This document shows positions 1 through 64,000 of a stretch of 64,000 nt of DNA, in pieces; the first letter of the stretch is position 1, and each line of letters begins with the position of its first letter. A program made the translations under genes and the position numbers. The notes below the pieces were generated by a model that saw only the letters and a program-made list of their open reading frames with translations, made no database searches and was not told the DNA's origin. This DNA is from a virus. Lineage: Duplodnaviria; Caudoviricetes. Location of the stretch: positions 32,001 to 96,000 of the IMG/VR virus record IMGVR_UViG_3300021431_000081. One strand, given 5' to 3'.

Positions 1-37
1 TTAACCGAATTACTGAATAAGAAATAATCTTCTGGGC

Positions 38-74
38 AAAAAAGGGGTTATAGCCATTTCTGGTTATAACCCCT
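38..74 (-). terminator. Rho-independent terminator after the lysis module
   Basis: Inverted repeat aggggttatagcca/tggttataacccct (43-74) next to an A-run (38-43), i.e. hairpin plus U-tract on the minus strand, 5 nt past the endolysin stop. Confidence 0.85.
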
Positions 75-79
75 ATATT

Positions 80-961
80 TTATTCTTTGATCCACTTAGC
101 CATTACATAGCCGTGTTTCCCATTGTACTCAACGAAATACCATTTTTCCTTCTTACTGTTTATGATCTCTTTTTCAATTGTCACCTTATTGTTATACTTC
201 AATGTAGGATAACTTTTCAAGTTGGCAGCAAAGGTGGATGGTTCTTTTCTAAAATTAAGTACGGATGCAATAACAGTACCGATCCGTTGATTATCTTTAT
301 CTTCAATCACATTATTCGCTTCAGTGACGGCCTGACTCTTCGTAGGCCAATATTCTTTTAACCATCCATATACTTTCTTCTGTCTGGTCCGATATGCACC
401 AACCTGATTGCCAGTATCAGACTGACAAGCTGCATATAAGTTATCCAGAGTGTAAGGCTTCTTCGTCTTCTTCAGTATTCTGCTGACAGCCCCAGATCCA
501 CCTTGATGTCTCCAGTTGGCACACATCGCCTGTGCCTGATGATCGAGAACACCTAACTTCTCCGCTTCAGCGCAGAATTTCTGCATCTGTTCACCGACCA
601 TTTCATCTTGTACACGTTTACCAACATCCGAGGAAATAATGGCAACAATACATCTTGCTTTGGCAGATGTCTTCTTAAGCTTGTATTTCGCCCAGGAAGA
701 GAGTTTTAGATCTTTAGCTATGCCCTGTGTATCCAGACGCTTAAAAAGGTCAGGATCGGCTTTCTGGATACGTTGAAGAAGGTTCTTGGCTTCGTTCGCA
801 TAGTGCTGATATTTACCAATGGTAATAGCATGCTCACTGGATGAGTTGGCATATGCTTCGGTGAAGTCATCATAGCGTCCTTTTGAGTATTGGTTTCCTC
901 CTGTTTCTACGGCTCCAATTATATTAATCAAAACTTGTAATTCATCTTTTGTCAATGCCAT
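80..961 (-). CDS. Endolysin/cell-wall hydrolase: lysozyme-like N-terminal domain plus C-terminal SH3b
   Basis: N-terminal helix ending in GAVETGG (putative catalytic Glu); C-terminal VLNFRKEP...WYFVEYNGKHGYV is SH3b-like; located in the lysis cluster. Confidence 0.7.
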   Translation of the reverse strand: MALTKDELQVLINIIGAVETGGNQYSKGRYDDFTEAYANSSSEHAITIGKYQHYANEAKNLLQRIQKADPDLFKRLDTQGIAKDLKLSSWAKYKLKKTSAKARCIVAIISSDVGKRVQDEMVGEQMQKFCAEAEKLGVLDHQAQAMCANWRHQGGSGAVSRILKKTKKPYTLDNLYAACQSDTGNQVGAYRTRQKKVYGWLKEYWPTKSQAVTEANNVIEDKDNQRIGTVIASVLNFRKEPSTFAANLKSYPTLKYNNKVTIEKEIINSKKEKWYFVEYNGKHGYVMAKWIKE

Positions 962-965
962 AACA

Positions 966-1940
966 TCACACCTTATCTAATTCAATGTACTTCAGGCTGA
1001 CCCATCCTTTGCTTTCTCTGTCATATCCCCAAGTACCTTCGGGATTCATCTTAGTAATAACAACCGTTGTATCATTAGAGATAGATGTAATCCTATCATA
1101 AGAAGTTCCTGCACCCTTACGTACATTCAGACTGCTAGCGGTAACCTTACCCTTAACGGCACTTTTCTTATCAACATAATTCAGACTGATCCAACCCTTT
1201 TCATTGGCATATCCCCAATTATTCTCCACTTTGGTAATACTGACATAATCATTCTTTTTGAACACACCGATCAGCTTACTATGAGTTCCTGCAGCAGTAC
1301 GAATGTTTAACGCATTAGCAGTAATACGTCCAATTATTTCAGTTCCAGTAACTTCTATCTTTTCTTCGGGCACTTCGTTAATAGGTTTGGTGATCACTCT
1401 GGGAGTAGCCTTATCACCATCTTCGATCTGTACTGCTACGTGATGCCCCTCATATAACAGGATGTCACCACGATTGCAGTAATCACCAGAGGACGTATAC
1501 TTCTTAGCGGAGAATACTTCCACCAGTCCAGTATTAAACAGTCTGCGTCTGATCACAGAGGTAGTAGCGGAATTACCATCAATAAACAGCTTATTCTCAG
1601 GAACACCTGCATACATACAAGCGAGTGAAACTAAGGCACTGCAATCTGTCTCTACAGGAATGGTTACTTTCCCCGGATCATAATTATACTTTCTGGCTTC
1701 TTTCAGTAATGTGTTTCTCTGATACTGATCGTAACCAATATTATCATTCTTACATGCTCTCTCCATAGCCCAAGCTACTTTTTCAGCCATTACAGGATCT
1801 TTGAAGCGGATCACATAGTTCCATGGACGGTTATACCATTCACGAATGAAGACTTCCGTATTGCCCTGATCACCCGCTTTTCCACCACTATACTTATGCC
1901 GTTCATCATGCGTAGCATGAGCGATTCTTGGTTTAGCCAT
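966..1940 (-). CDS. Endolysin, NlpC/P60/CHAP-like cysteine peptidase with two SH3b domains
   Basis: IGYDQ..R, ETDCSAL (Cys), GDILL..GHHVA (His); two LNIR/LNVR...GWISL.Y SH3b repeats. Likely start is MAKPR at 1940 (GGGG RBS-like upstream) rather than the track start 1976. Confidence 0.85.
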   Translation of the reverse strand: MAKPRIAHATHDERHKYSGGKAGDQGNTEVFIREWYNRPWNYVIRFKDPVMAEKVAWAMERACKNDNIGYDQYQRNTLLKEARKYNYDPGKVTIPVETDCSALVSLACMYAGVPENKLFIDGNSATTSVIRRRLFNTGLVEVFSAKKYTSSGDYCNRGDILLYEGHHVAVQIEDGDKATPRVITKPINEVPEEKIEVTGTEIIGRITANALNIRTAAGTHSKLIGVFKKNDYVSITKVENNWGYANEKGWISLNYVDKKSAVKGKVTASSLNVRKGAGTSYDRITSISNDTTVVITKMNPEGTWGYDRESKGWVSLKYIELDKV

Positions 1941-1944
1941 TTCA

Positions 1945-2301
1945 TCATCCCCTTTCATTTCCAACAATAGCTTCATAAGCTACAGCTTCAATGTTATCTA
2001 ACTCTGTACATGCAGTCTCAATCAGTGTCCGTACTTCAGGAGTAATGCTGACACCTTTACCTAATAGATAATTGATCACATACTGCTTCTTATCCACCTT
2101 CTTGATTTGACCAGAATTGGCTAACTTCTCAGCAGCTAATACACCCTTGTACACAATGTCATACAGATGCTTTTCCTTAAGCCAAGGAACCAGATCATTC
2201 TTAATAGCGGGAATCACATAATAGGAGATAACCAGACCAATAATGGCTACAATTATCTCTACACCATTCTGTAACAACACTTTCATAATTTCCTGAGTCA
2301 T
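1945..2301 (-). CDS. Phage holin (LL-H-like)
   Basis: One N-terminal TM segment, then V.AAE...G..KK.YV...L and LIE.A motifs; directly upstream of the endolysins. Confidence 0.75.
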   Translation of the reverse strand: MTQEIMKVLLQNGVEIIVAIIGLVISYYVIPAIKNDLVPWLKEKHLYDIVYKGVLAAEKLANSGQIKKVDKKQYVINYLLGKGVSITPEVRTLIETACTELDNIEAVAYEAIVGNERG

Positions 2302-2315
2302 AACTTATTCCTCCT

Positions 2316-2726
2316 TTATCCTACAGATTCTTCTTCAGTATCTTCAGTATCCTTTACATTCTCTATATCCTGATGTAATTTATGCATAGCGGTCTCATAT
2401 ATTATTCCACCTGTTGTATTCTCTGCTTTTGACTTATTGGCATATAAGCCATAAGTCATAACCTGACCTGCTATATCTGCTATTAACACACCTAAATACT
2501 GAAGATCCTGAAAATGCCACATAGCTACCATTGCATATATTGCAATTACATTAAAAAGAATAAAACAATAAACTGCCATTAACTTAGAAGTCGATGGCAG
2601 TTTAGGTATTCTTTTATATTTATTTTCCTCTTTCTTTAGTTGTAACTCTCTTTCCTTACTTTCGTTGATTAACTGTAATTCTGTTAATCGCCTGTTAAAT
2701 TCTTGTTCTGATATTAAATGAGACAT
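2316..2726 (-). CDS. Two-TM membrane protein (holin-like/lysis accessory)
   Basis: Hydrophobic segments LMAVYCFILFNVIAIYAMVAM and LGVLIADIAGQVMTYGLY, then KSKAEN; lysis cluster position. Confidence 0.55.
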   Translation of the reverse strand: MSHLISEQEFNRRLTELQLINESKERELQLKKEENKYKRIPKLPSTSKLMAVYCFILFNVIAIYAMVAMWHFQDLQYLGVLIADIAGQVMTYGLYANKSKAENTTGGIIYETAMHKLHQDIENVKDTEDTEEESVG

Positions 2727-2735
2727 AAGCGCCTC

Positions 2736-3284
2736 CTAGTAGTTGCCTTGTTGGGTTTCATCTGAAATAGGTAATGCTATCACTTCGGGATAAAGTTTTT
2801 CATCCACCATTCCATTTCCACCTGATTCACGGTATATGCGCACAGCTTCGGTAAACGTTAACAGATCCTGATGAGAAACACATCCTTTACTCATAGCATA
2901 ACGGTGTATACGGTTAATTGTATCTCTCAGGCTTGCTACAGCAATTTCCTTATTATTCTTGTCTAATGCCGTAAGTTGGTTATGAATATCCGTATGATTC
3001 TCTTTCACTAGCTGTGTAAGGCTTGTTAACTGTGTCTTTAATTCTTCCAGTTGACCGTACTGCCATTTATCATGCTTTTCCAGAACCGCTAACCGTTGCT
3101 GAATATCATCATCATGTTCTTCTTCTTTATTTTTTACTTCGTGATATCCATCCAGACGATCCTTTATCCATTTGAATGCCTGGTATAACTCCTTTACGAT
3201 TAAAAAAGAAATAATCAAAGTCACAACCAGTGACTCCAAGCCTTGTATCCCAAGTGGGGATAATATATTTAATATTGTGTCCAT
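2736..3284 (-). CDS. Membrane-anchored coiled-coil protein of the lysis cluster
   Basis: N-terminal TM, coiled coil, C-terminal Y...GGNG motif; GGAGG RBS favours the ATG at 3284 over the TTG at 3299. Confidence 0.55.
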   Translation of the reverse strand: MDTILNILSPLGIQGLESLVVTLIISFLIVKELYQAFKWIKDRLDGYHEVKNKEEEHDDDIQQRLAVLEKHDKWQYGQLEELKTQLTSLTQLVKENHTDIHNQLTALDKNNKEIAVASLRDTINRIHRYAMSKGCVSHQDLLTFTEAVRIYRESGGNGMVDEKLYPEVIALPISDETQQGNY

Positions 3285-3297
3285 CTTACTTTCCTCC

Positions 3298-3331
3298 AAA
3301 AATAAAGAGACCGTTAAATAACGGCCTCTTT
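3298..3331 (-). terminator. Terminator-like hairpin after the giant fibre gene
   Basis: Minus strand AAAGAGGCCGUUA-UU-UAACGGUCUCUUU followed by AUUUUU. Confidence 0.75.
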
Positions 3332-3354
3332 AATTATATAGTTATTTATCCTTA

Positions 3355-6300
3355 TTATCCCCTGTTCATAAGAGTTTTCAGTTGCTCTTTTAATTGTTTG
3401 TTCTCTTGAGATAATTCTTGAATTGCTTTTAACATGTACATCTGAAGACTGTAAGAGTCAATACATTTAGCATTCATCTCTCCATCATCGAGATAACCAC
3501 CACCGCTTACTAAATCTTCATCAACTTTTTCTAACTCATCAGCGATTAAACCAACTTTTTGATGCTTGTGATCTGCTTTCCAGTCATACTCACGAAGACG
3601 CATTTTGTTAACTGCATCTAGGCCATTTACTTTAGTGTCCTTGATATTCTCTTTTAATCTTACGTCTGATCTTGCCTGTACAGTAGCTTTTACTGTATAC
3701 GGGAAATCAATATAAGAGGAATCACCATTAGGAGTGAAGTCAAAAATATTATGACCTAAATCAGGAGCATATAATGAACAATGTCCATTTGTATTTGCAC
3801 AAAGACGATAACCTGCTGCATTGTTTTGAAGTAATACACTAGCTCTGGTACTATTTGTTGTACGACCAGAAATTAGATCACCACCATCAGTAACAATATT
3901 GCCAGTTGCTTCAATATAACCAGTAGCGATCACATCAGTAGGTCCGAGACAACAATCAACCAGTAATCTACCAGTTATTTCTGCATTAGTGGTTTGAGTA
4001 TAACTACTCTTAGCATATCTCCATACATAGTGAGATGCCGTGTTGTCATGTAATGCAAAATCACCGTTTACAGTATTTACTAATTCATAGTTATTGAAAC
4101 TATTGGAGAATGTAACGTGCGATTTCTCAGTAGAAGTTGAGAAACCAACAGTAAGGTCTGCATTAGCATAAACCATACCAGTAATTGTGCCACCACCTTT
4201 TTGTAAGTAATTATCGCTAATAATAGTGGAGTAGTTACTTTCATCCAATACCCGTCTCCATGCTTGCCATGTGCCATTGTTCTTTCCACGTAACGAGATC
4301 TGTCCTGTACGGTAATCTCCAAATATCTCATGTTGCCAACTGGAACTATAGAACTGTGTATATAACGCACCATCAGTATGTTGATAGTTCCAATCGTCTG
4401 CTGCAAGGCTGCTTACATAACCTATGGCATTAGTAGATACACTTGCGATACCAAGATTGGTTGATGTTGTTACCTTAAAATTGGTTATAGCGTCTGCTGT
4501 ACCCTTAAAGGATGCTGAAGAATCAGTGATGGAAACGATCAAACCTTTCTTACTATCGTATATACCACGAGCGCCTGAAGTGTTGTTTCCGTACATATAG
4601 AACCATCTGGCAGTATCTTCCGTAGTATAACCTACAGCAAGTTGCACTTCACCCGATGCTTTTCTAACAGATATACTACCAGTAACAGCTGAAGAACCAG
4701 TCAGAGGAATATATACCTGATCTGTCTTACCTTTAATGTAGTTATACAAAGCACTCACTGGACGTCTGTGATAAGTTGTGGTAGTTGTACCACCACCTAC
4801 GTATTGAGAGATATAGTAATCTGCATCAACTGGATTGGAAGAACCAGTATCCAATGCATTTAAGAACGCATTGGCTGCATTCTTAGCACTTGTCTGACCA
4901 GTACCACCTTTACCTACTCCTAATGTACCTTCAATCTCCGTAAATGCGGGTGGATTACTTTCATCATATATCTTTCTCCAGTCACCCCAATCATTGGTAG
5001 TACGTCCAGAACGGACATAGAGCGGAGTTGTACGCTGATCATTATTATGTGCAGTTCCCGCCAGTTCCCATGAACTATAATCGCCTGTCCAACCTTTTAT
5101 ATGCATAATAGAATACCAAATACCTGTTGTTGGCATGGTAATATCATCAGTTGAGTTTGACATAGCAAAATAGAAGTTTGCACCTTGATCAAAATCACCG
5201 GGCAATACTTTATAACTTCTCAAATCATGTACATGAATTGATCCGTTAGGCTTAGTGCTGTTATTCGCTGACACACCTGCATATAACTGACCGTTGGAAT
5301 ATATATTACCATTCGAATGTATCTGGCCTGATACCTTAAGCGTTTTACTCACTGTTAAATCAGCGGTACCTGCAGTAAGTCTTACATCATAATCAGCGGT
5401 AGAAGTATCTGTCGCATGAAAATCAATATACTTACCGATATCCATAACACCATCACTACTAACATAAGGCACACCTTGAAACCATGCTCCCGATTTGGGC
5501 TGATTAACAGCAGTGATCACGCCTAAATTTGTCATATAAACAGGAGTATTTGTATCACCAACAGCAGTGCTTGCAGCACCATGTGCTACCATCTGCCAAT
5601 CCTGCCATTCTGTTTGACTCGAAGTTCTATAGAACATTCTGTTCGTATTATTACCACCATGATGTATATAGATCTGACTGGCATAATCAGGTGTAGTATT
5701 ACCACTTAACTTTCTATACGACATAGTAAGTATCTGACCATAGCCATAACTATTCGGCGCATTAGTTAATTTACCGCCTGTAATGTTATATATACCAGTA
5801 TCATAGAAGGTATTGGCATCTACAGCACCACCATAGCTAAATGCACTTACAACATCATGATCTAATGCAGTTACACGGCCATTAGCTGCTAAGTATACAG
5901 GTTTTGTTGCACTACCAACAGCACTTACACCTGCAGCAGTAACGGCATAACCGCTACCTGCATAGTTCGGAATATAGAAGTAGTTACTGTTGCCTGTACC
6001 GTAAGCAGCAATTTGGGTAGTGCTACTACCTGATGTATATAAACCAATCCAACCTTGAGAATTACCCGCCGTTCCAGAAGCCGTACTATTACCTATCCAC
6101 AGTTCCGTCCATTGAGTACCACTGTTACTGCTAGATACATTACTGGTCACACTAAGAGAATTGTGATAACGAGCATTTACTGTACCACTATTAGATGAAC
6201 GATCCTGTTGGAAGAGGAGATAGTTACGAGATGAAGGTACAGTAACACTTGCAGTAAAGGTTGTAGCATTGGTTGCGGTCTCTGCATTGCCATATAAAGT

Positions 6301-9300
6301 GACATTATTACTATCATCAATACCAATTACGGTTTTGCCAGTTCCTGCTGAGTTAGTAGTATATATGCCCCTAGTATTACTGGGACTAGCGTATAAATAC
6401 AGAGAACTCTTAGCAGTGCTATTATGTGTAACCAACAAACGAGCCTGTGCAGTATGCCCATATACATCAATAGCACCATTGGTAATATTGGTATAGTTCG
6501 TTGTTGTACTATTTGTACCAGACATAATAGTGCCATCACATTGTATGAGAGTATTACCATACATCCGTGTAGCATATACGTTCTCAGTTGCCATACCTTT
6601 ATTTTTAATCTCAAGGATGGCTGCAACTGTAGCATCAGCATCATCACCTGTTAATGGCGTTTCAGGATTGTAGGTTTCGATAGCTCCACGGCCTATGAAT
6701 GAGAAACGCTGTTTTCCCATGTATTGGTTACTTGCATATTCATTGTTTTGATATACGTCAACATAGTATTCGCCTGAAGTACCTACTAATCTAATTTGTT
6801 TGATTATAGCATTTAATAAAGCTGAAGTTTGTGTAATGGTAGCAAGAGTATTCATGGTAGTTAATTCAAACGTACCAACACTAGGCGCTCCTGTATTATA
6901 ACTACCAGTAGCATACATGGTAAAGTTAGCATAACCACCACCCTCTGCATTGGTTAAACCACTAATTTTTGCTATTCTATACCAACCTACTGCTTTACCA
7001 GATCCTGTAGGCATACTCGCTTCTGCAATATTCAATACATCCAACTTCTCTTTATCTGATGCACTCATAAGACCACCAGATACTGGTGTGGCTTCATGTA
7101 TAACAAATTCTCGTACTTTACCATCCTTGTACCAGTACATCGGTAATGTATTACTAAAATCAATTTGATAAGTATTAAGTGCATAACCAATCTTTATGTA
7201 TATCTTATTATCTTCTGAAGTAGGATAATCCTGTGTCCACCATGTGTTATCTAATGTAAATGTATTAGTGGCATCATTATAAGTACCTACAATGAATATA
7301 GGTTTATTAGCGGTTAATGTCGTTCCACAGTTAGTGGAATATCTAAAATCTATTGCTATTGCATGACTGGTAACAATATTTGCACCATTTATTTGGCCTG
7401 AGTTATAATTGCTACCAGTAGACATATAATAAATATTGCCTAACTTAAAACTAGCAGTATTCTTTGCTTTATTAGTAGCTGTACCGTGAGTAGTAGTAAA
7501 GCTTTGCCATTTACCAGTATCATCTTCCATAACTAAGCTATACTGCTTCATACCATTAGCACCTGCAGTAAGATAGGTATAGTAGTCTCTTACAGTATAA
7601 GTATCGTTCGCATCACTGGACTCTTGCAAACCGTTATCTGCACCATTGATTTCACTTAAGCCTAAGTAGTTGGTAGAACCAGTACCAGGTACAGATGCAT
7701 ATTTAACAGCTTCGTCCCATAATTCACATTCACAATTTTCTGTTTCCAGTAACTCAATAGTAAATGTACGTGGATAATTAGAATCTGTAGGATTGGTTGA
7801 TGCTCTAAGGCCAAGACCAATAAGATGTCCATAAGTAGATACGCCTGTCTGTGTTGCTCTGTATAAGTTATGGAAATAATAACATCTTCGAATACTACTT
7901 CCCTCATAGGAGTGGGCATTAAAGATTTTATTGGTTGACAGTGAACCTTGATAACCCCATATTTCAACGTCAGAATAACTATCATAGTAATTCTTTCCCG
8001 GAACCCAACAATGGATTCTATATCTTATTTTCCACATAACGTAATACGTGGTAGGTTTCACTGTCATGAAGTAAAAGGATGCATTGGCAGCATCATTAGC
8101 TGATCCGTAAAGTCCTGTGTAGGTTTTACTTGCTATGGGGCTAATGTCTGAATTGGTTAAAGTGGTTACCTTTAACGTACCATCAGAATCCATATATACA
8201 GGTTGAGAGGTTGAACCTGTTTTGCCTTGTGCGTGGGCAACGGTTTCCCAATCTCTCCAATTTACACCATTATTTTGCGGATGCGTCCTAAAGTATAAGC
8301 TATTAGCACCTGTTGGTATAGCAATCTGACTTGCCCATTGACCGCTATTATCCCAATCCATATGAAGGATATGTGCATCATTAGGCGGTTTACCTTCCGT
8401 CATGGCTGAAGTAGCTAAGAACGTTCTCAATCCTGCTTTATTATTACTTATAATATTTGCACTGGTAGGTCTGCCTGATGGATCTGGTGATAAGTATGCA
8501 GCTGACGTTGCTGATGTTGCTGTACTTGCATTACCGTTTAGAGTACCAGTGATTGTATAACTGCCTGTAATGGTTTTAGCATAAGGATCGATTACTAATG
8601 GTGTACCTGCCCCTGTTTTGGTTGTGCCATCAGCCGATGCAATGCCAAATATCCTGAGAGTACTATTATATTGGTCAAGAGCAATACCTGCTTGAGTGGT
8701 ATTAGCGGTTGATGCCATGAGTTGTAATTGTCCACCTTCACCTGATGCAGGTCTAAGACTAAGTCCTCCGGTCATCGTACCGCCTGTTAACGGTAATGCG
8801 TAAGAATGGTAATTTCCACTATGCAATACGATTTTATTATTATCAGTACCCGCAGTACCTAATGTCCTGTCAGGTGTAAAATATAAAACTCCATTTTTTG
8901 CCCAAACACTATCAACTGTAGTCGAAGTGTGATAGAAATTAATACCTTCTCTGGCATCATCTGCCAAGTCTGAAGTAAATATAGCATTCACACCAATGAT
9001 ATTTGAGTTTTGGAGATTAAGAGCATATGTACCTGCTGTTTTTGCTATTGCTCCTTCATCACCAGTTTGATTAGGGTATAAGTTCAAGACACCCGTCATA
9101 GTACCGCCTGATTTGGCGATGGCGTAAGAAGAGTAATTTTGGCTATCTAAAATATCCTGATATTGGAACGTATAACTCCATGAATGGAACTTCCAATAAA
9201 TATTGCTACCATGTCTCCAAGTACCAAATGCATATTTGGGTAAGCCAGTATTGGCATCTACGACAGATGTATTATAAATATATACTTCATAATATCCCTG

Positions 9301-12300
9301 TGAATTCGGACCTATACTACCTCTAAAAATAGCATCTGATTTACTAGGATATTCAATACAAATTTTCTTCAGTAATACCTTTAACCATTCATCATCACCC
9401 ATAGATGTTGTTAAATTAGTCTCTGGATCATCTACCTTCGTATCAGCAGTAGTTACTAAACCTGGTTTACAGAGTATTACAGCAGGATTGCCACCATTGG
9501 TTGTTCTAAACTCCCCTGCCATAATAATAGGTGCTTTCACGCTCACTGGGAATGTAGTAGCACCTGTACTAGGAGCCATTAACTCTATCTCTCTATAATT
9601 TAATCCACTATTAGTACCCGGTTTATTGGTTAACGGGATCTTATAATTCGCAGAGGTATATTGCCGTATATAAATACCTTCATCACCGTCATCACCTACT
9701 GCTAACTCTACAGCACCTTTGTTATTCGCTGTCTGATAACCCCTGAGTACCCAAGCATCATTTGCTCCATTAATACCACCAATACCTCTCCAGTCACCTG
9801 TTGTATTACCTGTATTGGCAAAGATGAGATTGCCCGTAATACCATTGGCGAGTGAGAAGGATGATGTGTTAGGATTGGAGATAGTAGATCCCGAATATGG
9901 GATATAAGTATCTGTTAAGTAAGATGTAAAGTTACCAGAGTGTAAGCCATAGTACATGGTAGCTGTTTGATAAGTTTCTGGTAAGGTGTCAACGAAGTCT
10001 ATGGTGATATTGGAGAGATTGATATTCTTTGCAGAATCTCCTATAAGCATTCGATCAACACTTACGGTAGTATACGTTTTATTAATGTAAATATAAAAAT
10101 ATTTACCATCACTGGCGAATATTTCAATATCATCTGGTAAATAACCTAATACAGAAGCAGATAATTGAGTCCATGTATAAGATGAAGCTAGATGGTGCGC
10201 TTGAATAAACACCTTTCCACCTTGATCAGTATTAAATGTCCGTATACTAACTTCCAGATATGTCATATTATAATTTGTATGATCGGGTAGAGCGATTCGT
10301 ACATACTTCCTTGCACCAGAACCGCCAACATAAGCGCCGAGATTAAATAAGTATGAAAGATTTTCTGTAGTATTCTGATTAATACTAGCAACAGGAGTAT
10401 ACCCTAAAGCAGTAGTAACATTGCTAGCCGTTAACTCTCCACGAATAGTAGCTGATGATTTATTTTCTACATTGCCTAATCCAATACCTGCTTTGGTTAT
10501 GTTGAAGGTAGCAGTACCTGTACCATCATAAGCTACGGTATTTCCACCATTTTGTTGTAAAGTCAGTTTGGGTATAGGATTAGTTACTGTTTTGTAGGGG
10601 ACTAATATACAAGTAGTACCATCATCATCTGCAGGAATTACGGATGGATCGTCTTTCTTGATAAATTGAATTTCAGCTAATGAAGGAGTTAAGTCATTTA
10701 AGTGAACTAAACTACTATTATAAAAATCTACACGAATACTTGGATAGTAAACATGAGGAGATGATTTTAGACCAACAGCAACATAATCTACAGAGTCTAT
10801 AGCGTATTTAAACAGATAAACTTCTGGATGCCATCCACCATTATCTACAACGCCCATATTACAGAATTTAGTGCCATAAATATAAAATACAAGTCGTAAA
10901 TCAATAGGACAACCGCTATTATAAGCATTTCCAGTAATATGAATTTCTGGCATATAATGACTTGCTACCCATTTCAGTCCTGTGTATATAATAATTTCAT
11001 CTACGTTTATACTTGTATAGTCACTAACTAAATTGAAAATAGTATCTTTAGCCCGAATATAACTATTCGCCTGTAAATTCGGTGCGGTAACACTAACAGG
11101 GAATGAGGTAGATCCATCAGTATCTAACAGAATAGCAGTATTCTTTGCCGTAGTGAATGTTCCAGAATATTGTCTTGCATATATAGGCTCATTACCATCA
11201 TCTGCTGTAGCAATCTCCATCCAACCACTATTACTTGCAGTAGCACCACCTGCAATACGCCAATAATCACTACTGCCTACCGTACCTTGTATCTTACGAG
11301 TGGTTGTACCAGAATCGGAGAATAGAAGATCACCTGTGAGTGTTCCACCACTTAATGGCAGGTAAATACTATCCCCATACGACTTCGTAACGATCCTATT
11401 CCATGATCCCCATCCGTTACTGTTCTTACGTCTGGTATATATTTTACTGGCATCATCAATATCAAAGAATACCTGTTGAGCATAAGTAGTATTAACCCAA
11501 GGAATGCTCATTACAATACCATCTCTGCCTGTTATATCTGTTAACGTGGTATAGTTTGTTGCTCGTCCAAGTTTAAAGTAGTTTGTTTCATAAAAAGCAT
11601 CAACTAATGCTATGGTATTCAGTTCGGTTGATAGTTTTAGTTTTTCTTCAGAATAAGCATTACTGATAGTAGTACCTGATATAGTAATACCAGTACCTGC
11701 AGTGTAGGTAGTGTCTTGTGTGGTAAAACTATCAAGAGTTTCATCCTTGTAATTTTTATAAGTGATTGTTCTACCTGAAACGGAGAGTGATGTTACTAAC
11801 TCTTCAGGAGCAGGTGTCCAGTCTGTGGGTTCAGTGCCACGTTCTACCTTCACCCATTCAATAACAGATGTAGCATCAGATACAGATGACGGCATATGAT
11901 AAATGCGTAAATATTTATTCGAAGCATAACCAACATACCAAGTAAATGTTTTTGTATAAATCCCATTTTCATCTTGATTTTCTGCTGTTATAGCACTTCC
12001 TGGAGGTGATATACTTCCTCCAGAATTATATATACCAAAATAACTCTTGGTTGATGCTAATTGTCCCTTGATCTGAATAGTAATTGTTTCACCCTCTAAA
12101 GGTGGACGATCTCCAAAATAATAATCAGCCAGAGCATAACTGGTTGATGAAATAGTTCTGAAACTATCCTTGATTAAGTTTCTACCACCAACTTCAACAT
12201 CGCCCACTGCATTATTTACCGCATTCTGAACAAAAGCAGTGGTAGCAATCTGAGTAGAATTCGTACCCGTACTTGCAGTAGGGGCTTTTGGTGTACCTGT

Positions 12301-13899
12301 TAGTTCAACACCATCAATTTTATTTACGTGTAAAGTATTATTAACAGCATCATATGTAAAATCAGTGTCATATGCTGCTCGTTTATTATTTCCTGAATAA
12401 CTTACCCATACCGGGCGATTACCTGCACTGGTAGCTTTATCAGTAGTAAGTGAAGTAGATTCGTTTACCGTAACCGATCCATTAGCATCAACCGTAATAT
12501 CTCCACCAGATTTTATGCCACCTATAGCACTACTGGAAGCTACTGGAAGAGTGTATTTGTTAGCACCTGCTTCTATACCATCCAGTTTCTTCTTATCAGT
12601 TGCTGACATTAAACCCGCAACAGCTTGTGTAGCTTCATGGATAATATACTGTCTTACTTTACCATCCTTAAAGTGATAAATGGGATGCGTAGGGTGGAGT
12701 GATGCCTGATATACGTTTATAGACTCACCCACATACATATATAACTTGCCATCATCCTCTGTTGGTAGATCCTGGGCCAACCAAGGATCAGATAAATAGA
12801 AGAGTTCATCTGTGGGAGATATTGTACCTACTAAGTATACAGGTTTATTAATATCCAAGTTATGTTCATTACCCGCTGTAGCGTGAGTATTAAAGGAATA
12901 ACGGGTATCAACGGCATAATGGGATACAAAAAATGTACTTCCACCAGTTAAAGAATTTTCATTTATGGTTGAACCACCATTATAATATACTAATTGTTGT
13001 GGACGAAAACCATGAGTATTACGTTCTTTCACTGGATTTGAATTATAACTGGTGACAATACTTTCCCAACGTCCATCATCTGTTTTCATGATAAGAGTAT
13101 ATGGAAAAATATGATTAGGACCTGCAAAAACACGATCACTACTCATATATAATTGATTGTAAGTATTTCTGTCACCTGATATAGTCTGTCCATTTGTTAT
13201 CGCATCAAATTGACCTACACCGCCATAATTTGTAGATCCAGTACCGGGAACGTCAGCATAGGTGATCATAGTATCCCTGAATTCAAAAGTACAATTTACT
13301 AATTCAATAATTTCAATATCAATTATTCTGCTATGCGTTTCATTAGAAGGATCATAGCTACTATGAAATCTAAGACCCAATTGATGACCGTATCCATTTA
13401 GTTGTCCTGCTTGTTTTGCATAACGAAGTAAATGATGGTAATAAGGTCTATAACTGTAATTAGGTATTACATTATAAGTACGATAACTATAATAAGTATC
13501 TTTTGATCCATCAATAGTAACCTCTGAATATTCGTACCCATCAGTCACTCCATTGATCTTTGCGTTTACTCTATAAGTTATTCTCCAAGGAGCATAATAA
13601 TCAGTAGGCTTAACTACACCAAAGTATATATAACCATTGGGATCATTGTTCGCAGTTACGTATACATTCTCATAATGTTTTGACATTAAAGGTTGTATTT
13701 CGGAATAATCGTAGGAGGGTTTAATGTACGGTAAATCTTTCCAAAGATCAGTACCGTTACCAACTTTGTACCATCCATCACGTTCTCCAGTTTTGGTATA
13801 AAGTATTTCTCCACTTTTTGGCACAGTAGTTAATGCTTTCCATTGTGCTTCGGTTTTATACGCATGGAGGAATCTAGTTTTTAAAGTCGTTTCTGCCAT
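3355..13899 (-). CDS. Giant tail fibre/receptor-binding protein (3514 aa) with C-terminal peptidase S74 intramolecular chaperone
   Basis: N-terminal Mtd_N/hyaluronidase-N-like segment (T..QW...P..GEI...KVG.G...W.DLPY); repeated fibre motifs (GLMSA.DK.KLD, YLPLSGGT.TG, W..W..V knob-like ends); C-terminal SDVRLKENI...DWK...G.IADE plus coiled coil. Confidence 0.85.
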   Translation of the reverse strand: MAETTLKTRFLHAYKTEAQWKALTTVPKSGEILYTKTGERDGWYKVGNGTDLWKDLPYIKPSYDYSEIQPLMSKHYENVYVTANNDPNGYIYFGVVKPTDYYAPWRITYRVNAKINGVTDGYEYSEVTIDGSKDTYYSYRTYNVIPNYSYRPYYHHLLRYAKQAGQLNGYGHQLGLRFHSSYDPSNETHSRIIDIEIIELVNCTFEFRDTMITYADVPGTGSTNYGGVGQFDAITNGQTISGDRNTYNQLYMSSDRVFAGPNHIFPYTLIMKTDDGRWESIVTSYNSNPVKERNTHGFRPQQLVYYNGGSTINENSLTGGSTFFVSHYAVDTRYSFNTHATAGNEHNLDINKPVYLVGTISPTDELFYLSDPWLAQDLPTEDDGKLYMYVGESINVYQASLHPTHPIYHFKDGKVRQYIIHEATQAVAGLMSATDKKKLDGIEAGANKYTLPVASSSAIGGIKSGGDITVDANGSVTVNESTSLTTDKATSAGNRPVWVSYSGNNKRAAYDTDFTYDAVNNTLHVNKIDGVELTGTPKAPTASTGTNSTQIATTAFVQNAVNNAVGDVEVGGRNLIKDSFRTISSTSYALADYYFGDRPPLEGETITIQIKGQLASTKSYFGIYNSGGSISPPGSAITAENQDENGIYTKTFTWYVGYASNKYLRIYHMPSSVSDATSVIEWVKVERGTEPTDWTPAPEELVTSLSVSGRTITYKNYKDETLDSFTTQDTTYTAGTGITISGTTISNAYSEEKLKLSTELNTIALVDAFYETNYFKLGRATNYTTLTDITGRDGIVMSIPWVNTTYAQQVFFDIDDASKIYTRRKNSNGWGSWNRIVTKSYGDSIYLPLSGGTLTGDLLFSDSGTTTRKIQGTVGSSDYWRIAGGATASNSGWMEIATADDGNEPIYARQYSGTFTTAKNTAILLDTDGSTSFPVSVTAPNLQANSYIRAKDTIFNLVSDYTSINVDEIIIYTGLKWVASHYMPEIHITGNAYNSGCPIDLRLVFYIYGTKFCNMGVVDNGGWHPEVYLFKYAIDSVDYVAVGLKSSPHVYYPSIRVDFYNSSLVHLNDLTPSLAEIQFIKKDDPSVIPADDDGTTCILVPYKTVTNPIPKLTLQQNGGNTVAYDGTGTATFNITKAGIGLGNVENKSSATIRGELTASNVTTALGYTPVASINQNTTENLSYLFNLGAYVGGSGARKYVRIALPDHTNYNMTYLEVSIRTFNTDQGGKVFIQAHHLASSYTWTQLSASVLGYLPDDIEIFASDGKYFYIYINKTYTTVSVDRMLIGDSAKNINLSNITIDFVDTLPETYQTATMYYGLHSGNFTSYLTDTYIPYSGSTISNPNTSSFSLANGITGNLIFANTGNTTGDWRGIGGINGANDAWVLRGYQTANNKGAVELAVGDDGDEGIYIRQYTSANYKIPLTNKPGTNSGLNYREIELMAPSTGATTFPVSVKAPIIMAGEFRTTNGGNPAVILCKPGLVTTADTKVDDPETNLTTSMGDDEWLKVLLKKICIEYPSKSDAIFRGSIGPNSQGYYEVYIYNTSVVDANTGLPKYAFGTWRHGSNIYWKFHSWSYTFQYQDILDSQNYSSYAIAKSGGTMTGVLNLYPNQTGDEGAIAKTAGTYALNLQNSNIIGVNAIFTSDLADDAREGINFYHTSTTVDSVWAKNGVLYFTPDRTLGTAGTDNNKIVLHSGNYHSYALPLTGGTMTGGLSLRPASGEGGQLQLMASTANTTQAGIALDQYNSTLRIFGIASADGTTKTGAGTPLVIDPYAKTITGSYTITGTLNGNASTATSATSAAYLSPDPSGRPTSANIISNNKAGLRTFLATSAMTEGKPPNDAHILHMDWDNSGQWASQIAIPTGANSLYFRTHPQNNGVNWRDWETVAHAQGKTGSTSQPVYMDSDGTLKVTTLTNSDISPIASKTYTGLYGSANDAANASFYFMTVKPTTYYVMWKIRYRIHCWVPGKNYYDSYSDVEIWGYQGSLSTNKIFNAHSYEGSSIRRCYYFHNLYRATQTGVSTYGHLIGLGLRASTNPTDSNYPRTFTIELLETENCECELWDEAVKYASVPGTGSTNYLGLSEINGADNGLQESSDANDTYTVRDYYTYLTAGANGMKQYSLVMEDDTGKWQSFTTTHGTATNKAKNTASFKLGNIYYMSTGSNYNSGQINGANIVTSHAIAIDFRYSTNCGTTLTANKPIFIVGTYNDATNTFTLDNTWWTQDYPTSEDNKIYIKIGYALNTYQIDFSNTLPMYWYKDGKVREFVIHEATPVSGGLMSASDKEKLDVLNIAEASMPTGSGKAVGWYRIAKISGLTNAEGGGYANFTMYATGSYNTGAPSVGTFELTTMNTLATITQTSALLNAIIKQIRLVGTSGEYYVDVYQNNEYASNQYMGKQRFSFIGRGAIETYNPETPLTGDDADATVAAILEIKNKGMATENVYATRMYGNTLIQCDGTIMSGTNSTTTNYTNITNGAIDVYGHTAQARLLVTHNSTAKSSLYLYASPSNTRGIYTTNSAGTGKTVIGIDDSNNVTLYGNAETATNATTFTASVTVPSSRNYLLFQQDRSSNSGTVNARYHNSLSVTSNVSSSNSGTQWTELWIGNSTASGTAGNSQGWIGLYTSGSSTTQIAAYGTGNSNYFYIPNYAGSGYAVTAAGVSAVGSATKPVYLAANGRVTALDHDVVSAFSYGGAVDANTFYDTGIYNITGGKLTNAPNSYGYGQILTMSYRKLSGNTTPDYASQIYIHHGGNNTNRMFYRTSSQTEWQDWQMVAHGAASTAVGDTNTPVYMTNLGVITAVNQPKSGAWFQGVPYVSSDGVMDIGKYIDFHATDTSTADYDVRLTAGTADLTVSKTLKVSGQIHSNGNIYSNGQLYAGVSANNSTKPNGSIHVHDLRSYKVLPGDFDQGANFYFAMSNSTDDITMPTTGIWYSIMHIKGWTGDYSSWELAGTAHNNDQRTTPLYVRSGRTTNDWGDWRKIYDESNPPAFTEIEGTLGVGKGGTGQTSAKNAANAFLNALDTGSSNPVDADYYISQYVGGGTTTTTYHRRPVSALYNYIKGKTDQVYIPLTGSSAVTGSISVRKASGEVQLAVGYTTEDTARWFYMYGNNTSGARGIYDSKKGLIVSITDSSASFKGTADAITNFKVTTSTNLGIASVSTNAIGYVSSLAADDWNYQHTDGALYTQFYSSSWQHEIFGDYRTGQISLRGKNNGTWQAWRRVLDESNYSTIISDNYLQKGGGTITGMVYANADLTVGFSTSTEKSHVTFSNSFNNYELVNTVNGDFALHDNTASHYVWRYAKSSYTQTTNAEITGRLLVDCCLGPTDVIATGYIEATGNIVTDGGDLISGRTTNSTRASVLLQNNAAGYRLCANTNGHCSLYAPDLGHNIFDFTPNGDSSYIDFPYTVKATVQARSDVRLKENIKDTKVNGLDAVNKMRLREYDWKADHKHQKVGLIADELEKVDEDLVSGGGYLDDGEMNAKCIDSYSLQMYMLKAIQELSQENKQLKEQLKTLMNRG

Positions 13900-13975
13900 T
13901 TCATTTGTTCCCTCCTTTTTTATTAGTTATCTGATTTATGTAATAAGAGTTGTACTCTTTAATTTTCGAAGTTAG

Positions 13976-14017
13976 CCAATAAAAATACGTGAGCATAAAC
14001 CCACGTATTTTTATTGG
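13976..14017 (-). terminator. Long hairpin, probable terminator
   Basis: ccaataaaaatacgtg...cacgtatttttattgg 16-bp perfect inverted repeat just past the stop of 14025..15437. Confidence 0.7.
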
Positions 14018-14024
14018 AATATAT

Positions 14025-15437
14025 TTAACTAAAATTGCCGTCTAAAATAATGACATCACCGGCTGTTTGTACTAATCCATTGGCATTAAAGCTTGTCATG
14101 TTCAACGCCACATTACTAGATCCATCAAAGTCTACAGCAGCTGCAGATCCCTTACCAGTAATAGAGAAGCTGACTGCCGTCTTTAACTTGGTAGCAGTAG
14201 CTGCCGTAGTAGCAGAATCCGCTGTTCCCGCACTGGATGCCTTACCTGCAAAGTTTGTTGCGGTAATTGTCTTCGTACTGGGATTGATGGTAATGCCTGT
14301 ATTATAAATTGCTTTTTGCGCACTTCCAGAAGTAGGAGAAGTGTTTGCAGACGCTAAAAGCGGATAAGCACCATTTGCTGTTGAGGATGTCTGTTTTACA
14401 TTCTCATCAGTAGTCTTATAACCTTTTCCCTCTACAAAAGTGGCTACTGCAGCACTTGTTGGTAAGTTAGTAGAAGTAGAACCTGCACTAATAGAAGAGT
14501 CAATCTGCTTGATTGATGCTTCACCCAGTGTAATAGTTCCTGATTTCGCAGTAGTTGTTAAGTCTGAAGTAGTAGTACTATACTTCAGGAATGTCTCAGA
14601 TTCATTACCTGCAGGAATATAACTCCAGTCAGAATTACCAACACTTCCTGACTTTAAGGCAATAAACAAATCCCCAACTTTTGCTGCCTGACCTGCATAA
14701 GTTCCTGCCTTGAATACCTTATAGGTATCACCGATTACAACATTTGAAGTAGGAAGAGCGGTTACATCACCACCAGTACCTACTGTTCCTTTGAATACCA
14801 TGGCATCAGATGCAGCAATCTTTGTACTGATCTGAGTATCAACGTACTGTTTAGTGGCTGCACCCAAGTCTGTCGTAGGATTAGCATGTAATGTTACAGC
14901 ACCAGTAAACGTACCGCCAGACTTTGGCATAGCTGCTTCCGCAGTCTCTTTTGCCTGATCAGCAATTCCTTTAGCGGTAGCTGCATCTGTCACACCTTGA
15001 TCGGCTTTTGCCATGGCACTTGCTACTGCTTTTGATGTAGCAGCTGTATCAGATGATGTAGAAGTCGTAGAATCAGAGAGCTTTACTACACCCTTCTGTC
15101 CCGTAGTACCATCCTTAATACTGATCTTTCCATCTGTTCCTACATCAATATTTGTACCAACAATTACACCACCCAATGTAGTACTAGTTGCTTTTGGTAA
15201 TTCATACGCAGCACTAGAAATTAAATTGGCAATTTCTGTTGGCGTGAGAGTAGCATATGGTAAATCGGACCATTTATTAGTACCGTCACCTACTTTAAAT
15301 TTGGGAATCCCAGAGGTGGTCAGCTCAATACAAATTTCACCTTTCATAGGAACTAAATTTGCATTACTACTTTCAGCCCATTGTGCCGTTGTTTTTGTAC
15401 ATACCAATAATCTAGAATTTAATGTTGTACTTGCCAT
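14025..15437 (-). CDS. Tail fibre-associated protein (Mtd_N-like N-terminus)
   Basis: N-terminus homologous to that of the 3514-aa fibre; fibre motifs LPKATSTTLGGV, QKGVVKLS..T.S.S...AAT.KAV, AATKQYVD. Confidence 0.75.
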   Translation of the reverse strand: MASTTLNSRLLVCTKTTAQWAESSNANLVPMKGEICIELTTSGIPKFKVGDGTNKWSDLPYATLTPTEIANLISSAAYELPKATSTTLGGVIVGTNIDVGTDGKISIKDGTTGQKGVVKLSDSTTSTSSDTAATSKAVASAMAKADQGVTDAATAKGIADQAKETAEAAMPKSGGTFTGAVTLHANPTTDLGAATKQYVDTQISTKIAASDAMVFKGTVGTGGDVTALPTSNVVIGDTYKVFKAGTYAGQAAKVGDLFIALKSGSVGNSDWSYIPAGNESETFLKYSTTTSDLTTTAKSGTITLGEASIKQIDSSISAGSTSTNLPTSAAVATFVEGKGYKTTDENVKQTSSTANGAYPLLASANTSPTSGSAQKAIYNTGITINPSTKTITATNFAGKASSAGTADSATTAATATKLKTAVSFSITGKGSAAAVDFDGSSNVALNMTSFNANGLVQTAGDVIILDGNFS

Positions 15438-15450
15438 AATTCACCTCCTT

Positions 15451-15765
15451 TTAAGAAAAATCCCCATTTATTACTTGTATCTCATTATAGTCACTGCCAA
15501 CAACTACATAACGCAATAATTCTTCACTATACACATATATTTTATTACTTCCTAAATCTACATATAAATGTGCATCTTCTCCCACGGCAGGAAATTCTAA
15601 ATAGTCATTAGCAAAGTGTAATTCTGGCGTATTGGCTTCCTGCTTATATTTCTGGAAAAGCTTTAATATTTCCTCATGATAAGTAGAAAGCCCATTTAAA
15701 TTAATCAATTTTTCATATACGTTAGGAGATGCATTAGTAGTTGTTGTTTCATTATTATCTGGCAT
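15451..15765 (-). CDS. Small fibre-associated hypothetical protein
   Basis: AAGGAG RBS before the ATG at 15765; FP.VG....LYVD...NKIY motif typical of fibre-module proteins. Confidence 0.6.
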   Translation of the reverse strand: MPDNNETTTTNASPNVYEKLINLNGLSTYHEEILKLFQKYKQEANTPELHFANDYLEFPAVGEDAHLYVDLGSNKIYVYSEELLRYVVVGSDYNEIQVINGDFS

Positions 15766-15782
15766 ATGCACTCCTTTCTACA

Positions 15783-16643
15783 TTACGTGCTAGTAAACAA
15801 TGCTCTGATATCTGCTTCAGTAGCAACAGTAATATTAATTGAACTATTCTCTAAAGCAATAAGTCGATCTGTATGATTACTGATTGTATTGTTCATAGTG
15901 GTAATATTACCTTCAACTGTAGTAACCCGGTCTCCCAGTGAACTAACAGCAGTTTGAATCTGTCCTACTTTTTCATCGGTATATTGTTTTGCATCCTCTA
16001 AAACCTGCGCATCTGCTGTGGCAGCAGCTGTAGCAGCATCTGCTAATATGTTCGCTTTCTCTGCTACAATACGGTCATTGACATAAGTCTGAGTAGCGTA
16101 GCCATCCAGATTAACCGAAGTATCACCGATCTTCTGTAACGTACCTTGAAGTTTCATCCATTCCTGATACTTATCAGAACCAGTCACAGTAGTATCTTTA
16201 ATCAGATACATTACATTTTCTTTGGCTTCAGCATCTGTAGGTAATTCATCTACAACTACTGTAGTTAATGAATGGATCTTACCTACTTCCTCTGCAATTA
16301 AAGCTTCCACTTCATTCTGTGTTACCAGATCACTAAGCGCAATACCGCCATCAATAATCTGTCCATTGGCATCAAATACACCGATATTTCCTGATAATGC
16401 AGATACCACTTTACGCATTACTGCATCTAAATTTGTCTCAGGAATAGTAATAGAATAAGCGGGTACAGCACCACTGGCAATAGGCTCAGATGTACGATAA
16501 AACTCTAAGGATTTACCGTCCTGACTAAGCATAACAGTTTTTAATGATTTCGCATCACCGCTATCAATATACTGTTTAATTAATTGATCATATAGTGTAA
16601 TATTATCGAGCGAAATATACTTAATCTGATTTGTGTCTGCCAT
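15783..16643 (-). CDS. Fibre-associated hypothetical protein (coiled coil)
   Basis: VVVDELPT...YL...YQEW...KIG.T.V.L.GYAT motif; coiled-coil C-terminal half; GGAGG RBS. Confidence 0.65.
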   Translation of the reverse strand: MADTNQIKYISLDNITLYDQLIKQYIDSGDAKSLKTVMLSQDGKSLEFYRTSEPIASGAVPAYSITIPETNLDAVMRKVVSALSGNIGVFDANGQIIDGGIALSDLVTQNEVEALIAEEVGKIHSLTTVVVDELPTDAEAKENVMYLIKDTTVTGSDKYQEWMKLQGTLQKIGDTSVNLDGYATQTYVNDRIVAEKANILADAATAAATADAQVLEDAKQYTDEKVGQIQTAVSSLGDRVTTVEGNITTMNNTISNHTDRLIALENSSINITVATEADIRALFTST

Positions 16644-16658
16644 GTTCTCCCTCCTTTA

Positions 16659-17537
16659 CTAATTAAATAGATTCTCAATATTTTCCTGATCTTCCATAAC
16701 TAATTTCTGCGATAATCTTAAATCAAACTTCTCATTAAATGTTGCATCCATAGCTTCATCCACTACATCATAAACAACACTCTCTACACCTTCTCGTACT
16801 AATTCCCGAATGTATTCCAAAGCATTATCACGGGTAATTATATTTAACGCCTGAAGTTTAGCATCTACTTCACTATCTGTTAAGTAGCCCTGTTCTTTAA
16901 TCCACTCATCTGTTATATAACTGCGTCTGGTAACTTTTTCTTCATCAACAAAATAATCCGTAATAGAAGAGGATGATATAACTTTTATAGCCTTTCCATC
17001 CTCATAGGTATCTATGGTAATCAGATCATTGTTTATATTCTGGAACACTGTCTCCAATTGATCTGATATTTTATAAGCACCTTTTATTTTATACATACCA
17101 TCTTCCAATTCACTTAATACTACCGGGTCTTCAATAGTCCCGCCTATATTGTCAATTGGTCTGTTACCTATGGTATTGTAATCAAGATCGGAAGAATTAT
17201 ATACACTAATAGATTGGATATAGTAAGTGCCATTACTTCTTTGATTGACCATATACGCCTGATATGATCCTGTAACAGATGAAAGCACTGAGATGATCTG
17301 ACCGGGATAAGTATCCTTATGAGAATTTAAGAAAGACTCCGCAGAAGCAACTGAGGAAAAACGATAAACACGAGACTGGATAGGAACTAATGAGAAATCG
17401 TCTGTAACCAACAGCATCTCCTGTGTGTCGGAACAAAGAACAATATCCCATTGATTCACTGTACCTGCGTTTATATGATCTTGAATTTCTCTGTATGAAC
17501 TAAAGAAAAATCGGGAGTGCCTACCATAATCTGCCAT
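16659..17537 (-). CDS. Tail-associated hypothetical protein
   Basis: 292-aa ORF in the fibre module with YPGQIISV motif. Confidence 0.6.
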   Translation of the reverse strand: MADYGRHSRFFFSSYREIQDHINAGTVNQWDIVLCSDTQEMLLVTDDFSLVPIQSRVYRFSSVASAESFLNSHKDTYPGQIISVLSSVTGSYQAYMVNQRSNGTYYIQSISVYNSSDLDYNTIGNRPIDNIGGTIEDPVVLSELEDGMYKIKGAYKISDQLETVFQNINNDLITIDTYEDGKAIKVISSSSITDYFVDEEKVTRRSYITDEWIKEQGYLTDSEVDAKLQALNIITRDNALEYIRELVREGVESVVYDVVDEAMDATFNEKFDLRLSQKLVMEDQENIENLFN

Positions 17538-17558
17538 ATGATCATCACCCCTTTAATC

Positions 17559-18239
17559 TTAAATCTGATTTACCACTACATTACCACTATTCGGAGATTC
17601 ACCACCAATAGCTACTAAAATGTTATTCAGGGTCTCTAAATCAATTTCAGTTCCGATCTTAACATTATTAGCAGTTAAATAGAGAGACTTGTCATCTTCA
17701 TCTAATCTGATATTATCTGCTTTCGAAGCATTGATAATACTGGCTACTTCAGCGAGTGCTTCCGCTACCTTCTTATTCTCAACATACATAGCAGTCAGTT
17801 CAGCCAGAGCCTCTTTGGATGCATTAAACCAAGAGGTGATAGGAACAATCTTAATCGTGCCACTATTAGCACTGTTCCTTACATGCTCTACAGTATTACC
17901 GTCTGCATCCAGTTCTGCTTTAATAAAAGTAAGACTGAATTCTAACTCACCAGTTTCTGCTGTTAAGGCTGTGGTAGCTTGTGTAGTTGGTAATGTATAT
18001 AACAGATAATCATCTTTATAAGCATCATCTGTTAATACTAATTGAATAATACTATTCCGCTTGGAAATAGGCGTAATATATTCCAGAACAACATCATAAT
18101 CTGCCATTTCGTATTCATCGTTATATAATTTAGGAGTGATAAACCGAATAGAATCTACAGCATTTGATTTTTCTACTATAGCACTCGTAGCTTCAGTTCT
18201 TACTATAGCATTGTCATTTCCAATATAAAAAGTCAGCAT
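17559..18239 (-). CDS. BppU-like baseplate/fibre adaptor
   Basis: I.F..P..Y....M....V.LEY...Y.LP...T..TGELEF.L pattern like BppU N-terminal domains; GGAGG RBS. Confidence 0.5.
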   Translation of the reverse strand: MLTFYIGNDNAIVRTEATSAIVEKSNAVDSIRFITPKLYNDEYEMADYDVVLEYITPISKRNSIIQLVLTDDAYKDDYLLYTLPTTQATTALTAETGELEFSLTFIKAELDADGNTVEHVRNSANSGTIKIVPITSWFNASKEALAELTAMYVENKKVAEALAEVASIINASKADNIRLDEDDKSLYLTANNVKIGTEIDLETLNNILVAIGGESPNSGNVVVNQI

Positions 18240-18254
18240 AGTTTCCTCCTTTCG

Positions 18255-18401
18255 TTAATCTTCAGATATGATGTACTCATATTCTTCCTGAGTGATATTT
18301 TTAGCGGTTCTCATCATTATAATTTTTTCTTTGGTAACAAGTCCCTTTTTGTAAAGACTTCTTAAAGTCTCAACGACATCACTGTATTTTTGCTCTGCCA
18401 T
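18255..18401 (-). CDS. XkdX-like small protein (48 aa, absent from the ORF track)
   Basis: Translated by hand: MAEQKYSDVVETLRSLYKKGLVTKEKIIMMRTAKNITQEEYEYIISED; LY..G.....I......IT.EEY pattern and position match XkdX-type proteins. Confidence 0.7.
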   Translation of the reverse strand: MAEQKYSDVVETLRSLYKKGLVTKEKIIMMRTAKNITQEEYEYIISED

Positions 18402-18402
18402 T

Positions 18403-18735
18403 TTAAATCCCCCTCTCTAAGATTTCTAATAAAAAATCTTCTCTTATCTCTTGAGCGGTCTTAAAATTATTTTTATCTAATGTTTTATATTCGTTTTCGG
18501 ATATCTCCTCTAAAGATACCGTGAGATATTTATCCTGTATAGGAAAGGGTAGAAGAGCGCTTGTATTATAAATCTTTTCTTTGTCTGATAGGAAACCTTG
18601 TGCTTGTGCTTTGTTACAACGAACAGGAATTCCATGTACAGCTTGAAACTTTACATATACTGGCCCAACACTATCTTCATAGGATAGAAGATCAATTACT
18701 TTCCTATTCCAAATAACTTTAAAATATTTCTTCAT
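18403..18735 (-). CDS. Hypothetical protein
   Basis: 110-aa ORF with GGAG RBS, directly upstream of the XkdX-like gene. Confidence 0.65.
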   Translation of the reverse strand: MKKYFKVIWNRKVIDLLSYEDSVGPVYVKFQAVHGIPVRCNKAQAQGFLSDKEKIYNTSALLPFPIQDKYLTVSLEEISENEYKTLDKNNFKTAQEIREDFLLEILERGI

Positions 18736-18754
18736 AATAAGGATCTCCTATATA

Positions 18755-18793
18755 TAAAATAATAGAGCCGTTAACAAGTAACGACTCTATTAT
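18755..18793 (-). terminator. Terminator-like hairpin
   Basis: Minus strand AUAAUAGAGUCGUUA-CUUGU-UAACGGCUCUAUUAU then UUUAU. Confidence 0.7.
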
Positions 18794-18802
18794 AATGTAT
18801 GG

Positions 18803-21800
18803 TTAAATTGAGAATTCAATACAAATACCCTGAGTACCTGAAGAACTCCAGTAGTCTTCCGTACCTGCAGCATAATCATCATTATCACCACAGATGGAGT
18901 ACCAAGTGTAACTGTAGTTCGGCATAGCGGATCTCGTCATATAACGTCCAACTGTACCATCAGGATAAGCACGTTTACGATCATTTGATGTAATGATATA
19001 ATCAACAGTATAAGAACCATTCTCATCTGGTTCACCTGCTTCCTGATCATAAGGGTATCTGTTATAATTACTATTCAGTTCCAGAATAGATGGAATGGTG
19101 AAGTAGCAATCACCATAGTTAATTACCGCATTCTGTTCATTTGAACCAGAACCAGTATAACCTGTATTAGCGCCAATCTTACATTGCTTTAACAGTTGTC
19201 TCCATACCACAGGAACAGCCTGATAGAATCTGCCATTCAGTATGGTATTGCTTTCACTACGTACCCAACCACCAATATTTGAACCTGTAGCAACCGTCAT
19301 AGGATTGGAGAGCAGCTTATCTGCAATGAATGAAAGAGTAGATCTTGCACCAGAGTTATCTGAGAGATAGTAACGTCTAAATCCAGACACCTCACCTGTA
19401 ATCTCTTCATGAGGCCACAGAGCCATCTGTCTGCAAGCAGTATCACCCAGATCTGCGTAATACAGTTTAGCACCATAGATTGTACCTACAGAATAAGATC
19501 CTAAGATACCATCATCCGCTCTGGTTGCTCCAAAGATCAAAGTAGCACCATTGGTAGTAATACATCTGGATGCAGATATTACATTATATCCAATTGCGGG
19601 ATTTGGCATATTGCCAGTATAAACGTACAGATCGGTTTCACCCTTCTTATGCCGTAATACAACCATATCACGAGTGTCTGTATTACCCGCACTTACAGAT
19701 GTACCACCCCACAATACTTTATTGCCAGATGCATATCTGAATTGGAATCCGTTCATACCATTTGCCTGATAGCACTGGAAGAGTACAGAATTTGCACGAG
19801 TGGAAGAATCCATCTCATAATCTACTACCAAAATCCAGTCTTTATCTACATCCAATAACGGAATACCAGTATCTACATAATCACCCTTCACACCAGTAAA
19901 GGTTCTAGGACCGTTCGGGAACAGATCCACAGATTCAATGTTACTGTAGTTAAAGTCAATACCCATAGTAAAGCTGAGACTGTCTTTACTGTGAATGGTC
20001 ACGGGCAGATCACCTGTATCAGGATCTCTTAACTTGATCATAGCATATATCTGTGAAGGAGTCATCTCAGATAATGGAGTATTCTGTAAATCAGATTCAT
20101 TGTAATGATAAGAATCAAAGTCAGCTTCAACCACAATATCCTTCGTTAAGATAGGATATGTCTTCCAACCTTTGAATAAATGGTAAATATAGGACGCTTC
20201 CTGTTTGGTATAAACAGGCAATTCACCTGTATACTCCACAGCATCTCCATAGTTGCCCTTCAAAGTCTGAAGTACCGTACCGTCATAATTGACGAACTGA
20301 CAAGTATACTGGTGAGGAGTCTCATCATATACAGCCGTAATGGTTCTATCACTACGTACATTGGTTAACTGCAAATCCCAACCAGAGTAAGTATAGTCTG
20401 TTGCAATGGTCTCACCATCTTCCAGATAGATCACCATGGTTGGTGTAGGAATAGGATTAACCGCTCTGGTAACAGGATCTTCGGCATTCTGTCCTTCAAT
20501 TATATGTTGTACGTCCCAAACCGCATGGGCAGGATCAGGATCTATACTAGGATTACGGAATGTTACCGTATATGCTCTTAATATAGCGTCTGATGGAACA
20601 TCTACCATTAAGTCAGGCCAGATGTCATTATATGTCTCAAGTGTAAAAGTATCTGTAGTAGGAAGATGTACCGTACCACTTAAGATAGACTGCGTGATAT
20701 CATATCCAGATGCATCTACACCAGTAAGGTTAAGTAATGGTCTAAGCCAAGAATCTTCAACGGTCCAATCAATGCCAGTTGCTCTTAATCTATAAAGATT
20801 TGTAGCACGAGTAATCATATCCACCAAGTTTATTGTAGGACAAGATTCTGCTACAATTCGCTGTAAGTTTGTATAACCTGCAATCTGGAGATCTGTTAAA
20901 TAAACCAGATTTTTCAGAGTAATGGATGCAATAGCAGGTAAATGTGCCTTAGTAATTTTACCACCAGATGCAAATGTAATACCTGCCAGTCCAGTTCCTT
21001 CAGCATAGAATGTCTCTAAATTCGGGCATCCACTGAAATCTAATGTACCTGTCAAGTTAGGAGCATTCCTAACATCCAGGGTTTGCAGTAATACATTGTT
21101 ACCAATGTTTAATGTAGTCAGGAAGTTGTTGACATAGCCAGATGTAGTATTACCAATAATCAGCGTTCTTAACTTCGTAGCTTTGCTGAAGTCATTATCA
21201 TGGATATAACAAGCTGACAGATCATTCAATTCCTGAATTCTGGATGCGCAGTAAATAAGCACCGCAGTATCATCCATAGTAGTATAAGGACAGGTAACCT
21301 CATACGTCTGTCCTGCTTTTGCTCTGATCTGTTTTACAGAACTGTTACCAAATAAAACTGACAGATACATATCAGAATAAGGAACAATGCTCAGAGTGTA
21401 ATTCGGTGCTACCACTGCTGTAGTAGGAGTATTACATCTGAACATGATTTGATCAGAAGTTACGCTACTAGCAAGATGTTTACTGCCCATGTACTTCTCC
21501 TGATCACGTTCGAACTGTCTACGCTGATATTTTTTACGACCATTCATCATGGAATTCAGGAATCTGGTATTACCATTTCTATAAGGACGTAAGTACTTTC
21601 TTTCAATATCGAGTCTCCATAATTCTTCAGGGAACTGACTCTGCCAGTTATCAAACTGATTGATCAGTGAAGTAGCACTCCAACATCCCGTACCATCCAG
21701 AGACTGGTACATAACATTTAATCTATCAGGGAATAAGTAACGTATTCTTCTCCAGAATACGGAATCAGCTGCATTGTAAATCCAACCAGAGGCAGGATCA

Positions 21801-24800
21801 CCGTCTGAACGATAATCAATATCTTCTTTGCCATAAGGCATAGTTAATTCTCCCGTATTGTTAATTCCAATACTACTATCAAAATCATAGCCCCATAACT
21901 CAAATCTGTACTTACCATCAGCACACTTACCATAATGCCAGAATGTATTCTTGGAACGGTTATCAATCATAGTGTATCTCTCAGTAAATAAATACCAGAA
22001 AAGAGGAGAATCCACGATCATCCAGTCACTCAATTCATTGACGAATTCTTCATCAGTGGATGTTACCACCCAACCATAAAAGTCACGCCATACTTGCTTA
22101 TTCTCTAATTCCTGTTGTTCTTTTTCTGCTTCGGTTGCAGTAGACAATCCATCCTTGACCTCACCGCCAAGTTCATATCTAAATTCGAAAGTTTCATCCC
22201 ATTCATTATACAGACTATCATACTTAGGATTACCCGGCTTCCATTCAGCAGAAGTGATAGGATACTTAATGCTGCCATCTGCATTATAAACACCTGTATC
22301 AAAGGTGGAATTCGGTAAAGTATTATCACTGATTTCTATGCAGAATTCTTTAAGATCATTAGGATCGTTTACTCTGGTTACGTCAGTTTTCTTAGAATCA
22401 CCAATATTACCTATAGAATAGAAGTGCCATTCAGTATCTTGGAATTCACGGTGAGTAGTAACATCTGGATCGTTCTCACGAATAAAGACTACGCAGTTAG
22501 CAAATTCCATTGCATTTTTAACCTTGGGGTCATTTTCTCTGGCAACTGATAAGTAGGGGAGATAAGTATTATAACGATTCTGTAATTGTGCGTTATTTGC
22601 ATTTTCAGAGGAGGCCACGTTAACTTTTATATTGAACCAATTATTTGGTACAGAGTTCCTAGTCAGACTAACTTTACCTGTACCATCTGAAATAACGCTA
22701 CCATCACCTAACGTCAGCTTCGTTACGTAATTTGTATCCAGAGGAATCTTAGATATGATCTGATGCTCTCCATCAGCGCACATAATTATATCTATGTTCC
22801 TAGAGGAAGCACCATATTCGTTGGAGGTCGTCCCTTGTCCGGCGTGATAACAGTTCTCAAATGTCCAGTTATCTAACGTAGCATCTCCACCTTTATAAAT
22901 ACACTGCACCTTGGTATTCTTTACATAGTCTTTCTTGTTGTTCGTAAAGTATGGCGCATCAATCTTTATAATTCTTAACTGAGGACATTTTTCTGCTAAT
23001 GTCTCAGGTGTCAGATTATTATTCTCATCGTAGATCTGATTACGATTATAACGGCTTACCATTTCTTCTGCAGTACGTGCATCCGCAATAAAATTATTCA
23101 GAATATCCGAATCAGAAAGAGAAGAGTTGTAGCATTTCATTCTGTAAATCCAGATATCACATTCTGTTGAACCGAATGTAATACCAACAGGATCACTCTG
23201 CGTGAAGGAATCATCTGCACCATAAATCATAGGACGCAACCCTACACCATCTTCATAACTCATTACCATAGGAATATCTGAAGTATCCTTAGAAATATTG
23301 AATTCGAATTCAATAATGTCTTCTTCTGATAAAGGAATTTCTAACGAATTAACGGTTGATTTAACGTAAGTATAATGAGGTTTGCCAATTAAACCTACTT
23401 GAGATGTTTCTGAAGAACAACTCATCCAAGTAGTATTAATATCTCTTACATTTGTAATCTTATAAATTAATTTGAATTCTTTACCATTACGTTTAGCATC
23501 ATCACTAAATAATTGATAATCAAATGTAGCAGTAGTACCTGCCTTTACGCAGAAATACTGATCTCCTGCTTCATCAATCTGATAACCACCATTTACCCAG
23601 TCGAAGTTCTCAGATACAGACATAGAGTATGTACCATTTGTCCAAATTCTGTCAGCACTATTGTTGCTCTTGCCTACCGGGTTAAAGTCTACCTGTAAAT
23701 TAGCAGTAATAGGCGTTACATCAATATCCAGTTTCGTAACATTTACAGATATAGTTTTAATGATATTACGACACTTAATGGATAATGCATGTTGACCTAC
23801 GTCTGCGGATTTATATGACCATGTGTGAGTACCATTAGTAACAGTTAATGTAGACACTACCGTACCGTCTACTGACAAATAGATAGTAGGAGATTCTGTA
23901 TTTGGATCGTAAACAGTATATCTAATATTATTAGTATTATACTGAACAGTAGAAATAGTTTGTTGCGCTACACCAATAACAGGAACAGATGAGTTTTCAT
24001 CATAATAAATGATATCCTTGAAAATATGATCTGTTTCAATAGGAGTGCTATTAATATTGGCAGTGGCCCACATCTCTAACAGATGAGCGCCATGCGCTTT
24101 TTCTGGCAGAGTGTAACTCATTGGAATACCCGAAGAAGTAGTTGTTACAGATTCTAATTCTGTTCCATCTAACTTAAAGTGTATTACCTTGGAAACACTA
24201 CCATAAGGCGTATAATCGACACTGATCGGTCCAATAGGATAAGTAAATCCATCATTAAAACTGGATTCTAATCGAATATCTACTATCTGTACTGTCCACG
24301 CACGAGTACCAATCGTACCGTTATCATCTTCAATGGACAGTAAGAGTCTCTGAGATCCTAATGATACATAACTGGTAATATCAAATTCGTAATCCTGATC
24401 AGATGTCAGATTCTGTGTACCAATCACGGTATTGCCAATTCTCCATGTAGCAAAACCGCCTAATCCAATACCAGAACTATCCACAGATTTATAATGGTAT
24501 TTCAATACAACCTTACTGCCTACTAATGCGGTAACAGGTGTAGTGGTAATATATTGGATCGTAATAGTAGAAGAGGAACTAGACCCCCCACCCCCACCAC
24601 CAACGATCTTATACGCACTGACAACTGTAGGATTTGCCATCGCTTCATCATCAGGCTCATATTCCAACAGTTTTAATTTATATTTGTCTTCTTCAGATGC
24701 ACTTTCATCTGTGTTATAATCTAATCTATATTTTTTACCGCCATCCGAAGTTGCACCACTAATAGCTGTTTCTAATTCTGCAATCTTATTACCAAGTGTA

Positions 24801-25969
24801 CCAATACTGGTTTTGTTGGTATTTGCAGTAGATGTGGTTTCATTTAATGCGGTCTGTAATGCGGTAACAGAAGAAGTATCCGCTTTTGTGGCTAACTTAT
24901 TATCCACTTCCGTAGATGTGTAATATCCATCACCTGATAACTTATTATCTAAGGCTTCTACACTATCTTCAATGGTATCCAGTCTGGCATCATTACTGGT
25001 CTGATAAGCAGTTAACGCATCAGATACCGTACCAACGGCAGAACTGATGTCATCACCAATAGAATCTCTGAAAGCAGTAGTCCATGCAGCAGATGGATCT
25101 TGAGATAAGTCATGATGGCTTAATTCGTTTTCGCCATCATAGAATGTTATTACATGAGAAGTTGCATTATAAGTAACACTTAAATTAAGTGCATGATTGT
25201 CTACTTCTTCTTTGGTATAATAATTGACTAATGCATTGGCAATCTGAGTATTTAAATCCTCTCTTACATTACCCTCAACAGTAGCCACCACATTATCTTT
25301 TTCCTGATTGAATTCATCTAATTTTTCTGATACAGAGTCAACCGCTTCCTGTGCATCGGTGGCAGCAGTTTTAGCTTCTGTTACAGCTGCATTGATCTGG
25401 ATCAGATAAGAATTCCATCCATCATCAGGTTCAATTAAACTATCATAAGATAATCCTTCTAATACATTTAATTGATTATTGGGACGAGTCTTCCAGACAT
25501 AATTACCTGCAGATGTTGAACCAGTGGCCTGAATCTCAAACTTAATATTACCTTTGGATTTGGTCATGGCATTGTTGACCAGTAAATGGAACTTAATATA
25601 AGAATCATTATAGGAAACATTACATGCTACACTAATGATCCCTTCACCATCTGCATTCAACACATAAAACTGAATCAACATCTTTGTTAAATCAATACCA
25701 TCTGCATATCTTGGCATCCGAAAACCAATTAACTGAGCATGATTTTCCTGCGTGATATTGATCTGATCACTGGCTACTGTTACTGTTTTAGATGCTTCAA
25801 CTATGGAAGTGCTTTGATCATCTGTGTAATCTTCATACCAATTGTAACCATCTTCAACACCTAACCGTACCCACTCTGAACTATCTTCATTAACAGTATC
25901 AGCTAATGTAGCACCGTCACTTGCACTTAATAAACTCGCCCTAATCGAATCAGTGAAAGATGAAGGCAT
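18803..25969 (-). CDS. Large multidomain tail protein (2388 aa): BppU-like N-terminus, beta-sandwich/LamG-like domains, CotH-kinase-like domain, LRR, InlB-B-like repeats, C-terminal DUF6273/C-lectin-like domain
   Basis: PRY.DGIDL (BppU-like); DNRSKN and YDFDS.IG.NN.G (CotH-like); L..L.I.N...L..LD (LRR); YT..F.NYDG..L...F.GW (B-repeat-like); C-terminal Y.TRS......W......G......GI...F.I. Confidence 0.7.
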
Positions 25970-25990
25970 ATCTTTACCCTCCTTTCTAAT

Positions 25991-26530
25991 TTATTGCATT
26001 TGGGAAATTAATTCGTCTAACTTGGTTTTATAATAATCAGAAAAGTCATTGGTAGATAAGCCTTTCCCATCTTCTTTATCTACTTTATTCGTCATCTGAG
26101 CAATGTAATTTGCAAATATCTTAAAGTCTTCGGAATCCACTACAACGCCATCATCATAAGCAGATTCTTCGACCACAACATCAAATACTAAACTAGGTAC
26201 ACGCTTTGTACCTGTTTCTTTATCATAAATATCTACATTGGCTTTGCCTCTTCCCGCTGACCATGATAACTGTTGTGGAAGAGTAAAAGTAACTGTACCA
26301 TTATCATCAATCGTTCCTTCATACAAACAGTGATTACCTACTGGTGTGATCACTTTTAAATAAGCCATTTCATTATCTTTATTGATGGAATATAATAAAC
26401 CATTTGCAGTAAACGTAACAACCAATTTATAAGTATATTGATTAAACTGTTTTACAGATATACTCTTAATAGGATTGGCAATTACATCTAGTACTAACGG
26501 TATCACAATAGATTCTGTAATAGATGCCAT
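25991..26530 (-). CDS. BppU-family baseplate upper protein (short)
   Basis: N-terminus closely paralogous to 26544..28856 (GTVTF.LPQQLSW..G.G); ends with the KVDKEDGKGLSTNDF fibre motif. Confidence 0.7.
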   Translation of the reverse strand: MASITESIVIPLVLDVIANPIKSISVKQFNQYTYKLVVTFTANGLLYSINKDNEMAYLKVITPVGNHCLYEGTIDDNGTVTFTLPQQLSWSAGRGKANVDIYDKETGTKRVPSLVFDVVVEESAYDDGVVVDSEDFKIFANYIAQMTNKVDKEDGKGLSTNDFSDYYKTKLDELISQMQ

Positions 26531-26543
26531 AATTCACCCCCTA

Positions 26544-28856
26544 TTAATCTCTTGGCAGTTTTTGACAGGTTATTGTTCGCATCAGTAAACCAGTAGAAGT
26601 AATCTTGTGTTCACTGGTAATGGTAATCGTCCCTGAAGCAACATTGCCACTATTTACATACATAAAAGGATATACTTCACCTACTTCAAAATTCCTATCA
26701 TGAAAACTCTTAATGGTTACTTCGGTATAAGTGTTCTTACCTATCTCACCCATCTGAATGATTAATCGATTAAACTGCGTTAAATCATAAGCGTTATTAG
26801 TTGCTACCGAAGAACTAATAGCGCCACAGAAATTCAGATCATCCACATAAGAGAATGTGAGCGTTTTTCCTGTATTGGATAATAGCTGAACGGAACTTTT
26901 GGCACTAGAATTTACTACAGAATAATTGTTATTTGTAATTTTCATTAAAGTACTACTTTGACAGTTTATTTCACCTGAATTTAAAACACTGGGAGCAAAG
27001 GTTATAGGAAGATTTGATCCAGTTACATTTCTAAAGTAATTATTGCTGTATTCAATTCTATTAGATCTGCCTGTGATAAAAACATCATGAGTATTTACAT
27101 TTGAGGGTAATACATTATAATTGTTGGTATATACCACATCATCACAATAGGAGATGTAATTATAAGTGGAAGATCCTTTAATATTATTGCCACTAACTCG
27201 TCCTGTAAAAACATTCCTTAAATCAAATGCCCGTCTACAGTTTTCAATATAACAATCTTCAATAATTAAATTGGAAATTCCTAATAAGAAAAATGCAGTA
27301 TCTGTAGCATTATAAATCTTGCAGCCACGAATGGTGATATTCTTAGCAGGTCTGTCAGATTGCTGACTGGAATCATAATAAGAATGTTTACCAATAGCAT
27401 CTTCCATACTACGACCATTTCTTTCAAAGGTACAATTATCAATAGTCAGTCCATCTACTACCGTACCATCATAAGTTACAGAATCCTGACTCGCAAACCA
27501 GGGGAAGTTGCCATAAGTACAGTTATCAATATTTATATATTCTTTTCTACTAGATCCCCCAGATCCCATTCCTTGGAACAGGCAATCTCTAATGGTCACA
27601 TTCTTACAGGCACATATCTCAAAATAGTGATCACGAGTGCAATCCTTAAATACTACATTCTCCACTAAAATGTTCTGACCATGACATAGATCAATACTTC
27701 CTTTTTCAATTGTACCGTTACGAATAATAATCGTACCATTACCGTTGTATCCCGTATATACATCCGTAGATAGGAAGTTATGAATTAAGTGATTACCAGT
27801 AGTATTATCAATACCTGTTAAAGTTGCACCATTCAAATCTAAGATTGTTCCCTGATATACAATAACAGGCGCACCGACTTTATATTTCTTTCCCTGAGTG
27901 AACATTACCAATCGACCATTTTTAAATGTATTTAATAGTGATTCGGTATCATCTGTTTCACCATCTCCCACAGCACCATACATTTCTGGTGATACATAAG
28001 GTCTGAGTAATAAACCTTGTACGGCATTATCTAGTTTCTCTAAAGTCACTGCACCATCATTTATAGTAAATGTCTTAACAGCAGATGGATATAGCTTCTC
28101 ACTTGTTACAGCATGAGATTGTATTTTTGCTGCACTGACAGATCCATCAGCTAATTGCGCTTCTGTCACAGATTTATTCGCCAACTTTTCAGTTGTAACC
28201 GCTCCATCATTGATAGTTTCTGTAATAACAGCCCCATCATTGAGTTTATCATCTGTTATTGCTCCTTTTGCTATTTTTGAGGTGGTAATTGTTCCATCAG
28301 GAATTGAGATCATCAATGCGTCTTCCGCAGATTGTTTGGCTGAATCAGCACTGTTCTTAGCCTGTTCCGCAGATTCTGCAGCTAATTCGGCATTTGCTTT
28401 TACTTCATTTCGGAATTCCTGACTTTGTTTCAAAAAACTGGAGAATAAACTAAAATCATCAGATTCAACTACCACACCATCCTCATAAGCGGATGCCAGT
28501 ACATTAATCACAAAGTCCTGTGTGGAAACAATGTTACCTGTACTTAATGATACTATATCTACACGACCAGTACCTTTTCCTGAGTCCCATGACAACTGTT
28601 GTGGTAGAACGAATGTCACCGTTCCATCATCATTTATTTCTCCCGTATAACTATAGTTATTTTCATTAGAGGTAATTACTGCTAAAACACATTTCTGCTG
28701 ATTTGCGTTTAACGTTGTTTTATAGCCCTGATCTGTTATGATTACCGTAAGATTATAAGTATGTTGGTTATATTGATTAATCCTCAATTCTTTTACTTTA
28801 CTGGTGACAGTATCTAAGGACATGGATAAATTTACTGAATTCAATATGCTTGCCAT
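26544..28856 (-). CDS. Tailspike/depolymerase: BppU-like N-terminus plus pectate-lyase-like right-handed beta-helix
   Basis: VSPEMYGAVGDGETDDT motif followed by repeated beta-helix strands (NVTIRDC.F, NITIRGC.I, NLIIEDC.I). Confidence 0.85.
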   Translation of the reverse strand: MASILNSVNLSMSLDTVTSKVKELRINQYNQHTYNLTVIITDQGYKTTLNANQQKCVLAVITSNENNYSYTGEINDDGTVTFVLPQQLSWDSGKGTGRVDIVSLSTGNIVSTQDFVINVLASAYEDGVVVESDDFSLFSSFLKQSQEFRNEVKANAELAAESAEQAKNSADSAKQSAEDALMISIPDGTITTSKIAKGAITDDKLNDGAVITETINDGAVTTEKLANKSVTEAQLADGSVSAAKIQSHAVTSEKLYPSAVKTFTINDGAVTLEKLDNAVQGLLLRPYVSPEMYGAVGDGETDDTESLLNTFKNGRLVMFTQGKKYKVGAPVIVYQGTILDLNGATLTGIDNTTGNHLIHNFLSTDVYTGYNGNGTIIIRNGTIEKGSIDLCHGQNILVENVVFKDCTRDHYFEICACKNVTIRDCLFQGMGSGGSSRKEYINIDNCTYGNFPWFASQDSVTYDGTVVDGLTIDNCTFERNGRSMEDAIGKHSYYDSSQQSDRPAKNITIRGCKIYNATDTAFFLLGISNLIIEDCYIENCRRAFDLRNVFTGRVSGNNIKGSSTYNYISYCDDVVYTNNYNVLPSNVNTHDVFITGRSNRIEYSNNYFRNVTGSNLPITFAPSVLNSGEINCQSSTLMKITNNNYSVVNSSAKSSVQLLSNTGKTLTFSYVDDLNFCGAISSSVATNNAYDLTQFNRLIIQMGEIGKNTYTEVTIKSFHDRNFEVGEVYPFMYVNSGNVASGTITITSEHKITSTGLLMRTITCQKLPRD
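28030..28305 (-). repeat. About 9 tandem 10-aa repeats (DGAVTTEKLA-like) in the tailspike stalk
   Basis: DGTITTSKIA, KGAITDDKLN, DGAVITETIN, DGAVTTEKLA, NKSVTEAQLA, DGSVSAAKIQ, SHAVTSEKLY, PSAVKTFTIN, DGAVTLEKLD. Confidence 0.85.
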
Positions 28857-28870
28857 AATACGTCACCTCC

Positions 28871-29680
28871 TTATAATCCTACCTTAACAGCAGGTGCATA
28901 AGTCATATCTATCGTACATCCTATATTTACAGAAAAATTGTTTTCAGTGTTATCTACACTATTATATAATTTGGGAAAAATGAAGTTGAAATCCTTTCCT
29001 AAATTATGATCTTCGTTAGAAGAGGAGATTAGTAAATGCTTGCCATCCATTACAATAATTTCATCCGCAGTACAATTTTTAATGATCGTCTGCGTATTAT
29101 CCCGGAGATTGCTTAACTGAAAATCTCCAGATTCATGAATTGCAATACTAATGGTTGGTGTCACATAACCCTCTTCGTCTGATAAGCTATAAAGTGTAAA
29201 TTCTTTTTCATTATTTAAGTTTACATGAATGTTTACATCTTCATAATATGCATAAGGAGAATCAGTATATAAAGTAAGTTGTAAACCAATAATGCGTCCG
29301 CAGAATGTTACCTGCTGACTCTGAAAACTGCCCATCCAGTATATATCCCTATACTCATCTTGATCCACTTTGAATTTGCAAAATTTGTTTCTTCTACAAA
29401 GCCATCTCTGTAAGAATGACACTTCACGAGGAGTTAAGTACATTTCTTCCTGTGTAGCATTTTGACATGGATCTTTACATATGGTGAACGATATACTGTA
29501 TGGTTCTTCATAATGAGCATCATATAGTTCAAATATGTCCCTATTTGATGCCGTTCCCTGACTGAATTGTATATCTGCTCCTGAAGGAAATGTACCATTG
29601 GAAGCCCCCTCTAATGCACTCATTACATATCCGAATTCTGATAACTTTCTTCCATCAAATTCAAAATCTGTACAATACAT
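28871..29680 (-). CDS. Distal tail protein (Dit-like)
   Basis: DFEFDG.KLS.FG, QRWL, LTL.TDSPYAY motifs; AAGGAG RBS favours the ATG at 29680. Confidence 0.75.
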   Translation of the reverse strand: MYCTDFEFDGRKLSEFGYVMSALEGASNGTFPSGADIQFSQGTASNRDIFELYDAHYEEPYSISFTICKDPCQNATQEEMYLTPREVSFLQRWLCRRNKFCKFKVDQDEYRDIYWMGSFQSQQVTFCGRIIGLQLTLYTDSPYAYYEDVNIHVNLNNEKEFTLYSLSDEEGYVTPTISIAIHESGDFQLSNLRDNTQTIIKNCTADEIIVMDGKHLLISSSNEDHNLGKDFNFIFPKLYNSVDNTENNFSVNIGCTIDMTYAPAVKVGL

Positions 29681-29756
29681 TATGTTCTCCTTCATAAAGA
29701 GTCAGGGGACTGATTGTTCATCAGCCCCCTTGGTTATCTTAATTATCTTAGTTAAC

Positions 29757-30197
29757 TTAATCTATTACTTCAACATCCTGCTCATCCATTTTTTCTACCA
29801 CTGGCTCCTCTTTCTTATCTTTCTTCAATAATGGACGAAGATACAGAATATCAATAGGAGTCATGGTGATACCAGTTTCTCCATCCAATGAGAATTCCTT
29901 TACATCAACATCGATCTCTGTATTCATCATTTCGATCATTTTGATGTTGAACTCTTCGGGGTTATTGATCAGAACAGATTCAGGATTGTTCTCATCCCGA
30001 ATATAATCGCCGTTTTCATCTTTCTTGGCATATTCCTGAATGCATGCCATACGCTTATCGCTTACAATCTTATAAGCAGTACTCATAGATTCAATATTAT
30101 CTGCGATAGCAATTGCCGTTCCTAAAGTAAGATTCTCTTTAGCCAGTTTATCTAAAGTCTCATAAATGTTAGTAATCTGATTAGCTGTAAATTTCAT
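29757..30197 (-). CDS. Hypothetical protein (common tail-region small acidic protein)
   Basis: I..YAKKDENG motif; GGAGG RBS. Confidence 0.6.
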   Translation of the reverse strand: MKFTANQITNIYETLDKLAKENLTLGTAIAIADNIESMSTAYKIVSDKRMACIQEYAKKDENGDYIRDENNPESVLINNPEEFNIKMIEMMNTEIDVDVKEFSLDGETGITMTPIDILYLRPLLKKDKKEEPVVEKMDEQDVEVID

Positions 30198-30200
30198 ATC

Positions 30201-33200
30201 CTAATCCTCCTTGTATTCATTCAATTGTCTTCTTAAATCAGTTATTTCCTTCTGGAGATAGGAGATCTCCTCAGTCATCTCTTGGAATGCTTTTACGAAA
30301 TAACCTGATAAGTAGAAATCGTTTATAGTTTTTATATTCATATTTCCCTCTTCATCATAACCGCCACCAACTACAAAATCGGAATCAATAGCTTCGATCT
30401 CATCCGCAATCATACCGATCTTCTGATGTTGTTTTGTGGATTTCCAGTCAAATGAATGAAGAGGAATTTGATTTATTACATTAAGTGCAGAGGAAACCTC
30501 TGTGTTTTTTATATTAGTTTTAAGACGGACATCTGAAGTGGAAGATGCTAAAGTATAAGAAGTGTAGCTGCCAAAGACAGGTGGAGTTGAACTGGCATTT
30601 TCAACTGATTGTCCATATACTTCTACGTTTCCTTCTTTACTAATCCTTATAACTGCAACTTTGCCTTTACTCGATGATCCTGTTGTTCCAATTGGAGTAT
30701 AATCAGAATTATCACTGGCAGTTATACTTACCGATCCTAAAGCTAGTTTATTAGTACCATGACTTATTGTATTTAATGTAATACTTTGTGTAACAATCGT
30801 TTCTGCACTCATTCTACCCGCACGAATAATTGGTGCTTCGACAGTGCGATTTGCAAAAAAATCATTGGAACAGTATACTTGATATACATTTAAATTTAAT
30901 CGTGGTTGTTTAGTTACAATAGGCATGGCGGCCTTATCCACTTGGCCTGTAATAGGGGAATAATCATATGCTTGGATATAATGATAATTATCATAAACAT
31001 ATTGAATCGTAGCATCTTTAACTGATAAAGAATCTGGAACCGTTGAATTTTTTATAGTAATTGTTTCATCTATTTCCAAACTTGTAGCTGATATTCCACC
31101 ATTAAAAGTTCCTGACGTAACATTTACTTCTTCTAAAGTCGCACCCTTTGCTTTTAATTTACCATTATTAGTTACAAGAAAAGCAGATTTTTTAACAATA
31201 TTGCCACCAGGTGCAGTTGTACATCCCGCATAAAAAGCTGCTTTTGTAGCATCTCCACCTATCGCTTGTATTCCCACTCTATAATGATTGACCTCATCAT
31301 AAAATTCAATTCGTCTACCATCATCAGTACTTGATGCATTCTCAGGAATAATAGTCCATCCTGCAATATTACCACCTTGTGTTGCATTGATCGTTCCTTC
31401 AAAATATCCATCTGTAGCATACAATTTACCTTTATTATCTACTTGGAAAGTACAATGCTTGGTGGTACTGCTATAAGGACCTAAGTAAATGCCGTCTTTA
31501 CAAAGATGCACACCATCAACAGTGGATGTAGTTAAAATCTTACCATTGGTATATAAACAGCCGTCTTTAATAGTAAATCCACCAACCATGCCTGACGTTG
31601 AATAAAGTTCTCCATGGATTATTGCATTATTTGCTTCTAACAAGCCATTATTACTTATTTTAGAATAAGTAACATTTAAACCGGGATCAGTAGTGGATAC
31701 AGTGCCGTCTTCTAAAATATAAACATTTTTCTTTAAATAATTATCTATACCAGTAACCTTATCCGTACTTAACCCAGTTACTGTACTATTCTGTTCAAGC
31801 GTTAATGAAGTGGCATTAATATGACCTTCTATATAAAGATCGCCTTGATCATTTAATTGTAAAAGAGTTTTATTTCCTGCCGTCATGGTTAATAATCTAT
31901 CACTCTTAGGATGTACCGAAAAAGTATTAACGTTATTAGTTACTTCAAGGCCATAATCATTCATAACTAATGATGCATCATCATTGAATATCTTAAGATT
32001 TTCACCTAAAATAAGCTGACCGACAACGGTCTTGGCTATGACTCCATAGTCATCTATATAATGTTTACTGAACGGATCGTAATATGTGAATGCACCAATA
32101 GCTGCATCAATGGTATTCCATGAATCACTGGTAGTATACAGACCAGAATTAAGTATTCTTAACTGACCTGGTTTATATCTGTCTTCCTCATCTACATAAG
32201 CTTTTGCCCAGAGTCCTGTTTCATCAAAGGTTACTTCCTGTGTGTATGGATTGTTCAAGTACCGAATCTTAGTAGCATCCAGTCCTTCTTGCACCCAGGA
32301 TCTTACATCCTTGGAGATGGCTGAATTCTGTCGTACTTGCTGTGCAAAAGAAGAGTAAGAACCCGCAATACTACCTGCAGCATTAAGGACAGACTGAATA
32401 TCAGATGCTCCACTCCATAATTGCTCTACTGTGGAAAATTCCACTGCCAGTTCTGTCTGATCATTAAAATCTATTTCATAGGAAAGTAGTCGCAGATTAT
32501 AGATCTTATCCATTGCTTGCATATGTATCCAGTTACCTACTTCGAATTCATCCATAATAGGTTGGAATTCAGGAATGTTTAACAGATTATATAAGTTCCC
32601 AGATACTTCATACTGTAAATGAGAGGCTTTAAATAACTCTTTCTGAGCCTGATCTATAAAGTCTTCTGCTCTGGCAATAACTTCTCCATTATCCAGTCCT
32701 TCTGCGACATAATGATCATTGGAGTAAGTATCCTCTCTGCGATAGTTGCAGAATACCTTCCAGAGATTTTCACCTAAGTAACTGGCAAAATTAAGAATAG
32801 ATTGAGTATCTTCCCGGTATTGTTCCAGAACACGGCGAATAGCTAATATAGCAATATACTGTTGTTCCCTCTGAGCAATAGCATTATCAATAGCAGTTCT
32901 GCGTTCCAAATAATACTCACTGTATATTCTCTGGATATCCTGACTGGCTTTTAACAACACACCCTGTACATCTACATAAGCAGGTCGTACAATATTCATC
33001 AGATAGTTTAAAGAATAATGCTCCAGATTCGTCTTGAACTTATTTAAGTTAGCTACTCTGTCGTTATAGTTCAATTTTTCGGGATTATCAAAATCTGAAG
33101 TATCAAACAGAGATACAATTTTTGCATCTTTTCTATCTATTAATTTCTGCACAGACTGCTTTATATAAGTGCATTCATCTCCTGTAACTTTAGTAGTGAC

Positions 33201-34970
33201 TACTTCAGTATAAAGAATATGATCTCTTTCATCTATGGTATTTTTATAGCCAATGGTAGCTATAATAAACTTGCCTGTCCAAATACCATAACTGTTCTCA
33301 TCCTCTGCAGGTATCCAAGTATTATCTGATTCTTCATCAATACTAATATCATACACACCAGTATTACATAAACACTTTGCCAATTGAATGATGGCGCTGT
33401 TTACTACTGATATGGATGATGTGGTAGGATCCGTAACTGCAATCTCACCAAAATTCTTTGGATCTGTTAATATAGTAGCTGTGTCTTCCAACGAATCATT
33501 ATTAGTCACTACATCAGGAACCATGGAGTCCAGTACGAACTCCTCTATATCCAATGTGTTATAATAGATTTCTGCCAGAGTTTGGTAACCTACACATGTC
33601 TCATCTAACTTCTTCCAAGCACCAATAGTGTCTTCTTCAAAGTGTCCTGAAATAAAATCTATAAAATCATTGTACTGTGATCTGTAATAGGAAAGAGGTT
33701 TTTTGTTGTTATTGATGATCTCCTCATAATGCGTAGGAGTAGCTGTTCGAACGTATACTTCGAAATTATGATTCAGATTATAGATGCCCTTGTCCTCTTC
33801 AAGATCACCTTTATAATACTTCTGATATTCAGTATTATAATCGTTTAATCTTTCCACCAAGTCTTCGGGCATTTCCATTAATTGTTCATCAGAATATTGA
33901 TAAATGTAAGCACTGCCATTCGGATTCTGGTTGATGATGGCAGCGGTCATCAGATCATCTCCACCTTCCATTCGAAAACAGTTTTTCAGTTCATCCTTGT
34001 TAGTGGATACCGTAGCAGAGGATAGAAGATTATCATGAGAGACCAATATCTTAGTATCCTTGCCATAACCATTAATTACATGAGTGCTTCCACAATAAGG
34101 ACATTTATCCCTAAAGTCTCCACGATATCTGGTAAGAATATTCCGTCTTTTTTTCATATCCAAACGATAATCACATTCATCATTCTGACAAACGCTATAT
34201 AAATCATAAGCGGATACTGTCCGATCTACTGAATCAAATTTGAACCAAACATGATATTGTTCTGCTACATCCCCTGTAAGGACGGAATATATATCTTCAT
34301 CATCAATAGCAAACTGATACCAGTCCGTTAAGTTGTATAATGTCTCATCTACATGTTTTATCTTGTAATTTTCTGCTTTATCTAATAATCTGTGAAGTAA
34401 GGAGACATGCTTCATACGTTTATAATCAGTTAACAAAAAGTTATACTGTGACAGATAACCTGCATAAGCACCTGTATCAATATCATCACGAGCCATTTCC
34501 GCTTTTAATGCCTCCATCTGTCTTTCATACTCAGACAGATCTCTGCAAAACACTGTATGGTATTCTGCGTCCCATTCTGGATCATATTCCATTTCGAAAT
34601 CAGTGTTGATCTCCAGATCATATAACTTAGTATTTGCCAATTCTGTTTCAGCCAAACCAGTGGCAGTAATACTTTTATATGTTCCGTCTTGTCCCTCATC
34701 ATAATTGACTTCAATTTCAAAATATTCGCCACGATCCCCTAATTCAGGAACGAACAGAACATTAAAGTTGTTAATACGATCCCAATAGGTATTGTATGCT
34801 CCATCTTTATATCTATGTACCGTAAAAGATATTTCATCTGGTTCATTAAAACTGTGTTTGTATTTAACATCAGAAGCATGTATAGCACCAATTATGGTAT
34901 AGTCTTTTCTGGCCAGAAAAAATGATAAAGGCTTTACATACTGGTTATCTATAAATGAAAGATTCGCCAT
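30201..34970 (-). CDS. Tail tip/minor structural (Tal/hub-like) protein with C-terminal S74 chaperone
   Basis: Directly after the tape measure; N-terminal EISFTV...YFEI, F.VGNWIH...LRLLSYEIDF; C-terminal SDVRLKTNI...DWK...G.IADE. Confidence 0.75.
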   Translation of the reverse strand: MANLSFIDNQYVKPLSFFLARKDYTIIGAIHASDVKYKHSFNEPDEISFTVHRYKDGAYNTYWDRINNFNVLFVPELGDRGEYFEIEVNYDEGQDGTYKSITATGLAETELANTKLYDLEINTDFEMEYDPEWDAEYHTVFCRDLSEYERQMEALKAEMARDDIDTGAYAGYLSQYNFLLTDYKRMKHVSLLHRLLDKAENYKIKHVDETLYNLTDWYQFAIDDEDIYSVLTGDVAEQYHVWFKFDSVDRTVSAYDLYSVCQNDECDYRLDMKKRRNILTRYRGDFRDKCPYCGSTHVINGYGKDTKILVSHDNLLSSATVSTNKDELKNCFRMEGGDDLMTAAIINQNPNGSAYIYQYSDEQLMEMPEDLVERLNDYNTEYQKYYKGDLEEDKGIYNLNHNFEVYVRTATPTHYEEIINNNKKPLSYYRSQYNDFIDFISGHFEEDTIGAWKKLDETCVGYQTLAEIYYNTLDIEEFVLDSMVPDVVTNNDSLEDTATILTDPKNFGEIAVTDPTTSSISVVNSAIIQLAKCLCNTGVYDISIDEESDNTWIPAEDENSYGIWTGKFIIATIGYKNTIDERDHILYTEVVTTKVTGDECTYIKQSVQKLIDRKDAKIVSLFDTSDFDNPEKLNYNDRVANLNKFKTNLEHYSLNYLMNIVRPAYVDVQGVLLKASQDIQRIYSEYYLERRTAIDNAIAQREQQYIAILAIRRVLEQYREDTQSILNFASYLGENLWKVFCNYRREDTYSNDHYVAEGLDNGEVIARAEDFIDQAQKELFKASHLQYEVSGNLYNLLNIPEFQPIMDEFEVGNWIHMQAMDKIYNLRLLSYEIDFNDQTELAVEFSTVEQLWSGASDIQSVLNAAGSIAGSYSSFAQQVRQNSAISKDVRSWVQEGLDATKIRYLNNPYTQEVTFDETGLWAKAYVDEEDRYKPGQLRILNSGLYTTSDSWNTIDAAIGAFTYYDPFSKHYIDDYGVIAKTVVGQLILGENLKIFNDDASLVMNDYGLEVTNNVNTFSVHPKSDRLLTMTAGNKTLLQLNDQGDLYIEGHINATSLTLEQNSTVTGLSTDKVTGIDNYLKKNVYILEDGTVSTTDPGLNVTYSKISNNGLLEANNAIIHGELYSTSGMVGGFTIKDGCLYTNGKILTTSTVDGVHLCKDGIYLGPYSSTTKHCTFQVDNKGKLYATDGYFEGTINATQGGNIAGWTIIPENASSTDDGRRIEFYDEVNHYRVGIQAIGGDATKAAFYAGCTTAPGGNIVKKSAFLVTNNGKLKAKGATLEEVNVTSGTFNGGISATSLEIDETITIKNSTVPDSLSVKDATIQYVYDNYHYIQAYDYSPITGQVDKAAMPIVTKQPRLNLNVYQVYCSNDFFANRTVEAPIIRAGRMSAETIVTQSITLNTISHGTNKLALGSVSITASDNSDYTPIGTTGSSSKGKVAVIRISKEGNVEVYGQSVENASSTPPVFGSYTSYTLASSTSDVRLKTNIKNTEVSSALNVINQIPLHSFDWKSTKQHQKIGMIADEIEAIDSDFVVGGGYDEEGNMNIKTINDFYLSGYFVKAFQEMTEEISYLQKEITDLRRQLNEYKED

Positions 34971-35004
34971 TATCTCCCTCCTTTCTATGTGTTATTCAGG
35001 TGTA

Positions 35005-35070
35005 TAAAAAAATACACCCTATAAGGTATAAATATGAGATATAACTCATACTCATACCTTATAAGGTGTA
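35005..35070 (-). terminator. Very long terminator hairpin (about 26 bp) with U7
   Basis: UACACCUUAUAAGGUAUGAGUAUGAG-UUAUAU-CUCAUAUUUAUACCUUAUAGGGUGUA then UUUUUUU; G.U pairs form only on the minus strand. Confidence 0.8.
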
Positions 35071-35112
35071 AAACAAATTCAGCCCATGAGAATATCATGG
35101 ACTGAATTTGTT
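35069..35112 (-). terminator. Terminator directly after the tape-measure stop (first of a tandem pair)
   Basis: AACAAAUUCAGUCCAUGA-UAUUC-UCAUGGGCUGAAUUUGUU then UU. Confidence 0.75.
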
Positions 35113-35121
35113 AATGAAAAA

Positions 35122-38100
35122 TCACGCATACTTATACTTACTCATAGAGTTCTTACCTAATACTGCACCCAGTGTCATATCCTGTACCGCATTCTGGAAG
35201 TTACGATCAGCTACAAGAGCGGACTTGAACTCATCATAATTCTTCACATTAGGAAGTGTGATACTTAACTGAATAGTAGTATTCGGTGAGAGAGTAGTAT
35301 TGGTGGTATTATTGATGACAGGTTGAGATCCGAAAGACTTAGCAAACATATCGGGAATATTCATTTTCGCTAATTTCCAGAGATTATCTGTCATTTCAGC
35401 ATTAAATACCGCATCACCTCTACCAAGAGGAGTAAGGATAGCACCATCAGACTTACGGATAATAGTCTCAAGACCCTTTTCCTGAGTCCAAGCATTCAGA
35501 TCAGTAGGAACTGACTTAATACCTGTGACATAATGCCATCTTGCATGATAAGCATCGGAATTTTCTTTCGCTTTATGATAGGCATCTTGTGCTTCATCAA
35601 ATCTGGTTTTAGCATTTGCAAACTGTACTTCCAATCTGTTTAATTGACGCTCTAACTCTTGTATTTCTCTTTCTTTGTTTTCGTAGTTCTGTTTCGCTTT
35701 TAATGCTTCTTCAGATAATTGTCCTACCCTTGATTGACCTTTATATTTAGTAAATTTACTACGTTCCTCTTGCCGTTCTTTGTTTAACTGAGAAATATTA
35801 CGTTTAGTCTCAGCGATTTGTTCATTTAAAGTATTAAAATTGGAATATGCCTCATCTACTGTTTTCTTTGCTTGTTTAGTTTTACTATCCTTATCAATGG
35901 TATTCATCTTTTTAGATAAATTCTTCACCGTTGTAACAGTAGTATCATCTAAAGCGTCTTTTTCTTCTTGAGACATTCCTTTATACTCTTTAATAATGGA
36001 TCTAACAGCATCGTAATCCTTTGCCTTTAAATCTTTTTCTTTGCCAACATATCCAGAGACTTTTTCTCTAAAAGCTGCTTTTGCCTGTTCTTCAGGCTGA
36101 CGGGCTGCATCATCTATTACAGATTTTACGGCAGCTTCAATACGATTTTGTAAAGAACCGTTTTCTTTTAAAGCACCAACAAGATTATCAGTGATATTTT
36201 TATCTACTTGTTTCAAAGTGTTAACAGTATCTGTTGCGTTACTACTTACACCAAGTGCATCAATTTTATCAGCAAGTAAATCTTGCATCTTTAAAAGAAC
36301 TTTATCACGATTTTTCAGATACCTATCGATCCATTCTTGGAAATTAGCAGACAAATCATCCAACATCTTTTGGGCATCAGATAAGTACTTACTATATTCC
36401 GCATCCCGGAGATCCTGTCTGGCATCCTTAATATCTTTCTGGAGTTTCTGGATCTTGGATACAGACTCCTCAGAGGTATTATTCTGCCAAGCAGCTAACT
36501 GTTTCTCCAGATTGGTAATGTTATTAGCTTTTTCAGTAATCTGCTTCTGATAATCATAGGCTTCTTTCTCGGCGTTCTTTAATTCTTTATACTTACTAAT
36601 TGTATTATTCAGAGCAGTAAGCTGTGCTTCATAACCTTGACGAGCCAAATCAATAACTGCCTGTTTAGCGGCTTCCGCAGCTTCCATAGATCCCCAATAA
36701 GCATCTTGCAATTCATTCATACGATCAATTACTTCTTGATTTGTAGGATCTAGTTCATTTTTAGGATCATTGATCTTTTTGACCAAAAGATTATACTCAT
36801 GTAAATACTGTTGCGCTTCCGCAAGATTCGCTTTATAATCCGTATTCTTCAGATCCAAAGCAGCCATACCATATTGAGTAATATTGCCTTGATTATCTGT
36901 ATCAAAGAACTGTTCATTGGAAATCAGATTATAATAATGATCAATCTCAGAGTTAAGACGCTTCGCACGTTCAATACCATCATCAAATTTCTGCCAGTTA
37001 AGCTTCTCCATAGCCATAGCTTGCTCATGAATATCCAGATTCAATTCTTCAATAGAATCTTCCAATTCAGCTATGATTTGTTTCGCTTCAAACCATTCAT
37101 CAGAACCTACAGTTAAGTCCTTAAGAAGTTTTTGCTGTTTTGCTAATTCTGCATTATATTCAGCAAGCATAGAAACATCTTGACGAATAATGTTCTTATA
37201 ATCATTACGTTGAGCATAATGACCATAAGCCTCTGCTGCATCAATACGTTGCTGTGCTTTTGTTTTACGGCGATCATATTTATAACGATCTTTTTCACCC
37301 TGATTCTGGACATTCTTCATCTTCTGAAGTCTGCGTTGTTCATTCTCTTTTCTAATGGTTTCTTTATTGATTTCTGCTTGTGCTTTGGCCTCACGTCCCT
37401 GTTCAATTGCTTCATTATAACTCAAGCAAGCTTCTAAGAAGGAAGCCTGAATATAACCCGCATTTACCAATTCTGCAATTTCACCAATAGTATCCCCATC
37501 AATAGCCACTTTTGCTTTAATATTCTTTTGAACTTTTGTTAAAGCTTTCTCTACACGAGATTTGACTTTCTTATTTTCATTTGCGTCATATTTCTCTGTA
37601 GTTGCATTACCTTTCTTTAACGTGGTTTTTATTTTTGTGGCGTTCTCTTTCCTAAGCTTTGCAAATTTTTCAACTTTCGCCCGATCATTCTTTTTCTGTG
37701 CTTCCGCAATTTTAATTTGCTCATCAATTAATTTGTTTTGACCATCAGCTGTTGTTTTATTTTCAATTTGTTTATCACGAAGATTGATTTTATTTTGTAA
37801 TCGCTCATTTTTGTTATCATACATTTGAGCGTAATTCTGATAGATCTGTTGAATGTTTTCAGCAACCGCCAACATTTCTTCCATTTTTGCATCTTCGAAA
37901 TTTTGCAACGTCTGATTATAAACAACCAATTGAGCTGCCAATTGAGGATTCTTTTTCTCAATATAGCTAATATCTTTTTCTTTGACGGGTTTATTGTGAT
38001 CCATCGCAGTTTTTATACGTTTTAATACTGTTTGATATTCTTTATGAGACTTTTTAACAGTTCCATTTTTAACCCGTTCTTTTTCTAGTTTAGCTTCTTC

Positions 38101-41100
38101 CTTTGCTAATAAAGGATCAAGTTCAATCGATACTTCTTTTGACGCTTCTTCAAAATCTTGAAGATTCTCTTGAGTGGCTTTTCTATGAATTCTAATTTGC
38201 TTTCTTCTTTGACGATTTTCATAACGAAGTCTGCCGTTAGAGTATTGATAAGCATTATCAGTTCTTGCTTCAAAGTTGCTTTGAGCAATTTGAATGAAGT
38301 TATCAGATAAACTAACTCCCGCATCACGTTGTGCATCATGAACTTCTTTTAATGATTTGGCATATTCACGAGCCTGGGCCTGAAGTTCTTGAAGGGCATT
38401 CTTAGCTTCAATAGCCTTATCAATCCATTCTTGAGTACCTTCAATTACTTTACGGGTATCTTCATCATAGCTATTGATATCAATTTCACCATTAAGAATT
38501 TTATCCCATAATGCATCTTGATTTTCTTTGGTTTTTTTAGGTATGCCCTTTTGGTTCATTCCCTTTTTGAAAACTTCTTCAGCTTGGGCATAGTATTTAT
38601 CATATGCTGCATCTTCATTGCCTATTTGCTCATATATTTTTTCTAAAGCATCTTTGTACTTTTTCTCTGATAAACCATATGCCATACGGTCAAGGAATTC
38701 TTCAGCGAGAGAGGAGAGTTGATCAATCTTAGTTTGAACACGCTCTATGCGGATTTCAATCCAATCAAAAAGTTTATCGAGGTATTTATCAAAGGCATCG
38801 GTCTTATCTTTCTTTTTGGTGGTGGTTGAACGTTTTCCATCGCCGTTACCGCCACTGCCTTTACGCCTTCCACCGTTGCCATTACCGTCACCATCTTTAC
38901 TATCTTTTTTAGGCTTCCGTTTAGTATTTACAGGTTCAATATTAACATCACCATTAATAATAATAGTACCATTATTACCCAATGTCTTATTTAAAGAATC
39001 TAAACCAGTAGAACCACCTGCATAAGCTACTCCACGAGAATTTATAGAACCATATTTAAACAGTTCTTCTGTTTGTTTATGGTTGAAAATAATATCGCCT
39101 TTTTTAACGTCTCTGAATTCAGCACCAGATTCGCCCAGTAAATCCCATTTAGTACCACGTACACGGAGTTCTGGGCCGAGTTCACCTACAAGAGAGGGTT
39201 CTGTTTTCTTAGCACCTATTGTACCTGATGCAAATGCGTTACCTTTAAATAATGAAAAATGAGCATTGCCTTTATATGAACCTGGTCCATCACCATTACC
39301 ATTACTATTTTCACGGTTAATTTTAATTTTAATATTAACAGTACGATTCATTTTATTTAATTCGCTGTTAATATTAGATAAAACTGTTTTGGTTGAATTT
39401 GCTTCACTATGCAAAGATCCTAACACTTTGCTACCACTAACAGAAACACCATTAATACTATTAATAGTATTTTTAGCAGTACGTGCCTCAGAAGAAATAT
39501 TCTTTTCTTTAGAAGCTACCCCTTCAAGATTTCCACTTATAGAACTCAGACTAACATCATTAATTTTTCCAACGTCATTAACACTTGTATTGGCTTCTTC
39601 AGAAATATGTGTTATACCTTCATCAAAATTAGTAGTATCTAAGGTGGCTTTATATTCAATAACTGTTTCTGTAGTTGTAGTTTCTTGTTTTGGTGCTTCT
39701 CCACCATCACCATTCGGACCTTTTTGCTCCCGCTTATGAAGCTTTTTAGTATTGGTATTAACTTGTTGCCCACTTTGGTTTAATGCGGTTGAGGTTGTCA
39801 ATCGCCCCATTGTTTGTTCTATCGTTGTTAAATTAGTGAGAAGTTGGTCAGAACCTAATGTACCTATTGTATAAGAATTAATAGTTGTAATTGCTTCACC
39901 CAAATTTTGTGCTGCAGAAGCAGATTCTTCACTTATAGTCGTATTAAGATCTTTAATTGCTTGTTGAGCCTTTTTCGTATTTAATCTATCAGCTTCTTCT
40001 TGTATTTGCTCAAAGGTTGTTTTTCCGCTTTCCCCTAATGATTTTATTGCTGTAGAAGAAGTAGTAAGATCTATATTATTAAATAGCGCACTTAATTGAC
40101 CATTTGAAAGCTGATTCATTTCTCGTAAATCGCCAACAATACCTTCAATTTGTTCTCGTGCCTTTTGTCCTGCAGTACGATCCCCAGTTGCTTCAGCAAT
40201 TTTATATGCTTGCGCTGCAGCGCTAAGTTCATTAATTTTTGCAGCAAAATCTTTTTCTGCTCCCTCTTCCATACCAGAGATATCAATTACATATGTCTGG
40301 TTGGTCAGGGCAGCTAATTGTGCTTGTGTATTTTTAATTAATTCATTAAGCGCTTCTAAAGACGCCTGACCATTTTCGGTATCAATAAAATCGCCATTTT
40401 CGTCATATAACGCTTTTTTTGCTTCTTCTAACTTATTTAATGCAACGGTAGCATCAACAGCATTATCATACTCAAGATCAAAATCAATTTGATCATCCTT
40501 CTCAAGACCTTTATTTACAGTTTCTTTTAATTCCTCTAACTCTTCAGGAGTCTTAAAACTATCAACTGCAATTTTATATAATTCTATTTGACGGTTAGCA
40601 TCGGCTATTGCGTTAGTGTATTGATTCCATAATTCAGAATTTTCTTCTATCTCTCCACTATTAAGACGCTCATTCATTTCATCAATAGATTTACTAAGCT
40701 CATCTATAGTAGTCGGCGCTCCATCTAAAGGATCAAGAAGATCATAAGTTACTCCTGCATCAAGCATTGATTTCACCAATTCACTCGATACAGAGAATCC
40801 TTCTTTTCCTAATACATTTTGCATATAATCTGATATCGCTGCAGCAATCATTCCTTCGTCTCCAACAGCAAAATTCAAATCACCATTTTCGTCAAAGAAA
40901 CGCTCCATTCCTGCTTGATGTAATGCTTTTTCCGTCATGTCAAGAAAATCATTTACACCTTCGTTATCATTAGTCATGTATTTTTTAATAAAGTCCGCAA
41001 TATTCTTTTTTTGCCCATAGACTTTATCACCATTCATAGACTGACCCGTGATCATTTCCATATATGCAAGGACTTCAGGATCTGCCCAACGTTCATTGTC

Positions 41101-43629
41101 TAATTTACCCTTGATAGTATCCCATCCTCCACGGATGGTATCATACATAGTCGCATCAGATCCCATCTCTTGAGACTGTAACCATTTCTGATAAAGGCTA
41201 TCAGATACTTCAATCTGAGCATTCATTTTTGCCCAAGATGTTAATCTGGTCTGAATTTGACTTTGCTCTTGTGATAAAACACTAAGACGAGTTTTTTCGG
41301 CATCTGTTAATGCTTCACTCTTACTTGTGAGGCTTTCAATTTCTTCTTTATTCTTTTTATATTTAGTGGTTAATGTATCATATTGATCATTTAACTTCTT
41401 ACTAATATCATGTTTTTGAGTATTAATCATTTCCTGCGCAGCTTTTGCATTTAATTGCATGCCATTCGCACCTATAGAAATTGCATCTGCAAAACCTTGA
41501 TATGTTTCAGTTAAAGATTCAAAAGTTTTTTGTGATAAAAAGCCATTCTTGCTTTGTTCTGCCATAGCAGAAGAAAGTGCTGTTGAAGATTCGGCCAATG
41601 TATTGATTGCAGTATTCGTACTATCAGCGAATTCATTCCATTTATCAGCAGCTCTACCTGTAGTTGTTGCTGATACTAATTCAAATTGCTGCATTAAATT
41701 AATTGCGTCTTGAATAAAAGTAGGAGATTGGAAATCTACTAATCCTGCTCGACCAAATACTCTGGCAACATTCATTGCGGATTGTTGGATAGAAGAGTAC
41801 TGATCTTCAGGAATTGTCCAATCAATTTCACTTAATTCTTCAGCACTAATTTCTTTAAGATCCTTTAATGCATCTGTATAATTATCTTTTAATTTTTCTT
41901 TTACTTTATCATTGATAAATTTATCTGGATCAAAAGTCATAATTTCATCGGCCTTTAAAGAGCCAATAATTTTTGACCATGAAGTACCTGCAATATAATG
42001 TGCAATTCGATCATTTTCTGAGCCAGATAACATGCTCATCAATGAAGACTTTCTATTTTTAAATACCTGTTGAGTACTATCAATACCAAAAGCATCAATT
42101 AATTCCTGACGTTTATCTTTTCCAATATGAAGCGCATTCATAGCTGCATCAAGGCGCTGTTTCATAATATCTGCATAATCATTAACATCTATCTTGGATA
42201 AATCAGGAGAGATAAAATCTTTAAGTACTTGAGAAGCCTCGCCTGTAGCATCTGATCGAATAGTATCAACAAATTTTAAATAATCTTCAGCACTAATTAA
42301 TGCTTCTTTTGAAAATTGCTGTAAATATGCAACTCCATCTTGTGTTACTTGACTATCCAAGCTAAGATCGGGCGTAATTTCAGCATATGATTGTTTTAAA
42401 TAATCAACAGCATTTTGATAACTCTCTTGTGCCGATGTTATTTCAGCGTAGTATTGCTTAATTTGATTTTCTAAATCTGTAATAACTTTTGACTTCGATT
42501 CATTCCGATATTTTGCTTCACCCGTAAAGCTATCGTAATCATAAGCTACCTTTACAGTATCGCCCTCTTGTTCTTGAATTTCTTTAATTTGTTGCTTTAA
42601 TTTATCTATTTTTCCTTGATTTTCTGCGGTTTTATCGTCAACCGCTTGCTTTAAAGCAGGTATTCCTGCATTAGAAGAAGGATTCACTAAAGAATCAATA
42701 TTAAAAGAAGTTGCGTCAATTATAGCCCCTTCTTTTGCTTGGGCGAGTTCCCTATATTTATTAATCTGATCTTGAATAATTTCAGTATTTGCGAGAATAG
42801 CATTACCTTCACTATCCCAACCAGTTACTAATTCAGGGAACTGTTCTGCAATTTGTTGACGAATAGCATAATATTCTTCAGATCCTGCTTCAGCTTCTCT
42901 ATATTGATCTAAAAGTTGCTGAAGAGAATTGGCGCTATTATTATATTCATCGTATTCTTGTTTAAGTGTGTCTGTTTTCTCTTTACTGGAATCAATAAGT
43001 TTTTGATTACGTTTAGATACAGCATCAAGTGTATCTGCGTAATTATTATATACCCAAATAGCTGCTCCTACAGTTGCTGCAATACCTGCAAAAATAAGCG
43101 CACCTTTACCGAATAAAGAAAGCTGCGCCCAACCTGCTTTTAACCCATCCCTAAGTTTACCACTTTGAGCGGTTGCTTCTTTCATTGCTTTGGCAACATC
43201 TTTAAATTTTCCTGCAACATGTTGGATTTGTTCTACTCCATCTTCGTCTATAATTTGAATATCTTTACCCTTTGTAAGTCCATCTTGCAAAAAGTCAAAA
43301 ATAGTTGTTTGTTTTTTCGCAGCCTTAAATAAAACACCATAACCACCAAATATTGCTAAAGCTGCTGTTTTTAATAAACCAAATTTATCAACGACTCCCA
43401 TGATCACAGAGCCAAGATCAAGGAAAAAGTTAATAACATCTCTATTTGCTGTTCTTGCCCAGGCTTGTTGCCATTGGTTCTGAAGTTTGGCTAAATGACC
43501 TGAAATAGAATCTTGATATTTTTGTAATTCTTCTTCAGCTGAACCGAATGAATTTTGAGACGAACTATATACATCTCGTAAAAGTTTTCCATTTTGTAAT
43601 ATCGATGCGACAACGTTTGCCCTATTCTT
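35122..43629 (-). CDS. Tape-measure protein, exon 3 (2835 aa, starts KNRANVVASILQN)
   Basis: Continues the conserved TMP core (LAG|KNRAN); hydrophobic segments, long coiled coils, C-terminal GE.GPE/EKGLE motifs. The track's TTG start lies in the intron and its G is the intron's terminal G. Confidence 0.9.
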   Translation of the reverse strand, partial: KNRANVVASILQNGKLLRDVYSSSQNSFGSAEEELQKYQDSISGHLAKLQNQWQQAWARTANRDVINFFLDLGSVIMGVVDKFGLLKTAALAIFGGYGVLFKAAKKQTTIFDFLQDGLTKGKDIQIIDEDGVEQIQHVAGKFKDVAKAMKEATAQSGKLRDGLKAGWAQLSLFGKGALIFAGIAATVGAAIWVYNNYADTLDAVSKRNQKLIDSSKEKTDTLKQEYDEYNNSANSLQQLLDQYREAEAGSEEYYAIRQQIAEQFPELVTGWDSEGNAILANTEIIQDQINKYRELAQAKEGAIIDATSFNIDSLVNPSSNAGIPALKQAVDDKTAENQGKIDKLKQQIKEIQEQEGDTVKVAYDYDSFTGEAKYRNESKSKVITDLENQIKQYYAEITSAQESYQNAVDYLKQSYAEITPDLSLDSQVTQDGVAYLQQFSKEALISAEDYLKFVDTIRSDATGEASQVLKDFISPDLSKIDVNDYADIMKQRLDAAMNALHIGKDKRQELIDAFGIDSTQQVFKNRKSSLMSMLSGSENDRIAHYIAGTSWSKIIGSLKADEIMTFDPDKFINDKVKEKLKDNYTDALKDLKEISAEELSEIDWTIPEDQYSSIQQSAMNVARVFGRAGLVDFQSPTFIQDAINLMQQFELVSATTTGRAADKWNEFADSTNTAINTLAESSTALSSAMAEQSKNGFLSQKTFESLTETYQGFADAISIGANGMQLNAKAAQEMINTQKHDISKKLNDQYDTLTTKYKKNKEEIESLTSKSEALTDAEKTRLSVLSQEQSQIQTRLTSWAKMNAQIEVSDSLYQKWLQSQEMGSDATMYDTIRGGWDTIKGKLDNERWADPEVLAYMEMITGQSMNGDKVYGQKKNIADFIKKYMTNDNEGVNDFLDMTEKALHQAGMERFFDENGDLNFAVGDEGMIAAAISDYMQNVLGKEGFSVSSELVKSMLDAGVTYDLLDPLDGAPTTIDELSKSIDEMNERLNSGEIEENSELWNQYTNAIADANRQIELYKIAVDSFKTPEELEELKETVNKGLEKDDQIDFDLEYDNAVDATVALNKLEEAKKALYDENGDFIDTENGQASLEALNELIKNTQAQLAALTNQTYVIDISGMEEGAEKDFAAKINELSAAAQAYKIAEATGDRTAGQKAREQIEGIVGDLREMNQLSNGQLSALFNNIDLTTSSTAIKSLGESGKTTFEQIQEEADRLNTKKAQQAIKDLNTTISEESASAAQNLGEAITTINSYTIGTLGSDQLLTNLTTIEQTMGRLTTSTALNQSGQQVNTNTKKLHKREQKGPNGDGGEAPKQETTTTETVIEYKATLDTTNFDEGITHISEEANTSVNDVGKINDVSLSSISGNLEGVASKEKNISSEARTAKNTINSINGVSVSGSKVLGSLHSEANSTKTVLSNINSELNKMNRTVNIKIKINRENSNGNGDGPGSYKGNAHFSLFKGNAFASGTIGAKKTEPSLVGELGPELRVRGTKWDLLGESGAEFRDVKKGDIIFNHKQTEELFKYGSINSRGVAYAGGSTGLDSLNKTLGNNGTIIINGDVNIEPVNTKRKPKKDSKDGDGNGNGGRRKGSGGNGDGKRSTTTKKKDKTDAFDKYLDKLFDWIEIRIERVQTKIDQLSSLAEEFLDRMAYGLSEKKYKDALEKIYEQIGNEDAAYDKYYAQAEEVFKKGMNQKGIPKKTKENQDALWDKILNGEIDINSYDEDTRKVIEGTQEWIDKAIEAKNALQELQAQAREYAKSLKEVHDAQRDAGVSLSDNFIQIAQSNFEARTDNAYQYSNGRLRYENRQRRKQIRIHRKATQENLQDFEEASKEVSIELDPLLAKEEAKLEKERVKNGTVKKSHKEYQTVLKRIKTAMDHNKPVKEKDISYIEKKNPQLAAQLVVYNQTLQNFEDAKMEEMLAVAENIQQIYQNYAQMYDNKNERLQNKINLRDKQIENKTTADGQNKLIDEQIKIAEAQKKNDRAKVEKFAKLRKENATKIKTTLKKGNATTEKYDANENKKVKSRVEKALTKVQKNIKAKVAIDGDTIGEIAELVNAGYIQASFLEACLSYNEAIEQGREAKAQAEINKETIRKENEQRRLQKMKNVQNQGEKDRYKYDRRKTKAQQRIDAAEAYGHYAQRNDYKNIIRQDVSMLAEYNAELAKQQKLLKDLTVGSDEWFEAKQIIAELEDSIEELNLDIHEQAMAMEKLNWQKFDDGIERAKRLNSEIDHYYNLISNEQFFDTDNQGNITQYGMAALDLKNTDYKANLAEAQQYLHEYNLLVKKINDPKNELDPTNQEVIDRMNELQDAYWGSMEAAEAAKQAVIDLARQGYEAQLTALNNTISKYKELKNAEKEAYDYQKQITEKANNITNLEKQLAAWQNNTSEESVSKIQKLQKDIKDARQDLRDAEYSKYLSDAQKMLDDLSANFQEWIDRYLKNRDKVLLKMQDLLADKIDALGVSSNATDTVNTLKQVDKNITDNLVGALKENGSLQNRIEAAVKSVIDDAARQPEEQAKAAFREKVSGYVGKEKDLKAKDYDAVRSIIKEYKGMSQEEKDALDDTTVTTVKNLSKKMNTIDKDSKTKQAKKTVDEAYSNFNTLNEQIAETKRNISQLNKERQEERSKFTKYKGQSRVGQLSEEALKAKQNYENKEREIQELERQLNRLEVQFANAKTRFDEAQDAYHKAKENSDAYHARWHYVTGIKSVPTDLNAWTQEKGLETIIRKSDGAILTPLGRGDAVFNAEMTDNLWKLAKMNIPDMFAKSFGSQPVINNTTNTTLSPNTTIQLSITLPNVKNYDEFKSALVADRNFQNAVQDMTLGAVLGKNSMSKYKYA

Positions 43630-44125
43630 CAAATTATATTTACATATATCGTAACTATATGCTTTTTTATTTTATGCTGTGCATAAAATAAAAAACTCAT
43701 ACTTTCGTATGAGATTAGACTATTTCTTATCCATCACTTTGATGGTCATACTTTTTCGATTACAGGTATTTAACCAACGCCATTAACTTGCGTCCTACTC
43801 CTATTGTTAAAGATATTCAGGATTTCCACCTTTATTCTCAAGTCTTTAACCCGTTCGGGGATAGTCGTTGAACGTTCACCCTCGACTTAACTAACATATG
43901 GTCTATGTGTGACGTTAGGGTGCTTCGCTGCATGAACAGTAATTATTCTTCATAATAGAAGAGCAGTACTTAGGCTTTTAACCATATACCATCCTTACGT
44001 TTTTTCTACTTTCGTACCATCATAATGTGGTTTCCCCATTATTGTGGTGTAAGGCTTTATACATTACCTGCAATTAAATATGATCTATATTGCATATCAC
44101 TATACAACCCGGTAAGATTACGTTT
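43630..44125 (-). ncRNA. Group I intron 2 in the tape-measure gene (496 nt, no homing-endonuclease ORF)
   Basis: Core elements UAAUUGCAGGUAA (P), UUCAUGCAGC (Q), GUUCAACGACUAU (R), AAGAAAUAGUC (S); P3 UCAUAUUU/AAAGUAUGA; P7 GACUA/UAGUC; P9 CUCAUAC-GAAA-GUAUGAG; terminal G at 43630; IGS UCUUACCGG complementary to the joined exons CCGGU|AAGA; removal restores the frame. Confidence 0.93.
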
Positions 44126-44506
44126 ACCGGCTAACACTTCGAGCAAACCGTTCGCACGGTTCGTGCCATATTGTTTATCTGTTGCAATTATTTCTTCATA
44201 GACATCTGCAATATCCTGAAGAATCTCATAGGTGCTTCTGAAATTACCGTTTTCATCAAGTATATCTACACCTTTAAAGCCATTACTAGCTACAGCAGTG
44301 TAATCTTTAATTATTTGTTGAGATTTCGCTGATGTTTGGACTACGAAGTCATCTACGTCTTCTCCAAGATCAGCAAGTTCGGCCTTTGCTTCCTCTGTGC
44401 CAGTTATTCTCAAAGCAACCGTTCTCATTGCATTGCCGACCTTTTTAGGGTCCTGCACAACTGCATTCCCGGCAGTAATTAAAGCAATTGCTTCATCAAT
44501 GTCATT
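44126..44506 (-). CDS. Tape-measure protein, exon 2 (381 nt, 127 aa, NDIDEAIALITAGN...LLEVLAG)
   Basis: Open frame extends 16 codons upstream of the track's GTG; the sequence is the conserved TP901-type TMP core (IALITAGN.VVQDP.KVGNA.RT..LRI; G.FRSTYEIL.DIA). Confidence 0.92.
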
Positions 44507-44947
44507 CGATTTATTATGAGTTTAAAACTCACTTTTTTATTATGCAATGCATAATAAAAACTGCATCTTTCGATGCAGTCCAGACTATTTCTTCATCTTC
44601 AGCTTTACCTGTTAAGAGTACCCTTTTCGATTTAAGAGATTTTCACTCACATATTAAATATATGCCCTACGATTATTGATTTAAGTATTCAGGATTTCCA
44701 CCTTTATTCTCTTGCTTAAATCCCGACATGGATCTAGTCGTTGAACGTTCACCCTCGACTCAAGCACCGTATGTTCTACGGAATACGTTAGGGCGCTTCG
44801 CTGCATGAACAGCCAATCCTTACGTTTTAAAACCATCATAATATAGTTTCCTTATTATTGTGGTGTAAGGCTCTAAGGCATTACCTGCAATTAAGAATAT
44901 TCATATAATACATTTCTGTATTATCAGGCAATTAGACATTTCTTTTT
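44507..44947 (-). ncRNA. Group I intron 1 in the tape-measure gene (441 nt, no ORF)
   Basis: P1 CAGGU/GCCUG with U.G at the splice site; P10 AUU/AAU; P2 AUAAUACA-GAAA-UGUAUUAU; P3 UAUUCUU/AAGGGUA; P/Q/R/S elements; P7 GACUA/UAGUC; extra stems between P7 and P3' (IA-like); P9 GACUGCAUC-GAAA-GAUGCAGUU; terminal G at 44507. Confidence 0.95.
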
Positions 44948-47900
44948 ACCTGCTGTTTTTAATGAACTTGCTGACAACTGTAACGCTGTTGCAAGGCCAT
45001 CAGTACTAATTGAAAAGTTATTACCTACATTGTTTAACTTATCAATAATATCCATTTTGCCAAGATTATCATAAGCTTGGCTCATAGCTACTAAACTTTC
45101 AGTAGCTTCATCAATACTTTCAAATTCTGATACATTAAGTAAAACGGAAGCATCTTTTGCAGATTCTTTTGCGTCATCAAGCGTCTCTCCAAGCCTCATC
45201 CAGTCAGCAGTACTTTGCTGAATAACTAATCCAGTAGTACCTGCCTGATTTGCTATATCATAACTTTCAGTTTGAAATTCTTTAAGACGGGAGAGTGGTT
45301 CATCAGATACTTTTGCCATTTCGGTTAAAGCATCATCTAATTGATGAATAATTTCAAAACCCTCACGAGCATAACGAATAAAATCTTGAATAGAAACATA
45401 TGATAAGAAATAAGCACCTAAATCTTTAAATTTTCTTACTAATTTTGTTGAAAAAGTATCTCCTACTTTTCCTGCCTTATTTAATTCTTGTTCAAAACTA
45501 TTAACTTGTGCTATCGCATGCTCTAAAGAAGCTTGATTTACATTTTTTAAGCCATCGCTAATTTCTTGTAAATATTGTTTTCCCTCTTCCCCCATCTTTG
45601 GGTTATTCGTTATTAAATTACTAATTCTTTTTTGTAAAGCGGTAGTATTTTTTTCACTAGCCTTAATATTCTTTTTGTCACCTAATTCATTTTCTAAGTT
45701 TTGTACTTGATGAACTAATTCACCAATCTCTTTTATTTCTTGAGGATTAGTAATATCAATACCGTTCTTTAATTTGTTTTGAAGAGTCGTAATAGTTTGA
45801 TCCAGTTCATCTAATTGAGTTTTATATTGATCAGTATTTATAATTTTATTATTATTAAATAACTCATTAAATGTTTTTTTCTTTCCAATAGTTTTGTCAA
45901 CAATATCAGATACTTTTCCCGCATACCTTTCAGAAGCAGATTCTATCGCTTTTTCCATTTGAGAGTCTAAAATGATATCTGTAGATTTTCTGTCATTTAA
46001 TAATGTTTGTCTTTTATTGTATTTTTCTTGTATTTTACTAATTATATTATCAAAAGATTCATCAGCATTAACTTTTAAACTTTTTTCTGCTAAAGAAGCA
46101 CTTTCCTTAATTAGTTGTTGTTCATCTTTATACGATTGTTTTTTATCCTTTTCTTCTTTTCGTTCTTTCTCTCGTTTTTTTTTACTTTCTTCTTTTTCTT
46201 CTCTTTCAATTTCCTTATCTAATTCTTTTTCTTCTTTTCTTCTTTGCTTTTCCTCTGCCGCTTTCTTTTTCGCAACTTCTGCCTTTAATTCTGCATAATG
46301 TTTTTCTTGATCATCTTGTTTTTTCGATTCTTTTAAAGTGTTTAATTGCTCTTCTTTAGATTGACGTATTTTTTCTAATGCTTCTTTTTCATTATCAGTT
46401 AAATTTAAGATTTGTTTGTTTAATTCATCTTCAACTTCTTGTTCTTCATACATACGTTGTGTTGCAGTTGTGTTATCCTTTGCAGGATTTGTCACATTTC
46501 TTTCTAGCAAAGAATATTTTTTATTCAAAGCCTTTTGTGCTAATTCAAAACTGTTATTTACAGCATCCTCAATTCCAGATACAACGGTTCTTTGTACTGA
46601 CTGACTAATCGGATCATATTTATAATCTGTTCGCCATTTTCTTTTATTACCATGTTCATCAGTGTCTTCATGATCAACGTGATATTTTGAAATGTTGCCA
46701 AACCTGTCTTGGGTATAATATTGATTTTTTCTACTATACTGATCAAAATTACGTTCATCAGCAGCAATAGCTTGTAAAATTGCTTTATGACCTATTTCAC
46801 TAATACGTTCTTCATCAGTTAAATCTTTAGAGTCTCTTTTTTTCTTATTAGTTTCTTTTTCTTCTTCAGCCTTTTTAGTATTTTCAATTTGTTGTTGTAT
46901 TTCCATACTTTTTACTAAAGAAGAAAAATCAATATTACTTAAAGTAGTAAAATCTACATTTAATTGATTTAATAAATCTGTTATTGCAACAAGTTCCTCT
47001 CGAAGCTGCTCAATAAAAGTCACTTCATTATAAATTACTTCTTCAACAGTACTATTTTCTTTTTCAAAAGCTTCGGTTTTATCATTAACGGCTCCAGTTA
47101 CTTTTATTATTGCATCAAATAAACTACTTATTTGTGTAGATTCATTAGAAAAATCTAGTGCTTCACCAGTACTATCGGTTATTTTTTTTATTTGATTAAT
47201 TGCTTCAGTTAAAGATGGAATTATCTTATTTAATGTTTCCGCAAAATCAGAAAATTGATTATCTTGCATCTCTTTTCCTGAAAATACTTGTTTTATCGTA
47301 TCCAATAAATTATTAATTGGTGTTGCTTCTTTTTCCAATGTTTTTATTTCATTTCTATAATTTTTAAATATTTCGCCAAACTGAGATTCCCAAGCACTAA
47401 TATCAACACCCGCTCCTTTAAGTAGCTGTTGTATTATAGAAATTCCATTTTTAAAATAATCAATTGTATTTTGTAAACTTTTTCCGGGAGACTGTTCATT
47501 GTGCGCTATATATTCATTAAACAAATCTACATTAGAAGAAACAATGTTACCTTTAAAACGACTTTCAACAATTTCACCTTTTTCATTATATATATCTCTA
47601 TATAAATAACGTTCTAAAGAATTATAAGCTTCTTCAATTTGAGGAACGAATCTTCTTTTTATTTCTCCTTCTTTTTGAGCCTGCACAACAGAATTATTCC
47701 CTTTAAAAATTGATTTAAAATCACCTAATTCAGCAATTTTTTCATGTAAAGTAGTTAAGGTTTCATTCAAACCGTCAAAGCCTTTAGAAAAATCAATATT
47801 TTTTATATCATTTGCTAAAGTTTTTATTTCGCCTAAGTTCTCTTTTATGACGTTAAAAGATCCAAAAGTATCTGTTGACGCTAAATATCCTATACCTACT

Positions 47901-49159
47901 TCAATTTTATCTAATGTATCAATTAATTCTGTAAAAGGGGTCTTAATATCTAAATGGCTTAAAGCTTCTAATTCAGTCGTAAGTTTTTGAACTAACGCAA
48001 TTAAAACTCCAAACGCTTCAGCATAATCACCACTTATCTTACTAGGATCAAAATTCATTACAGCTTTATCTAATAATTCTTGTATATAATCAACTTGATT
48101 TGCATATTGCTGATAACTATCGAAAGCGTTTTCATATAATATCTGTTCTTGTTTTACTTCATTTGAATCGATACCATATTGTTCAGATTTGTTTGCTGCT
48201 CTTTCTGAACGCCACTCTGCAGAAGACAAATAATCATCTCGTATCTCTTTTAATCGTTTTAATTCTTCTTGTAATTTTTGTATATCATCTAACTCATCAA
48301 AATCTAAGCCCCAATATGAATCACGATCCGCTTGTTCACGTAACTTCCTTTTTTCATCGGCAAGTTTTTTAATTTCTTCTCTAGTTTTTGCAATTATTTT
48401 ATCTGGCGTTGAAGAAGTATTGCCAGAACCATCACCTGGTCCTGTACCATTACCATCACCATTACCATTGCCTGATCCATTTCCATTATTTGAAGATCCT
48501 TTATTGGTCTTTTGAATATTATCCAATGCATCTTTTAAAGAAAGCGCTTCAATTTTAGCTTTATTTAAATCCTCAGTTAATCCTTTGAAACCTGCTTGCT
48601 CTAAAGCTTCTTGGGGTATTTGTTTTAATAAGCCAAATAATTCTTTAAAAGCATCAACTGTTTGTGGTAAACCGCCTTTTGAATTTTTGTCCAATCCTTC
48701 ATATATTTCTCTAATACGAGTAACAAATTCAGCCATTTCAGGATTAATTTTTTGAATATCTCCACCCAAGGCTTCAAAGGCATTAGCTCTTTTCCATAAT
48801 TCAGATACATCTTTAGAACTATCTTTAAAGAAACCCTTATCATCAACTTCCCCATTTTTCCATTTTGATAATAGATCTTGATTTTGAACTAATTTATTCC
48901 ATTGTTCAATTAATGAATTTTGTGCATTACCTATTGATTGAAAATATTTTTTCGGATTTTTTTGATTGTATTGCTTTATACCTGACAATTCCTTATTAAT
49001 ATTTTCAACGTCTTTATTACCTTCTATTTTAAATTCAATTTTATGACTACCTTCTACTGAGCCAATCGAAGACGCTAAACTTTTTACAGCTTCTGTCAAG
49101 GCACGAATTTCATTACTAGCACCAGATCCACCTTTATTACCTGATATTTTTGTAGCCAT
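44948..49159 (-). CDS. Tape-measure protein, exon 1 (1404 aa, ends ...SASSLKTAG)
   Basis: The end of the exon carries TMP core motifs (LDDALTEMAKVS, STADW.RLG, IIDKLN.VGNNFSIST.GLA.AL..SAS.L..AG); AAGGAGG RBS; spliced product is 1404+127+2835 = 4366 aa. Confidence 0.9.
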
Positions 49160-49180
49160 TCAACGCCTCCTTTCTTTATT

Positions 49181-49786
49181 CTATAAATAATTATAAATAC
49201 CACTATTTTGAATTAGTTCATTTAGATATTGTGTACTCATGTCATTATAATATTGATTTAATGTATTACGGCCTTTTATATTAAATTCACGCTCTAATCC
49301 TCTTAATCTTCCTGCGAATGGTTCTGTGCTTACAGCACGGCCCCCCTTAGATTCAGGAACCCATGCACCTTTTACACCTGGTACATGATACCAATAAGTT
49401 CCCGGATGTGGATGATTAGGGCCACTTATTGCACCACCATGATAACCTTTCTCAGCGGTTAATGCCCATAATTTAGCTGAACCCAATCTATGAACTTCAG
49501 GAACTAAATGCGCTCCCCAATCAAAGCTTATTGATCCTGATTCCGGATCATATTCAAAAGAATAACTATCTTTTAAGCTTAATGTAGGATCATAAGACTT
49601 TCTAGTATACGCTCCATACCAATTCATAACAATTAATTCATATTTATTTTTGTATTCATTAATTACTTTTTCTGCAGCATTATCATAAGCCTTACTGTCT
49701 AATTCTGGGAATGCGTCAATAATCATATTACCTAACTCAACAATTTTATGTAACTTACCAATTAATCTTTTAGAAACAATTTGCAT
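49181..49786 (-). CDS. Hypothetical protein (possible tail completion protein)
   Basis: WY..Y....Y..T..L and G.HGG motifs; directly upstream of the TMP. Confidence 0.5.
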   Translation of the reverse strand: MQIVSKRLIGKLHKIVELGNMIIDAFPELDSKAYDNAAEKVINEYKNKYELIVMNWYGAYTRKSYDPTLSLKDSYSFEYDPESGSISFDWGAHLVPEVHRLGSAKLWALTAEKGYHGGAISGPNHPHPGTYWYHVPGVKGAWVPESKGGRAVSTEPFAGRLRGLEREFNIKGRNTLNQYYNDMSTQYLNELIQNSGIYNYL

Positions 49787-49810
49787 AATATATTGTCTCC
49801 TTAAAATATA

Positions 49811-50242
49811 TTACAGTAATTTTGAATTCAATAATAAATCATTTAACCGCATAGAAAACAATGCGTCAAATGCTTGTTTGTCTTCAGGCAACTTTTCCCA
49901 AATTTTATCTATAATTTTATATTGATTTAAAAAATCAAAAAACAAATCATTATCTTTGTTAATATCAATACTAAATTGAGTATATAAATTTATAACTGTT
50001 AAAATATAATATTTATATTCATTCGGTTTATTATATAATATTTTCCCTTCGGGTTCATAATGTGCCTTTCGAATTATATTATCTATACTATTTATTTTTT
50101 CATTATATGGAATATAAGTAGATTCCGATAATACTAATTTTGAAATATAATTATCTTTAATATTATCTGATTTAACGCATGAATATTCATTCATAAAAGC
50201 ATTAGTATCATTTAATGATTGATTCATTATCTTATCCTCCAT
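49811..50242 (-). CDS. Hypothetical protein, paralog of 50242..50802
   Basis: Shares YIPY.EK...I...AH and I..LYT motifs with its neighbour; start overlaps the neighbour's stop (TAATG). Confidence 0.6.
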   Translation of the reverse strand: MEDKIMNQSLNDTNAFMNEYSCVKSDNIKDNYISKLVLSESTYIPYNEKINSIDNIIRKAHYEPEGKILYNKPNEYKYYILTVINLYTQFSIDINKDNDLFFDFLNQYKIIDKIWEKLPEDKQAFDALFSMRLNDLLLNSKLL

Positions 50243-50802
50243 TATTCTAATTGTATTCCGTTCACCATTTCCATAATTTCAGGCATTACACCACTAACGG
50301 CATCTAATACTTGCTCCGTTCCTTTGGCAATTCCAATCATAATAGCATCAATAATTTCCTGAGATTGCTTTTGTGAGTTGATATCATCAAAGAAATCTCG
50401 TTTAATGCAATAAAAAACTTTTTTGAATTCTTTAATATCATCTGATGCCAAATCTTCAATCATTTTAAAATCCTTTATTGCACCCATAATTAAATCATAT
50501 TCTTTTGTTGCATCTTCAGTATGCAAATCTAAATTCGTATATAATTCCATAATTGTCCATTGAAATAAGAACAACTCTTTGGATTGATTATGTTTATATT
50601 TATCGTTTTTAAAATGAGCTGTTTGCAATATATAAGTAGCATAGGTCATTTTTTCTGCATAAGGGATATATGCATTTTTATCAATAATTTCACTCATGAT
50701 ACATGCTTTCCTATCATCAGCACTTTCTGCCTCATCATATTTTTTAAGAAAATCAGCAACACTGATTTTTTCAATATTTTCATTATTCATAATTTTACTC
50801 AT
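50242..50802 (-). CDS. Hypothetical protein (possible tail assembly chaperone)
   Basis: 186 aa, GGAGG RBS, between the major tail and TMP genes. Confidence 0.55.
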   Translation of the reverse strand: MSKIMNNENIEKISVADFLKKYDEAESADDRKACIMSEIIDKNAYIPYAEKMTYATYILQTAHFKNDKYKHNQSKELFLFQWTIMELYTNLDLHTEDATKEYDLIMGAIKDFKMIEDLASDDIKEFKKVFYCIKRDFFDDINSQKQSQEIIDAIMIGIAKGTEQVLDAVSGVMPEIMEMVNGIQLE

Positions 50803-50814
50803 ATCTCGATCCTC

Positions 50815-51381
50815 CTAGTTTTCCTTATATTTAGCACAAACTCCCTCGACTATTTCATCCTGGATCCGGCCTTCCATTGCCTTACGAAGAATTGAACAGT
50901 TTCTATCATACCGTTTACAGGTTTTGCATTTATCTTCAAAATAATCAGCGGAAGCTTGATTATCAAACACTCCTACAAAATCTACAGGATAAATAGTCAA
51001 TTCAATATGTGGATTTTTATTATCGTACATAACCTTTAAAATGCGATTACAAACCATATTATCATCTAACCAAACCACACCAGAATCTGTAATAGCATCA
51101 GAAATGCACTTATCATAATTAGCGCAATCCATATCGGTCCTTGGAAAATAATAAACCGCATCAACATAATAATGCTGATACGGATTTTCACTTTTTATCC
51201 AACCTTGTTTTTTCGCCTCTTGTTTTACATATTCTGTAAATCGTTTCTGGAAGTCTTTCGCTTCTTTTGTCTTATAGGACATTGCCATAGGTTTTCCATT
51301 TTTATACATTACACGATATGCAAGATAGTGATTCACTGAAATGAATTCATTTACGGTGAGTTTTAATACTTGCTTTTCCAT
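50815..51381 (-). CDS. rusA: RusA-like Holliday junction resolvase with C-terminal Cys cluster
   Basis: SVNHY, YFPR..MD.ANY.K...DAI..SGVVW.DD, D.KNP.IEL.I motifs; C..C.R...C...C tail. Confidence 0.8.
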   Translation of the reverse strand: MEKQVLKLTVNEFISVNHYLAYRVMYKNGKPMAMSYKTKEAKDFQKRFTEYVKQEAKKQGWIKSENPYQHYYVDAVYYFPRTDMDCANYDKCISDAITDSGVVWLDDNMVCNRILKVMYDNKNPHIELTIYPVDFVGVFDNQASADYFEDKCKTCKRYDRNCSILRKAMEGRIQDEIVEGVCAKYKEN

Positions 51382-51394
51382 AACTCACCACCAA

Positions 51395-51796
51395 TCAATA
51401 AATATATCCTTCAAGAGTAAATACAGATTCTGTATTCGAACTATCTGGATCAAGATTGGCATATACATCAAACGATATCATGGTCATTTCACATGGAAAA
51501 TCCCAAACATAAGACTGTTCATGCCAATCATTGATAGGAATGAACCGTCCTTTCTCTCCAATTATCTTTATATTAATAATTTTACCTTTGGCATTTAATA
51601 ACATTGGTAAAAAACCTATAGATTTAAATTCAATTGTATTAATATCCCGTCTTTGATAATTGATAGTAAAATTATTTACTTCACTTAAAACTATAGATTT
51701 ACCATTTTCATAATTTAATATTACTTTTACACTGGTATCCCCAGTAATAAATGTTTGATTTTTTATAGGCTCAAATGTCATATTTTTCTCCTTCAT
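51395..51796 (-). CDS. Hypothetical protein
   Basis: 133-aa ORF; a second ATG after AAGGAG (MTFEP) is a possible start. Confidence 0.5.
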   Translation of the reverse strand: MKEKNMTFEPIKNQTFITGDTSVKVILNYENGKSIVLSEVNNFTINYQRRDINTIEFKSIGFLPMLLNAKGKIINIKIIGEKGRFIPINDWHEQSYVWDFPCEMTMISFDVYANLDPDSSNTESVFTLEGYIY

Positions 51797-51843
51797 ATTC
51801 CGATACTGTAGTTCTAACCCTACTATTCAATTTAAAAAAGCCA

Positions 51844-51866
51844 TGATATAATCCCCATTAAGGAGG
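51844..51866 (+). promoter_or_regulatory. Extended -10 promoter and RBS of the only plus-strand gene
   Basis: TGaTATAAT at 51844-51852, then AAGGAGG at 51860-51866, 6 nt before the ATG at 51873. Confidence 0.65.
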
Positions 51867-51872
51867 CATATC

Positions 51873-52082
51873 ATGACAAAACAACAACTAATTGATATAA
51901 TTTCAGAGGCTAATAATTTAGCTTCGTTACACTTTATCGAATTATATAAACAAAATGCTGATTTTATATTGAGCAAAGAAGATAAATACGCTCAATATTT
52001 TGCGTTAGGTTTTACTACATTTAATGCAGTTCAATTAATACTATTCTTTACTTTATATCAAATTTGCGAAATAGAAGAGTAG
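51873..52082 (+). CDS. Small moron-like membrane protein (69 aa)
   Basis: Own promoter and strong RBS; fills a gap in the minus-strand operon; C-terminal hydrophobic segment YFALGFTTFNAVQLILFFTLYQIC. Confidence 0.7.
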   Translation: MTKQQLIDIISEANNLASLHFIELYKQNADFILSKEDKYAQYFALGFTTFNAVQLILFFTLYQICEIEE

Positions 52083-52334
52083 TCATACCTCTTTGACCAG
52101 GTCGTAAGAGATCTGAACAGGTATAACCACTAATTCAATATCATCATTTGTTACATGCTTATATTCATCTAGTAACATTTGCGCTATACTTCGATCTTCG
52201 GTGTATAGCGCTTTATTTATGCGTTTATAAAAACAATATTTATACTCACCAGGTTGTTTATACAAATACATGGTAGGAGATGAAACCGTTGCAATTATAA
52301 ATTTTATTTCTTTTAACGTAGGTATTGTATCCAT
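52083..52334 (-). CDS. Hypothetical protein
   Basis: 83-aa ORF with AAGGA RBS, tightly packed in the operon. Confidence 0.6.
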   Translation of the reverse strand: MDTIPTLKEIKFIIATVSSPTMYLYKQPGEYKYCFYKRINKALYTEDRSIAQMLLDEYKHVTNDDIELVVIPVQISYDLVKEV

Positions 52335-52348
52335 AATCCTTATTCTCC

Positions 52349-52579
52349 TTATAGCAGCTTACGCTCATTCCATAATTGTGACACCTCTTTTGTGTCTTCT
52401 CTATAAAAAACGTATACCAATATATCATTTCCTTCGCAGTCTGAACTAGCATATAAATCTATAGGGTATACATTATGTTTTATATATTTTTTTGCCTGAA
52501 TAGGATTTATGATTCTAACTACTTCACCTAATTCATAATCGCATCCAGTAATATTAGTCTTAATTAGCATCCTATTCAC
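52349..52579 (-). CDS. Hypothetical protein
   Basis: VRI.NP.Q...YIK..V.P.D.Y...LVYVF..E.T pattern; tightly packed in the operon. Confidence 0.6.
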   Translation of the reverse strand: MNRMLIKTNITGCDYELGEVVRIINPIQAKKYIKHNVYPIDLYASSDCEGNDILVYVFYREDTKEVSQLWNERKLL

Positions 52580-52585
52580 CTTCTT

Positions 52586-53155
52586 TCAAGGAACCAGTTC
52601 ATTACCAAAACTGTCCCAACCCAGTCGTTCACGTCTTGCATACATTTCTAATTTGTTTAAGTTTGGATATAGATTCTCTATCATCTCATAGCTACATTCA
52701 GGTTTCTGGCTGTGATGTTTTGGTAATTCATGGAATACCGAATGATATTTCCCTCTATACTCTTTAGCTACTGGAATGAATTTACCCTTATAAGCATATA
52801 ATAGATATTCGTGACCAAAACGTATTGTAAATGCAGCGGGAATACCGTTAATCTTATCCCAGATCATACGAGAATGAATTTTATATCCCAAATCCTTTAA
52901 AATTTGTTCTGCTTCAAATAAATATTTATCTATAGTCCATAAAAACATCACACAGTCACCCCCCCCTATACAATTTTCAGAGACATATTTTAAATGCTTC
53001 TTAATATCATCCAGTGAGAGAGTAGGGTAATCCAGATCTGTTCCGCTTGAATTTTTTCGGACTGCTTTTTTGCCACCTTTTGTTTGTTTCCAAGGTGGGT
53101 CTGCCAGTATTAAATTATATTTACCATCAATTTGATGAATGTCCGTATATATCAT
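52586..53155 (-). CDS. MT-A70 family adenine-N6 methyltransferase
   Basis: LILADPPW catalytic motif, YPTL, MFLW, IWDK, HEYLL, HSQKP, KLEMYAR..R.GWD.FGNE. Confidence 0.9.
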   Translation of the reverse strand: MIYTDIHQIDGKYNLILADPPWKQTKGGKKAVRKNSSGTDLDYPTLSLDDIKKHLKYVSENCIGGGDCVMFLWTIDKYLFEAEQILKDLGYKIHSRMIWDKINGIPAAFTIRFGHEYLLYAYKGKFIPVAKEYRGKYHSVFHELPKHHSQKPECSYEMIENLYPNLNKLEMYARRERLGWDSFGNELVP

Positions 53156-53183
53156 TCCTTGTTCTCCTTTCCCTTTTTAGGGC

Positions 53184-53230
53184 AAAAAAGGGGAGCATAA
53201 CCCCGCACAGTGTGCAAAGCTATACTCCCC
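53184..53230 (-). terminator. 19-bp terminator hairpin with U6 upstream of the methyltransferase
   Basis: GGGGAGUAUAGCUUUGCAC-ACU-GUGCGGGGUUAUGCUCCCC-UUUUUU. Confidence 0.8.
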
Positions 53231-53282
53231 TATCAGAATATTTAAAATAAAAAATCACTGTGCAAAATACTATAATCTCTGA

Positions 53283-53603
53283 TTATTCAGTCTGCTCAGA
53301 GTACGCAGTTTTTTTCTTCTTTTTAGTAAACTTAGGATTTTCGATCTTCATAATTTCATCGATTCTTTCTGCAATCACTTCATTATATTTATCAGTTCTT
53401 GTAAGATCATATTCTTTAAGCTGTTCACGAGCCTGATCAATAGTAATTGCTTTTCCTATATAGTTCGAAGTAATTTTATAAATCATTCTACAATTATTAG
53501 AATCAAAAGTAGTCATCCAAGCAGGTTTATCCTTATCTTCACCACAACCCGGACAATAACTATACATTTTTCCGCAAATTGCACATTTTCTATTATTTGC
53601 CAT
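53283..53603 (-). CDS. Zn-finger-like hypothetical protein
   Basis: C..CGK.Y.YCP.C then W...FDS.NC; GGAGG RBS. Confidence 0.65.
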   Translation of the reverse strand: MANNRKCAICGKMYSYCPGCGEDKDKPAWMTTFDSNNCRMIYKITSNYIGKAITIDQAREQLKEYDLTRTDKYNEVIAERIDEIMKIENPKFTKKKKKTAYSEQTE

Positions 53604-53661
53604 GTTAATAATTCCTCCTTAATTCATAGATTCCTCTATGCCTTTATAGAGGAATAGGATT

Positions 53662-53697
53662 AAATAAGGGTGGACAGGTATGAGCCATCCACCCCTT
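53662..53697 (-). terminator. Hairpin after the major tail gene
   Basis: GGGUGGAUGG...CUGUCCACCC then UUAUUU; a second hairpin follows at about 53628-53655. Confidence 0.6.
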
Positions 53698-53711
53698 GTA
53701 TAGACTAATTA

Positions 53712-54324
53712 TTAGTCTTCATCATCATCATCAGCCCAAGTGATGTAGTACAGCAGTTTTTCAGAACCGCAGTAAGAGGACTGCAGAGAACCGCTGAAGT
53801 CTACGGTAGCATCCGTAGTCAGAGACAGAGAAATCTCAGGGCTGATTTGGAAGGACGGGAAGGTAATATACATTGCCTTGAGCGTATTGACAGAACACGG
53901 ATCGATAGCGAGCGCTTTTACAGTCAATTTAATAGTTCCAGGGAATTTGTCAGACTCATTAACGATCTTTGCACCAGTATTAACGGTACGATCATATTTA
54001 ACAATATACTGTTCAATACCAGTAGTATTAGGAGGTGTAAGCGTTGTTACACCATCGACAGTGGTAATATTATAAGCAGTTAAGTCATAAGTCTGTCCCA
54101 TACCACCAGAGGTATTCATATCAGAAACCTGAATAGTACCTTCAATAAAACCAGTGATATCAAGGGTTTCACCCTTCTTCACAACAGCAATACGAGGCAT
54201 TACAATAGTATGAGATGTGGTAGCCATCTCAGCATCCGTACCAGAAGCAGTAGCCAGAGCGGAGAAATTAATCATTGCTTCTGTAGCGGTAACTTCGCCA
54301 GTTTTTGCCTGCCAAAAGCGTTTT
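53712..54324 (-). CDS. Major tail (tube) protein, exon 2
   Basis: Begins with the last base of the split Val codon, then KRFWQAKTGEVTATEAMINFSALA...; in frame with the track ORF 53712..54275. Confidence 0.8.
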
Positions 54325-54623
54325 CAATTTCTGTTACTTCTATGACCTATTATGAATATAAAAATGCAAATAATAGGCGAGTAAGTATTTCTACTTACTT
54401 CTCACATTTCATTTTTTTTAGATTATAGTGTGAGTTCAGACTGTATATTCATCCTTATAAAAATAAGGAGAGCCACTTCAATATATATGTCACCATATAT
54501 ATCCTGCAGTCGTTACGGATTCTCTCATATAAAGAGTCTTTCCTCGGTCTTGTCCATCTCTGGAGTTTAACCGATATAGTGGCTTTTTAATTATGTATTA
54601 CTACATAACCTGGCAAAACTTAT
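54325..54623 (-). ncRNA. Group I intron in the major tail protein gene (299 nt, no ORF)
   Basis: IGS GUUUUGCCAG pairs with the joined exons CUGGU|AAAAC (U.G at the splice site); P2 UUAUGUA-GUAA-UACAUAA; P3 AGCCAC/GUGGCU; P4 UCGG/CCGA; R CCGUAACGACUG and S AAUAUACAGUC (P7 GACUG/CAGUC); P8 UCCUUAU/AUAAGGA; terminal G at 54325; removal restores the frame. Confidence 0.93.
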
Positions 54624-54808
54624 ACCAGAGTGCCTTGGGCATCAACAGCGTCTTTAGATTCAGCAGTAATATCAACAGTAAAATTATTTAACTGAGACAT
54701 CAGCAGTACAGGTACATCAGTATCTACACCATTAACTTTCTTTGTCATTTCACCGTAGGCGAATTGTACTCTGTCCACGATGATGTCACCAAGCATGAAC
54801 TGTGCCAT
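54624..54808 (-). CDS. Major tail (tube) protein, exon 1 (MAQFMLGDIIVDRV...DAQGTL-V)
   Basis: GAAAGGAG RBS before the ATG at 54808; spliced product 265 aa; position between head-tail genes and TMP. Confidence 0.8.
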
Positions 54809-54858
54809 AGTGTACTCCTTTCTATACGAATTTCGTAATTTGTTCAATAAAAAAGAAC

Positions 54859-55755
54859 TTAGTATTCAACATCTAAGTTCCGCATAAAGTTATATTGATC
54901 AGGCTTTATGCCTTTTGTGTCAATGAATCCTGAATACATTCCTTTCATAAGGGCAGTAGAAGACTCATAAATTTGCAAACGTTGCACACTATCCATAAAT
55001 TCAACAATGCCAACGTCCATCAATTCTTTCTTTGAATATTTAAACCCCGGATGATTTAAACAAGAGGAGATAAGAGGAAATAAAACAGATTCATAAGGAT
55101 CATCTTTATGTTTTTCATAATTCTGTCTGTCTTCCCAAATTAAAGCCTCTTTTGTGGCTTTCCCTTTTCCAAATTCTTCTTTTGGAAAAATGTTAAAAAT
55201 TGTACGTATGTACCATATCAACTTATCACAAGTTGCTTCATCAATCGTAAGATCCTGTTCTGGATCGTACATAATAATATATGTTTTTTCTGTATCAGGT
55301 TCTGTTACCTGATACAATTCTAATTTGGAAAAATCCAGATCCCCGAATAAAAATTGTGTATCTTCCTGTTTCAGTGTTGGTGCTAAAAATGTAAACAGTT
55401 GAAAATTGGTCATCTTGCACCAATCATATCCCGCTTCCCATAAAAACATTCTATAAGAAGTTGTGTTAGCAGTAAAAATATGAATTACAGAATAACATTT
55501 CTGCTCACCTATTCTGATAATATCGCCTACAGTAGGTTGATAAATAGTAATTTTATCATTTAATTTATAAGGCTCACCCAAATATAACTGCATTTTATCA
55601 ATTTCATATTTAGGTTTATCCTTCTTTTTATTCTTTTCACGAGACTTCTCTAAAGTCTCTTTCGCAGCTTGCTCCTTTTCTTCTCGTGCTTTGTTTTCTG
55701 CTTCGTGTTTTGCTTTTAATTGCTCAACAGCTTGCTCTTTAAGGGAGTTTGTCAT
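54859..55755 (-). CDS. Conserved virion-morphogenesis hypothetical protein
   Basis: I.QPTVGDI, F.D.V.RLQ, GMYSGFID.K motifs; lies in the head-tail cluster. Confidence 0.6.
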   Translation of the reverse strand: MTNSLKEQAVEQLKAKHEAENKAREEKEQAAKETLEKSREKNKKKDKPKYEIDKMQLYLGEPYKLNDKITIYQPTVGDIIRIGEQKCYSVIHIFTANTTSYRMFLWEAGYDWCKMTNFQLFTFLAPTLKQEDTQFLFGDLDFSKLELYQVTEPDTEKTYIIMYDPEQDLTIDEATCDKLIWYIRTIFNIFPKEEFGKGKATKEALIWEDRQNYEKHKDDPYESVLFPLISSCLNHPGFKYSKKELMDVGIVEFMDSVQRLQIYESSTALMKGMYSGFIDTKGIKPDQYNFMRNLDVEY

Positions 55756-56350
55756 ATTTATTTGTCATCCCCATATGAGTAGGCACGAAATTAGGAGTGT
55801 TCACATTAAACTTTAAAATTCGAGTATAATATTTATCATCAATAATATCAGAATAATCAGATACACATTTTAATTGAAATCCCGTAACATTACTCCAACA
55901 TAATAAATCTTTCACTATATAAGAGAGAAGATCTTGTCGAGTAATATTATATTCTGTATAAACATCATCTTCATGTACCATACAGAATACAACAATCTGT
56001 TGCACTTTCATTGCTTTATTATAATAAGAAGTATCATAATCATGTACATCAAACATAATAAAGTTATTTACCTCTTTCTGTACACCATTTAGCTTAAGAA
56101 AGGGAATAATTTGCGGGGTTTCAACCCTTCTATTGTATTCTTCTATTTCTTTCCTTAGTTTTAACTCCTGTTCTGTAGGAATAGATGGATCTTGGAATTT
56201 ATTGAGAGGACGTTTACTACGGACCCCTAATATTTCTTTCAAGTCAGGATCTTCGTTGAAGACTTTACTTAAAACTGATTTCTTATAAATAATATCGTTA
56301 TTCTGATTGTTCTCCAGATCCCGATCAATTTTATTTAAATCACGTATCAT
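55739..56350 (-). CDS. Head-tail joining/tail terminator-like protein
   Basis: IIPFL, R.DLLSY motifs; position after the neck genes. Confidence 0.5.
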   Translation of the reverse strand: MIRDLNKIDRDLENNQNNDIIYKKSVLSKVFNEDPDLKEILGVRSKRPLNKFQDPSIPTEQELKLRKEIEEYNRRVETPQIIPFLKLNGVQKEVNNFIMFDVHDYDTSYYNKAMKVQQIVVFCMVHEDDVYTEYNITRQDLLSYIVKDLLCWSNVTGFQLKCVSDYSDIIDDKYYTRILKFNVNTPNFVPTHMGMTNKYDKLP

Positions 56351-57543
56351 CCTTTATCCACCTCCCACTCTATATTTGCTTTATGCTGCCCATCTCGATC
56401 AATGGCAGACAAAATAAAATGTTTTCCTATTAATGAAGAAGCTTTTGAGGGTTTTATTTCAATTATGTTATCATCATAAGTAACTAATTTAATAAGTCCC
56501 TCATAATACTTTTTCTCTTCATCTGTATATTCATTTCCATCATCCTTGAGTTTTACATCCCAAGTGGCAATAACATCATCCGTGCCAAGGGATGCTCTAT
56601 AAAAATATCTCTTACCCATTAAAAGGATAGAGTTATAAAAATCCTGAGAGACTAATTCGTCATTCTCATCCAGAGACATCTCAGTGATGCTGAACATTTT
56701 TTCATCGAATTTATATTCAGAAACATCTGATTTCATGTCTCCCATATTGGTATAATAATCACATATTTTAAGATCCACATTATCTCGTTTTGAGTTATAA
56801 TCATCTTGTTTTACATTACATTTAATTAAACCTGAAGGTGATAATTCGATTACCTTCGTAACTTGATATACCTTGGGATCTAATTCATTGTTAGTTAACA
56901 TAAAACGCTGATCATGCATTATGGTTCTAGTATCATCTAAACCTAATTGAGTAAGATTCTCTCCATAAACATAATGCGTATCAGGAACCCAAAAACCAGT
57001 TAAGTTATCAAGTGCTACGGAATATTCAGAGCGCCAGATACCGCTTGTGTAGCTGTTAGCAGCTCTTATTGTTCCATAGCAACTATTAATCTGACCATTA
57101 TATATCCATTGAAAATTCCAGTTACAATGCAGCACATTATATCTCACATATGCATTCTGATTATCCCTGTCAACAATCATCCACCATAAATGTCTATTCT
57201 CAACTGGTTGCAGAAAAGGATTCTTTAATTCTTCCTCAGTTAAGTCCAGATCAGGGCTTACATCATTAGGAATAAGAATATAACTGCCAATGGGATAATG
57301 TACCTTTGGACGAAATTGCAGATAGTAATCCACATCATCCTTGGCAATAGATTGCGCAAAGTGAAATTGATACTTTGCATCTTCCCATTTCCAACCATCT
57401 TTGGTCAATATATATACTCGCTTATAGGTAGGATCATCTGTAAATGTATTATTAATGATCATATCAGATTGATTACGTCTAATTTGAGATAAATTATCAC
57501 CATAAGAAGTTAAGTATGATTTATAAGTATTATAATTTATCAT
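56347..57543 (-). CDS. Head closure/neck-like structural protein
   Basis: WMIV...Y.VL.CNW..QWI motif; ATG at 57543 follows a GGGGTG RBS-like site. Confidence 0.5.
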   Translation of the reverse strand: MINYNTYKSYLTSYGDNLSQIRRNQSDMIINNTFTDDPTYKRVYILTKDGWKWEDAKYQFHFAQSIAKDDVDYYLQFRPKVHYPIGSYILIPNDVSPDLDLTEEELKNPFLQPVENRHLWWMIVDRDNQNAYVRYNVLHCNWNFQWIYNGQINSCYGTIRAANSYTSGIWRSEYSVALDNLTGFWVPDTHYVYGENLTQLGLDDTRTIMHDQRFMLTNNELDPKVYQVTKVIELSPSGLIKCNVKQDDYNSKRDNVDLKICDYYTNMGDMKSDVSEYKFDEKMFSITEMSLDENDELVSQDFYNSILLMGKRYFYRASLGTDDVIATWDVKLKDDGNEYTDEEKKYYEGLIKLVTYDDNIIEIKPSKASSLIGKHFILSAIDRDGQHKANIEWEVDKG

Positions 57544-57895
57544 CACTGTCACCCCCTTGGTTTTTAATTTTATCAACCAAAGTATGACTATCTAATATAG
57601 CTTTTCTATAGAATTGAAAATCAAAATTTTCATTTAACGTTGATAAATATGCACTTTGTAATAAGCACATAATGTCGCATATCTGCGTTGGATAAGATAA
57701 TAATGCATTTAGTCCATTAATCTCAAACATTATATTTTCAAAATATTTATCAAACGTTTCTTTCGTCATTTCTGGAAAATTATTTTGTAATTTGGGATCT
57801 TTATAAATAAGCAACCAATGAATTTTTTTGTGTAGTTGTTTTAAATATTCGTTAAATTGCGCATCCTGAAACGCACCATACTTATGTTTTATCAT
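57530..57895 (-). CDS. Hypothetical protein
   Basis: 121-aa ORF overlapping both neighbours (translational coupling). Confidence 0.6.
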   Translation of the reverse strand: MIKHKYGAFQDAQFNEYLKQLHKKIHWLLIYKDPKLQNNFPEMTKETFDKYFENIMFEINGLNALLSYPTQICDIMCLLQSAYLSTLNENFDFQFYRKAILDSHTLVDKIKNQGGDSDDKL

Positions 57896-58359
57896 AAGGC
57901 ATCTCCATTAACATAGGAATTATAGATATAGCCCCTATCACAGATTAAGCGCCGTTGGCGTTTTCGTAAGGAATCTAAAAGATTATTTATTTCAGAAATG
58001 TGCTGAGACTGCGAATAATATTTTTCTTCTTTACTCCCAAACATTTGTTTAATATTATTAAAACTATAAATTTTAGGAGTAAGCCATTGTATACACATTC
58101 CCAATGTTAATAGTTCCACTAAAAAATCTTCATCTTCAGATTCATCAACAGGCGCTTTAAATTCATAAGTTAAGCGCATCACATCATCATCAAAAACGAT
58201 AGTAGCAAACAATCTACGAATATAAGTTGGACGTAAAGCAGCATGTAACCAACTACACTGAAATTCATACGCTTCGTTGTCATCCAATTGAAAAAAATCA
58301 AAGGCTTCTGCCTGTAAGTAGAAGCCTTGATATATCTTGTTATAATCAATAGAGGCCAT
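57892..58359 (-). CDS. Head-tail adaptor-like protein
   Basis: E.L.LGM..QWL.P, ...SQ..HI motifs; two genes after the capsid. Confidence 0.55.
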   Translation of the reverse strand: MASIDYNKIYQGFYLQAEAFDFFQLDDNEAYEFQCSWLHAALRPTYIRRLFATIVFDDDVMRLTYEFKAPVDESEDEDFLVELLTLGMCIQWLTPKIYSFNNIKQMFGSKEEKYYSQSQHISEINNLLDSLRKRQRRLICDRGYIYNSYVNGDAL

Positions 58360-58381
58360 TGGTATTTACCTCCATTTTGGG

Positions 58382-58918
58382 TTAATTTAAGAATGAAGAT
58401 AATAAATTTAATTCCGTTCCAAAGAAATCATCCAACGCCTTAATTTTTCTTACACTGTCAAGCTGACCATTAGCGATTTGTGTTGACGCAATATTTTTTA
58501 AAGAATTTAAAGCGTTAGGAGGAAGAGTCTTCATAGTAGCAATCATATCATTATCTTTTAATTCTAAAACCTGTTGTAAATCTTCAACAGTATACTGTTC
58601 ATCATAGAATTTTCTTAATTGAGGAAATTCATTAATGAAATCTTCATCTTCAATAACAAATAACGGTCCAAAAATATAGGAAGACTTACTGCGAACTGAA
58701 GAGACTAAATCTCTATATTCGACTTCAGTTTCATCGCCGTAGTCTACCCAATTATAAGTAATATTCGACTTTGCACCAGTATACCAAAGACCACCAACAG
58801 TAATGGATCGACACATGATTCCATCTTCCTGTGCAAACTTCTTTTTCACAATATTATCTTCTTTTTCTTCTTTTATTTTTTCTACTCGTCTAGGAGTAGA
58901 AGTAATCTTTCCAGTCAT
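58382..58918 (-). CDS. Hypothetical head-associated protein
   Basis: 178 aa directly after the capsid gene; Y.W..YGD..EV.Y.DL and LDS..KI..L motifs. Confidence 0.6.
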   Translation of the reverse strand: MTGKITSTPRRVEKIKEEKEDNIVKKKFAQEDGIMCRSITVGGLWYTGAKSNITYNWVDYGDETEVEYRDLVSSVRSKSSYIFGPLFVIEDEDFINEFPQLRKFYDEQYTVEDLQQVLELKDNDMIATMKTLPPNALNSLKNIASTQIANGQLDSVRKIKALDDFFGTELNLLSSFLN

Positions 58919-58950
58919 ATCTTTTCTCCTTGTAATCCTAAATAGTATTA

Positions 58951-60096
58951 TTAATTACCGTTAGTAAGAGTCCACTGACCAAACATTCTCTTAACACGAA
59001 CAGCCATACCCCAAGACATCTGGATCTCATATTTTCCAAGATCGTCATAACGACCATGCTCTTCGCCCTTTTCAGAGATTTCATTAATTTCAGTCTCACC
59101 ATAGGTGAACATATCAATTAACTTATTATCAACACCCTTGGCAAGGAACAGAATTTTGGTATCATCAAAGAGTTTAGTGGTAAGAGTTTTATCAGCAAAA
59201 CGCTGTTCAACTACTACTAAATCAGTTCCTTCATAATCACCAAGCAGACCAGTATGAGCAACGGATTCTTTCTGAGAAGGTGCGATCCAGTTTACGTCAC
59301 CAAGTTTAGCAAAGTTCTTCAGAGCGGTACGAGTACCAATGGCAACAACTTCCGCACCATCATTTGCAGCACTTACATTTTCAATAATTGCATCTACAGC
59401 AGCTTTAGTAGCGGCACCAAAAGCGCCAGTATCAACAAAACCAGTCTGTACTGGTAATTTAGTAGCAGCGTTCATAGCCAGATTATAGATCTCTACTTGC
59501 TGTTTCATAATGAAAGAACGAGCCAGAGTAGAGGTCAGTTTAGGCCAATCTTCCTGACCTGCCATAAACTTATTCAGTTCCATACCAACAGCAGCACCAT
59601 AACGTGCTACAGGAATAGTGTAGGATTCTCCCTGACCAAGTCTTTGCAGAATATAATCATGATGTGATGTCCCGACTTTAGCAATACTCAGAATGATGTC
59701 ATCCTCATCAACCCAGAACAGGTTATCCTGACCGAGCGCACGAGAACGTACATTAACCAACTGATTAAACAGTTCATTCTCACGCATACCATATGCGATA
59801 TATTCATCAACAGTTTCCTCAATAATCTCAAACCATTCCTGACCATGACGCTTCATTGCACGATTAAAATCACGCTCAGTCCAACCAGACTCAGGAAGTT
59901 CGAACATTTCACGAGTCATATCACGCAGTTTTGCGTTCGCATCCTGATTAGATACCTTGTTACCATCAGCATCAAATACTTCTCTGTGGAGAGCAAGGTC
60001 AACCATCAAGTTCTTAATACCATCATAATCAACGTCAAATTTCTCAAATAACTGTGTCATATGAGAAGTAAAAACTAATTTACGATTCTTATTCAT
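58951..60096 (-). CDS. Major capsid protein
   Basis: 381 aa, strongly biased codon usage, strong RBS, position after protease and decoration genes; FEIIEETVD, RQRL-like and IGT..AL motifs. Confidence 0.8.
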   Translation of the reverse strand: MNKNRKLVFTSHMTQLFEKFDVDYDGIKNLMVDLALHREVFDADGNKVSNQDANAKLRDMTREMFELPESGWTERDFNRAMKRHGQEWFEIIEETVDEYIAYGMRENELFNQLVNVRSRALGQDNLFWVDEDDIILSIAKVGTSHHDYILQRLGQGESYTIPVARYGAAVGMELNKFMAGQEDWPKLTSTLARSFIMKQQVEIYNLAMNAATKLPVQTGFVDTGAFGAATKAAVDAIIENVSAANDGAEVVAIGTRTALKNFAKLGDVNWIAPSQKESVAHTGLLGDYEGTDLVVVEQRFADKTLTTKLFDDTKILFLAKGVDNKLIDMFTYGETEINEISEKGEEHGRYDDLGKYEIQMSWGMAVRVKRMFGQWTLTNGN

Positions 60097-60121
60097 TATT
60101 GTTTACCTCCTTTCCACAAGA

Positions 60122-60586
60122 TTAAGCACCAACAACATATTTACCGTTGGAGAACGTAACAGCTTTCCCCTTTACGGGAGTACCAGAGAATCCTGCTAAA
60201 GAAACTTCGATAATATCCCCCTTGGTCAGACTATACGCCTTAACCGTTTTGCCAGATTCATTATAGAAATTTTCCTCTTTAGTAAATTCCTTATTATAAT
60301 CTTCCGCAATAATAGGAGAATCATATACAAACAGTGCTTCAGCGGGAGTGGTTACTTCAATGTACCAATTGCCATTAGCTGCTTGTTCCTGAATTACACC
60401 TGCAAAATTTGCAGGAGCAGCTGCCTGGGCATACTCATCAAAAGCAACCCAAGAACCACGACCAACAATTGCAGTATTATCTGTATCAGCAGTTAATCGA
60501 ATATTATAAATGTGTCCACCACCATAGGCAGAAAGTACCTTTGATGGAAAACCAAATGCATGCTTTGCGATTTGATAACTAATCAT
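60122..60586 (-). CDS. Capsid decoration/auxiliary protein
   Basis: 154 aa between protease and capsid genes; FYN..G...AY.L..GDIIE.S motif. Confidence 0.65.
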   Translation of the reverse strand: MISYQIAKHAFGFPSKVLSAYGGGHIYNIRLTADTDNTAIVGRGSWVAFDEYAQAAAPANFAGVIQEQAANGNWYIEVTTPAEALFVYDSPIIAEDYNKEFTKEENFYNESGKTVKAYSLTKGDIIEVSLAGFSGTPVKGKAVTFSNGKYVVGA

Positions 60587-60606
60587 GTGCTTTTCGCTCC
60601 TTTCAT

Positions 60607-60641
60607 AAAATAAAAAAGAAGAATCAAATTACTGATTCTTC
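60607..60641 (-). terminator. Terminator-like hairpin before the decoration gene RBS
   Basis: GAAGAAUCA-GUAAUU-UGAUUCUUC-UUUUUUAUUUU. Confidence 0.7.
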
Positions 60642-60690
60642 AGATTGTTTTTGTAAATATTCATCGTAATACATAAAGTATCTAGGATTA

Positions 60691-62370
60691 TTATTTCTTA
60701 AACAGATTTCCGTATCTGCTCTTTTTAGGATTTCCCTTTGCACCACTAGGTACTAATCCCATACGAGTAACTTTCTTCTTTTTTTCACCTTCATTAGCTT
60801 CGAAATTTAAAGAACCACTCTTAGCATAATTCAGAAGCATACCATCGACTTTTTCCTTTAACTCTTCAAAAGTCATTTCATTCTTACCATTATTAACCTC
60901 ATTAACAATGGCTGTGAAATCTTCCTTATTAGCAATTGCAGAATAATCATCTGATGCTACTAATTCTTTCTTCTGATACTGTGCTAGATCCTTAGAAATT
61001 TGCTCATAATTCTGTCTCATGTTTTCGACTTGCATCTTTTCAGATTCTGTCAGTAACATAGCAAATAACTGTATTCTTTCCCCAGAAAGACTAATGGTAT
61101 CGCCGTCTTTGGTGTAACTTTGTTTCCAGAATTTATCAGAATCCCAATCTTCCATAATGAAGTAATCTTCATAAATATCCGCTACATAGCACCATTCATT
61201 CTCATTACGATAAACAGCACATAATGCATTAAGACTCTGACGGATTTCATTAAAGCTTAACTCAAACAACTGATTAAATAACTCCTCTTTGGTAAGAGAA
61301 TTATTCTGTTTCTTCTTTTTGCCAGTAGTCGCAGAATCATCATCATTTACTGCACCGTCATCTGGATCATCTTCCGTATTATCATTACCAGTAGGTTCTG
61401 TAACAGGATCTGTAACAGGATCAGCAGTGGGTTCAGGATCAGTCCCACCTTCAGTTCCCTCACCCGTATCATCAGGATCATCAAATGCTGTCTTAAAGGC
61501 GGTTTCTAATTCCTCATCAGATAATCCTTCATAGCTGAACGTAATATCTTCCTCAGTCTTGCCATATTTCTCTAAAAGTTCAGTAAACTTATCCATTGGC
61601 GTTTCCTCCTTTCTTTCAGCATTATTTATATTTAAACTCTCAAGCGTTTTGTTAAGTGTCTCAAGAGTCTCAATCAATTTATCATTTCGCTCATAGTTCA
61701 TTTCCTGTGCTGCGAAATCTTCAATCTGTAAATGCGCATTTTGCATTCCCGGTCTACGATCCTCTCCCAGAAGTGTAATTCCACCTAATTCAATATCCTC
61801 TAATAACAATTCTTTCTTCTTAGCATCATAGGACATCTTATTGACATACAGTTCTGCGGATACATCTGTACCACCTCTGCGTTCAATAATTTCCGCAGCA
61901 GGAGTATACTCTCTTGGAATAGCAGCTTTAGCATAAACGTAATATCGTTTATCTTTCTTATCATATTTCATTACAGGATCATCAGATGTAATGCATCCTA
62001 CCTGTTTTTCCAAATAAACAATATTTCCATTATCATCTATTTCCATATCATGAGCGGTAAAATCCAATACTTCGGTTCCATCATCTAATGTAACAGTTTG
62101 GTAATTACAAAGAATTGGTTTATATTTAAATCCGTTTAAACTATTTTCCATGGCTTTCTTTGTAACATTTGATCCGTTATTATTCTTATTGGTATGGAAT
62201 GCTCTGATATTGGCGAATAACATAGACTCATCATCAGATTCTTCCTGCTCAAAAGTCGCAGGAACACTCACGCATAACTTATAACCATTTTTATTTGAAT
62301 CAAACTCTGTAAAATTTTGCTCTTCACAGAATTTAACTAACTGATCAATAGTCATTATTGTCTTACGCAT
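60691..62370 (-). CDS. Prohead protease/scaffold protein
   Basis: H...N.NGS, KPIL, S.EL.V, GITLLG....PGM..A protease-like N-terminus; acidic linker and coiled-coil scaffold C-terminus; internal RBS+ATG at MDKFTELL could give a separate scaffold. Confidence 0.75.
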   Translation of the reverse strand: MRKTIMTIDQLVKFCEEQNFTEFDSNKNGYKLCVSVPATFEQEESDDESMLFANIRAFHTNKNNNGSNVTKKAMENSLNGFKYKPILCNYQTVTLDDGTEVLDFTAHDMEIDDNGNIVYLEKQVGCITSDDPVMKYDKKDKRYYVYAKAAIPREYTPAAEIIERRGGTDVSAELYVNKMSYDAKKKELLLEDIELGGITLLGEDRRPGMQNAHLQIEDFAAQEMNYERNDKLIETLETLNKTLESLNINNAERKEETPMDKFTELLEKYGKTEEDITFSYEGLSDEELETAFKTAFDDPDDTGEGTEGGTDPEPTADPVTDPVTEPTGNDNTEDDPDDGAVNDDDSATTGKKKKQNNSLTKEELFNQLFELSFNEIRQSLNALCAVYRNENEWCYVADIYEDYFIMEDWDSDKFWKQSYTKDGDTISLSGERIQLFAMLLTESEKMQVENMRQNYEQISKDLAQYQKKELVASDDYSAIANKEDFTAIVNEVNNGKNEMTFEELKEKVDGMLLNYAKSGSLNFEANEGEKKKKVTRMGLVPSGAKGNPKKSRYGNLFKK

Positions 62371-62390
62371 CTTTAACCTCCTTTCCTTTA

Positions 62391-62424
62391 AAATAAAAAC
62401 TCCTCATCTTAAATAGGAGAGGAG
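62391..62424 (-). terminator. Terminator-like hairpin before the protease gene RBS
   Basis: CUCCUC...GAGGAG followed by UUUUUAUUUU. Confidence 0.55.
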
Positions 62425-62425
62425 A

Positions 62426-62596
62426 TCAAACGAACAATTTATTCGTATATATAGTATTCTCATTTAATGAGAATATAATCTTATCATTATTTATGAAAGT
62501 CCATCCAGAAGAACTCTGATAAACTTCTTTTAATCCCAGTTTTCTTAAGGTCTCAGCAGTTTCTTTGGATGTTGTATATATAAACTTTTTATCCAT
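62426..62596 (-). CDS. Small hypothetical protein (56 aa, absent from the ORF track)
   Basis: Translated by hand: MDKKFIYTTSKETAETLRKLGLKEVYQSSSGWTFINNDKIIFSLNENTIYTNKLFV; AAGGAG RBS. Confidence 0.7.
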   Translation of the reverse strand: MDKKFIYTTSKETAETLRKLGLKEVYQSSSGWTFINNDKIIFSLNENTIYTNKLFV

Positions 62597-62605
62597 AATT
62601 ACTCC

Positions 62606-64000
62606 TTAAGATTTCGCTTTATCTCTTTTTTCTGCAGATTCATCTCCAGTATCTGTTGGCGTATCAGACTTAGGTCTACCACCAGTCACAGGATCTGTTC
62701 CATCTGTAACTGTACCAGAATTAGTAAATGAAGAATTAAGAGGATAGATCATTACATCCTGCAGTTTAAGAACTTCGTTCTCCAAGAAAAGCATAGCCAG
62801 ACTATCTTTTTCGGAGAATCCATTAAGCGTCATATACGCTAACTTAGTAGGTAATGAATATTGTCCCGCTTTCAGCATATCTTCCTTAAACTGCTCTCTG
62901 GTATATACGGATATGGGGAAGAATTTAACTATACACGGATTGCTACACAGATACCCCAATTGTCTGTTCACGAACGCCTGTGTCTGGGGAAGAAGAGAGG
63001 AGATAGCAAATTCGGTATTTGCAACCTGTGAATATCTAAATGCCTCTGCACCAGATATGGTTTCTCCATTTAAAATCTCTGCACCACCAGTAGTATTTAA
63101 TACTGTTTTAGTAGCATTAGAGACTTTCGTAGTATCACCTGCGGCCTGATCATCAAATGATATAGAATCAAGTTTACCCGGTACTAATGCAGCACTAATA
63201 TAATCAGGTAATGCTTCATTGATCATTCTCTGGAAATAAGCTAATACTAAATCAGGATTAACTTTCCAATCATCTACATCTTCGCCAATGGTTTCCATCT
63301 GCAACCAGATCATTTTATAAATTTCCTGTTCATCCGCAATGGCCTGAATGTCTTCCAGATCAGCTAAGTTAATTAAAGCGTTAAAAGCTGCTAAAAACGG
63401 AGGAAGAACAGTTTCATAATCTTCATAACGGTATTTTAAACAAATCGCATACTCATCTGGTACTGGTTGCCATTTTTCACCTGAACTCTGATACGCTTTA
63501 TACATCTCATCAAAGGGTTCGGGAATATATTCAATTAACTCCTGACGAGATCTCAAATACGTCATATCCATACTGATTGCAAAATCACCTGTAGTATATT
63601 TACCATCAATTCGTGCATAATTGGCAGGAATTTGCCAAATAAATACACCAGTTTCATCTATAAGATAAATTCCATAAAATACATCCTGTATAAAACATGT
63701 AAGGTATATAGTATAGAATTCTTGTTGTAAATGCATTAATTCAATCCAATCGAGTGTTTCCTGATAAGATTTAAGTGTTTTATTTACATCCGCTCCCTTA
63801 ATTAAATCGTATTGAGGAATAACCGATCTTCCATTTAAATAAAACATATTCGCATAAAAATGACATAATCTCATATATGTCATAGAACGATAAAATAAGT
63901 ACCAAGATAAGTTTCTTAGATTTTGTTCATTACTGCCCAAATTACGCATGTATGTACGTAATTGTTCTTTGTTAAAAACACGAATAGCTTTTGTTTGAGT
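62606..64000 (-). CDS. Portal protein (5' end outside the window)
   Basis: The frame stays open from 63949 to the window edge (TQTKAIRVFNKEQLRTYM...); C-terminal P..SS.T...GGRP motif typical of portals; position before the protease. Confidence 0.75.
   Translation of the reverse strand, partial: TQTKAIRVFNKEQLRTYMRNLGSNEQNLRNLSWYLFYRSMTYMRLCHFYANMFYLNGRSVIPQYDLIKGADVNKTLKSYQETLDWIELMHLQQEFYTIYLTCFIQDVFYGIYLIDETGVFIWQIPANYARIDGKYTTGDFAISMDMTYLRSRQELIEYIPEPFDEMYKAYQSSGEKWQPVPDEYAICLKYRYEDYETVLPPFLAAFNALINLADLEDIQAIADEQEIYKMIWLQMETIGEDVDDWKVNPDLVLAYFQRMINEALPDYISAALVPGKLDSISFDDQAAGDTTKVSNATKTVLNTTGGAEILNGETISGAEAFRYSQVANTEFAISSLLPQTQAFVNRQLGYLCSNPCIVKFFPISVYTREQFKEDMLKAGQYSLPTKLAYMTLNGFSEKDSLAMLFLENEVLKLQDVMIYPLNSSFTNSGTVTDGTDPVTGGRPKSDTPTDTGDESAEKRDKAKS

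Follow-up and report, generated by a model that had tools for sequence, protein, structure and literature searches.

An uncultured SPbeta-like phage with a genome of 155,845 bp (100% complete according to CheckV) carries three group I introns in two of its virion genes. The window, a 64,000-nt stretch of this genome, contains both genes in a region where every gene is on the minus strand (Table 1). Introns I1 and I2 divide the gene for what is, judging from its profile matches, the tail length tape measure protein (TMP), and intron I3 divides the gene for a YomU-like tail tube protein. An earlier note, made from the nucleotide sequence, had described three gaps in these genes as group I introns with a complete core and no open reading frame (ORF), and this description holds for each of them.

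Table 1. Exons and introns of the TMP and tail tube genes, in window coordinates.
Feature	Coordinates	Strand	Description
TMP exon 1	44948..49159	-	1,404 codons; ATG at 49159
Intron I1	44507-44947	-	441 nt; phase 0; group I, without ORF; in TMP
TMP exon 2	44126..44506	-	127 codons; in-frame
Intron I2	43630-44125	-	496 nt; phase 0; group I, without ORF; in TMP
TMP exon 3	35122..43629	-	2,835 codons + stop
Tube RBS	54815-54820	-	AAGGAG
Tube exon 1	54624..54808	-	ATG at 54808; 61 codons + 2 nt; 98% identity to P0001 residues 1-63
Intron I3	54325-54623	-	299 nt; phase 2; group I, without ORF; in tube gene
Tube exon 2	53712..54324	-	1 nt + 203 codons + stop

When the TMP exons are joined in silico, they form a single 13,101-nt frame that encodes 4,366 aa and has one stop, at its end. 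The TMP profile phrog_4211 aligns colinearly over all three exons (positions 486-746 on exon 1, 749-832 on exon 2 and 841-1581 on exon 3), which agrees with the host gene proposed earlier. PF10145 (PhageMin_Tail) is likewise colinear, with positions 8-111 on exon 1 and 114-188 on exon 2, so that exon 2 supplies the conserved second half of this family. Both the phrog_4211 and the PF10145 matches stop at the exon 1 boundary and resume exactly in exon 2, and the PF10145 pieces, if scored singly, each fall below the 33.2-bit cut-off. Moreover, no gaps are needed to align the spliced protein with 14 uninterrupted homologues, and conserved residues flank each junction on both sides in this alignment.

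The gene interrupted by I3, previously called “major tail”, encodes a spliced product of 265 aa whose first 90 residues, junction included, equal those of the intron-less homologue P0001. Most of its 63 homologues are 255-275 aa long and most carry PF27173 (YomU_Tube), and the profile phrog_2729 on exon 2 begins at position 56. An AlphaFold model of P0001 (pLDDT 83) resembles 8xkn_B (E 2.5e-13, TM 0.62/0.67) and also fits the solved siphophage tail tubes of YSD1, Chi and JBD30, with E-values ranging from 2.5e-13 to 1e-9. The precomputed PF27173 assignments and this fold search together identify the tube protein, which found no match in a Pfam set that is without PF27173.

All three gaps were matched in the group I covariance search that the earlier note had called for, which used the Rfam model RF00028 (Intron_gpI). 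The matches fall at 44561-44957 for I1 (49.7 bits, E 4.3e-10), 43696-44126 for I2 (32.4 bits, E 6.5e-5) and 54417-54633 for I3 (31.5 bits, E 3.1e-6), the last being found only by searching a 551-nt piece, to which its E-value refers. RF00028 marks no site in the whole genome other than I1, I2 and I3. In each case the model is matched from end to end (positions 1-253), and the alignment includes the conserved catalytic core P3-P8 with the P3/P7 pseudoknot. None of the three reaches the Rfam gathering score of 50 bits, although their E-values are significant. The alignments show that the P5 region and the stretch from P7 to P3′ hold large insertions, which probably lower the scores. A gathering score is a curation threshold rather than a biological feature. 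The layout of I1-I3 is like that of phage IA introns, with extra helices between P7 and P3′. Minimum free energies compared with those of 100 dinucleotide shuffles per intron gave z-scores of -5.75 (I1), -5.07 (I2) and -5.05 (I3), with no shuffle folding as well in any of the three sets.

The splice junctions proposed in the earlier note could be retained as they were: removal of the introns yields TAG|NDIDEAIAL (I1), LAG|KNRANVV (I2) and GTLV|KRFWQAK (I3), all in frame. The 5′ exon ends in U and the intron ends in G at all three junctions and at nine more that were read in relatives. Each intron contains a guide that pairs with both exon ends. In I1, AAUUGCCUG (about 44925-44933) serves as the guide: it pairs with CAGGU of the 5′ exon (CAGGU/GCCUG, with U.G at the splice site) and forms a P10 of 3 bp with AAU of the 3′ exon. 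In I2 this part is played by UCUUACCGG (about 44109-44117), which pairs with CCGGU (CCGGU/ACCGG) and forms a P10 of 4 bp with AAGA. The I3 guide GUUUUGCCAG (54610-54619) complements the ligated exons CUGGU|AAAAC, giving P1 (CUGGU/GCCAG, U.G) and a P10 of 5 bp. Translation beyond the 5′ splice site would meet a stop after no further in-frame codons in I3, 7 in I1 and 22 in I2, and there are stops in all frames. The longest frame within the introns has 56 codons and no Pfam match, and the endonuclease ORF that characterizes mobile homing introns is absent from all three.

Comparison with related phages separates the introns into two families, one including I1 and I2 and the other including I3. 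Within the I3 family the paired fraction of alignment cells is 94.2%, compared with 30-45% after sliding of the partners. Of 55 pairs, 41 show compensatory changes, a number reached by 0 of 500 shuffles. Both P7 and P3 covary in this family, with P3 appearing as AGCCAC/GUGGCU, CCUAGC/GCUAGG, GAUAAC/GUUAUC and AGUAGC/GCUACU. Compensatory changes affect 37 of 90 pairs in the I1/I2 family. The guide also tracks the insertion site (CUGGU/GCCAG, UAGGU/GCCUA, UGGGU/GCCCA, GGAU/GUCC and CAGGU/GCCUG). All four I1/I2-type sites are preceded by GC(A/C)GGU, and I3-type copies occur in tube and TMP genes alike. I1 and I2 are 70% identical to each other and each is 75-76% identical to an intron of locus L007, so that an origin of I2 as a local duplicate of I1 is unsupported.

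Intron-less alleles, another item proposed for follow-up, were found for both genes. A close relative, L088, is 97.7% identical upstream and has an uninterrupted tube gene; its locus ends before the I1/I2 site, and the comparison covers the tube gene. Most of the 63 tube homologues likewise come from intron-less genes. Among 80 related TMP loci, 44 are uninterrupted across both junctions. The remaining 36 carry insertions, which fall at about eight sites inside one 200-aa region, and intron positions vary between phages of the lineage. Inserts of related loci are clearly homologous by blastn to I1/I2 or to I3, and versions in relatives carry homing-endonuclease-like ORFs of 312-561 aa that match NUMOD1, DUF4379, DUF723 or DUF2726 or are I-HmuI-like. 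An intron homologous to I2 and containing a 312-aa ORF, for example, occupies the identical site in L066 and L069. When RF00028 was run over 11 related loci totalling 63 kb, there was no match at E <= 0.001, likely as a result of 1-2-kb ORF insertions combined with the speed filters. Since I3 itself surfaced only in the 551-nt search and the inserts are homologous by blastn, this empty scan is no evidence against introns in those loci. The annotation of Thomasclavelia phage TR-TP1 (PQ571309.1), which has been cultured, splits TMP into three genes; across gp29/gp31 this phage of T. ramosa carries an I3-family intron that contains an endonuclease ORF.

The best explanation, and in our judgment a highly probable one, is that I1-I3 are endonuclease-less self-splicing group I introns that travel as selfish hitch-hikers and do not serve the phage. 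The chemistry is predicted from their membership in the group I family. After late transcription the introns would fold, and each guide would form P1 by pairing with the final 5 nt of the 5′ exon and P10 by pairing with the initial 3-5 nt of the 3′ exon. Free guanosine would then attack 3′ of the terminal U of the exon, and the exons would be joined after the terminal G of the intron, yielding mRNAs for the 265-aa tube protein and the 4,366-aa TMP. Both genes are present as single copies in the genome, and unspliced transcripts would terminate after 62 aa (tube) and 1,411 aa (TMP). Tail assembly should therefore depend on splicing, as the earlier note had argued.

Such dependence need not mean that the introns benefit their host. 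Intron-less relatives show that the introns are dispensable, and the patchy spread of the insertions is like that of selfish elements. Two families of introns circulate among late genes of this phage lineage, and I1-I3 may persist because their splicing is good enough. That they are purely selfish is suggested by the patchy distribution, which would also be compatible with a secondary effect on expression.

The earlier note had suggested that splicing could act as a GTP-sensitive or timing checkpoint on tail morphogenesis. In such a regulatory role, splicing efficiency, responding to GTP, Mg2+ or the state of translation, would gate or time production of the tube and TMP, and the introns would be kept for this tuning. 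Both of the components that determine tail length do come from single-copy genes whose expression needs ribozyme steps, and the unusual splice site of I2 (see below) could make TMP splicing rate-limiting. Furthermore, phage introns have been discussed as “molecular switches” and exon skipping has been reported (PMC11878797); a variant of this proposal holds that skipping of the in-frame exon 2 generates TMP isoforms. However, the close relative L088 and more than half of the TMP loci do without introns, the scatter over about eight sites that vary by phage is unlike a conserved regulatory design, and the endonuclease ORFs in many relatives’ copies are a mark of mobility. Skipping of exon 2 would also delete the conserved PF10145 segment. 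A GTP-sensing or timing checkpoint is thus unsupported, and we consider it improbable.

It is also conceivable that one or more of the introns, chiefly I2, no longer splice, leaving a crippled genome with a broken TMP gene. The 5′ splice site of I2 has a Watson-Crick U-A pair in place of the U.G wobble that I1 and I3 keep, and every other register of P1 that would give U.G loses the protein junction or the terminal G. A U.G wobble at the cleavage site is near-universal among group I introns without being strictly defining, and U-A at this position may slow cleavage of I2. The Rfam scores of I2 and I3 are also well under the gathering score. Yet the 13.1-kb TMP frame is open once the introns are removed and residues are conserved around each junction, the introns retain intact guides and core helices and fold significantly, and the genome is complete by CheckV. 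The same U-A pair is moreover retained in an independent homologue that occupies another site (L007-L009). Decay of these genes is consequently very unlikely.

Finally, gene callers report separate ORFs, but the possibility that the gaps are not introns is almost nil: inteins are ruled out by stops in all frames and by the shortness of the longest frame, programmed frameshifts by gaps of 299-496 nt, separate small genes by exon pieces that are colinear fragments of one profile, and group II introns by the RNA-family search, in which the group I model alone gave significant matches.

Introns in tail tube and TMP genes are already known, and the rarity of late-gene introns implied by the earlier note was overstated (PMC2504315, PMC11878797). 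The nearest parallel is found in prophages of the Bacillus cereus group, which have the group I introns TMP-IVS1/2/3, at three sites, and a “tube” intron (Tourasse and Kolsto 2008, PMC2504315). There, as here, multiple introns occupy different TMP sites and one lies in the tail tube gene, several copies are without an endonuclease gene, and stops follow soon past the 5′ splice site. In both cases similar introns also recur at separate sites, one site can harbor different introns, and the guides match the site they occupy. The likeness is one of arrangement. Those prophages are lambda01-like whereas the present phage is a 156-kb SPbeta-like one with a 4,366-aa TMP, and introns are denser in its lineage, with 36 of 80 loci interrupted and about eight sites in 200 codons.

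Staphylococcus phage Twort provides a second parallel. Its orf142, since recognized as the tail tube gene, contains three ORF-less self-splicing group I introns, and exon skipping has been reported both for this gene and for a Bastillevirinae polymerase gene (PMC11878797). Twort is also a Firmicutes phage in which a highly expressed late gene depends on splicing. However, all three of its introns are in the tube gene and their splicing and exon skipping are proven by experiment, whereas in the present phage, where sequence analysis revealed the introns, the tube gene has one and TMP two. The lysK (endolysin) intron of phage K and other kayviruses shares the IA-like layout, in which helices separate P7 from P3′, and the 3′ core of I2 is 74.6% identical over 111 nt to the lysK intron region of Staphylococcus phage K, with 119 Staphylococcus phage records matching. 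In that case the host gene encodes a lysin and the similarity is confined to the conserved core. This resemblance would make IA2 the expected subgroup.

Capsid and tail introns have also been described in Cluster J mycobacteriophages (Pope et al. 2013, PMC3706429). These likewise interrupt virion structural genes, were recognized via intron-less relatives and show an exon-end U and intron-end G, and one of them (BAKA, 265 bp) is without an endonuclease. They differ in belonging to high-GC actinophages and in being only tentatively assigned to an intron type, and splicing was confirmed there by RT-PCR while it is predicted here. What is new is that an uncultured SPbeta-like lineage is a further case; no new mechanism or regulatory role is shown.

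A possible but rather doubtful reading is that two endonuclease-less families spread between the tube gene and about eight TMP positions by ectopic insertion directed by the guide. They would have reverse-spliced into short sites of the GGU|A type and not moved by endonuclease homing. The shared GC(A/C)GGU context, the re-matched guides and the I3-type copies in both genes would fit this. If it were true, the lineage would document, in nature, intron transposition driven by reverse splicing.

The most immediate consequence concerns annotation. As the earlier note had predicted, gene callers fragment these genes (database ORFs 187 aa), and both the tube protein and the 4,366-aa TMP are reported as pieces here and in many relatives; recognition of the introns restores the genes. 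With two families, represented by copies with and without endonuclease genes, the lineage is an unusually dense hot spot for introns, and it offers comparative material on how group I introns move and how their guides re-adapt.

Full-length matches to the Rfam group I intron covariance model (RF00028) lie in three gaps that separate ORF fragments: two in the tape measure protein (TMP) gene (I1 and I2) and one in the tail tube gene (I3). This search, which the earlier note had called for, bears out its identification of the gaps as group I introns. None of the three reaches the Rfam gathering score of 50, so a default Rfam scan comes back blank. No further group I match was returned by an RF00028 scan of the whole genome. 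The parent record (155,845 bp, of which the window is bases 32001-96000) is rated 100% complete by CheckV, and every gene of the region is carried on the minus strand.

Introns of the tail genes: limits and RF00028 matches
Intron	Gene	Limits	Strand	Length (nt)	Phase	RF00028 match	Bits	E value
I1	TMP	44507-44947	-	441	0	44561-44957	49.7	4.3e-10
I2	TMP	43630-44125	-	496	0	43696-44126	32.4	6.5e-5
I3	Tail tube	54325-54623	-	299	2	54417-54633	31.5	3.1e-6 (551 nt searched)

Exact intron limits were taken from sequence reading and computed exon joins. Each intron follows an exon-terminal U, ends in G and has an internal guide within a few nucleotides of its start. The I1 guide (AAUUGCCUG) pairs with exon CAGGU, including a U·G pair, and with AAU of the 3′ exon, while the I3 guide (GUUUUGCCAG) is complementary at 10 of 10 nucleotides to the ligated exons CUGGU–AAAAC, with U·G at the cleavage site. 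The I2 guide (UCUUACCGG) pairs with CCGGU and AAGA and places U-A instead of U·G at the cleavage site; among the alternative P1 registers checked, none keeps the protein junction and the terminal G together. Because a homologous intron in related loci L007-L009 has the same U-A pair, the variant seems to be tolerated. It is the sole functional oddity of the set and could slow splicing of the RNA for TMP, a protein needed in few copies per virion. Translation past the 5′ splice site would meet a stop after 0 (I3), 7 (I1) or 22 (I2) in-frame codons, and no ORF within the introns exceeds 56 codons, the 56-codon frame having no Pfam match. A 10-mer in the core of I1 and I2 (GCAGGUAAUG; about 44876-44885 and 44064-44073, minus strand) is the same as the ligated exon 1–exon 2 junction of I1.

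All three introns fold with unusual stability (z scores of -5.75, -5.07 and -5.05 for I1, I2 and I3), with none of 100 dinucleotide shuffles of each doing as well. Seven members of the I3 family were aligned, namely I3 itself, two introns from the same tube site (L085, L087) and four from tape measure genes (two in L074, one each in L050 and L072). The RNAalifold consensus comprises P2, P4, P5, P6, P7, an extra hairpin after P7, P8, P9 and P9.1. In this alignment 94.2% of cells are paired; sliding the 3′ partners by 1-3 columns lowers the figure to 30-45%. Compensatory changes affect 41 of the 55 pairs, which none of 500 shuffles reaches, although the structure was itself derived from this alignment. 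P3, which forms a pseudoknot with P7 that RNAalifold cannot draw, covaries as judged by eye (AGCCAC/GUGGCU, CCUAGC/GCUAGG, GAUAAC/GUUAUC, AGUAGC/GCUACU). In the I1/I2 family, compensatory changes occur in 37 of 90 predicted pairs. Guides and insertion sites also vary in concert (CUGGU/GCCAG, UAGGU/GCCUA, UGGGU/GCCCA, GGAU/GUCC, CAGGU/GCCUG). Both families have extra helices between P7 and P3′, an arrangement we take to be that of phage introns of subgroup IA. Over 111 nt, I2 is 74.6% identical to the region of the lysK intron in Staphylococcus phage K, and it likewise matches 118 other staphylococcal phage records.

Splicing would yield a TMP reading frame of 13,101 nt encoding 4,366 amino acids with one terminal stop. 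The PHROG tape measure profile phrog_4211 runs colinearly over exons 1, 2 and 3 (positions 486-746, 749-832 and 841-1581), and Pfam PhageMin_Tail is split exactly by I1 (positions 8-111 and 114-188). Alignment of the spliced protein with 14 uninterrupted homologues is gapless at both junctions, and LAGKNR[AS]N is nearly invariant among them. This TMP (35122-49159, minus strand) is very long for a siphophage; the usual rule of ~1.5 Å per residue implies a tail of roughly 0.65 μm. About 50 nt downstream of its stop lies a near-perfect 59-nt palindromic hairpin (35012-35071), probably a bidirectional terminator, which gives a chance match to a miRNA model on both strands.

The spliced tube protein would have 265 residues, of which 1-90, junction included (...DAQGTLVKRFWQAKTGEV...), are identical to the intron-less database protein P0001; for exon 2 the identity to P0001 is 95%. 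Among 63 homologues, most have 255-275 residues and carry PF27173 (YomU_Tube). An AlphaFold model of P0001 (pLDDT 83, pTM 0.63) resembles solved structures of siphophage tail tube proteins (8xkn_B, E 2.5e-13, TM 0.62/0.67; also YSD1, Chi and JBD30). The label of major tail protein given previously is therefore correct, and the neighboring YomW, YonB and YonD families identify an SPbeta-like virion module. Within the tail module, between the tube gene and TMP, lie genes for a RusA-like resolvase and for an MT-A70 DNA methyltransferase (50815-51381 and 52586-53155, minus strand); the methyltransferase region has no nucleotide match in the close relative L088. Since the tube and TMP genes each occur once in the genome, full-length forms of both proteins would be made only from spliced RNA.

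Intron-less alleles, suggested earlier as a check, are present in related phages. One of them, L088, has an uninterrupted tube gene and matches the window at 97.7% identity across the 6 kb upstream of the tube intron site. No difference separates the two tube genes over their first 173 nt, after which seven occur close together, between -11 and +10 of the insertion site (window 54314-54635, L088:10170-10200). Five of these follow directly after the junction; they preserve VKRFW (UAAGAGAUUC versus AAAACGCUUU) and destroy the P10 and guide match. Farther downstream, identity is ~82-90%, a pattern suggesting that a boundary of recombination or conversion coincides with the intron site. Another relative (L086:1182-1451) has a different, unrelated-looking insert of ~270 nt at the exact I3 site (UUGGU–insert–GAAACG), so that one site holds different introns in different phages. 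L088 also carries a free-standing GIY-YIG/NUMOD1 endonuclease gene (L088:3388-4185) between a YonD-like gene and the next gene; the window lacks it (about 60689-60696), and identity shifts from 92.8% to 97.7% across it.

A comparison of 80 related TMP loci in IMG/VR shows 44 that read through both window junctions without interruption and 36 that are interrupted, all within the same ~200-codon region. Insertions occupy about eight positions (following query residues 375, 400 (window only), 413, 419, ~425, 436, 495 and 527) and show homology either to I1/I2 or to I3. Many contain ORFs of 312-561 codons matching NUMOD1/I-HmuI-like, DUF4379, DUF723 or DUF2726 domains, and these are predicted homing-endonuclease-like proteins. 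At the exact I2 site, two loci (L066, L069) have an intron of the I1/I2 type that contains an ORF of this kind and shows a normal U·G pair. A recent local duplication producing I1 and I2 is not supported: identity is 70% between the two and 75-76% between either one and the L007 intron. Being closer to that intron than to each other, they are members of a family.

In L074 (2381-3000; likewise L075-L079), two I3-family introns of 268 and 301 nt surround a 51-nt micro-exon encoding VNSVAAGLKTVSLRIVG. A third insert of ~1.7 kb with a 409-codon ORF lies some 45 codons upstream, giving three introns within ~65 codons of one TMP gene. The cultured gut phage Thomasclavelia phage TR-TP1 (PQ571309.1 28535-30044) has its TMP annotated as gp29 (TMP), gp30 (‘HNH endonuclease’, DUF2726-like) and gp31 (hypothetical). 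The 3′ half of I3 shares 73.8% identity with the 175 nt that precede gp31, and this gene looks like one with an unannotated I3-family intron, endonuclease ORF included, in a tractable host. A 176-kb human faecal phage record (MT835469.1; L001) has two I1/I2-type cores 1.9 kb apart (locus 6119-6573 and 7979-8378) in a distant, about 30% identical TMP homologue, so TMP introns reach beyond close relatives.

I1, I2 and I3 are thus members of two mobile intron families moving among late genes of this phage lineage, and all three copies in the window lack endonuclease genes. The proposal that they serve as a GTP-sensitive or timing checkpoint has no positive evidence and agrees poorly with the occurrence of close relatives lacking introns and with the shifting of intron positions between phages. 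Prophages of the B. cereus group have group I introns at three sites of TMP genes and in a tail tube gene; several of them have no endonuclease gene, similar introns occur at separate sites, and a single site may hold different introns (PMC2504315). Twort orf142, stated to be the tail tube gene, has three ORF-less self-splicing introns and exon skipping (PMC11878797), and Cluster J mycobacteriophages have spliced introns in capsid and tail genes (PMC3706429). The arrangement described here is therefore of a kind already known, to which it adds a new lineage and an unusually dense intron hot spot.
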